Source: an uncultured Nitrososphaerales archaeon (GTDB lineage Archaea; Thermoproteota; Nitrososphaeria; Nitrososphaerales; Nitrososphaeraceae). Taken from it: 64,000 bases of DNA. The notes under the pieces were generated by a model. That model was not told where the DNA came from, made no database searches, and saw nothing but the letters and a program-made list of their open reading frames with translations. The first letter of the stretch is position 1. The number at the start of each line of letters is the position of its first letter. Where the stretch lies: NCBI GenBank assembly GCA_963713605.1, contig CAVQMO010000003.1, forward strand, positions 32,001-96,000, in the 5' to 3' direction. The translations under genes and the position numbers were made by a program. Shown piece by piece: positions 1 through 64,000 of this stretch.

Positions 1-748
1 AACAAGTAACTGCTAGATTCAATGCAGAAGAGCTAATTACGAAAAGAGAAACAGTAAAAGATCAAATTGATGAACAGATTACAGCAAGGCTTGCCGCCTA
101 TAATATCGTTGTAGATGGCATATCGATTACTGAATTCCAATTTTCACCGGAGTTCGTTAGAGCAGTAGAAGCAAAGGTAGCAGCCCAACAGAGAGCATTG
201 CAAGCTCAGAATGAACTACGAAGAATAGAGATAGAGGCACAGCAAGCAGAAGCAAGAGCAGTAGGAGAGCAACAAGCAAACATAGCTAGAGCAGAAGGAG
301 TCAGACAGGCAAACTGTACTACAGGCACAGGGAGAAGCACAAGCCATAACAACAATAGACGAACAGTTAAGACATAGTCCGAGCTATTTAGAGTGGCTCA
401 AATCCCAGAAATGGAATGGTCAGTTACCATTAGTGGTTGGGGGAGAAGCAACCGGGCCTGGAGGTCGATTCTGTGACTCCATTCATCGAGATTCCGACTA
501 GTAGGAATGAATTCAACGCTACACAAGGAGGGGATGGTGATGGTGAAACCACTGGAAATGCAACATCAGCTAGCATTGGCGGAGGAGGAGGTAGTTCTGT
601 TCAGAACGTATTAAACAACACAGGTACTAACCAACGCGACAAGATCGGGCATGCAGTAACGCCAGTTGATTATAGGGGTCATTATGTATTGAAAAAACGA
701 CTACGAGGCATTAAGTATACGACCTGCAAAGCTAAAACATTTGTGTAA
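1..748 (+). CDS. Prohibitin/SPFH (band 7) family protein, 5'-partial, frameshifted near 315 and 436
   Basis: Manual translation: QVTARFNAEELITKRETVKDQIDEQITARLAAYNIVVDGISITEFQFSPEFVRAVEAKVAAQQRALQAQNELRRIEIEAQQ...YLEWLKSQKWNGQLP, typical of prohibitin C-terminal halves. Confidence 0.8.
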
Positions 749-1162
749 AATATTTAGTAGTATTAGAAGTACAAGTGATCATACTAACAAATTTATTATT
801 CTTTGTAGACATGCTCAATGCTCTGGTCCTAGTTCTTCGAGTTGCCCATGTAACTGTCATCCTGCCAGACTTTGAAGTGTGAGAACCCACGCCATAAACA
901 GCACTTAAAGAGATTCCTAAAGAAATATCCAACGGCTGATAAGTAAGGAGAGTTTGCGATTATAATAACAGTAAACCCCGAGGATTGGGCTATCGATTTG
1001 GAGCATCCTGAGAAGAATACCGTAAAGTGTTGTCAGATGTGTAGCATCCAAGAGTATATAAAACGAGTAACTAGTCCTGAATGGAAGGACCAACCTGCTA
1101 GTTACAACCCTTACGAATGGAAGATAAGTTATTAATAATAATACGGAGTTGGCTAACCAACC

Positions 1163-1210
1163 AAAAAGGCAGACGACCAGGAAAGTGAGGACTGACGGGA
1201 TCGCCTACCC
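1163..1210 (-). ncRNA. Candidate small hairpin RNA, unit A
   Basis: GGGUAGGCGAUC-loop-GGUCGUCUGCC-UUUUU; degenerate TATA (CATAAAAT) at 1240-1233, i.e. -30..-23 from the first G. Confidence 0.5.
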
Positions 1211-1290
1211 GTACCATTTCAGATTGGTATTCATTTTATGGTCATTCCAACTAAAAGTCTTTTTGGTAATTTTACAAGATTTACGAAGTG

Positions 1291-1339
1291 AAAAGAGGTA
1301 GTGCGGCCGAGAATTTGTCATAACTGGCCGTCGCTACCC
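1291..1339 (-). ncRNA. Candidate small hairpin RNA, unit B
   Basis: GGGUAGCGACGGCC-loop-GGCCGCACUACC-UCUUUU; TTATAAAA at 1376-1369 (predicted start ~1346). Confidence 0.4.
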
Positions 1340-1442
1340 AAGCCATGCTGATTTACGATATGCTCATATTTTATAATTATTTTTTTATAATAGGCATTAT
1401 GGAACTTGGTTATTTGTTCTTCCAAATTTTTAAAATCTGATA

Positions 1443-1492
1443 GAGAAGTAGACGACCAATAAACGACATGTCAGACGCATTGATCGCCTACT
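1443..1492 (-). ncRNA. Candidate small hairpin RNA, unit C
   Basis: AGUAGGCGAUCAAU-18 nt loop-AUUGGUCGUCUACU, fully paired with two G-U wobbles only on the minus strand; TTTAAAT at 1521-1515. Confidence 0.55.
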
Positions 1493-1559
1493 GCCAGTTG
1501 GTTCTTTAAGAGTGATTTAAAGGCCTCAACTGCCAGCGAGTATTTGTACAACAAAGTAT

Positions 1560-1624
1560 AAAAGTAGATAGAGAAGGACAGCCTACGTACAAGAATTTAG
1601 GAAGGGTGTAGGCGCCCTTCTCCC
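1560..1624 (-). ncRNA. Candidate small hairpin RNA, unit D
   Basis: GAGAAGGGCGCCUAC-21 nt loop-GUAGGCUGUCCUUCUC then U-rich tail; TTATTAAA at 1653-1646. Confidence 0.5.
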
Positions 1625-1772
1625 TTGCTAACCTTACTGCTTGGATTTAATAACTCTTGATTAACTTCGTCAAGTGACAATTTCATGAAATGAAAAATAG
1701 TTCGTAGAAAAAGAAAGGAAGGAAGGTTATTGATTATCTATTTTATGAAACTGCAGAAGAGTCTGATTTGAT

Positions 1773-1821
1773 AAAAGGTAGGAAGGAACATTCCGAAGGC
1801 CTACGAGTGTCCTTCCTACCC
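1773..1821 (-). ncRNA. Candidate small hairpin RNA, unit E
   Basis: GGGUAGGAAGGACACUC-loop-GAAUGUUCCUUCCUACC-UUUU; TTATTTAA at 1851-1844 (-30..-23). Confidence 0.55.
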
Positions 1822-2468
1822 ACAGCATTGACTCATTTATTCCTTAAATAAGGGGTGCTTATAGGTTTTTTACCTAATTCTGTAAAAACTGAGAAAACTA
1901 ACAATTTCATGTAATATTGATACTTGGCCGTGTTACCCGATCGTGTCACCCCCCTGTCATATATTAAAAAGTAGATAAATTTCCACTCATGAGATATATC
2001 GCGAACGTTCGAATGGCAAATCAAGTCATTACTGGCGTATTGTTGTCGGTATTGTCTCCTTACGTTAATCGTTCTTACACCAGTGATGACTACTTTTGTC
2101 CAGGGGCAAACAACGACACCATTGCCATCTCCAGAATTACCACAATTTCCTTCTAACTTTTTTCAACCAACCTTAACGTTATGTGCATTCATGTATCTGG
2201 TTTCATTCCTTGGCAGTCAATGGCATCGTCACCAACACAATCCCCACAACGGGAATATATACCCGTAGTAATGATCGACAACCAGAATAACTTTATGAAT
2301 ACAATGTTTTCAGGTAACAATCTAATGCAACCTGTTGGTCAACAACAACAGCAACAACAACAGTTACCACAAGGACAAAATCTATGTGTTTACCATTATG
2401 ATCCTGCTATAATGCATCAAACACATCTGAGTGACTGGTCCGACCATTCAAAATAGTCTGCCTCATCA

Positions 2469-3083
2469 ATGAACGACACAGAAACATTTTCCAATGATCT
2501 AAAAGACTTGGTCTTAAAACTTGGAAAGGCCTCTATGGTCACGTCATTAATAGGAAGTGTTAGCTTTGGTGATACTATAAACTTAAGCAATAATACGGGA
2601 GATTCAATAAGGCCTGAATTTAGTATATCTACTCCGTACGTATTCGTAGTCTGGCAAAATCAGAAAGGGTGACGATATATTCTTCAAAAGAAGGTACTGA
2701 TGATGGGGCTAGTTTTGGTGATACGATTAATGTAAGCAATAGTAGAGGCAATTCCATGAATCCTGAAACTAGTGTCACTAACACATCAAGCGTATTCATT
2801 ATATGGCAGGATCAGGTCAGCAATAGTAAGCTAAATGATATCTTATCAAGAAATAGTACAGATGGTGGAGCTAGCTTTTGGTGATACTATAAACTTAAGC
2901 AACCCCAATGACAATTCTACCGACTCAGATATTACTTCTTCGAATGACGGCAGAGTATTTGCAGTATGGTCAAATGATGCAAATGGTAAAACAAGTATTC
3001 TTCACATCACTGATGTAAGCTTTTGTAAGAATTGGTTTAATCCTTATGAAGATCTCTTTATTACATTTAGTATCACTATTTGA
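2469..3083 (+). pseudogene. BNR/Asp-box (sialidase-like) repeat protein, fragmented
   Basis: Three overlapping ORFs each with (S)TDGGASFGDTINLSN-type Asp-box repeats. Confidence 0.7.
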
Positions 3084-3151
3084 CTTGGCGACCAGAGCAT
3101 AACACTCTAAAGTCGATGTATTCGAATAAGCATGGAGACTACTCTGTGGAA

Positions 3152-3240
3152 TCAATGATAAGTAATTTTCAATTTGTAGTTCTAAAACCCCTCTAACCTG
3201 ATTTTTCACATGCTTCCTTACATATATAATATATGTACGA
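3152..3240. repeat. Dispersed repeat copy 1 (promoter plus 5' end of a small gene family)
   Basis: Near-identical to 11305-11405; both encode RGVLELQIENYLSL on the minus strand. Confidence 0.85.
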
Positions 3241-3808
3241 CTAGTGGGCTGCTAACTGCCCACAAATGCGGATATTCTGGATTGATTAATAATGCGGCCT
3301 ATGGTACCATGAATTACACTCCTTTGCTAATTGCGAGCAAGCGGATAATATTCTTCGTTAGGATTATGACGAGGTTTCAGAGAACGTAGAAATGGTATTA
3401 AAGATGGATGATAAACAGATGCTCTCTACTCGTTTACCTCATTCGCCCCACCTACATTGACCAAATCTTCGCCGAATGGATTTAGAATCATACAATACTT
3501 GTTATCAACCTGAGTGGTAGATATCATACAAGCCACGTCGTTGTCATGTTAAACCTGTCCAATGACATATGATAATTGCTGAAGCGTAAGAAAATCACCC
3601 TCAATTGAGGGAGCTGAATCTTCAACTACAGTTGAACCGTCCAATATTCCTATTCTTAATAGGTGTCTAAATCTGTCTCTTCGAAAGAACCATATGTTAT
3701 ATCCATCTCAACTTAGAATTACTAACCAGCGTTATGTATAATATCTTAGATAAAGAGAAATCTGTATAAATATTATAGCGGTAGGAAACCATTTTTCACA
3801 TAATTTCG

Positions 3809-5035
3809 TTACACTTTGGTTTTCAGTACCTCAGGCTTTACTTGTGATAATTGAGGATTTTGTTGTATCATGACCATGATCTGATTGAATCTCTGGTTGG
3901 TTTCTTCTCTTATAGATTCTATTTCAGATTCATACTTCTCTTTCATATCATGTAATTCTCTATCTTTTTCTCTAGGTTTGGCTTCAATACCTTTTTCCTC
4001 TTGCTTCAAGCGTCGTGTAATCTAGGAATGTCAAGTATTTCATACATTCCGTAGTATAAACCTCCATTCTATCAATCTCTAATATAATATGGGGATTTTG
4101 CGTGCCCCAAAAACCATTCGCTGTAATCTTGCCCTACTTGGTCACTTATCACTGTTTTTACAAAACGTCTAAACGAGTGTAAAGTTATCTTTCTTCGTCT
4201 TCCTAAGACCGTCTTCCTTTCTTTCATCCATTCCTGCCACAGATAATAACTTCTCAAATTCATGTATGATTCTAAAATAGATATTTTTTGGATTAGCCTT
4301 GTTTTTGACTCTGTATGCACTGAATACCAAATCATCAGATTTCAGTTTTTAAGTCCAATCATAGTCTTTGTTTTTATATTTCCAGTTAATCCAGTCTTTA
4401 AGAAATCTTGTGGCTTCATCTGAGATGTAAACATCCCGTGAAACTCTTGTCATTGAATATTCTTTTCTTACACGAATCTTTGTAGGGCTGGATGAAAAAT
4501 CAATATCCTTAAGCCGAATAGCAAATGCTTCTACTGCTCTGAAACCGCCACTGGCCAGGACCATAATATAGGCCTTCAATCTCCTATTAGTACATACAAG
4601 CAGGATGTTTTTAATACCTTGGACATCTAAAGCTTCTTCATCGTTTCGATATATTTTTGGCATCTTTACTTTTCTCTTAAATTTTGAAGGCACCGCATCA
4701 ATATTATAATATGCAAAATACGATCGCAAACCAGCCATATACAATTTGATACTAGGTGCTAAAAGATTTAGTGAACTAAGGAATGAAACGAATCTATCTA
4801 ATAATTCATACAGATTAATTTCTTGTCTTAATAAAGGTGATACGATTGTTTCTACGGAATAGTAGTTCAGCTTGTCGTCATGGAATAGAAATTGCTGAAA
4901 CTTATGTAGCCCCTATACTTTCTCTGATGCTGCACTATTTCTGCGAATGCTGTCCAAAAATGTTTTGACTCTAGGTAATTGTGCTATTTCATTTCTTGGG
5001 ACTGATTGGGTTGTGATCTTATCTCACTAGTTCAT
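3809..5035 (-). pseudogene. Tyrosine recombinase/integrase, fragmented
   Basis: Fragments with LASGGFRAVEA (catalytic Arg), TLHSFRR (HxxR), FLGHAKSPYY, and a coiled-coil tail; several frameshifts/stops. Confidence 0.85.
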
Positions 5036-5065
5036 AGTAAATTATATTGTTATATTGACTTTTTT

Positions 5066-5872
5066 TTAACTAATATAACCTGTGTTAACTGGTTTGCGTA
5101 ACACACCGGGGGGTTGCTGATTCTCCAATACTTTCTCAGCGGCCTGTTGTTGGATTGTTTGGATTAATGCCTCAGTATCTCGTGCTTTATTTTCAAGGTT
5201 ATCCATATTCACCGTTAGTCCAAGTATTGAAAGTAGGCTTTCTAGAATAATCTTGGAAGCTTTGGCGTCAACTACATAACCTGATGTTTCTACTAATAAA
5301 CAAGTACCTTGCAATCCACGAAGTTTTCCAACACCAATAATCAGGCCATTCATTCCTGCAATAGTGCCACTATCCATGGTCAGGATATTTTTTTCCTTAA
5401 ATGTACTCACTATATTCGAATCGGTAGCTGTTCCGAAGATCCTGGGCTTATCCACAAATGTTCCAGTAACGTATGCTGCCAAAGTGATGATCCTTTTTGT
5501 ATTAAACTTTGTAGCAATATCTATGATTTGGTCAGATAAAAAATATGCAGAATTAGGATTCTCTGGTTGTGAGTCTCCGGTCAATAAGAGCATATCATAA
5601 TTGGAACCAGGGGTAGTAGACGCCTTTGAATAAAAAATTGTGTTTTTCATAAGCTCTGCGATGCCGTCGCTTCTAATCATAATCTGTGGAGGAAACGAAC
5701 TCGAGTAAATATCAGCAAGATGACTTGCATTTAGTTCCTGAATCAAATGGTCGATTGCAATCTTTCCGACATATCCACTTCCAGGGAAGCCGCAGATCAA
5801 AAGCGGCGAGTGCAATTGTGGCATGTTGGCAGAGGAGTACACTACTTCATTTTTCTGTAAAGAAGATGACAT
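5066..5872 (-). CDS. Proteasome assembly chaperone, PAC2 family
   Basis: LICGFPGSGYVGKIAIDHL, LLTGDSQP, GxIAGMNGL, LVETSGYVVDAKAS motifs. Confidence 0.9.
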   Translation of the reverse strand: MSSSLQKNEVVYSSANMPQLHSPLLICGFPGSGYVGKIAIDHLIQELNASHLADIYSSSFPPQIMIRSDGIAELMKNTIFYSKASTTPGSNYDMLLLTGDSQPENPNSAYFLSDQIIDIATKFNTKRIITLAAYVTGTFVDKPRIFGTATDSNIVSTFKEKNILTMDSGTIAGMNGLIIGVGKLRGLQGTCLLVETSGYVVDAKASKIILESLLSILGLTVNMDNLENKARDTEALIQTIQQQAAEKVLENQQPPGVLRKPVNTGYIS

Positions 5873-6126
5873 CTATTTATATAATCATTGATTGATTTTA
5901 AAGTGTTGCATATGGATCTCTCGTAACAATATTGAAAACTAAACATTCAAGGCGGCATATTAAATAAGACTTGAGAAAAGAATGTGTTTCACGGTGGATA
6001 AGCAGAAATAGATAAGCAATCACAAGAGTAGCCACATTTTTTATCTCCTTCTTTGAACTAGACGAAGGAAAACTAACCTACAAGGGGCACCATTACAAAT
6101 ATTTTAATTCGTGCTCACGCGATCAT

Positions 6127-7070
6127 TTAATTGCATTTGCCATCATAAATCCAGTCTTTATTGTTAGTAACTAAAAGTACATTTGAATAATTAGGATTAC
6201 GATAGATGCAATTGCTGCACGGGATAGTGATAAGCCATGCGTAAACAATTCGCTTTCCAATACCCCATCTAACCGCCGAAAGCCTTCTTGTTGAACCAAC
6301 CACCATGATGGCGCCTAAGATGGCTTGGGTAGTACTTACTGGGATTCCTAGTCCAGCCATTGCCGCAAGGATTACACCTCCCCCAGTTTCAGCGCAAAAA
6401 CCTCGATAGGGATTGAGCTCGGTAATGCGAAATGCCATAGTTTTTACTATTCGCCATCCCCCCAAGAATGTTCCAGCTGATATTGCTGCAGCAGCACATG
6501 ATAGCCCACGTGGGAACTACAAATTCATCTGGGCTCATAAACCCTCCAGCGATAAGTAACGCTGTTATAACTCCCATAGTCTTTTGCCCAGCATTCGCTC
6601 CATGCGCTAATGAAAAGAACGCACTTGAGACGATCTGAAGCTTCCCAAAGACTTGGTTGATGAATAGTGGCATTGAACCTTTAAGGAAAATATAAAATTA
6701 TCATAGCTAGAACAAATGCTATCACAAATCCTGCCACAGGTGATAGAATCATAAATATTAGGACTTTCTCAACACCAGGAACTATTATTGCGTCCCAAGT
6801 TCGAACTATCAATGCGGATCCAACTAGGCCTCCCATAAGTGCATGACTGCTGGAAGAGGGAAGACCAAAATACCATGTGACCAAATCCCAGATTATGGCA
6901 CCTATTCGACCAGCAAGGATTATATCTACAGTCGAGAACTCAGGTTAGGGTTCTGTTGTTGCTATTGCTGTTCCAAAGTTTGTAAATGCGGCTATAATGA
7001 CTGCGTGAAGCGGCTTGAGAACCCGAGTTCCTACCAATTATTATCTTGTCATTACCACGAATCCATGAAA
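6127..7070 (-). pseudogene. Inorganic phosphate transporter (PiT family), fragmented
   Basis: GFHGFVV, GLPSSSSHALMGGLVG, FSLAHGANAGQKTMG, GIPVSTTQ, RRLSAVRWG signatures across 4 frames. Confidence 0.85.
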
Positions 7071-7237
7071 ACCAGGTTATAAAAACCAACAATTAAGATC
7101 GAGATTGGTACCGTATTAAATTTTCCTTGGACCTTTTAAAACATTGGATCCTTTAAACTATGATGCAGGGTATTATCACATAAATGTTCAACAAAGAATA
7201 TATTCATTGATAAATTTAGACTACTTACTCGTATTGC

Positions 7238-8080
7238 TCAATTATCAATTAGTATTTTCGAGAGATTGGTGGCCGGTTTGGGAAATTTCGGCTTCATTCT
7301 TTCAAGTGTATCAACTATAATCAGGCCTACCGCAAGGTTTCTAAACCATTTTTTATTCGCAGGGATGATGTACCAAGGTGCCCATAAATTACTACATCTT
7401 CTGATGATGTCTTGATATGCAGCAGTATAACTACTCCAGAATTTTCGGTCTTTTATATCTCTTTCAGAAACCTTCCATTGTTTTGAGGGATCAGTCATTC
7501 TTTCCTCGAGTCTTTTTCTTTGCTCCTCCTTACTAATATGTAAAAAGAATTTGATGATCTTTGTGCTATCGTCTAAGAGACATCTCTCGAATGCATTGAT
7601 ATGTTCGTATCTTTGGGACCAAATTGATTTGTGAATTGTTTTATGAACTCTCGGTTGTATAATATCTTCATAATGAGAACGATTGAATACGGCTATCTCT
7701 CCCTTTGCAGGGGCACTCTTGTGAATACGCCAAAGAAAATCGTGCGATAAATCTTCTGCCGTTGGTTCTTTGAATGCTTTTACTGTACAGCCTTGTGGGT
7801 TGAATGCACTGATAACGTGTCTTATTGTGCTGTCCTTTCCAGAAGTGTCAACACCCTGAACGACAATCAGCAAGGTCTTTTTTCTTTCTGCATAGAGTCT
7901 GTACTGCAAATCGGACATTCGTTTCTTGAGATTCTGCTCAAGTACATGTTCAGCTTTTTTCTCGTCGATATTAAAATCGTAATCTGGATTCAACTTTTGT
8001 AGATTTATTTTTTTACCTTCAGCTACCATAAGCTGGTTGATAATATCGTTAACCTTTATCTCAAAGGAAGACATCAGCAC
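7238..8080 (-). CDS. ppk2: Polyphosphate kinase 2 family protein (class III-like)
   Basis: QGVDTSGKD Walker A, HDFLWRIH, FNRSHYED, KFFLHISKEEQ, APWYIIPANKKWFRN. Confidence 0.92.
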   Translation of the reverse strand: MLMSSFEIKVNDIINQLMVAEGKKINLQKLNPDYDFNIDEKKAEHVLEQNLKKRMSDLQYRLYAERKKTLLIVVQGVDTSGKDSTIRHVISAFNPQGCTVKAFKEPTAEDLSHDFLWRIHKSAPAKGEIAVFNRSHYEDIIQPRVHKTIHKSIWSQRYEHINAFERCLLDDSTKIIKFFLHISKEEQRKRLEERMTDPSKQWKVSERDIKDRKFWSSYTAAYQDIIRRCSNLWAPWYIIPANKKWFRNLAVGLIIVDTLERMKPKFPKPATNLSKILIDN

Positions 8081-8571
8081 TAGCTTTTCTATACTTTATG
8101 AGTATAATTTATAGGTCACAATTATACTTTGAGACTACTGTGAAAGCAAGATCTTTTATTGGTATAGTGGCCTTGCTAAGTCCGATTTTAATTATTGTCG
8201 TTTAGTGTACCGATGAGAAAGATGTCTAGTAGACATGATTTTTACTTTCGATACCTAATAATCCTCATTCAAGAAGTTGGTGTTCAGGTTGGTTTTGAGA
8301 TTGTTTAATTAAGTCGCTTAGTGGCCCTTTTATTTCTTTAACTCTCATTTTAGGCAGAACCGCTTCTTCTCTTCGTCTTTCCTTTTTCTGGTAGAAAAGA
8401 TGTTTTACTAGGGTCGATCTTAAATTTTTCAGCATTTCAGTGAACTGTTTCTCACTCTCCGCCCCAGTGACTGGGTGCACACCGACAGTTAGCAGGAAAG
8501 TAATCAAGAATACTGAAAAATAAGTAATGGCTATAGATTAACTTTATCTTTATGATTTAGTCATAAGAGTT

Positions 8572-8949
8572 GTGAAGGAATTAAGTATCTATCTTTTTAC
8601 TGAAGCTGTTCCCACAGCGACCGAAATTCTTCGCAAGCATGGTATCGGAGGTCTGGCCTTTTATGAATTATATTGTGCTGGTCGTACAAGACGGCATGAG
8701 ATACCTGAGATGGTCTTTCGGGGTGCACGTGCCTATCAGACAGGTAGAAGAATCACTCCAGAATTTGAAAAGAGATCCAAGATTGAGACCTTCGTACCCG
8801 ACTCGTCTGCAAAAGAAATTGTTGATGAACTTATTAGCAGCTTCGGCTCAGAGTCTGAGCCGAGCGGTATGGTCTTTGTTAAAGAGGTTTCTGAGGCCTA
8901 CGAGATCGGCTCTAAACAGAGCGGTGAGGCAATTTTAACTGCCAAATAG
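8572..8949 (+). CDS. P-II family nitrogen regulator (divergent)
   Basis: P-II fold pattern: GIGGL..., T-loop, KIETFVPD, GMVFVKEVSEAYEIGSKQSGEAIL. Confidence 0.8.
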   Translation: MKELSIYLFTEAVPTATEILRKHGIGGLAFYELYCAGRTRRHEIPEMVFRGARAYQTGRRITPEFEKRSKIETFVPDSSAKEIVDELISSFGSESEPSGMVFVKEVSEAYEIGSKQSGEAILTAK

Positions 8950-10463
8950 ATAGCTTACGGAATATCTTTTTGTTGTTAGACCATTGGTTTTAGCTTGATC
9001 TGTATTGCCGTTAACATAAGATTATCCTTTAGCTTTTACCGTTGTGTATTTCGTACTAATCGGTATCAAGTGAGGGCGTTGGTACCAATAGGGCTGCCGC
9101 CTCTGTCAACGTCATATATCGCTCACTCAATATCAGCATCAACTCAGGAGGCTTGAGTGCAACAGTTCCACTTGGTGGTTTGGGAGGTTTGGGAGATTTG
9201 ACTAGATATGGACGGAGGATAGCCCGAACATTGAGTATTACGAAAAGCGCTGCGTGAATCTACCATCTTACTCTATAAAGCATTTTGAGGACAAGATAGA
9301 CGAAGCAGTGAAAGACAGGGACTCAGACAAAGCCAAACATATAGAGCAAGACAGTGTCATTAAAGAAGAACCAATCTATTTTCTCAGTTCATTTTAGATA
9401 AGTTCCAGAGCGAGAGTATACACTTGCCATCGAACTACCAAAGGAATACTTTGCAGACAAATTTCATGTCCTTCCAGAAAAGACCAAAGAATTATTCTTA
9501 TACTATACAAAGGCTGCTGACAAAGCAGTCAAGCCAACAGACGGCGCAATAACCAGAGCTAGAGAACTGGGAACCAACAGACGATGAGATAGATAACGGG
9601 GAGAGGTCTAGGCCAGACGTGGGATGGGTTAAACATAATCATGTCGCGGTATATATCAAATGACGGAGATTGGAGAAATGAAAATCAGTGCTTCGAAAGT
9701 GAGTGTCTGGGTATGATTCATTTCTAACCAATCACGAAATTTTTCTCTTATAAATGAATGATAATGCCATCAAAATTCAATATAATAGAGTATTGGGTGG
9801 GACAAAGTCGTCGTGATACTACAATGCTTATATTATTTATTTGATATACAAATCCAACTTTTGCATTGACGTACTCCAACAAGTGGGTTGACAGGCTTGC
9901 CCATTCCATTATCCACCCGCTGGTCATAGTTATGCTAGCCGATAGTTTTCATGACCAACTAGTCAGTTCTAATATTTTCATTTACAAAGCTTGTAAGAAT
10001 AGCAACTGGTTATTTTGATTTAAAACTTAAAGATAGGAAGAAAACCAAGAAGACCAGAACTTGGTCTCTTGCTTCCTACATATAGGGTTTGCCAGAATCG
10101 TCCCTTTTTGTGGTTGGTATTGCAGTATTACTGCTTGCACAAAAAATTATAAAAACGATCTATCTGTAGCAAATTTAAGATCCTTCTAATTTTCTTTCTT
10201 AGTTTTAGTGTCGTCTAGAATTTTTTGAAATATTGGTTTTAATTGAGATGGAATGGCATCAAGATGTCTTTCGAGCACAGCCAATACAACCCAATGCCCA
10301 GGCATCATTTGATTCCATGATAAAACCTGTATGTTATCCACTTAGCTCTATGCGACACTTAGAAAGAAGAATAAGGGCGGTGATACTAACGACAGATAAT
10401 TAGAAATGTAATAAATGCCCGAATGAGGCATGTTTAGTTAAACCTTTCTGGCCGTTCCTTTAC

Positions 10464-10760
10464 TCATGAATTGCATTCCCTCATGCACCACTGAACTCCG
10501 TCTGTAGTTAACATTATTTCACGTCCGTTCTCTCGTTTAACATATTCATTTAGTATTGCATCTTCAACCAGGTTGTCTGTAGCTTCTTGTTCAACACCAC
10601 TGAAAGAGCCAATATCCATCTCTTTGAATACCTTATCAGCAGCTACTGGTTTATCCATAAGTCCGTTTGCTAACTTATAGAGCGCACATAAAAACCGACG
10701 TCTGTACATATTAAGTTCAGAAGGGGTCAATAAAGTCATATTCTCGGGTACTAAATGCAT
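10464..10760 (-). CDS. Hypothetical small protein, possible winged-helix
   Basis: 98 aa ORF ending IMLTTDGVQWC, resembling a wHTH wing. Confidence 0.4.
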   Translation of the reverse strand: MHLVPENMTLLTPSELNMYRRRFLCALYKLANGLMDKPVAADKVFKEMDIGSFSGVEQEATDNLVEDAILNEYVKRENGREIMLTTDGVQWCMRECNS

Positions 10761-11304
10761 ATATTTATGGTTTTTCTGTGAATTTAATTTTTCTTTCTTT
10801 TGTTACTAGATATAGAGTACAAAGTCCTGAACATGACGATAGTTTGTTATAGTACATTTATCAGACTCAGGGCATCATTGTTGAGAGAAAAGTAGGCACT
10901 TCGGTTGTAGCCTAATCCGGACCCTGTTAATTGTGTCCAACGTTAGCATCGTTGAATGTTTCTTGATATTATACCAATGATTCTTTCTGTAAACCTTAGG
11001 TCCGGCGAACGATCTATTTTTAGAACCTTTACCAGCTGGTAACCATGATGTAAGTCTCCAAGTAAGCGTGTGCTAAATACTATCCGATCAAGCTATAACT
11101 ATATTGCAGACTGGACATATCACCTAAACATAGTTCCCTGAAACTCTATTATGTGTCAGACTAGATGGAGAACCTCGAGCTGAGTCAAAGCAGGAGCGAA
11201 GGAGGTGATAATACATCCCAAGACATAACCGAATACTGCGTCGTCAGACTCCTTAACGTGCATTTCGCTTTGCTTATCGCGAAACATTATTACATACTGT
11301 GGTC

Positions 11305-11405
11305 TCAATGATAAGTAATTTTCAATTTGTAGTTCTAAAACTCCTCTCGGCGCTGAGTGGCATGAGTTTTTCACATGCTTCCTTACATATATAATATGTG
11401 TACGA
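11305..11405. repeat. Dispersed repeat copy 2 (start of ORF 11156-11374)
   Basis: Matches 3152-3240 apart from a ~12 nt insertion. Confidence 0.85.
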
Positions 11406-11723
11406 TTTTACATAAAGCAAACCGGTTTATCATATTATCATAATTTTATAATCCATAATTGTCACGTTGGCAGGAACATGGTCCATTGGGTTCATTTCTC
11501 CGGCTGAATTCGGGTTTTGGATTGTAAAGTCGGTATTGTAACATGTCTTTTACATTCTAGATTTTAGAAGACAGAAATTAGGATATTATGAATGAATTGT
11601 AAAGGAAATCTGTCATTAATATACTCTGTTTTACTCTCTCGATTGCATGATAAAGAATCTTTTATGATTTTAGTATTGAATTGATTGGAGGAATATCCTG
11701 CTCGAAATATCCCGCTCAATGAA

Positions 11724-13007
11724 CTACTCTGTCCTTCCATGTATATCACGCAAGGCTTGGCCAGTTAGTTTCGAACTAACCACAACGCCTAGAATGCCTG
11801 CAGCCATTGATGAGACAACCAATAGAGGATATATCTCATCAATCATTTCAAAGTATATTGAAGCGGTAACACTTGGCCATACTGGTTGCGGATTAATAGA
11901 AACTTCATTGTATGTATGAGTAATTAAAGGAAAGTATAGCATAAAGAACGTTAGTCCCAATACGATTCCTACTAATACATTCACGATCTTTTTTCGTGTT
12001 TGTGAAAGTGACATTGATGATGATATTCCTAAAGCTGGTAATGAAAGTAACGAGTCAATAACTACGATAGGAATCACATTTAATAAGTAAAATGGAATAG
12101 TAGGTACAAGGTTTTCATTCGGAAGTATTGTCGTAACTAGATTGATAAAAATAAAGATCATTCCAGTAGCGGATAGCACACCAAACTTCTTTGTTATTTC
12201 CCATGAAGTGAATAATATAAAAGATACAAGAAATGGAAAACATAGAGTTGCAATCAATCCAGCTAAAATAGGATTTGGATTAAATTTGAAAAAATCAGTA
12301 TCGGAAAATGGAAGGGAAACCATATGAATTATGCCAGAAACCGTAATCCAAATTGCTGTAATTGAAATTATTACGTACAACGAAGATCCTTTATTATACG
12401 TAATAGTATTGTTAGAACTTGTGTTTTTCAATTCAACCATAGAATACCTATCTTCATTATTCATTGTCTCTATGTCTGTCTTCGTTCTCAATTTGCCATC
12501 GTAGTTATTTTTTGAAATCAATCCAAGGAAGGCACCGATACTACATAAAACCATTCCTATTGTAAGCACTGCGTGTGGTGGACTCAACAAACCATCAAGA
12601 CCAAAAGCTGTATGCCAAGCAAAATCTAATGGACCCGCCAAAATCAACATAACAATTCCTACGAGTACTAGTCTTAAGTAAGTCGGAAAAGATTTTCTAT
12701 TATTATTGTCAGGTATTTTACTACTATGTCGGTGATACCGATATGTCATCAATGATCCAAATAAGATCAATACTACACCAGAGTATAGCCCAGCATGAGG
12801 TGGAGAGAAAAATGTTTCAGGTCTATTCAAAAGGTGGTTAGTGATGTCCCAACTGCCTGAACTTGCAGTCAATAAAATGCCCAAACTCACAATGGTTAGG
12901 GGAATTGCAGGATCCGTTTCAATGCTATTTCTGAAACGACCTATGGATAATGATATGAAGACATTATTATTATCCCTGCCAAATGGAGATCTAAATGTTT
13001 TAGCCAT
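11724..13007 (-). CDS. Multi-pass membrane protein of unknown function
   Basis: About 9-10 hydrophobic segments; two repeats WDxxxH...SPPH / DFAWH...SPPH suggest metal-binding His residues. Confidence 0.75.
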   Translation of the reverse strand: MAKTFRSPFGRDNNNVFISLSIGRFRNSIETDPAIPLTIVSLGILLTASSGSWDITNHLLNRPETFFSPPHAGLYSGVVLILFGSLMTYRYHRHSSKIPDNNNRKSFPTYLRLVLVGIVMLILAGPLDFAWHTAFGLDGLLSPPHAVLTIGMVLCSIGAFLGLISKNNYDGKLRTKTDIETMNNEDRYSMVELKNTSSNNTITYNKGSSLYVIISITAIWITVSGIIHMVSLPFSDTDFFKFNPNPILAGLIATLCFPFLVSFILFTSWEITKKFGVLSATGMIFIFINLVTTILPNENLVPTIPFYLLNVIPIVVIDSLLSLPALGISSSMSLSQTRKKIVNVLVGIVLGLTFFMLYFPLITHTYNEVSINPQPVWPSVTASIYFEMIDEIYPLLVVSSMAAGILGVVVSSKLTGQALRDIHGRTE

Positions 13008-13194
13008 TATTAGTCGTTTTACCCCATAATAATCAAGAATTTGGACTACTTATATTCATCTATTTCGAATAGTTTAAGTTTGGATTTCAAGACCTATCCT
13101 ATAAGTCAGATAATTCTTATACCCAAGGTATGCATCAACAGAAAGCTATCATATCACATTTATATTCGTCAATTACAGATATCTACATTTCGCC

Positions 13195-13581
13195 TTATTT
13201 ATGTTCAATCATTTGTTGAATATCCTCTTTAAATCTCTTTATTAACGTGGATAACGACTTTTGAATTTCTTTTAGTCTGTGTTCTGTAGCTCTTTCTATT
13301 ATATCGATACTCGTTGCCCGATAGGTATGATATTGACCACCGCTTCTTAAGTTTCTACTTTCTTTCACGCAAAAACTGATACTAACCAACTTTTGTAATG
13401 ATCTAAATATCGTTCCTTTGTCCTTTCCTAACTGCTTAGAAATTATTTCTAATGTGAGAGGTTCTTTAGATCTAAGCAATGCAACCAATATATCCAAATC
13501 TGAAGGTGATAAATTATAAAGACATTCTAACAAGTTTTTGCATGTACAATCAGTATCCATAAAGAGATTAATAGATCTCAT
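13195..13581 (-). CDS. TrmB-like/winged-helix transcriptional regulator
   Basis: LLECLYNLSPSDLDILVALL...LGKDKGTIFRSLQKL...GGQYHTY. Confidence 0.8.
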   Translation of the reverse strand: MRSINLFMDTDCTCKNLLECLYNLSPSDLDILVALLRSKEPLTLEIISKQLGKDKGTIFRSLQKLVSISFCVKESRNLRSGGQYHTYRATSIDIIERATEHRLKEIQKSLSTLIKRFKEDIQQMIEHK

Positions 13582-13703
13582 TTATACATCCCATTCCATT
13601 ACCATGATTCACATAATTGTTAGTAAAAGTGTAATAAAAGGGTTTTGTACATATTTGGCAAAACCGTAATACTTAATAACCGGATTCAAGTTATATTTTA
13701 TGG

Positions 13704-14225
13704 GTGAATATTCGGATCATGAGATATTTTAGTAATAGTATTAGTGACAGAACTAGTGGACATGATGAAGAACTAGAAAGGATAATCCAACGAAAGATGA
13801 ATGAATTCTCTCTTCGAACAAAGAAAAATGATAACATCGAGGGTAATCAGTCAACCACCACTACTCCCATTACTTTAACAGATCAAAATTTCAATGAGAT
13901 GGTTGGTAGGTACCCTTTGCTAATTGTTGACTTCTGGGCTCCATGGTGTGGACCATGCAAAATGGTCTCTCCTGTAATAACGGAACTCTCTCAGGAACTT
14001 GCTGGAAAAGCGGTATTTGGCAAACTTAACGTAGATGAGAATCCAGTGATAGCAAGTACATTTGGTATACAAAGCATTCCTACGATTGCAATATTTAGGA
14101 ATGGAAAAGCAGTAGACGGGATTATAGGAGCTGCTTCTAAATCACATATTATGTCCAAGCTCTCCACGCATATAAATAACAATTCTTCAACTGACATCAA
14201 CTCTTCAAGTTCTGGGATATATTAG
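13704..14225 (+). CDS. trxA: Thioredoxin
   Basis: VDFWAPWCGPCK and IQSIPT motifs; DEELERI N-terminal extension. Confidence 0.95.
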   Translation: MNIRIMRYFSNSISDRTSGHDEELERIIQRKMNEFSLRTKKNDNIEGNQSTTTTPITLTDQNFNEMVGRYPLLIVDFWAPWCGPCKMVSPVITELSQELAGKAVFGKLNVDENPVIASTFGIQSIPTIAIFRNGKAVDGIIGAASKSHIMSKLSTHINNNSSTDINSSSSGIY

Positions 14226-14301
14226 GTATGTATATCCCCAACTTCTTTCCACTTTCCTTTGATTTTATTGTCGTGGCATGTAACTACGATATATGACTTG
14301 T

Positions 14302-15256
14302 TCAGGATCTGTGTTTATGTAGATGTTCACCTTCATGAATATGAGGATGCGAATGTCTGATAAATTTTTCATGTGAATGTGTTTGATACAACCTACGAAT
14401 AAATGCATATAGTGAACTCCCACCGAACGCAGCAGTTCCGAATAATACTATTGTAGCACCCGATGCAGAATCAAGGAAATAACTAGAGTACATACCTAGA
14501 AATGCAGTCAAAATCCCTATAATAGTCGAGGCAACAACCATTTTCATAAAGTTATTCGTAAGCATCCTAGCAGAAATGGCAGGAGCAACAATAGCAGCAG
14601 CTATCAAAGTTACTCCTACGCTACTCATCGATGCTATCACAACGGCCGCAAGAATTAGTGAGAAGATCAATTCTACTAAGTCTGTTCGGTACTCCATATA
14701 CTTTGGCTGTTTCCTTATCGAATAAAGTAAAAAGCAACCTTTTCTGATAGAAGAATATAAAGAATGCAGTTACACATGTTACTAGCACGATAACAGCTAG
14801 GTCCTGATCTGTTATTCCAAGGATATTGCCAAATAAAAGTGCTTCAAAATTCCTAGTATAGCTTCTTGTCATGCTAATCAATAGTACACCAATTGCAAAC
14901 CCTGCAGTTGTGACTACCCCTATTGCTGCATCTGCCTTTATCTTATTTCTTTTGGTTATCTCATTGATCAGATATGCAGAAACAAAACCCCAAACTGCGG
15001 CTCCCAGATAGAAATTAAAACCAGCAATATAGCTAACAACTGCCCCACCAAATACCGCATGAGACATTCCATGACCTATGTAACTCATTCCTCTCAATAC
15101 TATGTACACACCCATTAATCCGCACACTCCTCCTACCAGAATAGACACTAGTATTGCATTCGTAAAGAATTCGTAGGTGAATGGCTCAAGAAGCGATTCT
15201 AAAAATAGTAATATTGTTGTGTGAAATGGCAATACCGACAATAATAATGGAATCAA
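14302..15256 (-). CDS. Zn/Mn ABC transporter permease, one frameshift near 14690
   Basis: GHGMSHAVFGG, LLFGNILG, VGVTLIAAAIVAPA, SGATIVL; His-rich C-terminal tail. Confidence 0.9.
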
Positions 15257-15319
15257 ATTATTGAATCTCTCCCTCTTGACATTTTTTATCCACTTTTTCC
15301 TTCTCCTCTACCTATTGAT

Positions 15320-16237
15320 TCAAATTTCATCATCATCATTTTTTATTTTCAAACGGTCTCGGGTAGGAGGAACGTGTTCAGTAGAAATTGTGAAGGAATC
15401 AGTGTTATCAGTGTTACCAGTGTTACCATTAGAAATATTGTCATTAGAAATAATACTATCATTGTAATCTGCTAAACCATATGTTCTCAATAAGTTATCT
15501 TTAGTCAATATCTTTAAGGGATCACCTTCTGCGATTACTTTTTTATTCAAACATATGACCCAAGGGAGCCGTTTTCCAATCCCGCCGAGATCATGAGTAG
15601 TCATTATTATTGTCATGTCTAGGTCATGATTTAATGAACGCAAGATCTCCATTATCTTTTCCCGAGTATTATAATCGACTCCAGAGATGGGTTCATCTAA
15701 TACCAATATGGTAGGTTTTCGAATCAATGCTCTTGCAAGAAAAACCCTTTGCTGCTCTCCTCCAGAAAGCTCTCGAATCTGTCTATTCTTGAACTCTGAA
15801 TCATATATGCCGAGATCGTCTAATATTATTCCCACCATTACATCGACGTCCTTTGAGAACCACGGTGCAACACCTGATCTATTCCAGATTCCCATCCCAA
15901 TAACTTCTTTCACAGTAACAGGAAAGTTCCAATCAATACTTTCTACTTGTGGAACAAAGCCTATACTCTTTGAAGAATATACATATGAATCGGTGCTATT
16001 ATTACCCAAAAATCTTATCGTTCCCTTCCATGGTTTCTGTAAACCAATAATTATTTTCAGAAGGGTGGACTTTCCAGAACCACTAGGTCCAAGCAGGCCT
16101 ACGAACCTTCCTTTCGGAATCTTAATACTTACGTTTTCTAATACTGGTTTGTGTGGTACATATCCAAATGTGACGTCATTTACTTCGAGTAGATTACCTA
16201 AGGCTGTGTCGCTACTATCAGTCTTGATTTTGTTCAT
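15320..16237 (-). CDS. Zn/Mn ABC transporter ATP-binding protein
   Basis: GPSGSGKST, LSGGEQQRV, LVLDEP, IGFVPQ...DWNFP. Confidence 0.95.
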   Translation of the reverse strand: MNKIKTDSSDTALGNLLEVNDVTFGYVPHKPVLENVSIKIPKGRFVGLLGPSGSGKSTLLKIIIGLQKPWKGTIRFLGNNSTDSYVYSSKSIGFVPQVESIDWNFPVTVKEVIGMGIWNRSGVAPWFSKDVDVMVGIILDDLGIYDSEFKNRQIRELSGGEQQRVFLARALIRKPTILVLDEPISGVDYNTREKIMEILRSLNHDLDMTIIMTTHDLGGIGKRLPWVICLNKKVIAEGDPLKILTKDNLLRTYGLADYNDSIISNDNISNGNTGNTDNTDSFTISTEHVPPTRDRLKIKNDDDEI

Positions 16238-16748
16238 ATTTATATAATACTATAGTTTTTGCGAGATTGCTGACGCGTCGTCGTAAGTCTGATTCTGAAC
16301 CTTTCTTTCGTTGTCTACTAAACATACCTCTGTTCCTGTTGTCCGTGCTCTTATTTTTCTTCCCTCCTTCCATATTATCGCATAAATATTCCTCGTACTC
16401 ATAGTCCCACCATTCTTCAAGCATCTCTATGGTTGAGTCAGTACGTAATTTCTGAGCAGTTGAATGAGAATTGTCAAATACTTCCACGGCGAACTTGATA
16501 GAGTTCTCGATCAAAATCCATGATCTGTTTATAAAAGAAGAGACATAGAAGTTCTTGTACCTATGCATTATCTTTCTTTCTAATGGGGCAGTTTGAATTC
16601 CCCACGATAAGTAACGGTAGAAATCATTGCGCATTTTCGTATTTTGGATTTCTGAACGTATAATGTGTCTCGCCGATATCGATGACTTCTGTTTATTTTT
16701 GCTCAGATCATTGTCATCTAAAAAAAAGATCCGAGTTATGTCAATCAT
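16218..16748 (-). CDS. Hypothetical protein within the metal ABC operon
   Basis: 176 aa ORF overlapping the ATPase start. Confidence 0.5.
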   Translation of the reverse strand: MIDITRIFFLDDNDLSKNKQKSSISARHIIRSEIQNTKMRNDFYRYLSWGIQTAPLERKIMHRYKNFYVSSFINRSWILIENSIKFAVEVFDNSHSTAQKLRTDSTIEMLEEWWDYEYEEYLCDNMEGGKKNKSTDNRNRGMFSRQRKKGSESDLRRRVSNLAKTIVLYKYEQNQD

Positions 16749-16789
16749 CTCTATGCTATTCTATCTCCATCCATCTAATTCCCTTGTAG

Positions 16790-17902
16790 TCATCTTTCTA
16801 TATCGCTATTAGTTAGTGAGTAGGTATCGTCAGGAGTGATACTTGATAGTGCACTTACATTACCACCTAGTGGCACTAGCATATTCTTCATATTCTCCAA
16901 CATCATTCCAACATAGGAATTTTGAAGGTCGCCTGGATCGCCTGGTAAGTTATCATCACTAAGTGTACCAACTATCTGTACATTGGCTTCATTTGCAATT
17001 TGATCGACTACCTCAGCCGGGAATACCTCAGAACCAAATATCGCTGGTAGATTTTCGGCTTTTATTTGATCAATCAAATTAGCTACTTCTCTAGGTGTAG
17101 GTTGACCAAAGTCTGAAGGTTGAACTGCCCCTATGACTGCCATGCCATATCTAGGTGCAAAGTAAGCCCATGAATCATGATAAGTAAGAAGTTTTCGGTT
17201 TTGTTCCGGTACCGACTGTACAGCCTGCATTATTCCTTCATCGAGGTGCTTCAATTTTGCAATGTATCGATCTGTATTTCCTTTATAGTAATCTGCATTT
17301 GTGGGATCCTTTTCAATCAGCTTATCTCGAGTAAGATTGGCGAATTTCATCGCGTAGGGCACATTAAGCCATAAGTGGGGATTGGGATCACCTGCTTCCT
17401 TGGGGAAGCTAAAATCAAATACGTATTGATTAGGAGTAATAGTATTGTCTCCTAATTTCAAGATTTGAAGATTTGGTTTTGTATTGTGAGCTTCGTCAAC
17501 TACGTCTTCTATATTGGTCTCTAAGCCAAGTCCATTGATGATTACAAGATTTGCATCATTTACCTTAACAACATCTGATGGCACAATCTCAAATGTATGC
17601 GAATTGACACCCTCTGGAACTAGTCCAGTCAATTCTATCTTCTCCCCTCCCACATTTTTCACTATATTGGTTATCGGAGAAACAGAAGTGACAACATTTA
17701 ATTTCTTTGTTAAAGTTGCGGCCGTGGTATTTGTGCTATTGTTTGCAGCTACTCCTGCTGCTCCAGATTGATTTGTACCACCTGTGACGTTCATGGTACC
17801 AGTAGCAATCGCCTTTTGCACACCTAAAGATGCAGTGAAGACCGAACCTACAAGCATACTAACTATAAACAGAATTGGTACTGCAAATTTAAGATAGATC
17901 AT
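16790..17902 (-). CDS. Zn/Mn ABC transporter substrate-binding protein (TroA/ZnuA family)
   Basis: Signal/TM, GVNSHTFE, NGLGLE, DPNPHLWL, TYHDSWAYF. Confidence 0.95.
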   Translation of the reverse strand: MIYLKFAVPILFIVSMLVGSVFTASLGVQKAIATGTMNVTGGTNQSGAAGVAANNSTNTTAATLTKKLNVVTSVSPITNIVKNVGGEKIELTGLVPEGVNSHTFEIVPSDVVKVNDANLVIINGLGLETNIEDVVDEAHNTKPNLQILKLGDNTITPNQYVFDFSFPKEAGDPNPHLWLNVPYAMKFANLTRDKLIEKDPTNADYYKGNTDRYIAKLKHLDEGIMQAVQSVPEQNRKLLTYHDSWAYFAPRYGMAVIGAVQPSDFGQPTPREVANLIDQIKAENLPAIFGSEVFPAEVVDQIANEANVQIVGTLSDDNLPGDPGDLQNSYVGMMLENMKNMLVPLGGNVSALSSITPDDTYSLTNSDIER

Positions 17903-17925
17903 TGAAGGAGGAAATGAAGATGAGG

Positions 17926-17952
17926 TATTAAAACTTTGTTTAGATCTCCTAA
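17926..17952 (-). promoter_or_regulatory. TATA box plus TTAG-N5-CTAA palindrome upstream of the metal ABC operon
   Basis: TTTTAATA 24-31 nt upstream of ATG 17902; TTAGATCTCCTAA at 17940-17952. Confidence 0.4.
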
Positions 17953-18371
17953 CTTGTCATATTATTTTTTAAATTAGTCATATTTACTGTTGATGTAGGC
18001 TAGGTTTGATCTAATTTCGACTGACATTGATAAACCTAGTGATCAATACAAAAAATAAGGTATTTGGAAATAACGATGTAGATTATATTAATCGAGTAAT
18101 AAAAGTCTTCGACTTAGTCGGATGAATGTATTACAAGAATAGTAGGAAGTAATACAAAACCTGTCCTGCAGGTTGGGATCTCAGTAACTTAGAACATATC
18201 TGTATTTTGTTCGATCGTTAAGGTGGAAAAAATAAGGAAAAGTTACGGCTCATTTCACTATCGATAGTCGCTAGAAATTTAGCTGTTAATGATGTGTGAC
18301 CGTGACTTCCAGGCAGCAGAAATGGCATTTTATCTCAGCAGTTATAATTAATCTGTATCTTCTTTCCACCC

Positions 18372-18415
18372 GTTGGGGGAGGAATCCAAAGAGAAATCTT
18401 TGATTCCCCCCTAAT
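18372..18415 (+). ncRNA. Candidate TATA-plus-hairpin unit
   Basis: TTATAATT at 18342-18349, then GTTGGGGGAGGAATCCAAAGA-GAAA-TCTTTGATTCCCCCCTAAT. Confidence 0.35.
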
Positions 18416-18554
18416 ATTATGCTTGATGTTTATTCAATCCAAAGTGTTCAGATGACCAAGGTTTATGAAACGCCCGATGCATTCCTGACTATAATTAGTG
18501 GGTTCTTCCATAAATATTAAAGCTAGAAGGTATCGATAAACAGATCAAAGCGCA

Positions 18555-20174
18555 ATGAAAGCATTATCCAAAACTTTCCTATGGGGTGTATCAACTTCTT
18601 CTTATCAAGTGGAAGGGGACATCATAAATAATGACTGGGATTTTTTTACACGATCACAACAAATTAACAAGAGAATCTCCACCATCTCAAAACCAAGTAT
18701 ATTCTATAAAGGAGGTATTCAGGTTGATTTACAGCCAGCAGGCGGAGCTGCTAAATTCTGGGATGTTAAATACTATAAAAGAGATTTTGATCTTGCGAGA
18801 AGTTTAGGGCTAAATGCTTTCAGAATAAGCATAGAGTGGGCACGTATCGAACCCGAGAAAGATCATTGGGATCAAGAGGCTATTGATCATTATAAGGAGA
18901 TGTTGGTAGCCATGAAAGAAAGAAATCTAATGCCAGTGGTTTCATTAAATCATGCCACACTCCCTTTATGGGTTCTGACTCCTCCCCAACAATTTCTAAG
19001 ACGAATGGGTCAAAATTTGCTGCCACACCCACTAAAGGATCTTCCACTCGGAGATCCCTCGCCGTCTGATCCTTATTGGAAATCTCTTAGAGGTTGGGAA
19101 AATGACGAAACTGTTGAAAGGTTCATCAGATACGTTGAACGAATAGTTTTAGAATTTAGTGAGCTAGTTGACTATTGGATAACAATAGGTGAACCTGTAG
19201 CCACATTAATTGGAGGCGGGTATATCTCTGGATTATGGCCACCTGGTTTTTTCCTTAAAGGGAAAAAAGCAAGGGTTGTATTGCACAATCTCATCGAAGC
19301 CCATGTTCAAGCATATAACAAGATCACTGCCCTTGACAATATCGACGCAGACAGAGATGGTTTTACAAATAAAGTTGGTTTTACTCATCTAATGATGGAA
19401 GTCATTCCAGCTGAACAAAGTAAGATATTCGGTATAACAATGAAAGATAATATTGAAGCTGCAAAGAATTTCAGTTATTTCGCAAATGATTACTTTATAA
19501 ACGCTGTCATTAAAGGGGAGGAAGATCTAAACTATCTGAACACACTTCAAAGAAGCAATAAGAATAGCGATGAATTTATTGTACATGAGGACTGGAAAAA
19601 CAAAGCTGACTTCATTGGTCTTGATTACTATCGCAGGCTTTATGTTTATTCTAATAAAATCGTCTCTTTAACCTCTGCAAAGTTTGTGGGGGGAGTTCCC
19701 CTAAACGATCTAAGTATGGCAAACAAACAGCCTCATAACATACTAAATACTCTCGGGTGGGAAATCTATCCCAAAGGATTGTATAATGTGATTATGAGAA
19801 TCGAAAATCAATGGAATGGCATACCGATTTTTATAACTGAGAATGGTATCGCTGATAAACATGATGGATATCGTGCTCCATTCATTGTGTCACATCTTCA
19901 ACAAGTTAGAAGAGCAATGGACGATGGTGCTCATATTATGGGTTATCTACATTGGTCTTTCATGGATAACTATGAATGGCTTGATAATTATAGACCTGAA
20001 GGAAAGTTTGGATTGTTTAGCATAGACTTTGAGGAGCAACATCATGGAGTTTTAGATCTTATGAGACAAAAAACTAAAGGTGCAGAAGCACTCGAAGAGA
20101 TCATCAAAGAATCATTTTCCCATAGCAAAGATGGAGTAATATCTGATTCTGCAATAGCTGGCAGCTCAGAATAA
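18555..20174 (+). CDS. Glycoside hydrolase family 1 (beta-glycosidase)
   Basis: FLWGVSTSSYQVEG, FRISIEWARIEP, ITENG nucleophile, WSFMDNYEW; acid/base motif reads TIGEP. Confidence 0.93.
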   Translation: MKALSKTFLWGVSTSSYQVEGDIINNDWDFFTRSQQINKRISTISKPSIFYKGGIQVDLQPAGGAAKFWDVKYYKRDFDLARSLGLNAFRISIEWARIEPEKDHWDQEAIDHYKEMLVAMKERNLMPVVSLNHATLPLWVLTPPQQFLRRMGQNLLPHPLKDLPLGDPSPSDPYWKSLRGWENDETVERFIRYVERIVLEFSELVDYWITIGEPVATLIGGGYISGLWPPGFFLKGKKARVVLHNLIEAHVQAYNKITALDNIDADRDGFTNKVGFTHLMMEVIPAEQSKIFGITMKDNIEAAKNFSYFANDYFINAVIKGEEDLNYLNTLQRSNKNSDEFIVHEDWKNKADFIGLDYYRRLYVYSNKIVSLTSAKFVGGVPLNDLSMANKQPHNILNTLGWEIYPKGLYNVIMRIENQWNGIPIFITENGIADKHDGYRAPFIVSHLQQVRRAMDDGAHIMGYLHWSFMDNYEWLDNYRPEGKFGLFSIDFEEQHHGVLDLMRQKTKGAEALEEIIKESFSHSKDGVISDSAIAGSSE

Positions 20175-20770
20175 GTTTGGAACATTTACTGAAGACGGCT
20201 CACGAATAATTTATCCTTGGATGATAAAACGGAACAATGGACAATAGCTGATAAGTTACACATAAAGAACCCGACATCGTTCTGAATTTAACTCTGAATG
20301 CAACGATGCAGCACTCTTTATTTCCTCTCTATGAATGCGAAATTATTGAATGAAAGAGTTCCTGAATCAATTTATATTCACTCATAGTTAAATATTAAAG
20401 CAATTTATGTTGGATCACTTGCAGGTGTTATGACATCTACCACGTCTACCAATATTTCCTCTGCAGGAATGCGGTACATGGTCCAAATTCCATCAGTCGC
20501 CGCTGCCTGAAATATGTCCTAAACTCGATAGCCTTATCTATAGTCTTGGTACATTTCATTAATGCATCCTTTGATGGACAACTGTATTCTATCTTTAGTT
20601 TCGTTCTACCTTACAACAACCGCTGACTTCTTTATGGTATGTTAGGCGAAAAAATTGTTGAGGTAAAGAGTCATAGGTCAGAGGGTAGTGGACGCTGAAA
20701 CCCCCGATATGGAAACAATCCTGCCGCAGAGTGGTAACATTAGGGGAATCCAGATAAATGAAATGGTGTC

Positions 20771-21073
20771 CTATGATGGAAGGCCTTGAGCCGTTTGCAA
20801 TTTCAAGTATCCATTTTGTGAATTCGGGGCTCTTAACTTAGTTCTGAAACGACCACTGACAGCTCCTTTTAGGTTATCACCGTGTTTAGGAGTTTCTACA
20901 GGTGGTGTAGATTTTGGGTGTCGACCAAATGCCCTGCGATAACGATCAAGTCCTGAAGAAAATATCTGTCTTAATATTTGTTTATCATGTTGACTGTGGG
21001 AAATGAAAACAGATGCTCTATCAAGACCATCTAGATCTTTCCTTTGCATATTCCCGCCCAATCTCAAAGGCAT
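20771..21073 (-). pseudogene. Possible TIR-domain N-terminal remnant
   Basis: VFISHSQHDK matches the start motif of prokaryotic TIR domains; the remainder is unrecognisable. Confidence 0.4.
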
Positions 21074-21679
21074 CTATAATAGCTTTTTTAAAGCGTGGCT
21101 GGGTCATATGTTCTTGGCTTTTTGCTTGAGAAAGCTGTCCACACATCTAGAACGTATCGCTCAGAAATTATCACTCCCATAGCTAGAACATTGGGTGCCT
21201 AATCCACCTATTTGATCCATGACTATGTACAGATTTGGCTTGTTGAATAGTCATGTTTGTAGGTATATAATTTGTTTGTATATAATGTACTATCCCCTGC
21301 TAGCATCACACGAACGCTAGAAATCGCTATGGCTTGTCCTATAAGTAAAATAGCAAGGAAAATTAGAATTATCCTCCCAGTACGTCTCCAATGATGCCAT
21401 CTAAACCTCCACCTTCGCCTTTACCTTGTTGACTGCCACCTCCACCACCCATAAAACCAGCCAGTAGAGATTGTATTCCTTGTGGATTACTTCTGGATTG
21501 TTCATCTAGCAAGTTTACCCCTTGTTGGGTATACTGCCTGGCTTGTTCTGGATCACAACCCGGTGACTGCTTCAGTGGCTAGGAAGAACTAGGATCACAA
21601 GGTAAATAATTGCATGCAAACTAGACTAATACCGATAAAGGAAAATGAAAAAAGGGAAATAAGAATTTGATATTTGGTG

Positions 21680-22159
21680 TTACTTGTTTTTGAGCTCTTT
21701 TGCTATACTATCTAGCCGTGCTTCAGTTGTCTGTTTGATACCATCCTTCGCAATCCCCTGACCGATGACAGGAATTCCTGACAAATCCATCTGCCAGATT
21801 ACATTGGCCATGGTTGTTCCACTGGCTTCTTCAGTCGGGCTCAAAGTAAGCAATTGTGTGCCTGTAAAAGGTCCTTTTGTAATATTTGTCAGTACTTCAA
21901 ACTGCTCTGGATTTACAGTTACAAATTGATGAGTTTTCTTGTCTCCTTGCGAGCCCGCGGTAATTGTAACCTCCTATTTGTTGTATTATCTGTCACGTTA
22001 ATGTTCTTGATAGCTTTAAATGTAGGCCAGTATGTTGTAGTCTATATCCTAAACAATATTCCAAACCGTATCTATAGGAGCAAATATTTCTCGATCGACC
22101 TTAACTTCTTCTAAAGTTTTGCCTTTTACCAGAGGTGTTTGCCATATTACTTCTGCCAT
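21680..22159 (-). pseudogene. SRPBCC/START-fold protein, frameshifted
   Basis: Manual translation: VKVDREIFAPIDTVWNIV...YWPTFKAIKNI...ITKGPFTGTQLLTLSP...IWQMDLSGIP...QTTEARLDSIAKEL. Confidence 0.7.
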
Positions 22160-22483
22160 AAGAACCGTAGTCATCATTATCGATACTTATAAAATGGCTA
22201 CTATTCTGATCTCATATGTTTTTGTATTAGTAACATTCTTCATTGTACGGAAAAAGGGTTCGTTTTTCTTTATAATGCTTATTTACTTATGATACGTAAT
22301 TTAGTTACCTGTAGTATCTAGGAGCTCAGTAACGGAAAAACAACTGCCTAAGATATCAGTAGCTGGTCCATCATCACTTTCAGCATATTGAAAAACGGGT
22401 CTCGAAAATAATTATGCAGTAACACCTACAATACTGTCTTTTCTGATCCATTCCAAACATAACCAAAGAGGTCCTGACACCAC

Positions 22484-23185
22484 TTACGAAAAGAAATGCT
22501 GCCTACTTATAAAACCACTGTTGAAATCGAGATTACCTTTTAGATCAGGCAGAAGTACACCAGCTACTTTTTCATTTATTGCAATTCCTGCTATGATCTG
22601 CTGTGAAAATCCAATCTCAATTCTTGCGTGCACATTTTTAGCAACAGAACGAAGGCCTTCCCAATCAATTTTACTACCTGTTGAAAATATTATTCGCCAT
22701 GTTAGGCGTCTATTTCTATTTCTTTCTGTATCAAAGACATCGATAAGAGAATGATCAGACATTAGCCAAACAAATTTGTCTGCTTCACGAATAACTTGGT
22801 GTGTAAAAGATAAGACTGAGCCAACCTTCGCATTGTATTGATGTTCTTGCAGTTCTCCTATTCTTTCAATGAATTCCTCGGGAAGTGAGGAAATATCATG
22901 CGTAAGGAGGTATTCCTTATTCTCTGATAAAAATTCTATTGAGGGAAGTAGCCTGGTAATAAGCTTACCAAGTGTGGTAAGTGTATAATATCCATTAGAT
23001 GGATCCTTCTCTATAAAGTTCTGCTCTCTTAGCCTGACTACATGTTTTGAGGCCTCTTGCATTGAAGAATCCAATTTTTGGGCAATATCAGTCAATCGAT
23101 ACTCCTTTTCTTCTCTCAAACAGGATAACACTTGTAATCTATCTGTGCTAGCCAGAACAAAAAGCAATTCTGCAAGGGATTCCAA
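22484..23185 (-). CDS. ArsR-like winged-helix regulator with DUF1724-type C-terminal region
   Basis: LLFVLASTDRLQVL...EASKHVVRL...YTLTTLG...LTHDISSLPEEFIERIGEL. Confidence 0.85.
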   Translation of the reverse strand: MESLAELLFVLASTDRLQVLSCLREEKEYRLTDIAQKLDSSMQEASKHVVRLREQNFIEKDPSNGYYTLTTLGKLITRLLPSIEFLSENKEYLLTHDISSLPEEFIERIGELQEHQYNAKVGSVLSFTHQVIREADKFVWLMSDHSLIDVFDTERNRNRRLTWRIIFSTGSKIDWEGLRSVAKNVHARIEIGFSQQIIAGIAINEKVAGVLLPDLKGNLDFNSGFISRQHFFS

Positions 23186-23287
23186 CTTTAAACCCTCAAC
23201 GCCTACGTTGATATTTAACGATTGTGTTGAGAAGGCAATATTAAATATCTTTCATATTGGTGTTTATGAAAAAATTGGAATCAAGGT

Positions 23288-23907
23288 ATGAAGGAAACGT
23301 TGGTGCGACTAGTAAAACTGTGGCAACTGCGAGCTTTGATGATGTTAGTGTCTATAACAATGGTATCGCTATACTCGGCATCAAACATCATCATTCCAGA
23401 TACAGCATCTCAATTAGTAGTAGCTATAGAAGCTCAGCCGAGCGTGAATAGTATGGACGAAATAAATTTCAGCTCACCATTTAGTAATTCGTTTAGTCTA
23501 GGGACTCCTTTTTTAGTTGAATACGATAACACAACAAGTCTAAAGGCCATAGAAAATGCGGGTCCAAAAGCTTTAATGTTACATTCGAAGGTTATGGAAC
23601 TGTTAATGGTTTAAGGTACATGGATAACGGAACAGGAATTTTCCTTACCAATCCAATTGACGGGAGCATTTATCAAAAGGGAGTTATTGAACTAAAAACA
23701 GATAGTGACACTATTCAAACTACATACGAATCCATCAGTAAAAAAGGTGATAATGGCATTGTCTTAGATAACGGTATAATGATCTTCAATGCGTCGTCAT
23801 CCAAAGGTGGAGAGTTATCATTTCTGAACAATACAGTTGCTGCATATAAGGATATACTTGATCTTAGAAGAGGCAATTTAACTACTATTGCATGGGAATG
23901 GAAATAG
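23288..23907 (+). CDS. Secreted hypothetical protein, frameshifted near 23570
   Basis: Signal peptide; C-terminus GELSFLNNTVAAYKD...AWEWK. Confidence 0.6.
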
Positions 23908-24764
23908 GACTATATTCTATCCCAGTAATAATTGCCTTGTATAATATATTATGAAACACTAGAGCTGAAGGGTATCAGTAAGAACTAGAGTGAAGTTATT
24001 CAGTTTCTGGTCGTTAGGCACACGTCCACTCCTTGAAGGCTGCCAGAGCCCAGTTGTATCTAGGATTTTCTGTTGACGTAAGAATTAACACTGATCAAAT
24101 CGTCTCTATCACAAGTATAGAACCTAATAGGTAAGGCTTTGACAAACGGTTCTAAACGTGTTATTCTATTCTTTTGTTGGCTTTCATTGTTACTTCATAG
24201 GTTCCATTTGGGTTCTGCCTTATCCACCCTATATCTCAAAAATCTAAGACCTCTCAAACTAGTTTTTCATTTAATCAAGCGCTTTAGCCATACTTTCAAT
24301 ACCGTCGTGGTCCTTTACAAGCCTTGAAAGAAGATATTTTATTATCTCCACCCACCCCTGTTAGTTCATTAGTAGTGACTATTTGGTGGTCTTTCAAGTC
24401 ACCTTTGATACCCCCTCATGTCCCATGACTAATAGATATTATGTGGTATCTTATACTCATTCTTAAATTTCCCTATGCAAAATCGAAATAAGTCACTTAT
24501 TTATTGTGATATGTCAAGGATATAACCAACATGAGCATAGATGGTCACTCACATATTTAATGACCAGCCTCATATCTTGACAATAACGATGCGTTATCTA
24601 CCTCATTGTATGGAAAGATAATGGGATTCCGCTGTTTTGGGAAACATAACATGAATATGTAAAGAATTCAAACCCAATTCATTTTTTAGTAAAAAGAACG
24701 CATTTAGCTTATTGGAGTAAAAACCACGATACAGTGTCTAGTAAGTATTAACTCCCTTTTTCAC

Positions 24765-25268
24765 ATGAATGTGAATGTAATGGAACGATCAGTGACGGTG
24801 GAAAAATCTCTAAAAGTACTCTCCGATGATAAAGCGTTGATGTTGTTTGAGACAATAGCTCATCAAGATCTGGATCCTCATAACGTCTTGACAAGGTTAG
24901 GATTAACTAAACGACAGTATTATTCTAGAATGTTTAGTATGCTAGATGCAGGACTAATAAAGAGAAAGAACGGAACTTATAGTGTGACTTCATTTGGAAA
25001 GGTTGTGTACAAGGCACAGACATTAATAGGGCAAGGTGTAAGTTATCACTGGAAGCTTAAGGCAATCGACTCTCTGGAAATGAATTCTTCCCCTATTGTA
25101 CAAGAAGAACATTTTAAGATTATGGACTTGCTCATAGATAATCAGGAAATTAGAGAGATCCTTTCTCAGCTTTCTAAAGATAAACTGAATGGAGCAGCAG
25201 CCCCTACTTCAAAAATAAATAGGAAGGAACTAAGTACTTCAGTCACTCCATATGTTCAAGGTAGATAG
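24765..25268 (+). CDS. Winged-helix DNA-binding protein
   Basis: LGLTKRQYYSRMFSMLDAGLIKRKNGTYSVTSFGK. Confidence 0.8.
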   Translation: MNVNVMERSVTVEKSLKVLSDDKALMLFETIAHQDLDPHNVLTRLGLTKRQYYSRMFSMLDAGLIKRKNGTYSVTSFGKVVYKAQTLIGQGVSYHWKLKAIDSLEMNSSPIVQEEHFKIMDLLIDNQEIREILSQLSKDKLNGAAAPTSKINRKELSTSVTPYVQGR

Positions 25269-25909
25269 GAGAATAAACTAGTAATATCTATTCTCGTACT
25301 TGCATCAAAATTCTGACAGTACCTGTTCAGATGAATCAAACTGGCTTCCTTCGATCTGTCCTCTCTGCTGACTTTGAACCCTTGGACCTTGACTAGTCCG
25401 AAAACTATCAATCATATCTTGAGCTAAAGATAATTCGTCAGGGTATGATTCTATACCTGCATAATATTGTATGTAAAAAGCGCTTCTAGGGAGCTAGACA
25501 TTGGTGTAAAAAATATCCACTGGTGAAGATAACCATGAAAACGGTGCTGATAGACTAGATGAATTCTCAGAACCCGTCAATAAGCGCAACGGCAAAGGAA
25601 GACAATGCATCAGGAAATTCGGAAATCTTGTATATTAAATCTGCTGATGGACGGGAATCGAACTACAGAAAGTGTCAGCATTGATAGCGCTGTTCCGGGA
25701 ATTGCAGCATTAGATAGCAATGTATTTGGGCTGATTTTATGCCCGGGGATAGTGGTGTCCTTTTTAGATCTACAACCAGTGGAGAAACATTTGATCCCTC
25801 ACCTGCACCTGAGTAACTCCGGAAATGGTCCTGTAGAGTCAAAACAAATGATGCAGATTTTATAGAATTTGGAAACATTATGGTAGGAATAGCACGTTAC
25901 CTAGGTTTG

Positions 25910-26175
25910 CTACCTGGTCTGGATTCGACTCATGATAGTGATTACGAGCCCTTTGAAGAAGAAGGAATGGTAGTTATTTACAGAAATCTTCAACGTTGGA
26001 TCGACTAGCAGGTTCTTGTACCAGTTGGTGTCAGAGCCCTGAACTGGTAGCAAATAAAGTGTTCATGCACAAACCATACTGGCCTAGAAATATCTCTGCC
26101 AGATTTTCTACCTTTAACGCTGAGTCTTATCTCATATACTCTATCCAGTCTCTGGTGAAGATCATCTTTTGACAT
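25910..26175 (-). pseudogene. Deazaflavin-dependent nitroreductase-like fragment
   Basis: Manual translation: EIRLSVKGRKSGRDISRPVWFVHE...LLPVQGSDTNWYKNLLVDP. Confidence 0.55.
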
Positions 26176-26359
26176 GACATTCTATTCTGCATATTTCAGA
26201 TATGGTTTTCGCGTGTTGCTCTATATCTGAATGCTGTAAGCCAGAGTCAATCTACTCTAACTAACTTTTCCATATAGATAACTGAATGAGAATACGTAAA
26301 TAAATATAACTAGCAGACAGGTTTACTCATGGTAATACCTAATCTTCAAAAACCTATAC

Positions 26360-26995
26360 ATGAGCACGAAAATGTCTACCATCATTTTGATAGTAATAAT
26401 TTCAGTTTTATTAGCAGTATTTTTTACCTTTTCTTTGTATTTCTTTCCACATCAATATTTGTCTACAAGACAGGTTTCACAAGCCTTACCAAAGATTATC
26501 AATGTCAATATAAATACTTCATCGTTATCTGACATGGGAAATTTGCACTTAGGTGAATCCTTTGTTGTGAGTATAACAATTGCCAATCTCGGAGATACTG
26601 CAGACTTTCAAATCGCTTCAGTGTCATTTCCTAATATTACTGATAAGATTCCCGACAACATTGCAAATAGAATTGTAATCATATTACATCATAACTTTAC
26701 TCAAAGTCCGGTCTTTATACAAGCGGGTGATGAAATTGGATCAGAATATGCAGGACTAACTAAAACAACAATTGCAAGATATCCGTCTATCGAATTTTAC
26801 AATAGTCCATGGGCTACCAACACCTTTTATGAAGCCCAGCTGCAAGTAAAGCCAGTTTCTGAGGGAGATTTTGTTGTATTTGTTAAAGTTGTAGCATTAC
26901 CCCATACAACTGATCTATCACATTATCCTACTATAGGAATTATAGACCAGCAGCAAGAATTTGTCAATTTATATCATATAACCGTGGTAAAATAG
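26360..26995 (+). CDS. Membrane-anchored hypothetical protein, Ig-like
   Basis: N-terminal TM segment; LGESFVVSITIANLGD. Confidence 0.6.
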   Translation: MSTKMSTIILIVIISVLLAVFFTFSLYFFPHQYLSTRQVSQALPKIINVNINTSSLSDMGNLHLGESFVVSITIANLGDTADFQIASVSFPNITDKIPDNIANRIVIILHHNFTQSPVFIQAGDEIGSEYAGLTKTTIARYPSIEFYNSPWATNTFYEAQLQVKPVSEGDFVVFVKVVALPHTTDLSHYPTIGIIDQQQEFVNLYHITVVK

Positions 26996-27772
26996 AACTG
27001 TAAAAATTGAACCAATCTCTAAAGATGTAGTCTAAATGGCGTAGACAAGAGCAGGAAAGAAAAATTTGACTAACCTGAGGAACAGGCCATTACACACCTA
27101 TAAAATCAATTGCATATAGGAGTTTTTATCTGCAGACTTCGGCTCGGTAGACGGATATGAACGTCACATCGCAACTAGGCACCCAAACTTACCCGGTTAT
27201 CCTGGACCCTGCTCATGTCAAGTACTACTGTTGAAAGACAAGATATGTACTGGGACCGTGAAATAAAAGCAGATTTTGAACGGAAATAGCTATTCATTAT
27301 TTTGATACAGTCCTATTACGCATTTAAATGTGGACAAGAGAAATATTGAGATAGACATCACCCATGACCATAAAGAACTAAATGAATGGTTGAGCGGGTA
27401 GGTAAGACTGCTAATGAGATAAGTGATGATCCAGATTATACTCGCATAAAGCTGAATGGACCACATACAGGTTTCATCATCGAATGGGGCATTGGGCTGT
27501 CTTGGATGGGCTATCGAGCGATCCATAAATGACATACCTCTACGATATTGATTTGAGGATGTATGCTATAACAATTATTTGATTTCTGTATTCTATTGTT
27601 TTCTCTTAACTACTACTAATTAGCCAGGTAGACTAGTAATAGACTCGGTGAAGAAGGGTATGATCTTTATCCTAGTGTAAGAACAACTCTATGACTTTAG
27701 ACGATCTTGACTGTCAGTTGGCCTCTCTAAGTAAGAGATATAACTAAAAGATTGTTCTAATTCACAAAATAG

Positions 27773-27952
27773 ATGACTTCAACTTCAAGAAAAGCAAAAT
27801 TAGAGATCGAAATTGAGATTGATATACCAGTAGACATTATTAATGACAAACAGCGGTTTAGTCTAGTTGAGGATGGAATAGTTAGAAGTATTTCCAAAGG
27901 TCTCTACGAGCAAGGAGTATCGTTTAGAATCATACGATCAAACCTGAGTTGA
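27773..27952 (+). CDS. Small hypothetical protein (59 aa, below ORF-track cutoff)
   Basis: MTSTSRKAKLEIEIEIDIPVDIINDKQRFSLVEDGIVRSISKGLYEQGVSFRIIRSNLS. Confidence 0.55.
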   Translation: MTSTSRKAKLEIEIEIDIPVDIINDKQRFSLVEDGIVRSISKGLYEQGVSFRIIRSNLS

Positions 27953-28343
27953 ATGTTTGAAACCCACGAACCCGTGAACTTCGTTCCTCAGCGATGGTGT
28001 AAGTTCAATTAGAATTTTGCTCACTTTTACATTTCCGTGACTTTATTCACAAATAAAGTGCACTCGAGACCTTTCCTGAAATTTAACGCAAAGCATTTGT
28101 ACTGTGGTCAAACTCACAGACAGAAAGATTGAATGAATATAGGCCATAAAGGACTTTCAGCCCATCTGTGGTTATCGCTAGTGATACATGATTATACTTC
28201 TATATCTGAGCAAATCGTAGGGCAGCATTTTTTAAAGCGATTTTAGCCGACGAGGGACATTTATAATGTAGAATTTGAGAGAAGATTATTCCCGATAACT
28301 ATCTATATTGTAAAAGGAAAGTTTAATATCGATCAATTTTTTA

Positions 28344-28691
28344 GTGTATTTGAGCTTGAAACAGGTAGCCAGTGTAGAAAGTATAATTAATGCATTATCT
28401 GAGCTTGAGGATGACCTAGACAATATTAGCAACAAAACGGATGAAATGAAGAGGCGCCTAATCAACCTCTCTCACGAACAAATTGAACATCTCAAAGAGA
28501 AGATTATAAACTTGGCAAATGGCGAAGCAAAAAAAATTATTGATACAGCTAGGCAGGAAGCTGAAAAAGAGTCATCAACCATTCTCAAAGATTCGGAAAA
28601 CGAACTCGCAAAAATTAAAAAGAATATAGAGTCTTCTTATGACAAAGCAATTGAGATTGCAGTAAAAATTATTTTATGGGGAAAACCCTAA
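28344..28691 (+). CDS. Coiled-coil protein resembling A/V-ATPase peripheral stalk subunit H/G
   Basis: Helical: EAKKIIDTARQEAEKES...YDKAIEIAVKIIL. Confidence 0.55.
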   Translation: MYLSLKQVASVESIINALSELEDDLDNISNKTDEMKRRLINLSHEQIEHLKEKIINLANGEAKKIIDTARQEAEKESSTILKDSENELAKIKKNIESSYDKAIEIAVKIILWGKP

Positions 28692-28787
28692 TTTACATTC
28701 GCATCATTTATGTAAACTTTGACTTAAATTGTTGTACCTTCCTGTAATGATTGAAACCGTAGGTAGCATTATACTGCAGAAAATGTA

Positions 28788-29495
28788 GTGGCAGTATCCA
28801 TTTTTCCCATAAAGTTTAATAATAAATTTTGTCCAAGATTCTGCGATGAAACGCCCCTGAACAAGGAGCTGTTACAGCATAAAGTCACCGTTGCTACTGT
28901 TTATGGTCGTTCTTATTTTAGAATTATTAATGCGTTAAAGCTTATGAATCTTGCCTTTGAGTCGCTTTCGCCCCAAGAAGCGGCAGAAACAAATACAAAG
29001 TTAGTTATAACTACAAGAAGAGAAGCTAAATTTTTGAATAAGAAGGAAATCATTTTGGATACCGATCTTCCAGAAAATCCCGTGTTGTCCAAAGCAAGAA
29101 TATTTAGAAGTATTATGAGAGGATATCAAGACGATCATTTGATAATCGGAATTGATCCGGGTAACCGCATTGGAATTTCTATAATATATCTACAAAATGA
29201 AATTGAAAGTCTAGTCGTATCATCCCCTAAATCTGCTATAGATTTAGTTATAGCATTCTTAGAAGGAATTCAATCTAAAAATAGGATTGTTAGAATTGGT
29301 GATGGTGACATGGGTATGTCACAATATATTGCTCGCATGATCAAATTGAAATTCAAGAACGCTGTCAAAATAGAAATTGTAGATGAATATGGTACTTCTT
29401 TACCGAGGAACACTGGGGTGAATAGACGCGGAATTCGAGATAAGCTTTCTGCTAAGACAATTGCGCTCAGAAGTGGGAGGCAGTTTCTACATTGA
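28788..29495 (+). CDS. Conserved hypothetical protein with RNase H-like (YqgF-type) domain
   Basis: LIIGIDPG, VRIGDG, IVDEYGTS, RDKLSAKTIALR. Confidence 0.65.
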   Translation: MAVSIFPIKFNNKFCPRFCDETPLNKELLQHKVTVATVYGRSYFRIINALKLMNLAFESLSPQEAAETNTKLVITTRREAKFLNKKEIILDTDLPENPVLSKARIFRSIMRGYQDDHLIIGIDPGNRIGISIIYLQNEIESLVVSSPKSAIDLVIAFLEGIQSKNRIVRIGDGDMGMSQYIARMIKLKFKNAVKIEIVDEYGTSLPRNTGVNRRGIRDKLSAKTIALRSGRQFLH

Positions 29496-29697
29496 CATGC
29501 GATGAGAAGCCTGCACGTACAACTTATGTGAAGCTTCTTTGTAGATTATTTGCTTGTTGCCGTTCGAGCGTTAATAATCTTTTGAATTTTTCATATTGCA
29601 ACTACTTCACTATATAATTTTTGCATAAATTTAAATACTATGTATTACTTTATTGTATTAGGTAGATTAGGTTTTACTTAGGAATAGATGAATTGGA

Positions 29698-29943
29698 ATG
29701 ACTTGTAAAGGTATATGTGGTAGACATAGGGCCCAAAAACCAGTTGGATCTGGTCGTTATGCTAGTGGACAAAGACGTTGCCAGATATGTGAGATATTCA
29801 TCAAGTGGGAAGGATTATGGTGCCCATGTTGTGGCTATAGGTTAAGAACAAAACCCAGAAATCTGAAATATAAGGCAAGATTGAGAGCACGTAAAAAATT
29901 GCAAGAGGTTTATCCTGAGAAACCTATTCAAGTTCAGGTCTGA
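29698..29943 (+). CDS. Small Cys-rich zinc-finger protein
   Basis: CKGIC, CQIC, CPCC motifs; basic C-terminus. Confidence 0.8.
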   Translation: MTCKGICGRHRAQKPVGSGRYASGQRRCQICEIFIKWEGLWCPCCGYRLRTKPRNLKYKARLRARKKLQEVYPEKPIQVQV

Positions 29944-29995
29944 CTGTAGATCGTAAAAGGACGATTAAGGTCATTAGATGAAAGTAGACTAAGGG

Positions 29996-30319
29996 ATGGT
30001 CGATAAAGCTCTAAAGTCTCAAAGCGGAAGAGATTTCGTCATCAAATACGTACCTGTCTCTAACGGATGCATTATTTTGATATCAGAAGATTCCGACCAA
30101 ATAGGAGCTATCTCAGTTTCCATTTCATCGTCCAATAGAAGTAATACTGCCAAGGTTATTCCAAGTAAATATGATTCAGTATTCCTAAATACTATTACTG
30201 AGATGGTATCCAGAATGAAAAATGGAATATGCATAACCTCACTGTACAGCACCAAACAGCTGACATTGGATGATATGAAAACTATTATGGATCAGATACG
30301 AGATCTTATTGGAACCTAA
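29996..30319 (+). CDS. Proteasome assembly chaperone 4-like protein (integration target)
   Basis: Resembles thaumarchaeal PAC4-like proteins (NGCIILISE..IGAISVS..VIPSK.DSVFL); its last 15 nt are repeated at 63418. Confidence 0.6.
   Translation: MVDKALKSQSGRDFVIKYVPVSNGCIILISEDSDQIGAISVSISSSNRSNTAKVIPSKYDSVFLNTITEMVSRMKNGICITSLYSTKQLTLDDMKTIMDQIRDLIGT
30305..30319 (+). repeat. attL candidate
   Basis: CTTATTGGAACCTAA, includes the gene's stop codon. Confidence 0.8.
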
Positions 30320-30367
30320 GCATAAAAATAATATGTGCTTATATGAGCCTGGTATTCTTTAAATCAT

Positions 30368-31290
30368 ATGAATATTACTTTTATTTATGAAGATAATCCT
30401 CCATTTGACAGAAAAATCGAAAATGTCACTTCAGGTCTAAAACCAATCTGTAAGAAAATTCTGCAGAGTATCAAAAAAAATGCCGTAATTATTGCTGATT
30501 ATATCACTTCGATGCAAGCAGAGATCAATCCTTCAGATCATTATAAGAAGAATGTAATCTTGCTTTTGTGCAGATTCTCTCAAAGCAATAAAGATAAGCC
30601 ATTACAAAAGATAATACGATAAGACGTAGTAGCTTTTCTAGACCGTCTTAGAAAACCTGAATCAGCTGATCCCTTGCACAAATGGATTGGCACTTACAAT
30701 TTGTATGGAATCTACTTTCTACGTTTCTTTAAATGGTTGTATTATCCTGATGTTGAACCAAGTAAAAGAGCAAAACCGCAGGTTGTAGATAATATCCCAC
30801 AGTTAAAAAGAAAAGAACAATTCATATACAAACCCTCAGATCTCTGGTCGCAAGAAGATGATCTTCTCTTCTTGAGATATTGCCCATCCAAGAGAACGAA
30901 ATGCTATCATGCCATGTCTAGGGACACTGGTTGTAGGCCACACGAACTATTAAAGTTAAGAATTAAAGATATTGTATTCAAGAACGCAGGAGGTAAGCAA
31001 TATGCAGAAGTTCTGCTAACAGGTAAGACATGTTCCAGGCAAATATCTCAAATAGACTCTCTGCCTTACATTAAAGACTATTTAGACCATGAACACCCGC
31101 AACCAACCAATTTTAATGCACCATTATTTGCAGGAACGAGAAAGAGTCTTGGTAGAAGATAGGTGTTACCCGTCTTCATAGGATCTATGACAACTATAAG
31201 AAAATCTATTTCCCAAACTGCTTCAGAATCCTGTAAGTGTTCGCCAAGAGTATAAACAAAAGATAAAGGAATTATTGAAGAAGCCTTATA
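30368..31290 (+). pseudogene. Tyrosine integrase, interrupted and 3'-truncated
   Basis: DPLHKWIGTYN, RDTGCRPHELLKLRIKD; internal stops; ends at ELLKKP before the HxxR/Tyr region. Confidence 0.85.
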
Positions 31291-31348
31291 GAACTTTAGA
31301 ACAATGACGGAATATTGAATTTAATAAAAATAGAAGAGAATAGTATCT

Positions 31349-32059
31349 CTATATTACGCGAAGGTCTGTTTGTTCAAAACTTGACTGATAGCTATCTTTA
31401 CCAACTTCAATCTCTGTGTCGTAAGTTCCTATATCAGAGTTTGGTCCTAGTTGTACTGTAAATGTCGCATGTCCATTACTATTGGTATACATTGTTTGAG
31501 TTGTTTTATCATCATTATCTATTGTATAATCCTGATTAGAGGATATACTTCCTCCTGCTGCTGTAGCTGCAGCAGCTGCAAACGCCGTATTATCCCTTAA
31601 TGAAGATGATGTGTCATCAACAGCTAATTTTACAAATGCATCCGAGATTGGGTTGCCAGTGTTTCTATCCTTAACGGTTATTGTAAGATACGTCTTCTCT
31701 CCTATTTTTACAGGATTCTTTGTATATGAATACTCTACCAAGAATTGGTTTGATATTTGTGAATTATCATTATTACCGCAGCCGACAATTCCTTCAAATA
31801 AGGATGAAAACTTTCCTCCTGCAATGTCATTTGTAATACCACAGAAGCTATCACCATCTGTAGCTATGCTCTCTTCACCATCAAATGCAGCTGCTCTACC
31901 ATCTCCTTCAGCGTCAACGTCAACAGCAGCAATCAAATTGTGAGTTTGAATCGATGACACTGACAGAAATGATAATAACAACAGCAAAGAGAAACATGTC
32001 AGTATAGAGCTTGGGGCCAAATTCCTAAATTTAGTTGCTAGTTCTATATTCTTATACAT
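31349..32059 (-). CDS. Secreted Ig-like domain protein
   Basis: Signal/TM; ITVKDRNTGNPISDAFV, TNSNGHATFT. Confidence 0.65.
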   Translation of the reverse strand: MYKNIELATKFRNLAPSSILTCFSLLLLLSFLSVSSIQTHNLIAAVDVDAEGDGRAAAFDGEESIATDGDSFCGITNDIAGGKFSSLFEGIVGCGNNDNSQISNQFLVEYSYTKNPVKIGEKTYLTITVKDRNTGNPISDAFVKLAVDDTSSSLRDNTAFAAAAATAAGGSISSNQDYTIDNDDKTTQTMYTNSNGHATFTVQLGPNSDIGTYDTEIEVGKDSYQSSFEQTDLRVI

Positions 32060-32303
32060 ATTACTATTATCATCTCATCCCCTATTTTAAGCTAGTATGA
32101 TTACCTGCAATTTGACATTTGAAATAAGGAACAATTGCTAATATTACTACTATTATTGCAGTCATCGCCTTATGGAGCAGCTGCAGCTAACCTACCTAAC
32201 TTCTGCGGCTCTAGCAATTACTCAAACAATGAGCATCAGCTATAAAATTATATGACAAATATTCTATAACTTTAAATGCTATCCATAATTTTATAGTAAT
32301 AAG

Positions 32304-32601
32304 ATGAAGTCAAAGTTATCTATAACTTTAGTAGCTCTGTTGGCGTTGGGTCTAGCAATCCCGGGTTTGACATTGGCTCCACAACATGTTTTCGCGGACG
32401 GTGACGATAATGATGACGACTGTGGATCAGCAGCGGCTGCAGCGGCGGCAGAGGATAGCGCAGCAGGCAGCAGCTGCTTCAGGATGCGACGACGATGACG
32501 ATGATGGTGGTTCAGCGGCAGCAGCGAGCAGGATCTGCATCAGCAGCAAGCGCTGCGTCAGGTGGATCAGCTGCAGCAGCGGCAGCAGCCAGCTAAATTA
32601 G
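32304..32601 (+). CDS. Small secreted Asp/Ala low-complexity protein, frameshifted
   Basis: Signal peptide then DDDDDxGSAAAAA repeats. Confidence 0.55.
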
Positions 32602-32967
32602 GCAGCGCTGGTTGCTACGCCCAATTTTTTTATTTTCTTATAAATATAATTGCGTTTGTTTTGTCCTTATAGTAGAGTCAACTATGGCTTGAGTGCTGAG
32701 GGTAGTACATCCGACTCCCTACCTGTTTGCATCTGATAACATTGTTCCAGCACATTCTGTAGCAGGGTTTATGGTAAATCCAGTTTTAGAACATCAACAA
32801 CAGGCAAGAACCTCAAGTTATATCGAATTTATGTATCAATAAGCAAGGATCACGATTTAGTAAAGATTCTTAATTTCCTTTATTTGTTAGAAGGCGATCA
32901 TGAGAGGCAAGGTTCTATTATTCTGAAGAAAGAAAAATCAAGGTGACTATGTTTTTAGTCTATTTGT

Positions 32968-33521
32968 CTACATCGGTGGCAAGCCAAAGAAGGCTCTCAA
33001 ACAAGCCATTGCTTGGTCAATCGTGGGTTCATCGACGGCTGAATCTATTAGATTGTTTTCTACTATGCTAGTTAATGCGAATTCTATTACTGCGGCTCCA
33101 CTCACATTCATACATAACTGTTCGAGCGAGGTTAATTGACTTAATGTATCAGCAGACAGCTCATTCAGGAAAAGATCTATCTTTGTATTACTGAGGAATG
33201 AGTAAAACACTCTTCGCATGTGTCTGGTGAGTTTGGTGGACTTGGACTTGGGAATCTTTGTTCAGCCGACAAAGCAACCACGTTCTTTTCTCATTGGACT
33301 TGGGAATGTATATTCTGACAGCCCATATTCAGAGGAAAGAATTCATTTTCACAAGCATTGGCTTGTGACGTTGCTTGATTCTTGCCGTATTTCTCTGCGA
33401 ATACATTTTGTGTTGTTGACATTATTATTGTGGCAGTAGTTGAAAGCAACATTAGTGCTGTTGTTGCTGCTAGTGAGGGAATTACAAACTTGTGTTTCTT
33501 CCTTGTCTCTTTGATACGCAT
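32968..33521 (-). pseudogene. Secreted hypothetical protein, frameshifted
   Basis: Signal peptide, QATSQANAC...GCQNIHSQVQ; continuation in 32968-33219. Confidence 0.5.
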
Positions 33522-33712
33522 GACTAGACTACCGCAAAGATAGGCATTTCAGTTTATTTCGGTTACATGAAATCTGGCTCCTAATTAAATCTTAGATATT
33601 TTCTGTGAGATTTTCATTTATTATTCCTTAATGCCAGAATTGCATGGATGATTTAAGTGAGTCGACTCATGATACCTCGTAAATCTATAATTAGTAATGA
33701 GGACTACAACGT

Positions 33713-34165
33713 TTACATTTGATCATTGATCTGTTTAACACTCTTTCTAATCTCATCAATAAGTGTTTGAATCTGTTGATTTTGCTGGTGTATGAATGTA
33801 GAGAGTTGATTTAAAAGATTACCCATATTCATGCCTTCCTTATCGATAGTATGGCTACCTAGAGATGGATCTCCAAATAATGAATTATGCATATCGTGTA
33901 AATGTTGCTCGTTATAATCTCGTCCTAATATTTTTGATAATACTCTAATTGTATTATCTTGTTCACTCATTACAGTTAACATCCGGCCTACGCTTACAGT
34001 AGCAGGGTTACCACCTAACTGTGAATCTAGAAATTGTTTGTTAAATCGTGCTGCATTATAAATGACTTTTTGCGGAGTATTTTCATACTGTGCAGATTTT
34101 ACATTGTGATCTTGTGGGCTATTTTTATCCTCATTAATCATTACGTTCTGTATACAATCAACCAA
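33713..34165 (-). CDS. Hypothetical protein
   Basis: 150 aa ORF with coiled-coil C-terminus. Confidence 0.5.
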   Translation of the reverse strand: MVDCIQNVMINEDKNSPQDHNVKSAQYENTPQKVIYNAARFNKQFLDSQLGGNPATVSVGRMLTVMSEQDNTIRVLSKILGRDYNEQHLHDMHNSLFGDPSLGSHTIDKEGMNMGNLLNQLSTFIHQQNQQIQTLIDEIRKSVKQINDQM

Positions 34166-34490
34166 TATGAGTGATACTTCTGGATAAAGGGACGTCTAGT
34201 CTATATCTCCTATCAATCAGCTGTTAGTGCCAGAACTGCAGAGATATGCCAAACAGATTCATCCTTCAGAGATCCCAGGAACCGCAACCTTCCTAAACAA
34301 ATGTGGAGATACGATGGTGCTCTCAGGATAGTTGGATAGTCTAGACCGAACGCCAACCTTGTTGCCAGCATTTCTGTATGCTGCTCAAGTCGTGAAACAA
34401 ATCTCATAGAAGAGATCTGGTATTAAAGTCATAGTCATAGCCATATCTCACCAATCTCAGATAAGCAAGAAGATAAGCTGGTTCTTCGTA

Positions 34491-34787
34491 ATGGGACTGA
34501 ATAAGTCTTGCATCATTCTCTCGCATTCGGTTCTCGTACTCATAATACTAACTTCTGTTATGACTCTGATGTCATTCCCTGCAACTGAGGAAGTTGCTGC
34601 TAACAGTAGACTGGATATGCACAGCAGATCGATAGATATTGATATTTGTATAAGATGTAATTCTTCTATACCTGGTCCTCCTGGACCTCAGGGAGAGACA
34701 GGTGATAAGGGTGATCTAGGCGAGCAGGGGCCTCCAGGACCTTCAAAAATAGCAGTAGTACCCTCGAACTCATACAATCGCCCGTAG
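34491..34787 (+). CDS. Secreted collagen-like (GXY) protein, probably truncated
   Basis: Signal peptide; GPPGPQGETGDKGDLGEQGPPGP. Confidence 0.65.
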   Translation: MGLNKSCIILSHSVLVLIILTSVMTLMSFPATEEVAANSRLDMHSRSIDIDICIRCNSSIPGPPGPQGETGDKGDLGEQGPPGPSKIAVVPSNSYNRP

Positions 34788-35068
34788 ACTTACAGCAGGG
34801 AATGTCTGTTGAAGCTACTTATATCAGTGCAGGAGTGAGAGGAGTGTGTGTGTTTACAATAGCGAATTTTTTTGTCAGACATATTTATAATACAGTGTGA
34901 CCTAATTTGGGGTTCCCCTTTTCCACAGAACGGATCACAATTAACCTATGTCATAACGAAGCCCTGAATTGTAGGACTTTCATTCTTGACAAAATACACT
35001 GAAGTGAATACAGTCACAACTTGTATCAACAGAAACAATAACAGATAGGTTTTGTTTCCGTCAAGTCC

Positions 35069-35610
35069 TCACCAATGATGTTTATCTAGTTTCCATTCGT
35101 CTGACACCACTGCTGTGCGAAGAGATGCTATGAGCTTCTGCAAAGTGGGATGGATCTTAGTTAACCTCTTGGACATCATTTATACGTCCATTGCAGCATC
35201 TCCCTATGTCTTTTCTGGAAGTTGACAGGTATAATCTGCATGTCACCTGTACGCATCAGCCAGAGCTGCTCCTCTGTGTAGTAATGGTAGTTCTCGAACT
35301 TACCTATCCTCCTCTTTAGTTCTCGGATAACTTCTGGATTTGCACCGTCTACATACAGCTTGGTAATATGGTGTCTCTGCTTCAGTTGAAGGATGTGTTT
35401 TATTATTTGATTCATTTGTGGCTTGTCAAAGCGCTTTGCATAGCAGACTTCTACCTTGTTGTTTCTGTGTTGGGTAATAACTATATCAAACTTGGATGTA
35501 TCTCCCCATGCAACATCAATACCCATACTTCTTCCAATCATCACGTTCGTAGACCAGTCCAACATTTCTTGGCCTTGTTCTTGTGTTACTATGGCCGCGA
35601 CTGATTTCAT
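35069..35610 (-). pseudogene. Terminase large subunit-like nuclease-domain fragment (copy 1)
   Basis: SMGIDVAWGD, YVDGANPEVIRELK, PVNFQKRHREML; paralogue of 41122-41800. Confidence 0.7.
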
Positions 35611-35820
35611 AATCCATTTTATAAGAAATCTGTCATTGGTCTGTTGGGGAATTAGTCAATTATGAAAGATTGTTCTCTAATATGGCACGTGACATCTTTT
35701 TCATTTGTCAGGGCCTGTTCCGGCCAGTCAGTGCGTTGGTCGCATCAATAATCTATAGATGGGATGATTAAAGTTATAAAAACTGCTTTGCAATACATAA
35801 GGTAATGACTACCATCATGG

Positions 35821-36852
35821 TTGGAATTCAGAATTCAGTTATCGGTACTGGATACCTCGGATGATTTTGAGATTAGGGAGATTTCCAAAGGTAATGACCC
35901 ATTAGGTAGGAAGTCAGATCCTCCAAGGGCCAAGCCGCCATGCTTAGCATTTGATCCTCAAAACCCCGATCGCGTATACTGGGGTACTTTCGATAATGGT
36001 CTGTGGAAAACCGATGACCGTGGCCAGTCTTGGATTGATATTGGAAAAGATACTTTTTCCAGCCCCCAATTCATGTCCATTGTGGTTAGTTCTCTTAATA
36101 GTGGGGATAGGTTTAACAAGGTATATGCGGGAACCGAGCCAAGTGCACTCTATGTTTCAAATGATGGAGGGGATACTTGGGATAGAATGAAAGCATTAAA
36201 TGATTTACCTTCATCAAAAACTTGGAACTTCCCTCCTAGACCATGGACCCATCACGTTCGTTGGATCGAACCTGATGCGATCAATCCGGATTATCTTTTT
36301 GTCGCTATAGAAGCAGGAGCTCTGGTACAAAGTCGTGATGGAGGTAAAACTTGGATAGACAGAGTTAAAGAAGGCCCATATGACACACATACTTTGGCCA
36401 CTCATCCAAAAGCGCCCAAGCGCCTCTATTCGTCTGCAGGTGACGGGTACTTTGAAAGTTTTGATTATGGAGAATCATGGACTAGACCCATGGAAGGATT
36501 GAGACATAGTTACCTTGTTGGGCTAGCAGTTGATTCAGGCAATCCTGATGTTGTAATCGTCTCAGCTTCCGATGGCCCTTTTAAATCATTTTCTCCCAAC
36601 GATGCTGAAACATTTCTATACCGGAAAGATGGTGAGGATAGGAAAAAATGGAAGGTTGTTTCAAACGGCCTTCCTGAACCAAATGGAACCACTATGTCGA
36701 TCTTATCATCGAATCAAAAGGTTCAAGGAGAGTTTTATGCCGTCAACAACCATGGTATCTTTATTTCAACTGATTCGGGTGAATCATGGAGGAAACTTAC
36801 TACTGAATGGCCAAACGAATATACTCCTTTCGCGCTTGCTGTTAGCGACTAG
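35821..36852 (+). CDS. BNR-repeat beta-propeller protein
   Basis: Multiple SxDGGxTW boxes; AGTEPSALY, WNFPPRPWTHHVRWI. Confidence 0.85.
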   Translation: MEFRIQLSVLDTSDDFEIREISKGNDPLGRKSDPPRAKPPCLAFDPQNPDRVYWGTFDNGLWKTDDRGQSWIDIGKDTFSSPQFMSIVVSSLNSGDRFNKVYAGTEPSALYVSNDGGDTWDRMKALNDLPSSKTWNFPPRPWTHHVRWIEPDAINPDYLFVAIEAGALVQSRDGGKTWIDRVKEGPYDTHTLATHPKAPKRLYSSAGDGYFESFDYGESWTRPMEGLRHSYLVGLAVDSGNPDVVIVSASDGPFKSFSPNDAETFLYRKDGEDRKKWKVVSNGLPEPNGTTMSILSSNQKVQGEFYAVNNHGIFISTDSGESWRKLTTEWPNEYTPFALAVSD

Positions 36853-37446
36853 TAGTAAAATAGGTCTAGTATTCGGTTCATTAAAGGCCATTGAAAGGTG
36901 AATCGACTGTGTCGACTATGACTAATGTTACTTGATATAGAACAGTACATGGTGCTAAGATAGTAGCCTCTGTTGCTTCATCTCTGACAAGAATAGATCC
37001 TTTGATGTTTAGTAAATTTGTTACTTGTTACAATAACAGTCTTACACACGCCCATTGGTTTAAGATTAATATTAGAAGATACATGATACATCCCATCTGC
37101 GAATATCTGACCGGAAATCACAATATTGAATCATAAATCGTAGTGCCATATTGTATTTCTTTTGCTATATCTTTTCCCAACCAAATCGATCTCTATCATC
37201 CTTAGGTGTAGATTGTCTAGTGTAATTCAGAACTAAATCGTGGTTCCATATCTTTTCATAAAGAACTCTTCATCATTCTCCAAATCAATTTTTGCAAGCT
37301 CTGCTGGTGAATAGCCATAGAATTCAGTTTGTTCTAACCCCAAAGACTTTCTGATTCCGGCCTATGTACATTTCTCATACCTTCATTATCAGAATTTCAA
37401 ATGATATAATAGATAGATATTGATCCAATTACCTTAATAAGGTGCA

Positions 37447-37554
37447 TTGAACCAGCAGCTGTTAACGTGTGCCAGTTGTGGTAATAAACAATATGTTCAC
37501 CTACAGTTAGTCGAAGTCTGTGATAGGTGTGGCGCTAAGAACTGGACCACATAA
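37447..37554 (+). CDS. 35 aa zinc-ribbon microprotein
   Basis: MNQQLLTCASCGNKQYVHLQLVEVCDRCGAKNWTT; two CxxCG motifs; AAGGTG just upstream of the TTG start. Confidence 0.55.
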   Translation: MNQQLLTCASCGNKQYVHLQLVEVCDRCGAKNWTT

Positions 37555-37930
37555 AGGATATCAATAAGTGACTCTAAGCGTCGCGCTAAGCTTCAGTTAA
37601 CGTATATAATGAAGCAATCCCTTTTTATTTTTTAATCTTACTTATTTCCGATGTCGGGATTACCTTCTACTTGTAGAATATAGAAAATATGTTATACTTT
37701 TGAAAAGTTAATAACAATTAAGGGTCTGGCAATTCTATGAAAGTGAGAATATATTTTCATATAAATTGAAAATACACTCCCCCAGTTCTGGCCTTATTGT
37801 TCGTAAAGATGAAATTGAATTTTTACATTGGACAGCAACTCGAATCTATTCTGGGTCGTTTGGCCGATTTGAAATACGGTGAAAGAACACGAGCCATCGA
37901 GATTACAGAAGCAAACACACACTTAAGTAT

Positions 37931-38330
37931 TTAAGATTGTGAAGTTACCCGTACCTCTACAGTCTCCCTAATGATATTCATTTCGCCATTTACGGTCCAT
38001 CTGCCACCATTTAGGTGCGATAACTTAGGAGCAGATGTCCACACGGTTCCCTCAGCAGTAACTTTCGCAAATCCTCTTTTGTTTGGACTCAATTGAGTTC
38101 CCGTTCCAGTTCCTGCAATAGATTCACCGTTTTTAGTCATGTGTAAATACTTTATGGTTAGTGTTGCACTTCCATCTGATAGCATTGTAGATTCTACTGT
38201 GTCCCAGTGAACTCATGAATAGTATTTTCCAGTGACCTGTCCCTTGCCATTAGTCTCAAGCCTAACAATTTCATTGTTAATATCAACGATTCGCGTACTT
38301 GTTGCTTTGGCTTTTACGATGACATCATAT
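37931..38330 (-). pseudogene. Beta-rich hypothetical protein, frameshifted
   Basis: AKATSTRIVDIN...LETNGKGQV...DGSATLTIKYLHMTKNGE...TSAPKLSHLNG. Confidence 0.5.
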
Positions 38331-38936
38331 TTGGCAGATGACCGCAACTATAGCTGGGATTCCCCTTCCAGCAATCAACCTTAACTTGACAGGTTTGGAT
38401 GGTGGACTACGAAATGGCGTTCATTCCCTGTGACTCTGATGGAGCAGTATGGGGGCACCACCTGGACCTAATAATATGTCAGCAGATGCAGTACCAACTC
38501 ATGCTTCGCCCATTACCAATGGGAAATCATACACTTCATTTTAATGGCGCGAAGCATTGTTTTAATAAAATTATGTATTTGTTTGCTGAGGCGGTCTCCT
38601 ACTGGTACTGTATCTATTACTGTGAGACTAGCTGCATCTATCAGAGACAACGTGTGCATTTACATTTGCTACATAGACTCTATTATTTACAGGATCATAT
38701 GCTACATCAATTGGGTCTCCTCCTACATGTATAAGCTCTACAATTGGAGGCACTAAAACGCCAAGAACTTATACAACGGATAATAGAAAAACGGGAATAG
38801 TTTCATGTGAATGGGTAAGCCTCCTTACTACAGCAGAAGTACTTAGTCCATTTTTAACAATAGATTGCAAACAATAGATTGTAAAAGTTTGAACAAGTAT
38901 AGAATCTCCGATAACAATGGAAGGAAAAGTTTGTCG

Positions 38937-39296
38937 CTAGCATGTGTTTGAATGTGTGACTCTTTTATCGAATTTGAATCCAACTACAAATACCAGCAGT
39001 AAATAACTGGGGTTGCCCTTAGTTCTTGAAACCATCTTTATTGCTATTACACCTAAAATTCCCGATTTCTCCAGAGCAGACACGACACTGAACATACCGA
39101 AGAGAAATAGTATGATATCTAGGTTAATTGCTTTAAAAGCAGATTCTACACTTATCACCTGAAAGAGCACCATCAATAGTGCCCCAACTGTCATTGATGT
39201 CCATATGGGAATATTGCCAAACCTTCTTCTTTGTATAATTAGTACATAGACCAATACTAGAATTCCTAGGGACACGTATGCGCTTATTGCCAACAA
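38937..39296 (-). pseudogene. ArsB/SLC13-type permease N-terminal fragment
   Basis: IPIWTSMTVGALLMVLFQVIS..AFKAINLDIILFLFGMF; truncated. Confidence 0.7.
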
Positions 39297-39508
39297 TCTT
39301 TAGATGTCTATGATAAAAGGTCGAAATCGATAATAGATAACTGTTGCTAAAATAATTTACAACTATGTTATCTTGGTTATAATGGATTCCGCACAAACCA
39401 GCCGTAGAATATCACTAGCGATTTCATTCGTGAAAAAATGATATACGATAACTAGTAACACCTTGCTTACCAGCATTATTCAGATAGGCCCAGAGGTCAT
39501 TTAGACCA

Positions 39509-39935
39509 TCAAATAATGATTTGCTCCGGAAGGTTGGTAAGGACGTAATGTAGGGCTTCGCTGTCGAAAGGAGGAGTGGAGCATTCTATTTGGAATTGGC
39601 CCGGATCTTAATCTACTGTATCGCAGAAATAGTTATTATCTACACCAGTTGCCACTTCGACGCTGATGAATGCACTATTAAAACCGGATACGTCTGTGTC
39701 ACTTATAGTAAAGGCAGTAACAACCCCGTCAGGATCCCATTCTACTGCATGTCCGCCTGCACTATCAAAAACAACTACCTTCTTCATAAAACTCTCTGCA
39801 GATTTTGTAGAGGTAATAGTATTATCAGCGATATCGCTTGAACCTATCTGTATACGTTCGTCCGTGAAGGACCGTCTATCAGATTTCCGCTAGTATCTCT
39901 CGTCGTTATGGTGGCTGTGAAAAAAATGTTGTTCA
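39509..39935 (-). pseudogene. Orphan C-terminal cassette of the secreted protein family at 39949-40903
   Basis: TATITTRDTSGNLIDGPS..QIGSSDIADNTITSTKSAESFMKKV..WDPDG..FCDTVD*DPGQFQIECSTPP..LHYVLTNLP; no signal peptide or N-terminal domain. Confidence 0.7.
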
Positions 39936-39948
39936 GTCGGTCTCTAAT

Positions 39949-40903
39949 CTAAGGTGTGTGAGGGGGAAGAACGGTAACCACATAATGTAAAACGGAACCC
40001 TCTGGTGGTGCAGAGGAGCATACTATATCAAATCCCTCGACAGCATCGCTAGCTACATTGACTGGATCACAAAGATGGTTCGTGGAACCCAGTGGCAGAG
40101 ACTCTACTATGATACTGACCATGGTAGAGTCACCCCCAAAATGTCTGTCTTCTTCTATTCCAAAATTCGTTTGCACTCCATCAGGATTCCATCCCAGAGC
40201 GTTACCTGCTGCATTATCTTGCAACGTAACCCTCTTCATAAAATTCTCTGCAGGTTTTGTAGAGGTTATGCTGTTATCAGCTATGACATTGGCACCTATC
40301 TGTTTTATAGTATAAGCATTGGATTGAGTAGGTCCGTCAATGACGGTGTTGGCAGCGTTTCCTAGTCGTAACTGTAACTTTATAGTTAGAGCTCGGGTTC
40401 AGTGGATTGTTAATATTGGAGAATTCTAACCTAATTTTTGTACCTGCTGGTACATTTACAGCGTTTGTTACTGTGTATGTCAGCGTTTGTCCCGACTTAC
40501 TGACAGTACCAGGACCTATTCCTTCTGCCTCATTAAAGAAAGAACTACTTGGTATCGTAGTACCCGCTGGAAAGGTCACCTGTATAGTCTTGATAGCACC
40601 TGCAGTACCAGTCAGAAATACAACATCGTAGAAAGAATTAGTGTTGACAATGTTATTTGTTGGTCTAGCAGAAAGAGAAGAAAGTGCTTGAATAGTAAAG
40701 TCACTTCCATCTTGACCTATAGTCGATGGTCCTGAAGTACTACTATCAGTAGAGAAGGATGAGGCTGCTGCTGACGCAGGATTCACTAGTATAAAGATAG
40801 GTGATGATACGACCATAAGCGTAATAATCAATGTTAAACCAAGTCTTAATCCTGACCTAGTCAGCGGTTTGAACGGTGATCCTAGTGAAGATCCCCTTAT
40901 CAT
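39949..40903 (-). CDS. Secreted surface protein, paralogue A (frameshift near 40360)
   Basis: Signal/TM; SLSARPTNNIVN..YDVVFLT..VTFPAGT domain; IDGPTQS..IADNSITSTK hinge; C-terminal domain. Confidence 0.7.
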
Positions 40904-40924
40904 GTATTACAGGCTTGGTTAATC

Positions 40925-41126
40925 CGACTTATCTGCAGTTAGAGACTCTTCTCTTCCAAAGAAGTCTTAGATTTTGACTTGAAGATTCAATGTATCCATT
41001 GATATATACTATTGTGATTGCAATAACAACCTCAAAGCCTCAGATAAGACATCTCAATATTGCAGATCAACTATATTCATGACATCTGCTAATCCGCTAT
41101 ATCCTAAAGTTATCTAATGTGTCAGT
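40925..41126. repeat. Conserved non-coding block upstream of paralogue A
   Basis: 41019-41126 matches 55309-55416 at 103/108 nt; 40985-41013 is identical to 55263-55291 and contains the palindrome TCAATG-TATC-CATTGA. Confidence 0.9.
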
Positions 41127-42358
41127 TCTTTGGAGGCTCGTAGTTGCATAAGGATAGCCTGAATGAATCAAGGATATCATCATGTGATGTCTGTTGTTTG
41201 TCGAGCTTCCAATCATCTATCACAACTGCGGTCCGTAGAGACACGATTAGTTTCTGTAATGATGGATGGATCTTGATGAACCTCTTGGACATCAGTGTAT
41301 ATGTCCATTGTAGCATCTCTCTATGTCTCTTCTGAAAGTTAACGGGTATTATCTGCCAGCTGTTACTGCTTCGCAACGACCATATCTGTTCTTCCGTTAG
41401 CCTTCCGTAATAGTCATGGTACTCCCCTATCCTTGACTTGAGTTCTCTTATGACTTCTGGATTTGCGCCATCACAATATATTTTAGTACAGTGATGCCTC
41501 TGCTTCAGCTGCATGATATGATTGATGATCTCATTCATCAACGGTTTCTCGAAGCTCTCTGCATAGAATACTTCTACTCTGTTGTTTCTATATTGAGTAA
41601 TGACAATAGCAAACTTTGAAGTATCTCCCCAGGCGACATCAATACCCATACTCCTTCCTATCATCGTACTTGTGGACCAGTCCAACATTTCCTGTCCTTG
41701 CTGTTGGGTTACTATGGCTGCTTCTATATCTAGCACATGGAAGACATTGCCAACCTTTCCTAAGTACTTGAGGTTGTATTCTCGTTCAAAGCTAGGCGAT
41801 GCTTTGGCCTTCTGCTACAGTAGTAACAAACGGCAATCGATTTTCAACAGCAAAGAGGCTTTTCAGTCTGGCTATTAATCCGATGGCAAGTTCAATCCTA
41901 GGACCTGTTACGATGCACATCTGTGAACCTTTTAGACTATCATTCTTCATGCAGAGCCAAGCCATGTAACGCAACATAAATTCAGTAATGCCTAATCCAG
42001 TTGCTTTTTTGATCCAGACATGTTTATACTTCTGCAGTGTATCGAATAACAATTGTTCATAATCGAACATAGGCATAGGCTGTCCATTCTTCTGAGGTAG
42101 GCCGATGGCATGGTTGAAACAGCAAAGATTTGGGTTACTATCAAAAATCTTGTACGAAACTTTTGCGTTAGATGTAGATGAATTTTGAAATCTTATTTTT
42201 TTCGAATAAATTTTCGAAATTTCAACTTCTAAATTTGAATTAGGCCACTGACAGTAAAACGGTAGTCCCTGCAATAATTCGAATTGATTTGGTGCAGTAG
42301 TAAATCCGAATTGCTGTTCGTACCTGTCGAGTATTTTATCGAGACTATTTAATGTCAT
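41122..42358 (-). pseudogene. Terminase large subunit-like protein with internal deletion/frameshift (copy 2)
   Basis: KHVWIKKATGLGITE (Walker A variant), MCIVTGPR, then jump to KASPSFEREYNLKYLG and RNase H-like GIDVAWG...DGANP...HDDILDSFRL; no Walker B seen. Confidence 0.75.
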
Positions 42359-42810
42359 GTGTGACTAACTCATTGTTTTGAGGCACAAAACTCCTGCCTC
42401 GATATCTGTCAATAAAATCGACTGCCTTCTGAATTACGTTAGCATTGCTAAGAAGTTCTATCTTCATTTGATATGCCTGCATGCCAATTTGTAATGACTG
42501 CAACTTCTCGCGATTCTGTAATTGTTATCACACCATTGCTTGAGTTGGCAATATCCCAGGTCTTTGTTAGTATGGCGTCCAATCCCACAAGACATTTCTG
42601 ATATTCCAGTGGTAGAATTTCATTGATGTACTTGCCTATGTTTTCACGGGCCCGCTTCCGCAAATACTGCAAGTCCCTGTTTACTGTGGCTAGCCCTACA
42701 TGCAGAATAGATGCAATCTGTGGTTGGCTGCGGCCTTCGCTAGATAACTCTAATACTTTATTCCTGCGCCATTGCAGCCTTTCCGTTTCTGTGCTCAATC
42801 TTTCCACCAC
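42345..42810 (-). CDS. HTH protein, putative terminase small subunit (copy 1), frameshifted
   Basis: WRRNKVLELSSEGRSQPQIASILHVGLATVNRDL; 3' end overlaps the TerL-like start. Confidence 0.6.
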
Positions 42811-42863
42811 CTGATTTTCCTACATTGGTTCTAAGTCCAACTCGAAATGATACACACAAATAG

Positions 42864-43629
42864 TCAAAATCCCATATGTGTCTGATTCGCTGCGATATGC
42901 TGTAAGGCAGTGCCGTGTGCAGATACCGTCGCGGAGTATTCCCCTTCATCAAAGTTTAATGTTCCATTTGAAGTATTCACAAGTATCACATCAGTTACAC
43001 CTTTCGGTAGTTCTGCATGATATAAGCACGATCTTCCCATGCTTGATAAACTGATAGTGCTATTGCTGTCAAGAGTGCCACTAATAATGGCGTTCCCAAT
43101 ATTCAAGGTCTGTAAATTAGGAACACTACCTGTTACTATATTTATTTTAGGACTTTGCAGCAGCATTACATGGCACCTTCAGAGCGATATGACTATGCCC
43201 CTCCACACTTGTAGAAAATGGGGTGAAATCCATTAATAGTACATAATCGCCATCGTCTAACTTTCCACTTAGAGGAATATGTTCTGAAACAATAAGGTTA
43301 TCAAGGGTATGGGCTGCGTGTTGCTGGGCCATGGTATTATTCACCGTTGACTGCGATAGTCCATACACATCAATGCTGATAATATGACTGATAAATCCTA
43401 CTGACAATATCGCTGCTAAAAGTATCCCAATATTCAGTACAACACTGAAACTGTGGAATTGCATATCAGATATTGAAGGAGTGAAATATTTAAGGGGTAT
43501 TGGGATCAGTTGATCTTTATGCCATTTTGGATTTTGCCCAAGCTTCTTATGCAATGATGACCATATGTAAGTACAAGTGGCAGCTAAGTGGGGGGTCAAG
43601 AAGCCCGTCAAATCCGAAGAATGGAACAC
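42864..43629 (-). CDS. Secreted hypothetical protein, frameshifted near 43160
   Basis: TM; LSGKLDDGDYVLLMDFTP..HIALKVPC..LSSMGRSCLYH. Confidence 0.6.
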
Positions 43630-43943
43630 AACAGGTTGTTACTGACGCTGCAGATGGTTCCTACCATCTTCAAGTCTTTGTAAATGGAAGTTGGATACAC
43701 GACTATAGATGTAAAGAACAGACGAACAAGGACTGCAAAAAGAAATAAGAAAATAGGAAATTGTCGATGCATTCCTTTTGTGATAGTCCTCTTTCATCCT
43801 TGTCTCAAAATGGTAAATTCCTTATGGTTTCTGACAGGATCCGAAAGCCAACCTAAAAGTTCTTCTAAAACCTTATGTTCCATTGGTCCAGCACCATTAT
43901 TTCAATACACCCAGTTGTAAAGTGTTTTCATCTATCAGGGGCC

Positions 43944-45407
43944 TCATGTAATCCGGAAACATTGACTTTGAACGAATCCGCTTCGCTTCTGATATCCAAC
44001 TGGGCAGTATCCGCCTGGAAGTTGCGATGTTAAATCGTCGTTCGTTAATTTAAGTGCGTCAAGTTTACACATGTTACCGCCAGGAACAGGAGCAGTAGGA
44101 GTGGGAACCTTATGATAACTTGGTGGGCAGCTCCCATCTGGAAGCGGATCATGAATTTTAAGGCTACAACGGTCGTTGTTTACGCCGCTAGGAAAATATC
44201 CTGACAGACAGCTTCCATCTGGGGCTCGATAGTTAGGCTCCTCTTCAAAACATAACGAATGCTGCTTCTCTGTGATATGAACTCCACCATCATTAATTGC
44301 ACACTCGCCTGCAGGTAGATATCCTCCGGTTTGTGGGTCAGGGCAAAAACCATAAATATCATGTCCACCGCTACGGTCATTAGGGTCTGCTCCTGGACAT
44401 GCCGGTGCGTGAAAAGAGCCATCATAACACTTTTGCGTAGGTGGATCAAAAACACCATTACAGCTTCCATCTGGATCCACGGGCTTTTCCTTGATACCTC
44501 CACCTGGTGGTACTGGTGGTAGTCCCAATCCACCACCTCGCATATCAATTCCCGGACACCTACCATTATCATCTATTGGTAGGGGTGGACATGTCTCTTG
44601 AGTTAGACGGAGCAATGGATCGATTTGTTCTGTAGGAGTTGCTGGCAGAGTATCAGTTGGAGGCTGTTCTGGAGGTGTGTTGGTTGGAGGAGTTGCTGGT
44701 GGAGTTGCTGGTGGGTTATCTAAACGACAATTAACAAATCCAGTTCCAGGCTGACCCGCATTACCTGGGCTTCCACCTGCTTCATGAGATCCTGCTGGGC
44801 ACTCTCCGTTTACTGCAGGTACATATTGCGAGGGAGTTGTACCACCTGTACTACCACCATCAGTATTAGGAACGGTATCTTTCTCACATACTTGGCTTCC
44901 TGGAAACTTGTGAGATCCTTCTGGACAGGTGCCATCAGCATTGGGCATTACTAGCATATGACTATCTTGTGTTGGTGCAGTCGCAGGTGTGGGGCAATTA
45001 CCATTAGCATCAGGCGTTGAACCATCAGGACAGGTTGTTTGCTGATTTGATTCGGGAGGGGGCGTTAAGCCTTCAGTTTGTTCTTGTTGGGATATATCTG
45101 GAACACAGAGATTCGCATTCTCATCAAGATGCTCGCCTGCTGGACATTGGATGCCTTGGTCACCAGTACCCTCATCTGGAATAGGAGTGTCGCTATCACC
45201 TGAAGGGCCACCACCTTCGTCATCGTCCGCACCTTGGTCGTTACCGCCTGTATCTCCGCCATCACCGCCTGTATCTCCGCCATCACCTTCGTCACTTCCT
45301 CCATCTGAAGAGGCCAGTAAACCAGTGTCATTTATCGTGATGGAAGAAAAACCTAATGACTCAATAAGGGAAATACCAAAGCGAAGCTCAGAATTAAGGC
45401 TAGACAA
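43944..45407 (-). CDS. Cys/Pro/Gly-rich repetitive extracellular protein
   Basis: About ten (DG)xCPxG motifs, GGD and PPAT low-complexity linkers. Confidence 0.7.
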   Translation of the reverse strand: MSSLNSELRFGISLIESLGFSSITINDTGLLASSDGGSDEGDGGDTGGDGGDTGGNDQGADDDEGGGPSGDSDTPIPDEGTGDQGIQCPAGEHLDENANLCVPDISQQEQTEGLTPPPESNQQTTCPDGSTPDANGNCPTPATAPTQDSHMLVMPNADGTCPEGSHKFPGSQVCEKDTVPNTDGGSTGGTTPSQYVPAVNGECPAGSHEAGGSPGNAGQPGTGFVNCRLDNPPATPPATPPTNTPPEQPPTDTLPATPTEQIDPLLRLTQETCPPLPIDDNGRCPGIDMRGGGLGLPPVPPGGGIKEKPVDPDGSCNGVFDPPTQKCYDGSFHAPACPGADPNDRSGGHDIYGFCPDPQTGGYLPAGECAINDGGVHITEKQHSLCFEEEPNYRAPDGSCLSGYFPSGVNNDRCSLKIHDPLPDGSCPPSYHKVPTPTAPVPGGNMCKLDALKLTNDDLTSQLPGGYCPVGYQKRSGFVQSQCFRIT

Positions 45408-46049
45408 CCGTATTGCTTTGACATGGAATTAGCTATAACATGAGCCTATTAAAGTTATAGAACATTTTATGGAGATATATCATAACTTCTAACCTAAAAA
45501 TGGTATATATTACTTTAGTTATCGTTTTGTGGAAGTTTGAAATCCATACCGTAAACGTCTGCTGTCATTACCTCAACTTACAACGCGTCAATATTCTAAT
45601 GAAGACTAGAGAGACATCCTAACTGCTTTAGTGTGATGTAACGTTATCAGTAATTCTTCGGAGCCTAAAGCCCAATACCCAAGAGACCTAAAGGTAATAC
45701 TAAGAAGAAACGTTGAAGATATTGAGTCATAGCTCGATGCTGCATTCCCATTGTATCCCATCTCACCAGTGCTGATCCTTGGAGGGTGTCTATAGCAGTA
45801 TCAGATGCTACCAGTTTAAAGAACTTGGGGCATAATGTTACACTTATGCTCAACTCTCAACTGCCAAGAGAAAGTTAGGTACTGATTAATCAAAGGCTTG
45901 CAGTAGAGGCTTGTGAAATGCATTCTCGAATACCATCGCGCTAGCGATAGTTGGAATTAGAAATGCTTGTAACTACTGCCAAAGCTGAGGAGATAACCTA
46001 AGCCAGAGAAAAACGAAGTGACAAGACCGTTTCCACTCATTCGCTTCCG

Positions 46050-46700
46050 TCCTCGCTGCTGCCACCAATAGTTCCGTTAGTAGCCAAAGTTAGTAAAGGT
46101 CCAAATGTAACACCGTTATCAGGTACTCACTCTCATAACAGGTGTATCGTCCGTAGCATTCGTTTCCCACCATGTAACCACGACACTATCCGCCTCTGAA
46201 TCTATCTCCGCTCGCGTAGAATCTGCATCAGTTGTATTACTCAAGTTGATCTTATCTCCGAAAGATGTACCACCATCGGTAGATGCCCTGAATAATACCT
46301 CATCATTGCCTGTCTCGTTTGTCCACCATGCTACATACACGTTGTCACCTGTGATAGCAGGAGGTGCTTTTTTCTCAGCAATTATGGACTCCTCGAATCT
46401 TAACTCTGCTAACTGGGGTCTTTTCTCGAATTCAAGATGACCAATCCCTGCTCCAGCGTCTTCTACAAGTCTTTCCTGATCTTGTGATGGGAGTGAAGGT
46501 TGGCCATAGGCTGATTGTATAATCGGATTGCCTAACACCGACGACAACAAAAGGACTGCACTGCCTGCAATAGCTAATAACCAAGTTTTTCCAGCATAGC
46601 CCTGATTGCCTTTATTGGCTCTTCTCATCTGCTTGGATACAGAACAATGCATAAGAAATCTTCGGGTTAAAAAACAATGATATTTGCATGGTTCAATCAA
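46050..46700 (-). CDS. Secreted BNR/Asp-box (sialidase-like) protein
   Basis: Signal; FRASTDGGTSFGDKINLSN; probable frameshifted tail NGVTFGPLLTLATNGTIG. Confidence 0.7.
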
Positions 46701-46895
46701 TCTTACTAAAAAGTTTTCTAGTGCTTTCTAAAGTGCAACAGATTAGATAAGGTATTACGATCATGATGACGAGTTCTAGAGTTACTTTGATTTTGTACGA
46801 CTATCACGAATGTATCATTTCAGCATTCATCATTAGACTGAGCAATAGACCTTGCATACCCGTATCATCAGGCAACATTATCTTGTCATTAATGA

Positions 46896-47204
46896 TCAAA
46901 GATTCTTTGGTGGCTCATAGTTGCATAAAGAGAGTCTGAATGAATCTAGAATATCATCATGCGACGTCTGCTGCTTGTCTAGCCTCCAGTCGTCTATTAC
47001 AACTGCAGTCCGCAGAGATACTATCAACTTCTGCAGTGATGGATGTATCTTGATGAATCTTTTAGACATCAATGTATACGCCCATTGTAGCATCTCTCTG
47101 TGTCTTTTCTGGAAGTTGACTGGGATGATCTGCATGTCTCCGGTTCTCATCTGCCAGAGCTGCTCTTCTGTATAGTAGTTATAGTTCTCAAATTCGCCTA
47201 TACG
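46896..47204 (-). pseudogene. Terminase large subunit-like C-terminal fragment (copy 3)
   Basis: IIPVNFQKRHREMLQW...SHDDILDSFRLSLCNYEPPKN, nearly identical to copy 2. Confidence 0.75.
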
Positions 47205-47358
47205 GAATGGTTTTAAGTTTGCTGGTATCCCAGGCATCTATTGAATAGTAGTAGTAACACCCTAATGGAGAATTTGCATCTGCAATTTTTGAGGCTCCAT
47301 ACTATTCATAGCCCAAATGACGGATAATGGAGTACAAAAAAAGAGGGTGTGTAATTAC

Positions 47359-49061
47359 CTATTCTAATGATGCACTATTCTCAGCAGAGTTGTTTGCACT
47401 TGACCCATCATCTACATCTTCTGAATGTTGATTGTTGCTTTGTTCTGCAGAGTTATCGGATGAACCTGAGATATCTATATTGTTGCTAGCCTCATTAGAA
47501 GACTCTGAGTCATCTGATATGTTCTCGTTGCTCTGATTATTGTCTTGATCAATTTCGTTGTTATTCGCTGGTGTAACTTCACCTGATTCAAGGTCTTCTA
47601 TGCTTTCTATATTTGCATTGTTGGTACCTTCATTAGTAGCTGTAGAATCATCCTCTACATTCTCATTACTCTGTTCATTATCCTGGTTAATGTTATTGCT
47701 AGTTGCTGGTTCTATAAACCCTCCTACGACATTTAGAGAGTTTCCTGCGGTATTCCCACACTCTGAGCCATCAGTACATTCCTTATTTTCCTGCTGATTG
47801 TTTTGGTTTAGATTACTTTCTGAGGCAAAGACTGTGGAGTCGCCATTATTTGCTGCGGTATTCCCACACTCTGAGCCATCAGTACATTCCTTATTTTCCT
47901 GCTGATTGTTTTGGTTGAATGTAACGGCATTGGATTCGCCAAGGAAAGGTACATTATTATTCGCCTGATTGCCACATTCAGAATCATTAAAACATTCTTC
48001 ATTGCTTTGCTTATTGGTCTGTTTCAGGTGTGAGTCGAATGCGAATCCCAGAGTCCCGTCATTAGATGCTTGGTTGTTGCATTGCGTTCCATCTGCACAT
48101 TCTTCATTTTTCTGCTCATTGGTCTTTTCTGAGGAACTATCGAGCGCACCGAATACAGATCCTATGTTTTCAGCTTCATTACTGCAGTGCGTTCCATCTT
48201 TGCAATCTTTATTATCTTGTCGATTCTCCATATCAAGTCTACCGTTTCCCGTTTGAACGTCACCTAGGTTACTGGCTCCATTACTGCATTGAGTATATCG
48301 ATACAATCCTCATTGTTTTGCAAGTTCCTTTGTACCAGTGTTGCATCAAATGCGAATGTCGTGGCTCCTAAGTTGTCACCTTGGTTGTTGCATTGTGTTC
48401 CGTCTATACACCCTTCATTGGTCTGCTTATTTATCTGCGTGATACTACTTCTTTCGGAAAATATGTGTTCACCGAGATTAGATGCGGTATTTGAAGCAGT
48501 AGAATCATCCTTTGTATGTTCATTGGATTGCACATTAGCCTGATTAACTGCTGAATCAATAGTTCCCTCCATAGAAGCAAGGTTTCTTGCGACATTTATG
48601 GCCGTAGAGCCATCCTCTGTTTCTTCATTACTTGCCAGGTTGTCCTGGTCTATTAATCCGTTGTCAGAAGATGATATCACCGCAGCGTTGCCGACGTCAT
48701 TAGTACAATCCGTGTTATCTATGCAATCAGTGTTGCTCATATCATTAAACTGGTCTATGGTTGAATCGGTGGAAGAAGGAGGGATATGACCATCATTGCT
48801 AGCTAAATTAGTACAAACTGACTCATCAACACACCGTTCTACTAATTCTTCATTACGTTGGATTATCGTGTTTATCGCGTAAGCTTCATTGGATTGTGGA
48901 TTAGCGGCTCCGAGCATACTCATAACGGCTGCCGAAATAACAAAAATGTAGGCACCCGCGAATACCCTTTTTCTAGTTGACCATGCCGATCTCTTACATA
49001 TCTGAGTATGAGAAGAGGCGTCTAGCTTACTATTAATAGCATACTTCTTTATGACCACCAT
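47359..49061 (-). CDS. Secreted Asn/Gln/acidic repeat protein with paired Cys (frameshift near 48300)
   Basis: Signal/TM; ~34-36 aa repeats QxNxQxNEECxDxxxCxNxAxN; identical 64-bp copies at 47745-47808 and 47853-47916. Confidence 0.75.
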
Positions 49062-50137
49062 AAGTTAGTAGGTTGTCAGTACAACTTTTATTTAAGCAGG
49101 CCCAGATATTTGTTTTGACTTTTAACTTAATCCAGTGAATTTCTTGCATGAACGCTACTATGTGAGATAGCCTACTTAGAAAATACGCTTCCTAAGCCCA
49201 TCCTCACTGCGATGGTTTTCCAGCTCAACAAGTTTAGGACATTTGGATGTTTTTTGGTGCTACTCTCTCTTTAGTTCTTTAGTTTAAATCGTATATCATA
49301 CTACAAGATATGATCGTATATCTGAATTTTAGCTCTTAAGGAGCTCAAATTTTATTCATCTGAATATCGCCAATGCAAGGATTGTCTCTTACTAATTCAT
49401 TCAGACATTGGTTAACTTAAGCATGTGACCGACTTGGTAGCCTGTGAGCGATACCTACTGCAGGTAGTCATTTGAAGACTCTAAATTGAGTAAATTTCAT
49501 CAATTCTTGTAGGAGAGAGAATCGTCAAAATCTGTTGATTGGGGATAGGCCTCCTTGTTGGTATAAGTGCACTAGGCCCACATGATAGAGTGGACAGCGG
49601 GCTGTCAAAGAATTGAAGGAACAGTACAATTTCAAATAGGCCAGTTTATTGGTCCCCCTATAGCGAGCACCCTCCTTCTTCACTTTCAAACCTGAGCTAT
49701 ATGCTAAGTGCTTGGGATTTGGCGTATACTCCTCCTCTAATATCTCCTGTCTATTCTCTATCCCTAACTATCTGAAGGTATTTTCATCAATGCCTATACG
49801 CGTGGCTTCTGGGACTTTCTTCGCTGGGCATACAACTTCAATTTGATATTATATTATATTTTGCGTCAGATACGAAATTAAATGGTCCCGTTGCTGTGAA
49901 GTCAATTAATGATCCACTAAAGCGAATTTCGTGCTCACCAGCAGGAAGGGGCTTCAAAAGAATCCAAAAACCTTTAATTGTAGTAATAAGATTTACATTG
50001 TTCTCATCGTCGTTGCTGGCCCGTAAGGATCATATGATTCAAACTTTTTCGGATCTAGTCCAATTCAACCATGATACGTCATCTCATGCTTACATACAAC
50101 ATCTTTTTAAGAAGTGTGTAGCCGAAAATAAGCCATC

Positions 50138-50863
50138 GTGCAAAATGCTTCCGGAGCAACTTTCATCGTTAAAGAGATGGCAAAGCACCTTGGTAACTTG
50201 CTATTTGTGAATGGTGTATTCACATTCCTTGTTCGCAAAAGAACAAAATCAGGAGCAGAGTACAATATCAAGTTAATTGGACAGCCGACTAACTACTTTA
50301 AATTTAGCGCCGCCATCATCGGCATATCGTTTGCGGTTATTGCAATTTTAATTGTATATGTATTCACTCAAAACGTAATGATAGTAATTGCTGCTGTATT
50401 CATTTCTCTTGGGACGGGGCGACAGATCTTTGCCTCGGCGCTGGATGTCGTAACAACTAACCTGAACACCTTCTTGTCATCTTGGGCATCAACTCTTCTA
50501 TTGCTTGCAAAAAATAGGCTGATGGTGACGACGACAGATTGGCGTTCCATAGAAAGGCGAATCGAGCTGATACTCATGAGCAGGGGGCTTGGGTATAATT
50601 TGCCTGTTAAATTTGATGGGGTGAAACCAGAATCTCAGCAAATATTATTAGAGTATCTGGATGAGCATAAATGGGAGTTAGAGTATCAACAGCCTATTAC
50701 AGATGATGATTCTAGCTGCCTTGCATTTGTCCAATACGAAACTAAAAAGATGAAAGAGAAGTTGCAGATATATGATGATCTGGAAGAACTACAGGAAAGG
50801 AGTGGAGGCGTTAACGCAGTAATCCTGATAGCATTGGGAACGTTGATTTGGTTAGTTTCATAG
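50138..50863 (+). CDS. Membrane hypothetical protein
   Basis: 241 aa, 2-3 TM segments. Confidence 0.55.
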   Translation: MQNASGATFIVKEMAKHLGNLLFVNGVFTFLVRKRTKSGAEYNIKLIGQPTNYFKFSAAIIGISFAVIAILIVYVFTQNVMIVIAAVFISLGTGRQIFASALDVVTTNLNTFLSSWASTLLLLAKNRLMVTTTDWRSIERRIELILMSRGLGYNLPVKFDGVKPESQQILLEYLDEHKWELEYQQPITDDDSSCLAFVQYETKKMKEKLQIYDDLEELQERSGGVNAVILIALGTLIWLVS

Positions 50864-51255
50864 TTTTGGCACTACTGGCAGTTCTAAAAAGAGACTCAAT
50901 AGTAATAACATAAACCTAGCTATTATAGAAGGGCCAAACTATCGAATGTTAATACCAGAACTTTTGAAATAACCTTCGCATTTGGTGACAGGCAATCTTC
51001 CTTCTTTCGTCAAGCGCCTTGGTTTGGAAGTTCATAGTTGCATAGTGACAATCGAAACGAAGCAAGTGTCTCAACATGAGATGTTTGCTGCTTGTCTAAT
51101 CTCGTCATCTAATACCGCTGCCGTTCTTAAGGAGACTATCAACTTCCGAGCGGAGGTTATGAGAATTCATGATTCAAAATTTCACTTGTAACAAACATAA
51201 TGTACTAATGAAAATAACATTATGTTTTAGCATGTGTGTAGCAAAAAAATGCTAC

Positions 51256-52430
51256 TTAGTGCAGATAACTGACTTCCCAGATGGCAGGGGCGCTTGCTGT
51301 TTCGTTGGTTCCTTCCCACTGCACATTAAGTGTACCTGTGCCCGCTAACCGCATATATTCAGGGGTTCCGTAGATGGTTGCATTAGTATTAACAATGGTG
51401 GGGGGGTGTGCAATGATTGAAGGGTTAGTAAGAGTCAGAGTAGCTGAATTTGAGCCGTTCTTCCATTGTAAGGTCAATATTTCTGGGTATGTATGTACTC
51501 CTGAAGGAGAAGTAAAGTTTTTCCCTGATGTGTGCGCAGTAACGCCCTGCATAGTTTCGACCAAGACCTCACTTGGCCCATTTCCTTTGGCCAAATAGGC
51601 ATCCACGGTTTTCTGATGGTTAAATGGCGCTGAAGTGGTCAGTTCGAACATGTCTATAGTGTAGTTTCCATAATGACCAGTTGACCAGTACCAGCCGTCG
51701 TAGTCCTGGTTCCAGTTGACTGTTCCCCACTGCTTGTCTATATACCCTGTTCCCTGTATGCTGTGAGACTGGCCGCCGTAGGTCAAGTTACCATGAACTT
51801 TAGCAAATGGCATTGGATCATTCGTAGCGCTGAATCGTGTCAGCGATGAGTCGAAATACCACATACCACTGCCGCCAAATCTTGTGGGTGGAGCGGCAAT
51901 TTCGTAAACTGATATTAGCCCCTACTCCATTCTCCGTCGGTGGAACGTGCAAATTAATGGTATTCAAATCACCACGAGCCCAGATATCACCCATCGTTAC
52001 GTTCATTGTATCGCGTGCAGCCTTTGAATTGGGTAGCATCTACCTTCGTTTCCCCTCCTAAATGCGTGCCATTAGGAGTGGTAACGGCTATAGTGGCGTA
52101 GGGCTGAAGCGGCCCATTGTTGTCAACCCACGGCTTTACAAGTAATGTAATTTGGGTTGTTGAATTATCATCGAATTTTCCCTGAAAGTACCACCACTCA
52201 AATGTGCCTGGCATTGGATTGGTAGCCATGCCAGCATCTGATGGTTGCATCGTAGGTGCCTGTCCTTCGAATTTCCTATATTCTTGTGTGTCTCCTGTGA
52301 TTATCTTGTTCGTGTCATTTTTCGTAGTTGCATTCGTAGTTGCATTTGCGAAAGAAGTGTACGATGAAATGCTTATCACTCCTGACACTAGTACTGCTAC
52401 TGGTAACCATTTTGGTTGGAACGATCATAT
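51256..52430 (-). pseudogene. Secreted AttH/CrtC-like (lipocalin-fold) protein, frameshifted
   Basis: GTFEWWYFQGKFDD, GTGYIDKQWG, GWYWSTG motifs. Confidence 0.7.
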
Positions 52431-52738
52431 TACCTCCTCGAATAGGAGATAGTCCTTTTAGTTTGACCTTAAGAGAATTTTGATTATTTCTGTCTTTCGA
52501 CATTCGATTTTACTGGATTAACCTAGTATTTACATTTTTTTTAACAACGGTAGTGTGGTGCAACATTATCGTTAGCCTACATAGTGCACATTCAAAGTCA
52601 CTCCATAGGCAATGAAGTTGACCCGCGAAGTTTACGTCCTCTTTCCGAAGCCTTTTAAAGATTGGAGCAGCCTCTACACCTGCCTTATGACCGAGACAGA
52701 TCGTTATTGCCAGAGTTTTCTTCTGAACCGTCTAAGTT

Positions 52739-53062
52739 TCATTCCCCTTTACGCTCTAAAGGTAAGTCGGATTTGTTCCGCCGGAACGCGATCCAAATGC
52801 TAGATGCAACTAGGGAGAGAACGCAACCTATAAAAATGTTCTGGATCCTTTCTAAAGGTGCAGCTGTCGGGTCTGTTGTTGGGTATGAGATTTCATCAAA
52901 AAGAAGTAACGTAACGGTCATAAAGATGACAAAAAAGGCGTAAGTAGACGACCAATCGTAAAATGGTAAACCTTTCAGTAGCTCAAACTGCTTAGTTTCG
53001 ATACTACCTAGCTGCTGTTGGTCGTATTTATCCAGTATTTTTGATAAGTTCTGCAGAGTCAC
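52739..53062 (-). pseudogene. Chimera: TerL-like N-terminus fused to a FUSC-like membrane protein C-terminus
   Basis: MTLQNLSKILDKY..QFELLKGLPFY matches the 42358 start; followed by YAFFVIFMT...ERIQNIFIG. Confidence 0.6.
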
Positions 53063-53145
53063 TATTAACCAAACTCAATGAAATGTATTAGTTCTTAGAC
53101 TTATTAACATCATCATACCCTCCTTTTCTTAACTGGAAATGAGAA

Positions 53146-53583
53146 ATGACAGAAGAAGAACATCAACAGAAACAGAAACAACTTGAGCTAAACAAACGGA
53201 ACGTAATGGCCTTCTACGACTTGATGTTCAACCAGAACAAGCCAAGAGAAGCTATCGAAAGATATGCTGGAAAGGTTTACATTCAACACAACCCTGCTGT
53301 GCCTGAAGGTAAGGAAGCATTTATTGAGTATTTTGAAAGAATGGCCAGGGAGTATCCAAACAAACGTGTACACTTCAAACGTGTGATAGCTGAAGGAAAC
53401 TATGTAGTCTTGCATTGCTATCAGCAGTGGCCCGGCGACAGTAGTGATTGGGCGGGGATTGACATATTTCGATTAATTAAAGATGAAAATGCTAACGATA
53501 ACGGCGGTGGCAAGATTGTCGAACACTGGGATGTGCTTCAGAGGATACCTGATAGAAGTGCAAACGATAATACTATGTTCTGA
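53146..53583 (+). CDS. SnoaL-like/NTF2 family protein
   Basis: [40 protein letters not shown]. Confidence 0.9.
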
Positions 53584-53590
53584 TTCAGAT

Positions 53591-54082
53591 TCAAATAGTA
53601 CTGCTACTGCTGCTGTCCGATTTTTCATTGGTAATAGAAGTAGTATTAGTGTCTGTTAGTATTTCATTATTTTCAGTAGTCAAACCCATGTTCCTATTCC
53701 TGTCAACAAATTTCACTGCCCAATCTACTACAATAGCAGAAGACAAGAGGTCAAGCTTCATTTCATAGCATTCCTTTGCCAGTGACAAGGCTTGCATTCT
53801 TTCCCTCTTGTCTGAATCTGTTCCTGATGAAATGGCCCAGGCTTCTTGCAAGATGTCATTTAGTCCATCAAGGCAGTTCTCATATTCAGCTGGCAGATAA
53901 TCTTCTAGGTATTTTGAAATGTTGTCTTTTGTTTTTAACCTTAGGTGTTGCAAGTCTTCATTGACCAGAGCTAAGGATACCTTCAATGTGTCTGCGAGTC
54001 TTCTCTGAGTAAAGCCTTTAACAGAAAGCTCTTTTACTTTATCGCGTCGCCATTGAATTCTCTGTTCACTTTTTGCGCTCAA
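53591..54082 (-). CDS. HTH protein, putative terminase small subunit (copy 2)
   Basis: WRRDKVKELSVKGFTQRRLADTLKVS..VNEDL..LPAEYENCLDGL; paralogue of 42345-42810. Confidence 0.6.
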   Translation of the reverse strand: MSAKSEQRIQWRRDKVKELSVKGFTQRRLADTLKVSLALVNEDLQHLRLKTKDNISKYLEDYLPAEYENCLDGLNDILQEAWAISSGTDSDKRERMQALSLAKECYEMKLDLLSSAIVVDWAVKFVDRNRNMGLTTENNEILTDTNTTSITNEKSDSSSSSTI

Positions 54083-54202
54083 ATGTTCACCTCCTATCTA
54101 TTAATAATAATATTCACTTCGACTTAGCCGTTTTTCGGTTTGAATGTAAAAGCAGTCATAGCTGGTAAGAATTGCAACCTACAACAGTACCCTCCCTACT
54201 TT

Positions 54203-55177
54203 TTAGGGTAGGGCCGGCATGCATTCTGCTAGGGACGTGAAAGAATGAGCTATACTGTCAGGATTGAACATAATCACATACCATGAATCTTCGGTTCCGA
54301 ATTTTTCCTCTACGTATACCTGCAACATGTACGGTCCAGCGTAAGACATGAAGTATGCCCCTCCTACGACCCGTTCTCCGTCAAGGCAATCCGCAATTGA
54401 GGACCCAATGGTGTGGGGAGTTACAGAGACAGTTGGACCATTTCTTTCAATGACGGATGGAATGATTGAGCCGCTAGCTATCTTTGCAGTTGTAACAGCA
54501 CCATCAGCTATCTTTGGAGTTGTTATAGCATTATTTGCTATTGCATTCGTTCCAATTTGCTGTATCAAATATCCGGTAGATTGTGTTGGTCCGTCTATCA
54601 CGGCATTAGCAGCATTTCTAGTCGATACAGTAACATGGTACGCATTATTTGGAGTTATTGGGTTTACAATATTTGCGAACTCTAACCTTATCTTTGTCCC
54701 TACAGGTACGTTTACGGCATTGGTTATTGTATACGTTAAGGTTTGACCGGATTTACTTGTACGTACCTGTTAGTATGGTACAGTTACCGCCTGGCACGCA
54801 TTTCTCCGCCTCATTAAAACTAGCACTAGATGGTTACTGGTACCAGGTGGAAAAGTTACTTCTATTTTTTTGATTGTCCCAGTTGTAGCTGTCAGAAAAA
54901 CAACATCATAGAATGCTTTTCTGTTAACTATGTCATTTGTAGGTCTTGCACTGAGCGAGCCAATAGCTGCTTGAGTAGTAAAATCGCCATCTTTTCCCTC
55001 TTGGCTGATTGTCGAAGGTGCTGACGGGACTGTGCTGATGGTGGGCAAAGGTGAAGAAGAAACCGAATCTGTTCTCGCCATAGTTGTTGGGTTAGTAAAA
55101 ACAACCGTGGATGATATCATCATAAGCGGAATAATCAATATTAAGCCAAGCCTGCTGAATGACTCTCGTGTTATCAT
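54203..55177 (-). CDS. Secreted surface protein, paralogue C (frameshifts ~54750-54840)
   Basis: Same N-terminal domain and IDGPTQS hinge as paralogue A; unrelated C-terminal domain (ADCLDGERVVGG...AECMP). Confidence 0.7.
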
Positions 55178-55199
55178 GTATGTAGCAAAGATTTGACAA

Positions 55200-55416
55200 A
55201 TCCATCTTATCTGCGGTTAGAGACTCTTGTTACCCATATTAGTCATAGATTTCGTCTTGAACATTCAATGTATCCATTGATATATACTATTTAGACTAAT
55301 GCCAGAACTGCAATAACAACCTTAAAGCCTCAGATAAGACATCTCAATATTGCAGATCAACTATATTCATGACGTCCGCTAATCTGCTATATCCTAAAGT
55401 TATCTAATATGTCAGT
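55200..55416. repeat. Conserved non-coding block upstream of paralogue C
   Basis: Second copy of 40925-41126. Confidence 0.9.
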
Positions 55417-55722
55417 AGTCAGGCGATATTCACTGAATCTATGATGATGCATATCAGATATTGAAGAAGTGAAATATTTAAGGGATATTCGGACTCTTCA
55501 GTTTCTACTTCCTGTGCTATCATCGCAAGAGTCTTGTGATTGTTGATGATAGATTGTTCTTGAATGAAAGTCATGGGAGTCATGTTTAGAAAGTGATTTG
55601 ACTTGTGGGTTTTGGTATTCCCTGGCTGCAAGACAAACACTTTTTTTAATTTGCGTTTTTCTTCCTTTGCTTAATTTTCCGCTCGATTGATTGGACAATA
55701 TACAAGTTCCTGAACTACATTC

Positions 55723-56526
55723 TCAGGCGACAGTTCCTACCATCTGAGGATGAAGGGTACAGTGATAGGGGAACGTACCATACTGAACAAAGTTAAGAGT
55801 GAACGTGGCACCAGGACTTAAGATATTCGAATCAAAGACTTGTCCTGATCGTGCTGTCCCTGTGACAGTATGAATCTGGGTATCATAGTTGATCCATGTT
55901 ATTCCCGTCAGTATATTCACATATATCGGATTTGGTTGAAAGGCCTGATTACCTCTAGTTGCTGCGTTTGGCACAATTGATACTGGAATGGTCGGAGGCA
56001 TTAAAGTGAATGGTTGTTGTGGTATCGGTGGTGGTAGTGGTTGTTGTTGCAATGAAGGTGGTAGTGGTTGTTGTTGCAATGAAGGTGGTAGTGGTTGTTG
56101 TTGCAATGAAGGTGGTAGTGGTTGTTGTTGCAATGAAGGTGGTGATTGCAAAGGCGTTTGTGGTTGCTGCTGCAATGCAGTACTAGGTATCTCTACAGTA
56201 GTTCCATTTGCACTAGTACCATTAGTGCCATTGGTAGCCTGCATAGTCTGATTATCTGATGTACCGTTTGTTTGGTTGGAGACTGCACTATCACTAGATG
56301 TCGCATTAACTTCCTGAGGCTCGTCCTGAGTTTGGTTTATTACGTTGAGAAGACTGCTATTACTGCTTATTTGCTCCTGAGACGGTTGTAGAGTAGAGTT
56401 ACTTAGTTGCGCCAATGTGTATTTAATAATGGATAGTGGAATAGAGTCCGATTTGGTTGATTGAATGGTCGCTAAATAAACAAGAATACCCAGTATTACT
56501 ACTATCGTCATAGTAGTTTGATTCAA
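55723..56526 (-). CDS. Secreted cupredoxin/plastocyanin-domain protein with Pro/Gln linker
   Basis: WINYDTQIHTVT, FDSNIL, YHCTLHPQMVG type-1 Cu ligands. Confidence 0.9.
   Translation of the reverse strand: MNQTTMTIVVILGILVYLATIQSTKSDSIPLSIIKYTLAQLSNSTLQPSQEQISSNSSLLNVINQTQDEPQEVNATSSDSAVSNQTNGTSDNQTMQATNGTNGTSANGTTVEIPSTALQQQPQTPLQSPPSLQQQPLPPSLQQQPLPPSLQQQPLPPSLQQQPLPPPIPQQPFTLMPPTIPVSIVPNAATRGNQAFQPNPIYVNILTGITWINYDTQIHTVTGTARSGQVFDSNILSPGATFTLNFVQYGTFPYHCTLHPQMVGTVA
56030..56143. repeat. 27-bp perfect tandem repeat, 4 copies plus a partial (PPSLQQQPL)
   Basis: GGTGGTAGTGGTTGTTGTTGCAATGAA repeated. Confidence 0.95.
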
Positions 56527-59276
56527 ACTAAAATGTCCTGTACAGAGAAATATATAAGGTTTCTAGGCTGGATTAGGTATCCTGGTGGGTGTATTCGCAT
56601 TACTGGCCTGCAATAGTATTTGAAGAGTCTGCTAGTTCTTTGCTCAGCCTTGAATAACAATTCAGAAATTAGGCCTGCGGCCTTTGCAGTTTTTAGTTTA
56701 AAATCGTCATCGACTGTTACTATAACCTCTAGCCTTTCTTTAACCTCGTTATTCTTATCTTCTATTGTTTGTAGCTCTTTAGTACGTTCAAGCTCTTGCT
56801 CTATTACTTCCTTTGCGCCTTCCAGTAATTTATCAAGATGATCATTGATAGGTTTCAGTAATTTAACTTTTAATAGTTCGAGTTCTGTTATTGCATCCCT
56901 TACTTCTTGAGGATAAAACTCATCATTGTCTGGAATTGTTACAACTTCGTTTAGGTTGAATCCATCAGGAGAGAATTCCGGCAATTGCATCTGATGTAAA
57001 AGATATTCCCAGAATCCTTCACCACCAACCTTTTCTACAATGCTATCTAATTCTATACGGTGATCCTTCAGGTATTCGTCTGTAATTTGTGTGCCTGGTG
57101 GGGGTAGGTATTCTTCCTCAACGTCTTCCTCTTCTATATCAAACCCATTTTCCTGTAACCACTTTACCGTGTCTCTAGTAATGCCTATCCTTGGAGTTGG
57201 TGTCCTTGTCTCGTTGGATATATCGATACCAATACCGTCATAGTCGGTTAATGTCCAAACAATTGAACCTATCTTCTTTATCTCTTCTATTAGATCTTTA
57301 CCATATTCGGTAAGCCTTCCCTGTGTGTGGACCAATGCAATATGGTATTCTTGCGCAAAAGAGGCTAAGACGTCCGCTATTCCTTCTTTCTCGATTACAA
57401 GTATTGCAATCCCTTTATCTGCAAGTTGTTTAACATTGTCTATATCCACGGGATATGATTGACCATTGTAAAGCATAGTAGCCCTTGCAGACGCAACAAT
57501 TCCAAGTTGTTCTCTCGTTATGTTTTCGTCAGGCCATAATTCCTGACATGTCTTCATAATACTATTTTGTAGAGTTGATCTAGTGGTCCCCCAGTCCTTT
57601 GGAGGCTCAAATTTGTCCTCTATCATGATACGTCTAACGCGATAAAAAACACCTGATTGAGTAAGTCGATCGCCGGATCTTAATGATGGATCTGCTTCGA
57701 CTTTTTTGCGCCTATCTCGTAGGAAGTTTCTAAGATAGTCTATAGCTACTTTTCTTTCTTCATCTGGCTCACTCTTACTACTCTTACCGACGCCATAGCC
57801 GTGAAATGTCGGTATTTTTCCCATAACTTTACTTATGGTTTCTGCAATGGTACTTGCAAATGGATCTATTACGAGTGTTGATTTACCTTGGTCTCGCCAT
57901 TGTACCTTTGGAGTTAAAAGATTGGATACGATAACACATGGATGCGTTTTACTCGAGTCCCTTACACTATAGCCATACCAATAATCTAGAATGCCAGTCA
58001 TATTCCAGGCTTGGCAATCTTTGCCTTTCTTCCTAAAAGTGTAATACCCGTCGTAGAGACTCATACCTTTGTTGACTATGCTAACTGAATTATTAATAGC
58101 ACCGATGAATGTTGGACGGTTACTCCATATATCACTAAATGGTATAACCATGACCTCAAACACATATGGAAAATTTACTTTCCCATCTTCGGATATATGT
58201 CTAGAATGCGTAATTTTGTATTCTGCTTTATTTATTGGTTTGACTGGATATGTTGTTGCTATTCTCTTAAACAATGCGTCCTTCCTTAACTCGTCACTCT
58301 CCTTATCGCCCCCATATGGGTACTGAAAGGTTCTTCTTCGGTCTGCTGTGTTCCTTTAACTCTGTTAGTAGGCCCGTCTTTTCGATTGTAGATAATTCAT
58401 TTAGTTTCTTCTGTGTCCACTCCTTAGGTAACCATTTTAATTCTCTAAACCCTGTTAAAGCTGTAGAAACAAAGATAGACTGATCTGCGAGATTCTCGAT
58501 AAAGATTAGGAATTCATTGTCCGTATAGGCCCAGGCGGTGACCTCGTTCGTCCATGTATTTGATGCAATTGCATTGCTTGGAGTATTGATCTTCTCACCA
58601 TTGAAATCAAAGAAAAATCTGATGTGCGTAGAAAATAGCGAATAATTCAAACAATATTCTTTTAATTCATCTACGAGGTCAGTACCTTAGCCCATCTTTT
58701 GGAACCGAGATACTAACTTCCGTATAGGGTGCCTGATTTTGGGGTCTTGGCTCGGTATCTATTACCGCTTCCAGTTTGCTAGCAATAAATTTGCTAGTAT
58801 CGAGTGATATCTTGGATCGTTGTTTATTGTATGTAATTGTGAGTGGAGCGAGCTATCCCGTTGAAAACATGTCCCTTCTCATAAAGCATTGCATAAGGAA
58901 TTGATAATTTGGGTTTAGTTGCATCCCCTATTGCACCACGACCTATCCTAAATTTATTTTTCTTTGTACTTGTAAAGTATTCATAATTAACAATGTCACA
59001 GAGGTTTGTCTGAAGTGCAGTAGGATTATTATTTGGATTTGAATTTCTTACTGTAAAAATAAGGTCGGTGTCGTTTGTTTGAACAAATACACTGACTGTT
59101 CGCATATCACTGGCATTCAAGTACGTATTCTCAAGATAATCCGTCGCGTTATCCAGATCTTCCTTGGCAATGTAAAAATGGAAATGTGATGAAAAGGTGC
59201 CTATGTGTTCAGTCAAACCCTTAAGAGTCATATACCTTGACCAGCTCTGGCTTGACCTTGAAACTAGATCTTTCAT
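56523..59276 (-). CDS. Fused type IIB topoisomerase (Topo VIB-like plus VIA-like, Topo VIII-like), frameshifted
   Basis: GHKL: KEDLDNATDY, GRGAIGDATK, TEVSISVP, YSLFSTH; transducer region DQGKSTL; WHD TQSGVFY; Toprim LVIEKEG, TQGRL, LTDYDGIG, RIELDSI. Confidence 0.75.
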
Positions 59277-59587
59277 GGTTAGACGGGCATATGCATTTTT
59301 TGACGATTTCTAATGTCTTATCGACAAGTCGATCCTTACGAAATTCTTTCAGTATCGATGTCTTTATCTCCAAGTTTTACGATAAAGATATCAGTAGTAT
59401 GTACGCTAGGCATAAGGGATAACTTCTCCTCCTCCCTGGATGAAACTGTCGTAGACGAGACGTTCCTCGTTCAGGTAGCAGTGCTGATATTGATATAGAT
59501 TAGTCCAGCTACTATGAAAGCAAGTTTGCAAAGGACGTGGATGTGGTTGATTGGTCTCTACGACATCCAACTCCCCTTTCGTCACAG

Positions 59588-59770
59588 TCATTGCTCCTTC
59601 TCGATCCAAATTCTGCTACCTTCTTGCTTTACTCGGACATAGTCGCCCTTTCCTATCCCCAAGTCTAGGGCATATGACTTAGGAAGGATGATCGACAGTG
59701 AGTTTTCGCCGACTATACCCTGGACTTTTCTTATTGAATATGGATTACTCATAACTATCGATAAATTCAT
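59588..59770 (-). CDS. AbrB/MazE-family DNA-binding protein
   Basis: IRKVQGIVGENSLSIILPKSYALDLGIGKGDYVRV. Confidence 0.85.
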   Translation of the reverse strand: MNLSIVMSNPYSIRKVQGIVGENSLSIILPKSYALDLGIGKGDYVRVKQEGSRIWIEKEQ

Positions 59771-60033
59771 ATTCTATGAAAGAACTATGGGGTTGACACC
59801 GTTCGTGCCTCGCTTAAAAAGTTGTCTGGGATGCCCTAAATGTAATCAACAGGGAAGAACGATAGGAAAAAGGCCAGTGAAGAATCGTGTCCAGTTGCCT
59901 AACAAAGACACCATTATGAATCTCGAACCTATAGATCATAGGAAGGGAAATGGATGGCTTGTCAAGATGAAACTCTCTGCCGCTTTCGACTTCGGCAGCT
60001 AAGGTTTTTCTTGCACTTGAATCCCATGTCATA

Positions 60034-61161
60034 ATGTATCCTGATCCTTCTATCGAAAGAGACAGTATTCTTGCTAATACTCTATATAAAGATCTTCAAG
60101 CGGTTGATCCTCATACAGAAATACAGAGGGAACAATATGAGGCGAGATGGTTTGAGGATACTAAACATGAAAAAAGAATCTTGCAGAGAGTAAAAAATAA
60201 CATTGCAAATGATATGAAGCTAATGAAGAGCGCTTCAAACAGGTGTGAGAAAAGATACGCCGAGGCCGGTTATCAATGGTCTTTTATGGATTATCCTATA
60301 GAGCAGAGAATAAGGGCGCCTACTGCTGAGCACATGCATCTCTCGAGGTTTAGCATTAGCTTACGCTACGCTGCTATTCTTTTTACAGCACTCTCTCATC
60401 TTGCAAGAGAACGTAGATTACCTCCGCTTCTTGGATATTCTGAGTCTCTCTACGCACTTGCGATCTATAGTGTGTTTAACAGATTTAGGTATATTATAGA
60501 TGCGAGAAGCCGCAGAACCATGAAGGAGTGGTCAAGGACAATAGATACTAGGATAAAACATGGTTACAATGCCGCGGCTTCGCTAGCGAGAAATATGACT
60601 GCCCCGCTATGCAGCCGGTGTCACAGCCAGGGATTCAACAGCATCCCGCAAATGAGAATACTACATAAAGATGATGGTTCGTCCAAATGGTGTTGCACTC
60701 GTTGTGGGGGAACAGAAACTCTGCGAGTTCGGTTCACAGCGGAGAACATCAGGAAAAGAGAATGCAAGGTGGCATCAGATTTGGAATTATACATAGAAAA
60801 TGCACCGTTTTACGAGGATTTCAAGCAGATATTTTTGGCGTGCTTAGAGAATAGCAGCAAACTGAGGGAAGATCTTGCAAGGGAATTTGACAGACAAGAA
60901 ATCGAATCCAATAAGCTTTCATTCCATACTCGCTACTCGTTCTTCATCCAGCATTATGATCCAGTCAAAAAGGGCAAGAGAAGATGTTCTATCCCGAAGA
61001 ATGGTATCGTAGAAATCACTGTTAACGATTCAACCTACAGAGAATGCATTAGGTCGTTGGCCGACTTCGCCGACCGAATTGACACCAGAACGCGTAAGGT
61101 TAGAGGCTGTGTGTGCTGGTCGTTTGAAAGAGTTAAGGTTTCCAATGGAATATGCTTATGA
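60034..61161 (+). CDS. Hypothetical basic protein with a zinc ribbon
   Basis: 375 aa; CSRC...CTRCG. Confidence 0.65.
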   Translation: MYPDPSIERDSILANTLYKDLQAVDPHTEIQREQYEARWFEDTKHEKRILQRVKNNIANDMKLMKSASNRCEKRYAEAGYQWSFMDYPIEQRIRAPTAEHMHLSRFSISLRYAAILFTALSHLARERRLPPLLGYSESLYALAIYSVFNRFRYIIDARSRRTMKEWSRTIDTRIKHGYNAAASLARNMTAPLCSRCHSQGFNSIPQMRILHKDDGSSKWCCTRCGGTETLRVRFTAENIRKRECKVASDLELYIENAPFYEDFKQIFLACLENSSKLREDLAREFDRQEIESNKLSFHTRYSFFIQHYDPVKKGKRRCSIPKNGIVEITVNDSTYRECIRSLADFADRIDTRTRKVRGCVCWSFERVKVSNGICL

Positions 61162-61275
61162 TAAGGTTGAACATGATATGAAGATGCACCTTAGCAATCA
61201 CTAGAAGAAAGCTAAGAAGCAACCAAAATGTATGGCATCAAATAGCTTATTGTTCCTGTTTAAGGGATATAATGA

Positions 61276-62457
61276 TTAACCTGATTTCTGCCTGAGTATT
61301 TGAACTTCTCCCAGTAACTGATTGATCTTGTCGCTGAGGTTTGCAATGGCGTCTGTATTGATTTCATCTCGTTGCCTCAAGAGGCTTATCTCTTGTGCCT
61401 GTTCAGTCTCTAACCTATCTACTTGATTCCGTAGTCTGTGAGACTGTTCGATTGTCAGCAATGGAATAACACGTACGTACTCTGATAGACGATCCTCTTC
61501 GCTAGTCCTATCATAACTTGGGTCAGTACACGAAAGTCTATGACCGACGAGATACTCACGTGAATTGTAGTCAAGTTTTGCTTTGATTGCTTGGGCCACC
61601 CATGCTTTTCTTATTCCATGACTGCGTCTTACCTCAGTTGTCTTAACTCCTGAACGTTTGAGGACCTGCTCTACCAAGTGTAGTACCATCCTCTTAGACA
61701 GGGGCCGAGGTGAGTGAATACGAATCTTGTCGTTTACATTGAACTGTTCTCTGATTAGAGGACTTGTCCTTTTAGTAGTATCCTCACCAAATCCCTTTCT
61801 ATAATCCAGATATGCGTCTATCGCCTTAGCACATTCTGGAGTGCAGAATGTATAATAACGGTCATGTTTTGAATGGGCATAGACTTGAATCTTGTATAAA
61901 TCATATTCTAGAATCTTTGTTAGATGACCTATCTGCAATGAATGGATAGCACCTATCCTCATTCCAGTAGAAACCATAAGCAGAATGATTACTTTGGTTC
62001 GTTCATCAAAGCATTTATCTAAAATCTGTTGAATCTCTTCTGTGGTGTAGGGCCTATCTTCCTGTGTAGATTCGTCGGGTGGCAGGAACCTTTTGAACTT
62101 CTTTCGACTTGCTATTGAGATTGGAAAGTCGTTCAAGTCAAAGAAGTGCAGTATAGCAGCAATGTGAACCTCTATAGACATCCGTTTTAATCCTTCTGAG
62201 TCACGTAAATGCTTCACATAATCAACTATGAACGAGTCGATAATCTTTGGGTTATATTCTAGCAACACCTGCAGGTCATGAATCTTGGTATAATCTAGAA
62301 AATGTTTGAAGTTCCTACTGTAAGCAACTTTTGTGTCAGGAGACTGAAGTCCTTCTGTTACTGCATAGACTATCGAATAGTCTTCATCAAAGCTCATTAT
62401 TTGAGCATGATTTTTGGGAGATCCAACTTCAGCCTCAGCGCTTTGTTCTTGCTTCAT
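61276..62457 (-). CDS. Tyrosine recombinase/integrase, intact
   Basis: STGMRIGA (R), SHGIRK (HxxR), LVGH, DPSY (Tyr); SAM-like N-terminus. Confidence 0.92.
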   Translation of the reverse strand: MKQEQSAEAEVGSPKNHAQIMSFDEDYSIVYAVTEGLQSPDTKVAYSRNFKHFLDYTKIHDLQVLLEYNPKIIDSFIVDYVKHLRDSEGLKRMSIEVHIAAILHFFDLNDFPISIASRKKFKRFLPPDESTQEDRPYTTEEIQQILDKCFDERTKVIILLMVSTGMRIGAIHSLQIGHLTKILEYDLYKIQVYAHSKHDRYYTFCTPECAKAIDAYLDYRKGFGEDTTKRTSPLIREQFNVNDKIRIHSPRPLSKRMVLHLVEQVLKRSGVKTTEVRRSHGIRKAWVAQAIKAKLDYNSREYLVGHRLSCTDPSYDRTSEEDRLSEYVRVIPLLTIEQSHRLRNQVDRLETEQAQEISLLRQRDEINTDAIANLSDKINQLLGEVQILRQKSG

Positions 62458-62749
62458 AAAAGGTAACTAGCTATCGTTTAACTATTATTTATAGCCAATA
62501 TAACACGCTTGTAAAATAATTTATAACCAACATCAATAAAATGTCGAAATATGTAAGATCATAGGATTAATAGAACAAACCATTATCGAATCAATTGATT
62601 CTGAAGTTAATACTTCACTAACCCAGGCCGTAATCATTACAGAAGAATCGGTAGGTAATAATTCATTTGCACTTGCAAAATTCGGTGCAGGCCAAGGTTG
62701 AACCATTCTGCATTGACACTTGATTGGTTGACTAGCTAATGATCAATAT

Positions 62750-63210
62750 TCAAGCAGGTTCAAGCAGCTCTTGCTTTGCTATAAGAGCTATGCTTATCCT
62801 TTGAATATCATTTTGAAATCTGGTCACTTGTATTTGTAACTGATTAATCTGTGATTTAATCGGGTTTATAGATTGTAATTGTGACTTCCCTGCTTCTGCA
62901 CCTGTTGTCGACTTGGCCTGCTTCTGCTTTTGTAATGATTGAACTAGCATTGTTAATTTGTTGATCTGATTTCCCTGCTACTCTACCTCCTCTTCTGTTT
63001 CCGCTGGTTGGTTGTGGGTTCCTCTTGTGCCTGTTCCATCTCTTTGTTTTGCTCTTGAGGCTTTTCTTCTAGTGATTCTGCAACAGGTACTTCCGACAGA
63101 GATTTGGTTTTCTGTTACATCAAGTGAGGTTTGCCCTGCGACCCCTTCCTCCAACGGTTTATCCAGTTCTCCAGTCGTTTTAGGTCCTTCTTCTTTTTCC
63201 TCCCCGACAT
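62750..63210 (-). CDS. Hypothetical coiled-coil protein, frameshifted
   Basis: MSGEEKEEGPK... continuing into QINQLQIQVTRFQNDIQRI. Confidence 0.45.
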
Positions 63211-63417
63211 CCGAAGCGTTATAGCGCTAATAAGTTTTTGTCATCGCAACGAGTATCATGGATTTAAAGGTATTATTTGATTTTACAAGGTGGAAATCAC
63301 TACATTAAGGACAACGCTACAGAACATAAAGGAGTATGGGCGGTCGACTAAAACCCTGTTGGGCTATTCAGAGATATCGCTCGAAGTAGTCACATATAAG
63401 CTAACATTTTCAGAATG

Positions 63418-63432
63418 CTTATTGGAACCTAA
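63418..63432 (+). repeat. attR candidate
   Basis: CTTATTGGAACCTAA, identical to 30305-30319. Confidence 0.8.
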
Positions 63433-63525
63433 TCCATCCATCACCATCTATATAGATACTAGCTTGATTTGAATTTGATTCTTTTATAAAGAATCCTATC
63501 ACCTAGTTATTTGTCATCAATAGAA

Positions 63526-64000
63526 TTATCTAACATTTAGATATGTTTGATTTTCGTATAGGCGTCTGACTTTTTGCAATGTATCGATATCTGTAACATT
63601 TTTGTCACTTCGAACATTTTTTATCCTCGGAAACCGTAATGCAAAACCACTATCATGTCTATTGCTTTTTTGAATACCATCAAATGAAATCTCTAGTATC
63701 AATTCAGGTTTTACTACTATTCCATAACCATCATCTCTTATCATGATCGTCCTTAGTTTCTTTGTAATTATGCTTATTTCTTTATCAGTCAACCCAGAAT
63801 AAGCCTTTCCAATTATTCTTAATTGATTGCTATTATTTTCATCTCGCACTGCAAACGTATAATCAGATAAGACGCCTGCTCTCTTTCCATGACCATATTC
63901 AGCGATTACAATAACAGCGTCGATCGTATCCAATTCTTGTTTCAGTTTGATCCAGTATCGTCCTCTTTTTCCTGGATAATATTGTGACTCAGGCTCTTTC
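63526..64000 (-). CDS. ATP-dependent DNA ligase, C-terminal part
   Basis: YYPGKRGRYWIKLK (motif V), DAVIVIAEYGHGKR, ALRFPRI (motif VI). Confidence 0.93.
   Translation of the reverse strand, partial: KEPESQYYPGKRGRYWIKLKQELDTIDAVIVIAEYGHGKRAGVLSDYTFAVRDENNSNQLRIIGKAYSGLTDKEISIITKKLRTIMIRDDGYGIVVKPELILEISFDGIQKSNRHDSGFALRFPRIKNVRSDKNVTDIDTLQKVRRLYENQTYLNVR

Follow-up and report, generated by a model that had tools for sequence, protein, structure and literature searches.

An apparently undescribed, genus-wide family of putative small-RNA genes with a constant stem and variable loops in Nitrososphaeraceae

The stretch of DNA analysed here (the window) comprises 64,000 nt of a contig from an uncultured Nitrososphaerales archaeon. 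Near one end of the window are five hairpins on the minus strand, labelled A to E (Table 1), all of which were found where a preliminary description of this DNA had placed them, each with a pyrimidine tail behind it. That A and C combine one stem with unrelated loops was likewise borne out. Compared with dinucleotide shuffles, the folding z-scores were -2.7 (A), -1.4 (B), -5.2 (C), -4.1 (D) and -4.1 (E), and -5.7 for the array region as a whole. The minus strand gives the more stable fold for A (-19.0 vs. -9.9 kcal/mol for the plus strand), C (-22.0 vs. -10.2) and D (-25.0 vs. -20.7); for B and E it is not the more stable one. Three sequencing runs, none of them recorded as RNA, each cover 29 of the 30 bins of positions 600–2400, so the array region is not an assembly artefact.

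Several of the surrounding genes are damaged. On the left are an apparently frameshifted SPFH/Band 7 gene and a broken small ORF of the CxxC type that converges on the array. The stretch 871–1153 recurs in the host genome (G000), and a relative of the CxxC-type ORF is the most frequent neighbour of the units described below (6/116 loci). On the right lie the frameshifted remains of a repeat protein, an intact relative of which is found near G000:C3:166145. The three runs each show a difference of one base at positions 623 and 767, so that some of the breaks may be sequencing errors. A broken tyrosine recombinase gene is situated 2.2 kb from the array, which had been described as integrase-associated. 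This association does not hold in general, as the broken gene is the only one of eight tyrosine recombinase matches that is near a cluster of units, and the remnant is judged to be incidental to the array.

Table 1. Features of the hairpin array and other features of the window mentioned in the text.
Feature	Position	Strand	Description
SPFH/Band 7 gene	3–748	+	Apparently frameshifted
Small CxxC-type ORF	960–1133	+	Broken
Unit A, predicted RNA	1163–1230	-	Conserved leader 1219–1230, GGTAG-family hairpin 1168–1210, U-tail 1163–1167; 5' end predicted from the distance to the TATA box
Class-3 promoter module of A	1251–1263	-	TATA-like TTTTAG, ~47 nt upstream of stem; common to relatives
Unit B, predicted RNA	1291–1363	-	Leader of ~25 nt, hairpin 1297–1339, tail
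Class-2 promoter module of B	1383–1411	-	Upstream motif of AACCAAGTTCC type 1396–1411, TATA 1383–1392
Unit C, predicted two-hairpin RNA	1440–1534	-	5' hairpin 1494–1534, GGTAG-family hairpin 1447–1492, tail
Class-1 TATA (TTTTATA) of C	1552–1563	-	Overlaps tail of D; 29 nt upstream of 5' hairpin
Unit D, hairpin and tail	1560–1624	-	Hairpin 1570–1624; stem GGAGAAGGG...CCTTCTCT, unlike A–C; loop 21 nt
Promoter module of D	1645–1674	-	Palindrome 1656–1674 (candidate factor site), TATA 1645–1653
Unit E, hairpin and tail	1771–1821	-	Hairpin 1777–1821; single copy; 13.6 bits, E 0.16 (weak model match)
Candidate TATA of E	1843–1851	-	30 nt upstream of stem; single sequence, no homologues detected
Repeat-protein remains	2469–3083	+	Frameshifted; three 71-nt repeats
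Tyrosine recombinase gene	4072–4744	-	Broken
Further unit	10032–10155	-	Class-1 TATA 10145–10155, small 5' hairpin 10122–10134, E-like 3' hairpin 10032–10079

Units A, B and C share the arrangement GGTAGGCGACC-loop-GGTCGT(C)CTACC followed by a U-tail. A covariance model was built from 23 hairpins, including these three as seed rows, which score 37.3, 36.2 and 48.2 bits, respectively. It gave 24 matches at E<=1 in G000 and, under stricter filters, matched all 13 same-genus Nitrososphaeraceae genomes (2–32 matches each) but only 3 of 107 genomes from other genera of the family, with one marginal match apiece. An unpublished genome (G013) supplied 4 of the 23 seed rows, some rows of the stem-pair alignment and one of the 13 genomes. 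The loop and later statistics exclude its loci, with one row possibly excepted, and no conclusion depends on it. In a looser search of genome contigs by stem pattern, the matches listed were mostly chance matches in GC-rich bacteria, and the best model scores among them all came from Nitrososphaeraceae records.

Segments of the array are found again in G000, at several places and with 78–94% identity, and the array is one of about 26 unit clusters in that genome. The preliminary description had treated the five units as one family, a view that has to be narrowed, since D is unmatched by the model, E is matched weakly, and the stems of both differ. Several copies of the D hairpin are present in G000 and none in the 13 relatives searched, while no homologue of E was found in the searched genomes. 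The loop of A is unique within the set compared, and the loop motif of B, GACAAATTCTC, was found again in several genomes. The five hairpins belong to or adjoin a large, apparently undescribed small-RNA gene family of one genus. The further unit of the window carries ATTCTGGCA in its linker hairpin, which is the core of a loop family matching the start of the gene for ribosomal protein uL22 (see below).

Covariation in homologues had been proposed as a test of the hairpins. Two-sided changes were seen in 10 of the 11 stem pairs among 146 distinct aligned matches, a level reached by none of 500 shuffles and above all slid controls, in an alignment that is fitted to the structure and includes some both-strand duplicates. 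The sequence of the stem is itself conserved, beyond what pairing alone would require. The median loop length is 27 nt, and 59% of loop positions are pyrimidines; 151 loops fall into 72 clusters. Their 3' fifth is 73% pyrimidine and 5% G, and 4–5 model matches that are probably on the wrong strand were excluded from this polarity count only. Loops diverge by point changes yet persist across species, one 19-nt core being exact in four genomes, and the same loop families are found under differing promoter classes. At loci L288 and L295, a second type of hairpin, with a GGTTGGTTGG stem, bears the TGTTCTTGTCTCA loop of GGTAG members.

A comparison of the 100 nt upstream of 161 units revealed recurring modules among the regions listed. 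Class 1, represented in the array by C, has a TTTTATA box and, about 29 nt further on, a 5' hairpin (GCAGT...ACTG) that a linker joins to the GGTAG hairpin; the whole measures about 115 nt. The box lies 25–32 nt upstream of the conserved 5' hairpin in 24 of 32 class-1 units, and support for this hairpin comes from 20 aligned sequences, in which two pairs are compensated. In C, it reads GGCAGT...ACTG with the apex AATCACTC, and the linker usual in relatives is deleted. Class 2 (unit B) has a motif of AACCAAGTTCCGGAAT type and a TATA box about 50 nt upstream of the stem, and class 3 (unit A) has TTTAATAG/TTTTAG about 47 nt upstream and a short conserved leader. In G001 and G002, the promoter module of D also stands upstream of a 5' arm of GGTAG type. 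Units thus show shuffling of both their promoter modules and their loops.

The conserved TATA boxes of the family lie 45–55 or 80–90 nt upstream of the stem. Of 100 non-redundant units, 57 had a TATA-like box at 40–95 nt upstream, compared with 16 of 100 in a mirror control, while at 25–35 nt units and control were equal (3/100 each). The suggestion that the stem begins 29–30 nt after the TATA box therefore stands for D and E, and fails for A–C and as a general rule. The box formerly proposed for C (1514–1521) falls within the conserved 5' hairpin, the conserved TATA being at 1563–1557. Because of where the conserved boxes lie, the RNAs are likely to be 65–120 nt long, some with a second, 5' hairpin; for A–C about 65–95 nt is predicted, in place of the 45–60 nt first suggested.

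Searches by promoter alone led back to the family. The class-2 promoter gave 20 matches in G000, about 13 of which (by eye) are followed by a family-type stem, and none has an ORF of 100 codons within 120 nt; among class-1 matches, 11 of 15 behave in the same way. Across 96 non-redundant promoter matches, most of them at loci originally fetched for a model match, a hairpin was present in 60 by a strand-neutral score, with 51 G-U against 22 A-C oppositions when the strand was set by the promoter alone. On the opposing side, the energy of the whole hairpin favoured the called strand in only 42 units and the other in 32, out of 86. Conversely, a search of metagenomes by stem alone gave nine matches (several near-identical), with a TATA box in seven and the 5' hairpin in eight. 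At three places in G000 (C5:139370 and C5:235677, plus strand; C10:523183, minus strand), class-2 promoters precede a branched hairpin, GGATAGGG...CCCTATCC, that is related to the family and missed by the covariance model. At two others (C4:54442 and C12:95867, both minus strand), the class-2 motif stands before another conserved non-coding sequence that has no GGTAG stem.

The units are intergenic, and 34 of 38 neighbours less than 400 nt apart are co-oriented, with a spacing of mostly 100–175 nt. This regularity might suggest that arrays are transcribed as single precursors and cut into hairpins, but each unit has a promoter module of its own and many units are solitary, which makes such processing highly improbable. 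They are also not plain terminators of coding genes, in agreement with the preliminary description, as just 3 of 45 rows in G000 lie within 100 nt of the end of an upstream ORF on the same strand. A broader alternative holds that they are repeats at the DNA level (resembling GTAG REPs, MITEs or attC sites), or mere terminators, copied by recombination and without an RNA product of their own. Their GTAG-headed palindromes are indeed multi-copy and restricted to the genus, and some stems, being perfect inverted repeats, can fold on either strand. The dedicated promoters at canonical spacing, the one-sided U-tail and the G-U bias all speak against such repeats, as do the rarity of an upstream ORF end, the lack of any Y1/RAYT transposase match (PF01797) in G000, which is 87% complete, and the single recombinase match near a cluster, so that we regard this alternative as distinctly improbable.

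Two kinds of DNA repeat can be compared directly. In integron attC arrays, the sites are separated by ORF cassettes and linked to a tyrosine recombinase, whereas the spacers here contain promoter modules instead of ORFs and one in eight recombinase matches is near a cluster. GTAG REPs resemble the family in being short, extragenic, multi-copy and lineage-specific palindromes with a GTAG end, but as described in one report (PMC3733652), GTAG stands at one end, outside their own stem-loop, whereas here it pairs with CTAC as part of the stem. REPs are reported there from bacterial phyla (PMC3733652). The units here have their own promoters, and RAYT gave no match in G000, the genome searched. Taken together, the promoters, the intergenic position and the U-tails support the earlier idea of small RNAs that have a conserved scaffold and a variable loop and are each transcribed from a promoter of their own, and the units are very probably transcribed, non-coding RNA genes. 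Two other lines were dropped: small peptides on the opposite strand, the frames of which are lost between relatives, and the single contig of one RNA run (word share 0.05, depth 2.3), over 1468–1534, which runs into unlike sequence and was rejected as evidence of transcription.

No described family was recognised, as had been supposed. Rfam gave no match in the window at the gathering threshold (three sub-threshold matches in 900–2100, E 0.14–3.6) and none at E<=1 in 18 related loci (12 + 6). A literature search, which took in few subscription papers, found no such family, nor any regulatory sRNA family in ammonia-oxidising archaea; large surveys of ncRNA motifs could contain a related one, though Rfam has none. 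In bacteria, sibling sRNAs such as Qrr, AbcR and 6C share a seed and have overlapping targets. The Neisseria siblings NgncR_162/163 are reportedly tandem duplicated hairpin genes with single-stranded, C/U-rich pairing regions, and the family resembles them in this. Whereas siblings share the seed, the family described here shares the scaffold, varies the seed and shuffles promoters and loops. As far as sequence signals go, its units have the gene layout of trans-encoded sRNAs, namely a stand-alone intergenic gene, a promoter and a 3' end signal.

Among archaea, a 2014 review noted that Thaumarchaeota had as yet been the subject of no sRNA study (PMC4152357). The closest likeness is to sRNA154, sRNA41 and sRNA162 of Methanosarcina mazei, which, in the portions of the sources available, are intergenic, narrow in taxonomic range and transcribed from their own regulated promoters, and use loops or linkers to mask ribosome-binding sites and start codons (PMC5867862, PMC4152357). 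They are described there as single genes, in contrast to the tens of paralogues here with a common stem and differing loops. TIGR arrays are also similar in consisting of tandem stem-loop units with variable internal sequence, but, judged against one account of them (PMC12045711), the units here differ in lacking box C/D motifs and an adjacent Nop gene and in having one promoter each. By inspection, the consensus of two alignments (A2 and A4) contains no box C/D motif, and the only Nop-domain locus of G000 is on contig C1, far from catalogued units. The array is not CRISPR, as was said at the outset, having no identical direct repeats at a fixed period, and Cas1 has no match in G000. Y RNAs would be expected together with a Ro60/TROVE gene (PF05731), for which there are likewise no matches in G000. 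What emerges is a real, genus-wide and apparently undescribed family of putative sRNA genes, unusual in its constant-scaffold, variable-loop design.

A consistently co-located protein gene had been anticipated. None is shared between loci, the most recurrent ORF cluster being found at 6 of 116. This counts against the proposal that the RNAs are decoys or antitoxins, in which a protein would be titrated by the constant stem, with the loops serving as spacers whose constraint is weak and chiefly compositional, because no toxin or partner accompanies them. The proposal gains from the conservation of the stem sequence beyond pairing and from the null results of the genome-wide target tests given below, but loop cores that are kept across species, as with the 19-nt core, and reused on another stem are hard to reconcile with mere spacers, and we consider it unlikely. 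A slightly poorer case can be made for guide RNAs of an effector directed against viruses or mobile elements, with the loop as the programmable part. Dozens of loops on a constant scaffold (72 clusters among 151), arrays, module swapping and few host targets would all suit guides; against them, G000 (87% complete) has no match to Cas1, Piwi/Argonaute, TROVE or IS110 and only the one distant Nop gene, and divergence by point change with persistence across species is unlike the behaviour of acquired spacers. Nor did viruses match the one 21-nt loop pattern tried or the strict stem pattern, so neither targets nor carriers emerged there; a loose stem pattern gave five viral matches, one with a weak model score of 23 bits. 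Lsm, a possible partner of the stem, has three matches in G000.

Complementary targets for the loops of the array had also been suggested, and none was convincing for A–E. All target tests are weakened by gene starts taken from a simple ORF caller and by frameshifts in G000, and the broad tests gave null or weak results. The top sites of 29 G000 loops peak at 0–20 nt of genes (53 vs. 30 shuffled), a peak that is absent when 45 loops of other genomes are used. Over the whole genome, starts account for 12 of the 290 top sites of G000 loops and for 21 of 870 with shuffles, and there was no sense-strand bias (90 vs. 79). An excess at true starts over internal Met codons (15 vs. 6.4 at 12 nt) was equalled by the sense control (6 vs. 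1.8). Anti-AUG enrichment in loops disappeared against dinucleotide shuffles, while TTC enrichment stayed. A start-context model scored loops no differently from shuffles, and an anti-SD tract 3' of CAT proved to be general loop polarity, as control triplets show the same. Neither rRNA nor tRNA was matched in excess of shuffles (rRNA, 16 vs. 23.7 at >=9 nt), and full-length matches to loops in the host yielded nothing besides paralogous copies. For loop C, a conserved start-codon target was absent among 30 loci viewed, an MSDAL start in G000 being a single case. In several relatives, the 5' apex (1514–1521 in unit C) is antisense to ATG-AGT-GA and the 3' loop (1457–1481 in unit C) to ATG-TCA-GA; these matches to Met-Ser-Asp/Glu starts may be due to chance.

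Two loop families that are absent from the array do match start codons. When 13 families or single loops were scanned over 8.2 Mb, the joint top site of the TTCTTGTCTCA loops was the start of a hypothetical gene beginning MRQEH, with which one G000 loop can form 14 contiguous pairs. This start, judged to be the true one from homologues, is kept in seven genomes of the genus, including G000. A search of G008 (99% complete) did not find the gene, though that genome has two TTCTTGTCTCA loops. The TTCTTGTCTCA seed is also found on an unrelated stem in G001 and G005. Loops of the ATTCTGGCAT family are complementary to the start of the uL22 gene. Among 4182 start windows, the respective start ranked in the top 10 for 8 of 11 TTCTTGTCTCA loops and 7 of 10 ATTCTGGCAT loops, but for none of 88 other loops, in a ranking that used the G000 target for two G008 loops and gave no score to two of the loops listed. 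Both targets were chosen after viewing the loops, and the numbers of matches at starts expected by chance are 0.76 and 0.22 for wobble-only patterns and 0.08 and 0.02 for strict patterns, set post hoc. The uL22 start of G011 has two third-codon-position changes, each mirrored by one of its two loops, whereas a ATTCTGGCAT-family loop of G009 does not follow the change in its target. Other cores tried were near expectation, except for the apex of the 5' hairpin (13 vs. 2.8), an excess that probably reflects common N-terminal codon bias.

Overall, we lean towards sRNAs that act in trans, are each transcribed from their own promoter and combine a constant stem with a C/U-rich seed loop, diversified by duplication and module exchange. 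Each unit would be its own small non-coding RNA gene, with a TATA promoter belonging to one of several types of module, in some cases a leader or 5' hairpin, a G-rich/C-rich stem of 11–13 bp holding open a C/U-rich loop of 15–35 nt, and a U-tract that ends the RNA. The stem would serve as a reusable scaffold that provides stability and the 3' end and possibly binds Lsm or another protein, while the loop would act as a seed that pairs in trans with purine-rich sites of mRNAs, in at least some cases over the start codon, thereby damping translation or altering mRNA decay. The family would grow as segments of arrays are duplicated locally and as units exchange promoter modules and loops, probably via recombination in the shared stem. 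A bolder extension pictures a programmable RNA-regulator platform in soil archaea, with a protein-bound stem as scaffold, seed loops and promoters that recombination swaps in, tens of guides per genome as a microRNA-like repertoire, and an effector other than Cas, Argonaute, Nop and Ro60; this seems rather unlikely.

Ammonia-oxidising archaea are central to soil nitrification. If the sRNA reading is correct, a constant scaffold with tens of differing seeds would be an unusual prokaryotic route to a regulatory network, and the family could serve as a native knock-down scaffold. It makes testable predictions, with 5' ends near 1229, 1363, 1534, 1624 and 1821, two start codons as targets and a stem that could be used to pull down proteins. 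Three ORFs of 42–49 aa in G000 (C12:102692, C10:270765 and C3:169358), which specify zinc-finger-like proteins that start with MPEC, are possible other targets for loops of the ATTCTGGCAT family.

Follow-up and report, generated by a model that had tools for sequence, protein, structure and literature searches.

Structure of the island and its integration site

The window analyzed here is a 64,000-nt stretch of DNA from an uncultured Nitrososphaerales archaeon (GCA_963713605.1, contig CAVQMO010000003.1, positions 32,001-96,000), and all coordinates refer to it. It contains a 33.1-kb island (30305-63432) flanked by a 15-bp direct repeat, in which five pieces of the terminase gene terL and two TerS-like genes lie among blocks of cargo, together with a type IIB topoisomerase, an AbrB-type regulator and two integrases. 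The features are as follows (coordinates, strand, description).

29996..30319 (+) conserved, unnamed host gene, 107 aa; integration target at its 3' end, stop codon included
30305..30319 (+) attL, 15-bp core CTTATTGGAACCTAA, with an exact copy at 63418-63432
30368..31162 (+) broken tyrosine integrase beside attL (PF00589); G007, G008 and G010 have the same start after the site
31349..34787 (.) secreted cargo: Ig-like protein of 236 aa, small secreted proteins, collagen-repeat fragment
35069..35598 (-) terL remnant, residues ~286-462, frameshifted, last two nuclease aspartates gone
35717..36859 (+) BNR/beta-propeller cargo block, duplicated on contig C10 (86% identity), where the copy begins 15 nt behind a terL end
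39700..41121 (-) multicopy cargo, secreted, immediately following a terL stop; leader common to 55180-55416 and C1:1163622-1163827
41122..42358 (-) longest of the terL remnants, covering residues 1-134 and 255-483 with the Walker B region deleted; PHROG terminase matches
42345..42810 (-) TerS-like gene, HTH and helical hairpin, one frame change
42864..46700 (-) cargo: split gene of 160 + 100 aa, 487-aa Cys/Pro-rich protein, 193-aa secreted protein
46896..47237 (-) terL 3' remnant, residues ~373-483, native stop kept
47359..50896 (.) cargo: split secreted protein with 35-36-aa repeats, 241-aa membrane gene
51013..51148 (-) short terL 3' stub
52734..53068 (-) terL 5' tip (~40 codons, 52951-53068) fused to a FUSC-like membrane-gene fragment
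53591..54082 (-) TerS-like gene, 163-aa open frame, separated from the terL tip by a SnoaL gene
54203..56526 (-) cargo: cupredoxin, and the multicopy secreted gene again, with the terL-downstream leader
56523..59309 (-) Topo VIII-like type IIB topoisomerase, B-like and A-like gene pair, at least three frame changes
59591..59734 (-) AbrB/MazE-type regulator, 47 aa (PF04014, E 4e-5)
60034..61161 (+) orphan of 375 aa, Zn-finger-like motif, one copy genome-wide, no family match
61276..62457 (-) intact tyrosine integrase (PF00589, E 4e-11) of a type found beside intact terS-terL pairs
63418..63432 (+) attR, 15-bp core, exact copy of attL; the empty-site junction was seen in run X3

The att repeat and the presence of empty sites establish that the island integrated at the 3' end of the host gene. 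Genome-wide, only two copies of the 15-bp core were found at ≤1 mismatch. The site without the island is present in two relatives (G005 and G006), in which the target gene adjoins a DNA ligase gene, and in G013 the same site is occupied by an unrelated 11-kb island. No tRNA or Rfam RNA genes were found inside the island, and the listing for this region named no RNA dataset. The broken integrase beside attL is likely the original integrase for the 15-bp site. The first-pass annotation had drawn the unit as 35069-62457; the parts that it named are present, but the true unit is larger (30305-63432) and includes this second, broken integrase. Contigs from the sequencing runs covered the window only patchily, and one error-free contig differed from it by a single base, which lies in the B-like gene of the topoisomerase. 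In run X4, a loose end before attL did not match the flank of the island's attR, and therefore does not represent a circle of the island.

Cargo and topoisomerase

The cargo had been described as secreted. This holds for the 11 of 18 cargo ORFs with a hydrophobic N-terminus (15-residue hydropathy ≥2), but not for the BNR, SnoaL and other proteins. The 241-aa membrane gene has 88-93% identical copies at three other places in the genome, at least two of them beside terL remnants.

The topoisomerase motifs read from the window are GHKL and GxxGxA in the B-like gene, and FYxxR, E...DxDxxG and RIELDS in the A-like gene, with an Atlas match to PF21180. The Topo VIII features tested are present, namely the GHKL GxxGxA/G box, the catalytic Tyr with Arg at +3, and the Toprim E and DxDxxG, whereas the C-terminal box reads RIELDS against the RVELNAM T2BI box of Topo VIII. 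As far as the cited account of Topo VIII goes (PMC7671362), both are type IIB enzymes on mobile elements sharing GxxGxA, Tyr with Arg at +3 and E...DxDxxG, and split forms are known there; the island enzyme, a putative member by these motifs, is encoded by two genes. The topoisomerase is missing from 25/25 well-flanked intact capsid-less loci, and is an exchangeable module.

Terminase genes of the island

None of the five terL pieces (0/5) is whole. The best copy lacks residues ~135-254 of 486, and the remainder comprise one C-half, two C-tips, and one N-tip joined to an unrelated membrane-gene fragment, the FUSC-like part of which is 98% identical to C10:223883-224092. Four TerL-like pieces had been noticed at first pass, and all are present on the minus strand; the fifth (51013-51148) had been missed, and none is intact. 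The two TerS-like HTH genes (~42345-42810 and 53591-54082) were correctly recognized, as was the common minus-strand orientation of the topoisomerase, the AbrB gene and the intact integrase with the terL pieces.

The four 3' pieces share 73-83% mutual identity over their aligned parts, and thus derive from separate source elements rather than from one recent duplication. Genome-wide, terL is always broken; as there is no whole copy in this genome, the island copy cannot package itself. Conserved genes of the assembly contain 28 frameshifts in 28,352 aa, with 27/80 genes interrupted. Sequencing error may therefore account for single-base breaks, but is an unlikely cause of the large terL deletions. 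The island copy is a relic, a composite of dead remnants from several elements, and not the one working element with repeated modules that had been proposed.

Fold, catalytic residues and selection of TerL

A sequence search of TerL against the PDB returned nothing useful, and the identification came from fold search alone. The model of a full-length relative (486 aa, pLDDT 83) matched T4 gp17 (E 7e-16) and HK97 TerL (E 2e-12), and the relative also matched PHROG2 terminase (E 2e-22). The model shows the N-terminal ASCE ATPase and C-terminal RNase H nuclease folds expected of TerL, contrary to the possibility, raised at the outset, that these proteins lack the terminase fold.

The Walker A motif KKATGLGITE is common to capsid-less TerLs and portal-bearing IMG/VR viruses. 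Among 81 intact capsid-less terL genes, K83 is conserved in 80, D180 and E181 in 80 and 81, and the four nuclease aspartates in 79-81. Walker A and B, the coupling motif and the acidic nuclease residues are thus intact in 79-81 of these relatives. The dN/dS analysis of intact copies suggested earlier gave a median of 0.095 (maximum 0.37) for 59 unsaturated pairs among these 81: intact capsid-less terL is under purifying selection. The headless TerLs form a 79-row clade apart from viral TerLs (SH 92, in a tree without a firm root). All trees were built with FastTree only, and trees and counts exclude 6-12 loci that were duplicated in sampling or came from this genome.

Headless terminase loci in the Nitrososphaeraceae

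To survey terL against portal and capsid genes, as had been recommended, 151 Nitrososphaeraceae genomes were searched. The TerL family was found in 96 genomes (13/13 in this genus), portal in 2 and 6 by two profiles (7 altogether) and capsid in 5. The absence of portal, protease and capsid genes reported at first pass was borne out in the window (PHROGs, 34 ORFs) and in the 87%-complete genome. Tail-fibre profiles gave the only tail-like signal in the window, short matches to repeats at 54203-54601 and within the collagen ORF.

Head genes were present in 3/38 intact non-IMG/VR terL loci with 5 kb downstream, compared with 17/17 IMG/VR loci. Of the headless loci, 25 had 5 kb of flank on each side; 19 of these contained a TerS-like gene, 20 an integrase and 10 a primase or helicase. 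No primase-replicase was found in the window, where the topoisomerase is present instead.

Under simple provirus decay, the explanation put forward for the thaumarchaeal element NitKor-E1, the terminase would be what remains of head-tailed proviruses after loss of their structural genes. Such decay would fit the broken state of all terL copies in this genome, the stops (34/117) and gaps (77/117) in its stubs, and the existence of genuine proviruses with related TerLs. It fits poorly with the low dN/dS of the headless copies, their large clades, and the finding that none of the 147 segments derived from terL in this genome retains a portal or capsid remnant. Because 35/38 intact loci are headless over the 5 kb downstream (versus 0/17 viral loci), mostly with a TerS-like gene and an integrase, we reject this explanation, which we regard as highly improbable; most intact homologs lie outside proviruses.

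The best reading is a packaging-only, PICI-like family of archaeal satellites that would supply both terminase subunits and be packaged in helper capsids. The first-pass suggestion of an archaeal satellite or packaging element is supported by the terminase fold and the headless intact homologs. The plan of such an element is a tyrosine integrase, a variable replication module, a TerS-like gene, TerL and cargo. Upon helper infection, the element would excise and replicate; TerS would recognize the element's own DNA and TerL would dock on the helper portal, so that this DNA is packaged into empty heads of a head-tailed helper virus. Since the element would supply both terminase subunits, it would need only helper heads and tails. 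Candidate helpers are present in the family (L053, L200 and L205).

Several observations count against the satellite reading. Portal or capsid was found in 0/13 genomes of the genus, for which no helper is known, and a replication gene was recognized in only 10/25 headless loci. Terminal repeats, a sign of circles, were found in 0/111 loci, and att searches for 24 intact elements gave only chance-level repeats and no clear pair. No IMG/VR contig carries a TerL of >45% identity, in a collection that selects for viral hallmarks. The TerS-like proteins, with an HTH and a helical hairpin, are encoded upstream of terL in 40/59 loci, but their best PDB match by fold search, G20c TerS, was not significant (E 0.33), and profile comparison did not link them to a viral TerS candidate. 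In this genome they lie mostly away from terL (upstream in 5/45 terL loci). Their Atlas matches are unnamed Nitrososphaerota clusters only, and their alignment is too variable for scanning viral contigs.

Some of these observations would also suit a repurposed terminase, in which plasmid-like islands make no use of capsids, and TerS-TerL cut or pump DNA in excision, resolution, vesicle or pore transfer, or antiviral cutting of packaging intermediates. The lack of portal and capsid in the genus despite many terL copies, and of close relatives in IMG/VR, would be expected, as would the frequent location of cargo between TerS and TerL and the plasmid-type Topo VIII in some elements. However, both enzymatic domains, ATPase and nuclease, are kept unchanged, as is the virus-type Walker A; the gene order resembles that of bacterial satellites, and soil AOA are known to have head-tailed viruses (PMC11849493). 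We consider repurposing quite unlikely.

terL 3' ends across the genome

The terL ends are a genome-wide repeat and not local to the island. The genome contains ~126 terL 3' ends, versus 3-8 copies of ATPase segments; with equally sensitive 90-nt models, ATPase windows gave 3-8 matches and residues 450-480 gave 93. The ends are clustered, with 69 neighbors at <10 kb versus 33 at random, and 60/69 are co-oriented. Three integrase fragments lead directly into a co-oriented terL end, and one such junction is copied at five sites. Among ten other genomes, the excess of terL ends is absent in two (G100, 8 vs 9; G148, 12 vs 15).

The proposal that terL copies act as recombination anchors is supported in part. 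Ends lie at borders of duplicated blocks in 29/126 cases, versus 12.2 expected from shifted positions, and are co-oriented, but no conserved DNA site was found, and there is no synonymous-site constraint at the terL end in intact genes. The best shifted control reached 24 against the 29 observed, making the anchor step soft.

We hold it to be probable, if not strongly so, that the island is a stack of decayed capsid-less integrative elements from a family that spreads as a satellite via helper heads. After integration, the middle of an element would be deleted, and the terL 3' end, which borders the cargo slot, would survive. Cut-down derivatives would still be copied to new sites and likely exchange cargo by recombining within the terminal 100 nt of terL, a process that would produce co-oriented arrays such as the island.

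The ends might instead be an active cis site, either a pac-like cut zone at which packaging begins or a target of the element integrases, with stubs left directly by a transfer step rather than by deletion, and arrays of integron-like cassettes. The starts of 48/60 short ends inside one 90-nt zone, the strong co-orientation, and duplicated blocks starting -43 to +18 from an end are consistent with this, as is the frequent use of gene 3' ends by thaumarchaeal integrases (14/68 in the portion of the survey cited, PMC6563490). On the other hand, there is no fixed 5' boundary or junction motif, the pile-up at short lengths is partly a detection limit, and the terL end of intact genes lacks conservation at the DNA level. 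No more than 6/22 integrase loci have an end within 1.5 kb, and spacings of 0.3-10 kb are far below headful. We regard an active cis site as unlikely. A bolder version of the satellite reading, which we put forward tentatively and consider unlikely, is that soil ammonia-oxidizing archaea harbor satellites whose own terminase loads helper capsids while the terL 3' end serves as a portable cut or recombination handle with stacked accessory cassettes. If true, co-oriented arrays would touch ~1/5 of the 4-Mb genome, as an integron-like expansion engine from a viral packaging gene.

Other roles for the ends were considered and dropped. As cargo promoters, the stubs have a co-oriented ORF downstream in 57/118 cases and upstream in 58/112; as expressed portal-blocking peptides, they contain stops in 34/117 and an ATG in 23/57. 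An IS-like transposon was set aside for want of conserved termini, homology ending at the terL stop codon and ~50 nt before terS. For an integron-like array, neither a conserved site with fixed crossover nor a dedicated recombinase was found.

Comparison with known elements

According to the sections cited of a 2019 survey (PMC6563490), terminases were not found in non-viral elements, and the lone archaeal case was a likely relic. This case, NitKor-E1, a cryptic integrated element of Ca. Nitrosopumilus koreensis AR1, is the closest published one. As described there, it contains a tyrosine integrase, TerS and TerL with no other viral gene, between short att sites, and gene 3' ends are described as targets in its group, as in the island. 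Compared by description, NitKor-E1 is one enigmatic case, whereas the Nitrososphaeraceae family is large, selected and multicopy, with genome-wide terL-end arrays.

As outlined in the cited part of PMC10085698, PICIs and SaPIs follow a similar plan, with an integrase, regulator, primase-replicase, TerS and cargo behind the packaging gene in ~10-15 kb, without tail or lysis genes. Like them, the island has an integrase and a site-specific insertion. PICIs encode TerS only and use helper TerL, whereas the archaeal elements encode their own TerL, and no AlpA/Stl or capsid-morphogenesis gene was recognized in them; in the window, no AlpA/MerR/Stl regulation module was found, only the AbrB/MazE-type gene. 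The cf-PICIs of the same account have their own TerS and TerL, comparable to the TerS-like gene and TerL here. They additionally bring genes for capsid, portal, protease and head-tail joining, none of which occur in the archaeal elements. VEIMEs, on the cited description (PMC9618062), borrow capsids and contain a tyrosine integrase, a primase and sometimes TerS, with TerL from the helper. Archaeal capsid-borrowing satellites include pSSVx/pSSVi, SRCE and NMV2S; in the accounts consulted, SRCE and pSSV parasitize spindle-shaped viruses, unlike the head-tailed helpers proposed here, and for NMV2S, 3.8 kb long, no terminase is named. Finally, the portal and HK97 capsid genes found beside terL in head-tailed proviruses are absent in 35/38 loci and in this genome.

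A capsid-less, selected terminase family in ~2/3 of Nitrososphaeraceae genomes overturns the reading of archaeal non-viral terminases as absent or relics, and TerL matches in these genomes do not imply proviruses. The family would be a large satellite group of head-tailed archaeal viruses, and offers a testable means by which genes could move and genomes grow among nitrifiers that are abundant in soil.

Boundaries and composition of the island

In the related genomes G005 and G006, the host gene that ends at 30319 lies directly next to the ligase that ends at 63526. The island lies between these two genes, bordered at 30305 and 63418 by CTTATTGGAACCTAA, which has no further copy in the genome. 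The empty junction was found in sequencing run X3. In G013, similar repeats at the same site enclose an 11-kb metabolic island unrelated to this one (L246:4498-15615, G013:C26), which contains neither integrase nor terminase. Insertion of the island is site-specific, and its site is known with exact att sites and with empty and alternatively filled alleles. We read the site as a putative integration hotspot, with the G013 island inserted in trans. The integrase beside attL is of a different type, is broken, and follows the same site in three relatives; the island is therefore composite. To the left of the island are a terL middle fragment (about 2434-2557) and an integrase remnant of the island's type (4349-4744). 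In G010, an Int-Topo element (L225) lies near homologues of the genes flanking these remnants.

The integrase, AbrB, topoisomerase and TerS/TerL-like pieces named in the first-pass annotation from sequence alone are real. Its count of four terL pieces has to be corrected to five, as measured against the full-length TerL of L008 (486 aa):

terL piece 1: residues 286-462
terL piece 2: residues 1-134 and 255-483
terL piece 3: residues 373-483
terL piece 4: stub at 51013-51148
terL piece 5: 5' tip

Judged from sequence, a functional terminase could be made from none of the five. Two genes encode the Topo VIII-like topoisomerase, which has the same form in relatives and is present in 40 of 151 family genomes. 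A second Int-Topo-TerS-TerL element in the genome studied, G000 (C10:9775-19461), carries cargo related to that of the island.

The genes at 39700-40903 and 54203-55177 belong to a single family of secreted proteins; G000 has about 18 copies, many of them less than 3 kb from terL remnants. A short repeat in this family matches tail-fibre profiles (E 5e-7), and its members may be surface proteins or receptor decoys. A frameshifted gene between integrase and attR (62776-63204) has at least five paralogues in G000 and matches no family. Opposite the integrase is a 375-aa orphan ORF (60034-61161); in L225 and L239 this slot is filled by unrelated ORFs of similar size.

Terminase genes in intact elements and viruses

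The AlphaFold model of TerL (67 relatives in the alignment) matches T4 gp17, HK97, D6E and Sf6 TerL over both domains, which supports the terminase fold proposed at first pass. A search returned 3226 TerL relatives. The family's unusual Walker A, which we take to resemble the lambda gpA type, also occurs in portal-bearing IMG/VR viruses. Intact copies keep every catalytic residue, and the dN/dS comparison called for earlier showed purifying selection. The HTH partner has the architecture and position of TerS, with weak structural matches. About 16 TerS-like genes in G000 lack terL.

Intact elements usually span about 10-15 kb in the order integrase, primase/helicase, TerS, TerL and cargo (L008, L044, L046, L190, L191, L193, L203). 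Cargo includes defence, metabolic and secreted genes, and is frequently placed between terS and terL. In L197:12647-19040 (G041:C146), GmrSD-HEPN and NurA-like genes immediately behind terL occupy the slot as defence cargo. In L202:12571-17949 (G093:C43), a 1792-aa family B DNA polymerase fusion lies immediately upstream of the TerS-TerL pair, and a second, broken pair lies 7 kb downstream.

Clustering of 2094 ORFs from 186 loci nearly confined the portal, protease and capsid families to viral loci, and the TerS-like family was exclusive to the remaining loci. The sole exception was a protease-like gene in L050 (E 7e-145 to a viral cluster). This locus (L050:6410-10796, G013:C169) contains TerL, a 228-aa ORF, the prohead-protease-like gene and then integrase, with no portal or capsid, and is a possible provirus-to-satellite intermediate. 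Head genes accompanied TerL in 17 of 17 IMG/VR loci and in 3 of all 38 non-IMG/VR loci with full-length TerL and 5 kb downstream. The latter three loci are proviruses; their TerLs group with viral TerLs or close to them. Intact homologues thus do not always sit in complete proviruses, the arrangement that the first-pass annotation had linked to simple decay, and plain decay is a very improbable account. Among family genomes, TerL was found in 96 of 151, portal in 7 and capsid in 5; kin are non-independent, many genomes are fragmented, a very divergent capsid could escape detection, and the TerL tally alone includes the unpublished genome G099. The terminase is under selection in elements without head genes; that it is used without capsids altogether is a reading we consider rather unlikely. 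In L045:1648-10017 (G016:C21), a viral-clade TerL is followed by a paralogous 319/344-aa gene pair and a glycosyltransferase; no portal was recognised within 7 kb.

Accumulation of terL 3' ends

The G000 assembly, in which the window is C3:32001-96000, is 4.09 Mb and 87% complete. Frameshifts occur about once per 1000 aa, also in core genes, TFB, EF-1alpha and AlaRS among them (27 of 80 genes), so single-base breaks were not taken as decay. Contigs C2 and C13 share long stretches of 99.9-100% identity, which suggests assembly duplication that raises copy counts slightly.

A short model built from terL ends found 126 copies in G000 and none in the reversed genome. Because such a model is circular, the test relied on windows made from intact genes alone, every one of which recovered 78-79 of the 80 intact genes: residues 45-225 gave 3-8 matches and residues 450-480 gave 93. 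Overall, G000 holds 147 terL-derived segments. None of them encodes TerL in full, and 21% of the genome is no more than 5 kb away from such a segment. Among ten other genomes, picked for high copy number, ends outnumbered Walker B regions in eight (at least 125 versus 28, 50 versus 17, 39 versus 3, 48 versus 7, 31 versus 5, 23 versus 13, 59 versus 13 and 66 versus 8) but not in two (8 versus 9 and 12 versus 15). Decay leaves the 3' end of terL.

The ends are clustered and co-oriented in G000, and copies diverge immediately past the terL stop. Duplicated blocks stop at terL ends 2.4 times as often as at shifted positions, although intergenic places draw alignment ends in any case. An active cis site at the terL end is unlikely: the 5' boundary is not fixed, synonymous constraint is absent, flanking genes show no orientation bias, and the ends are visibly decaying. 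Some integrase fragments are fused directly to terL ends, and one such junction is present five times, which points to internally deleted derivatives that retain mobility.

A satellite reading with deletion and recombination is the probable one. The element would be packaged with the help of a helper virus, and cargo would be swapped by recombination within terL ends. The comparison with published work drew on PMC6563490, PMC7671362, PMC9618062, PMC10085698, PMC11849493, bioRxiv 10.1101/2025.02.15.638363 and 10.64898/2026.08.12.739948. Full-text searches, mostly of journals outside subscription, gave no description of this capsid-less terL family beyond NitKor-E1, an integrated element of Ca. 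Nitrosopumilus koreensis AR1; more terminases may be recorded in the annotation files of PMC6563490. A family that encodes both TerS and TerL itself and resembles PICIs, the capsid-borrowing satellites of bacteria, is apparently undescribed so far. The island is a real, decayed, composite remnant of this archaeal family.
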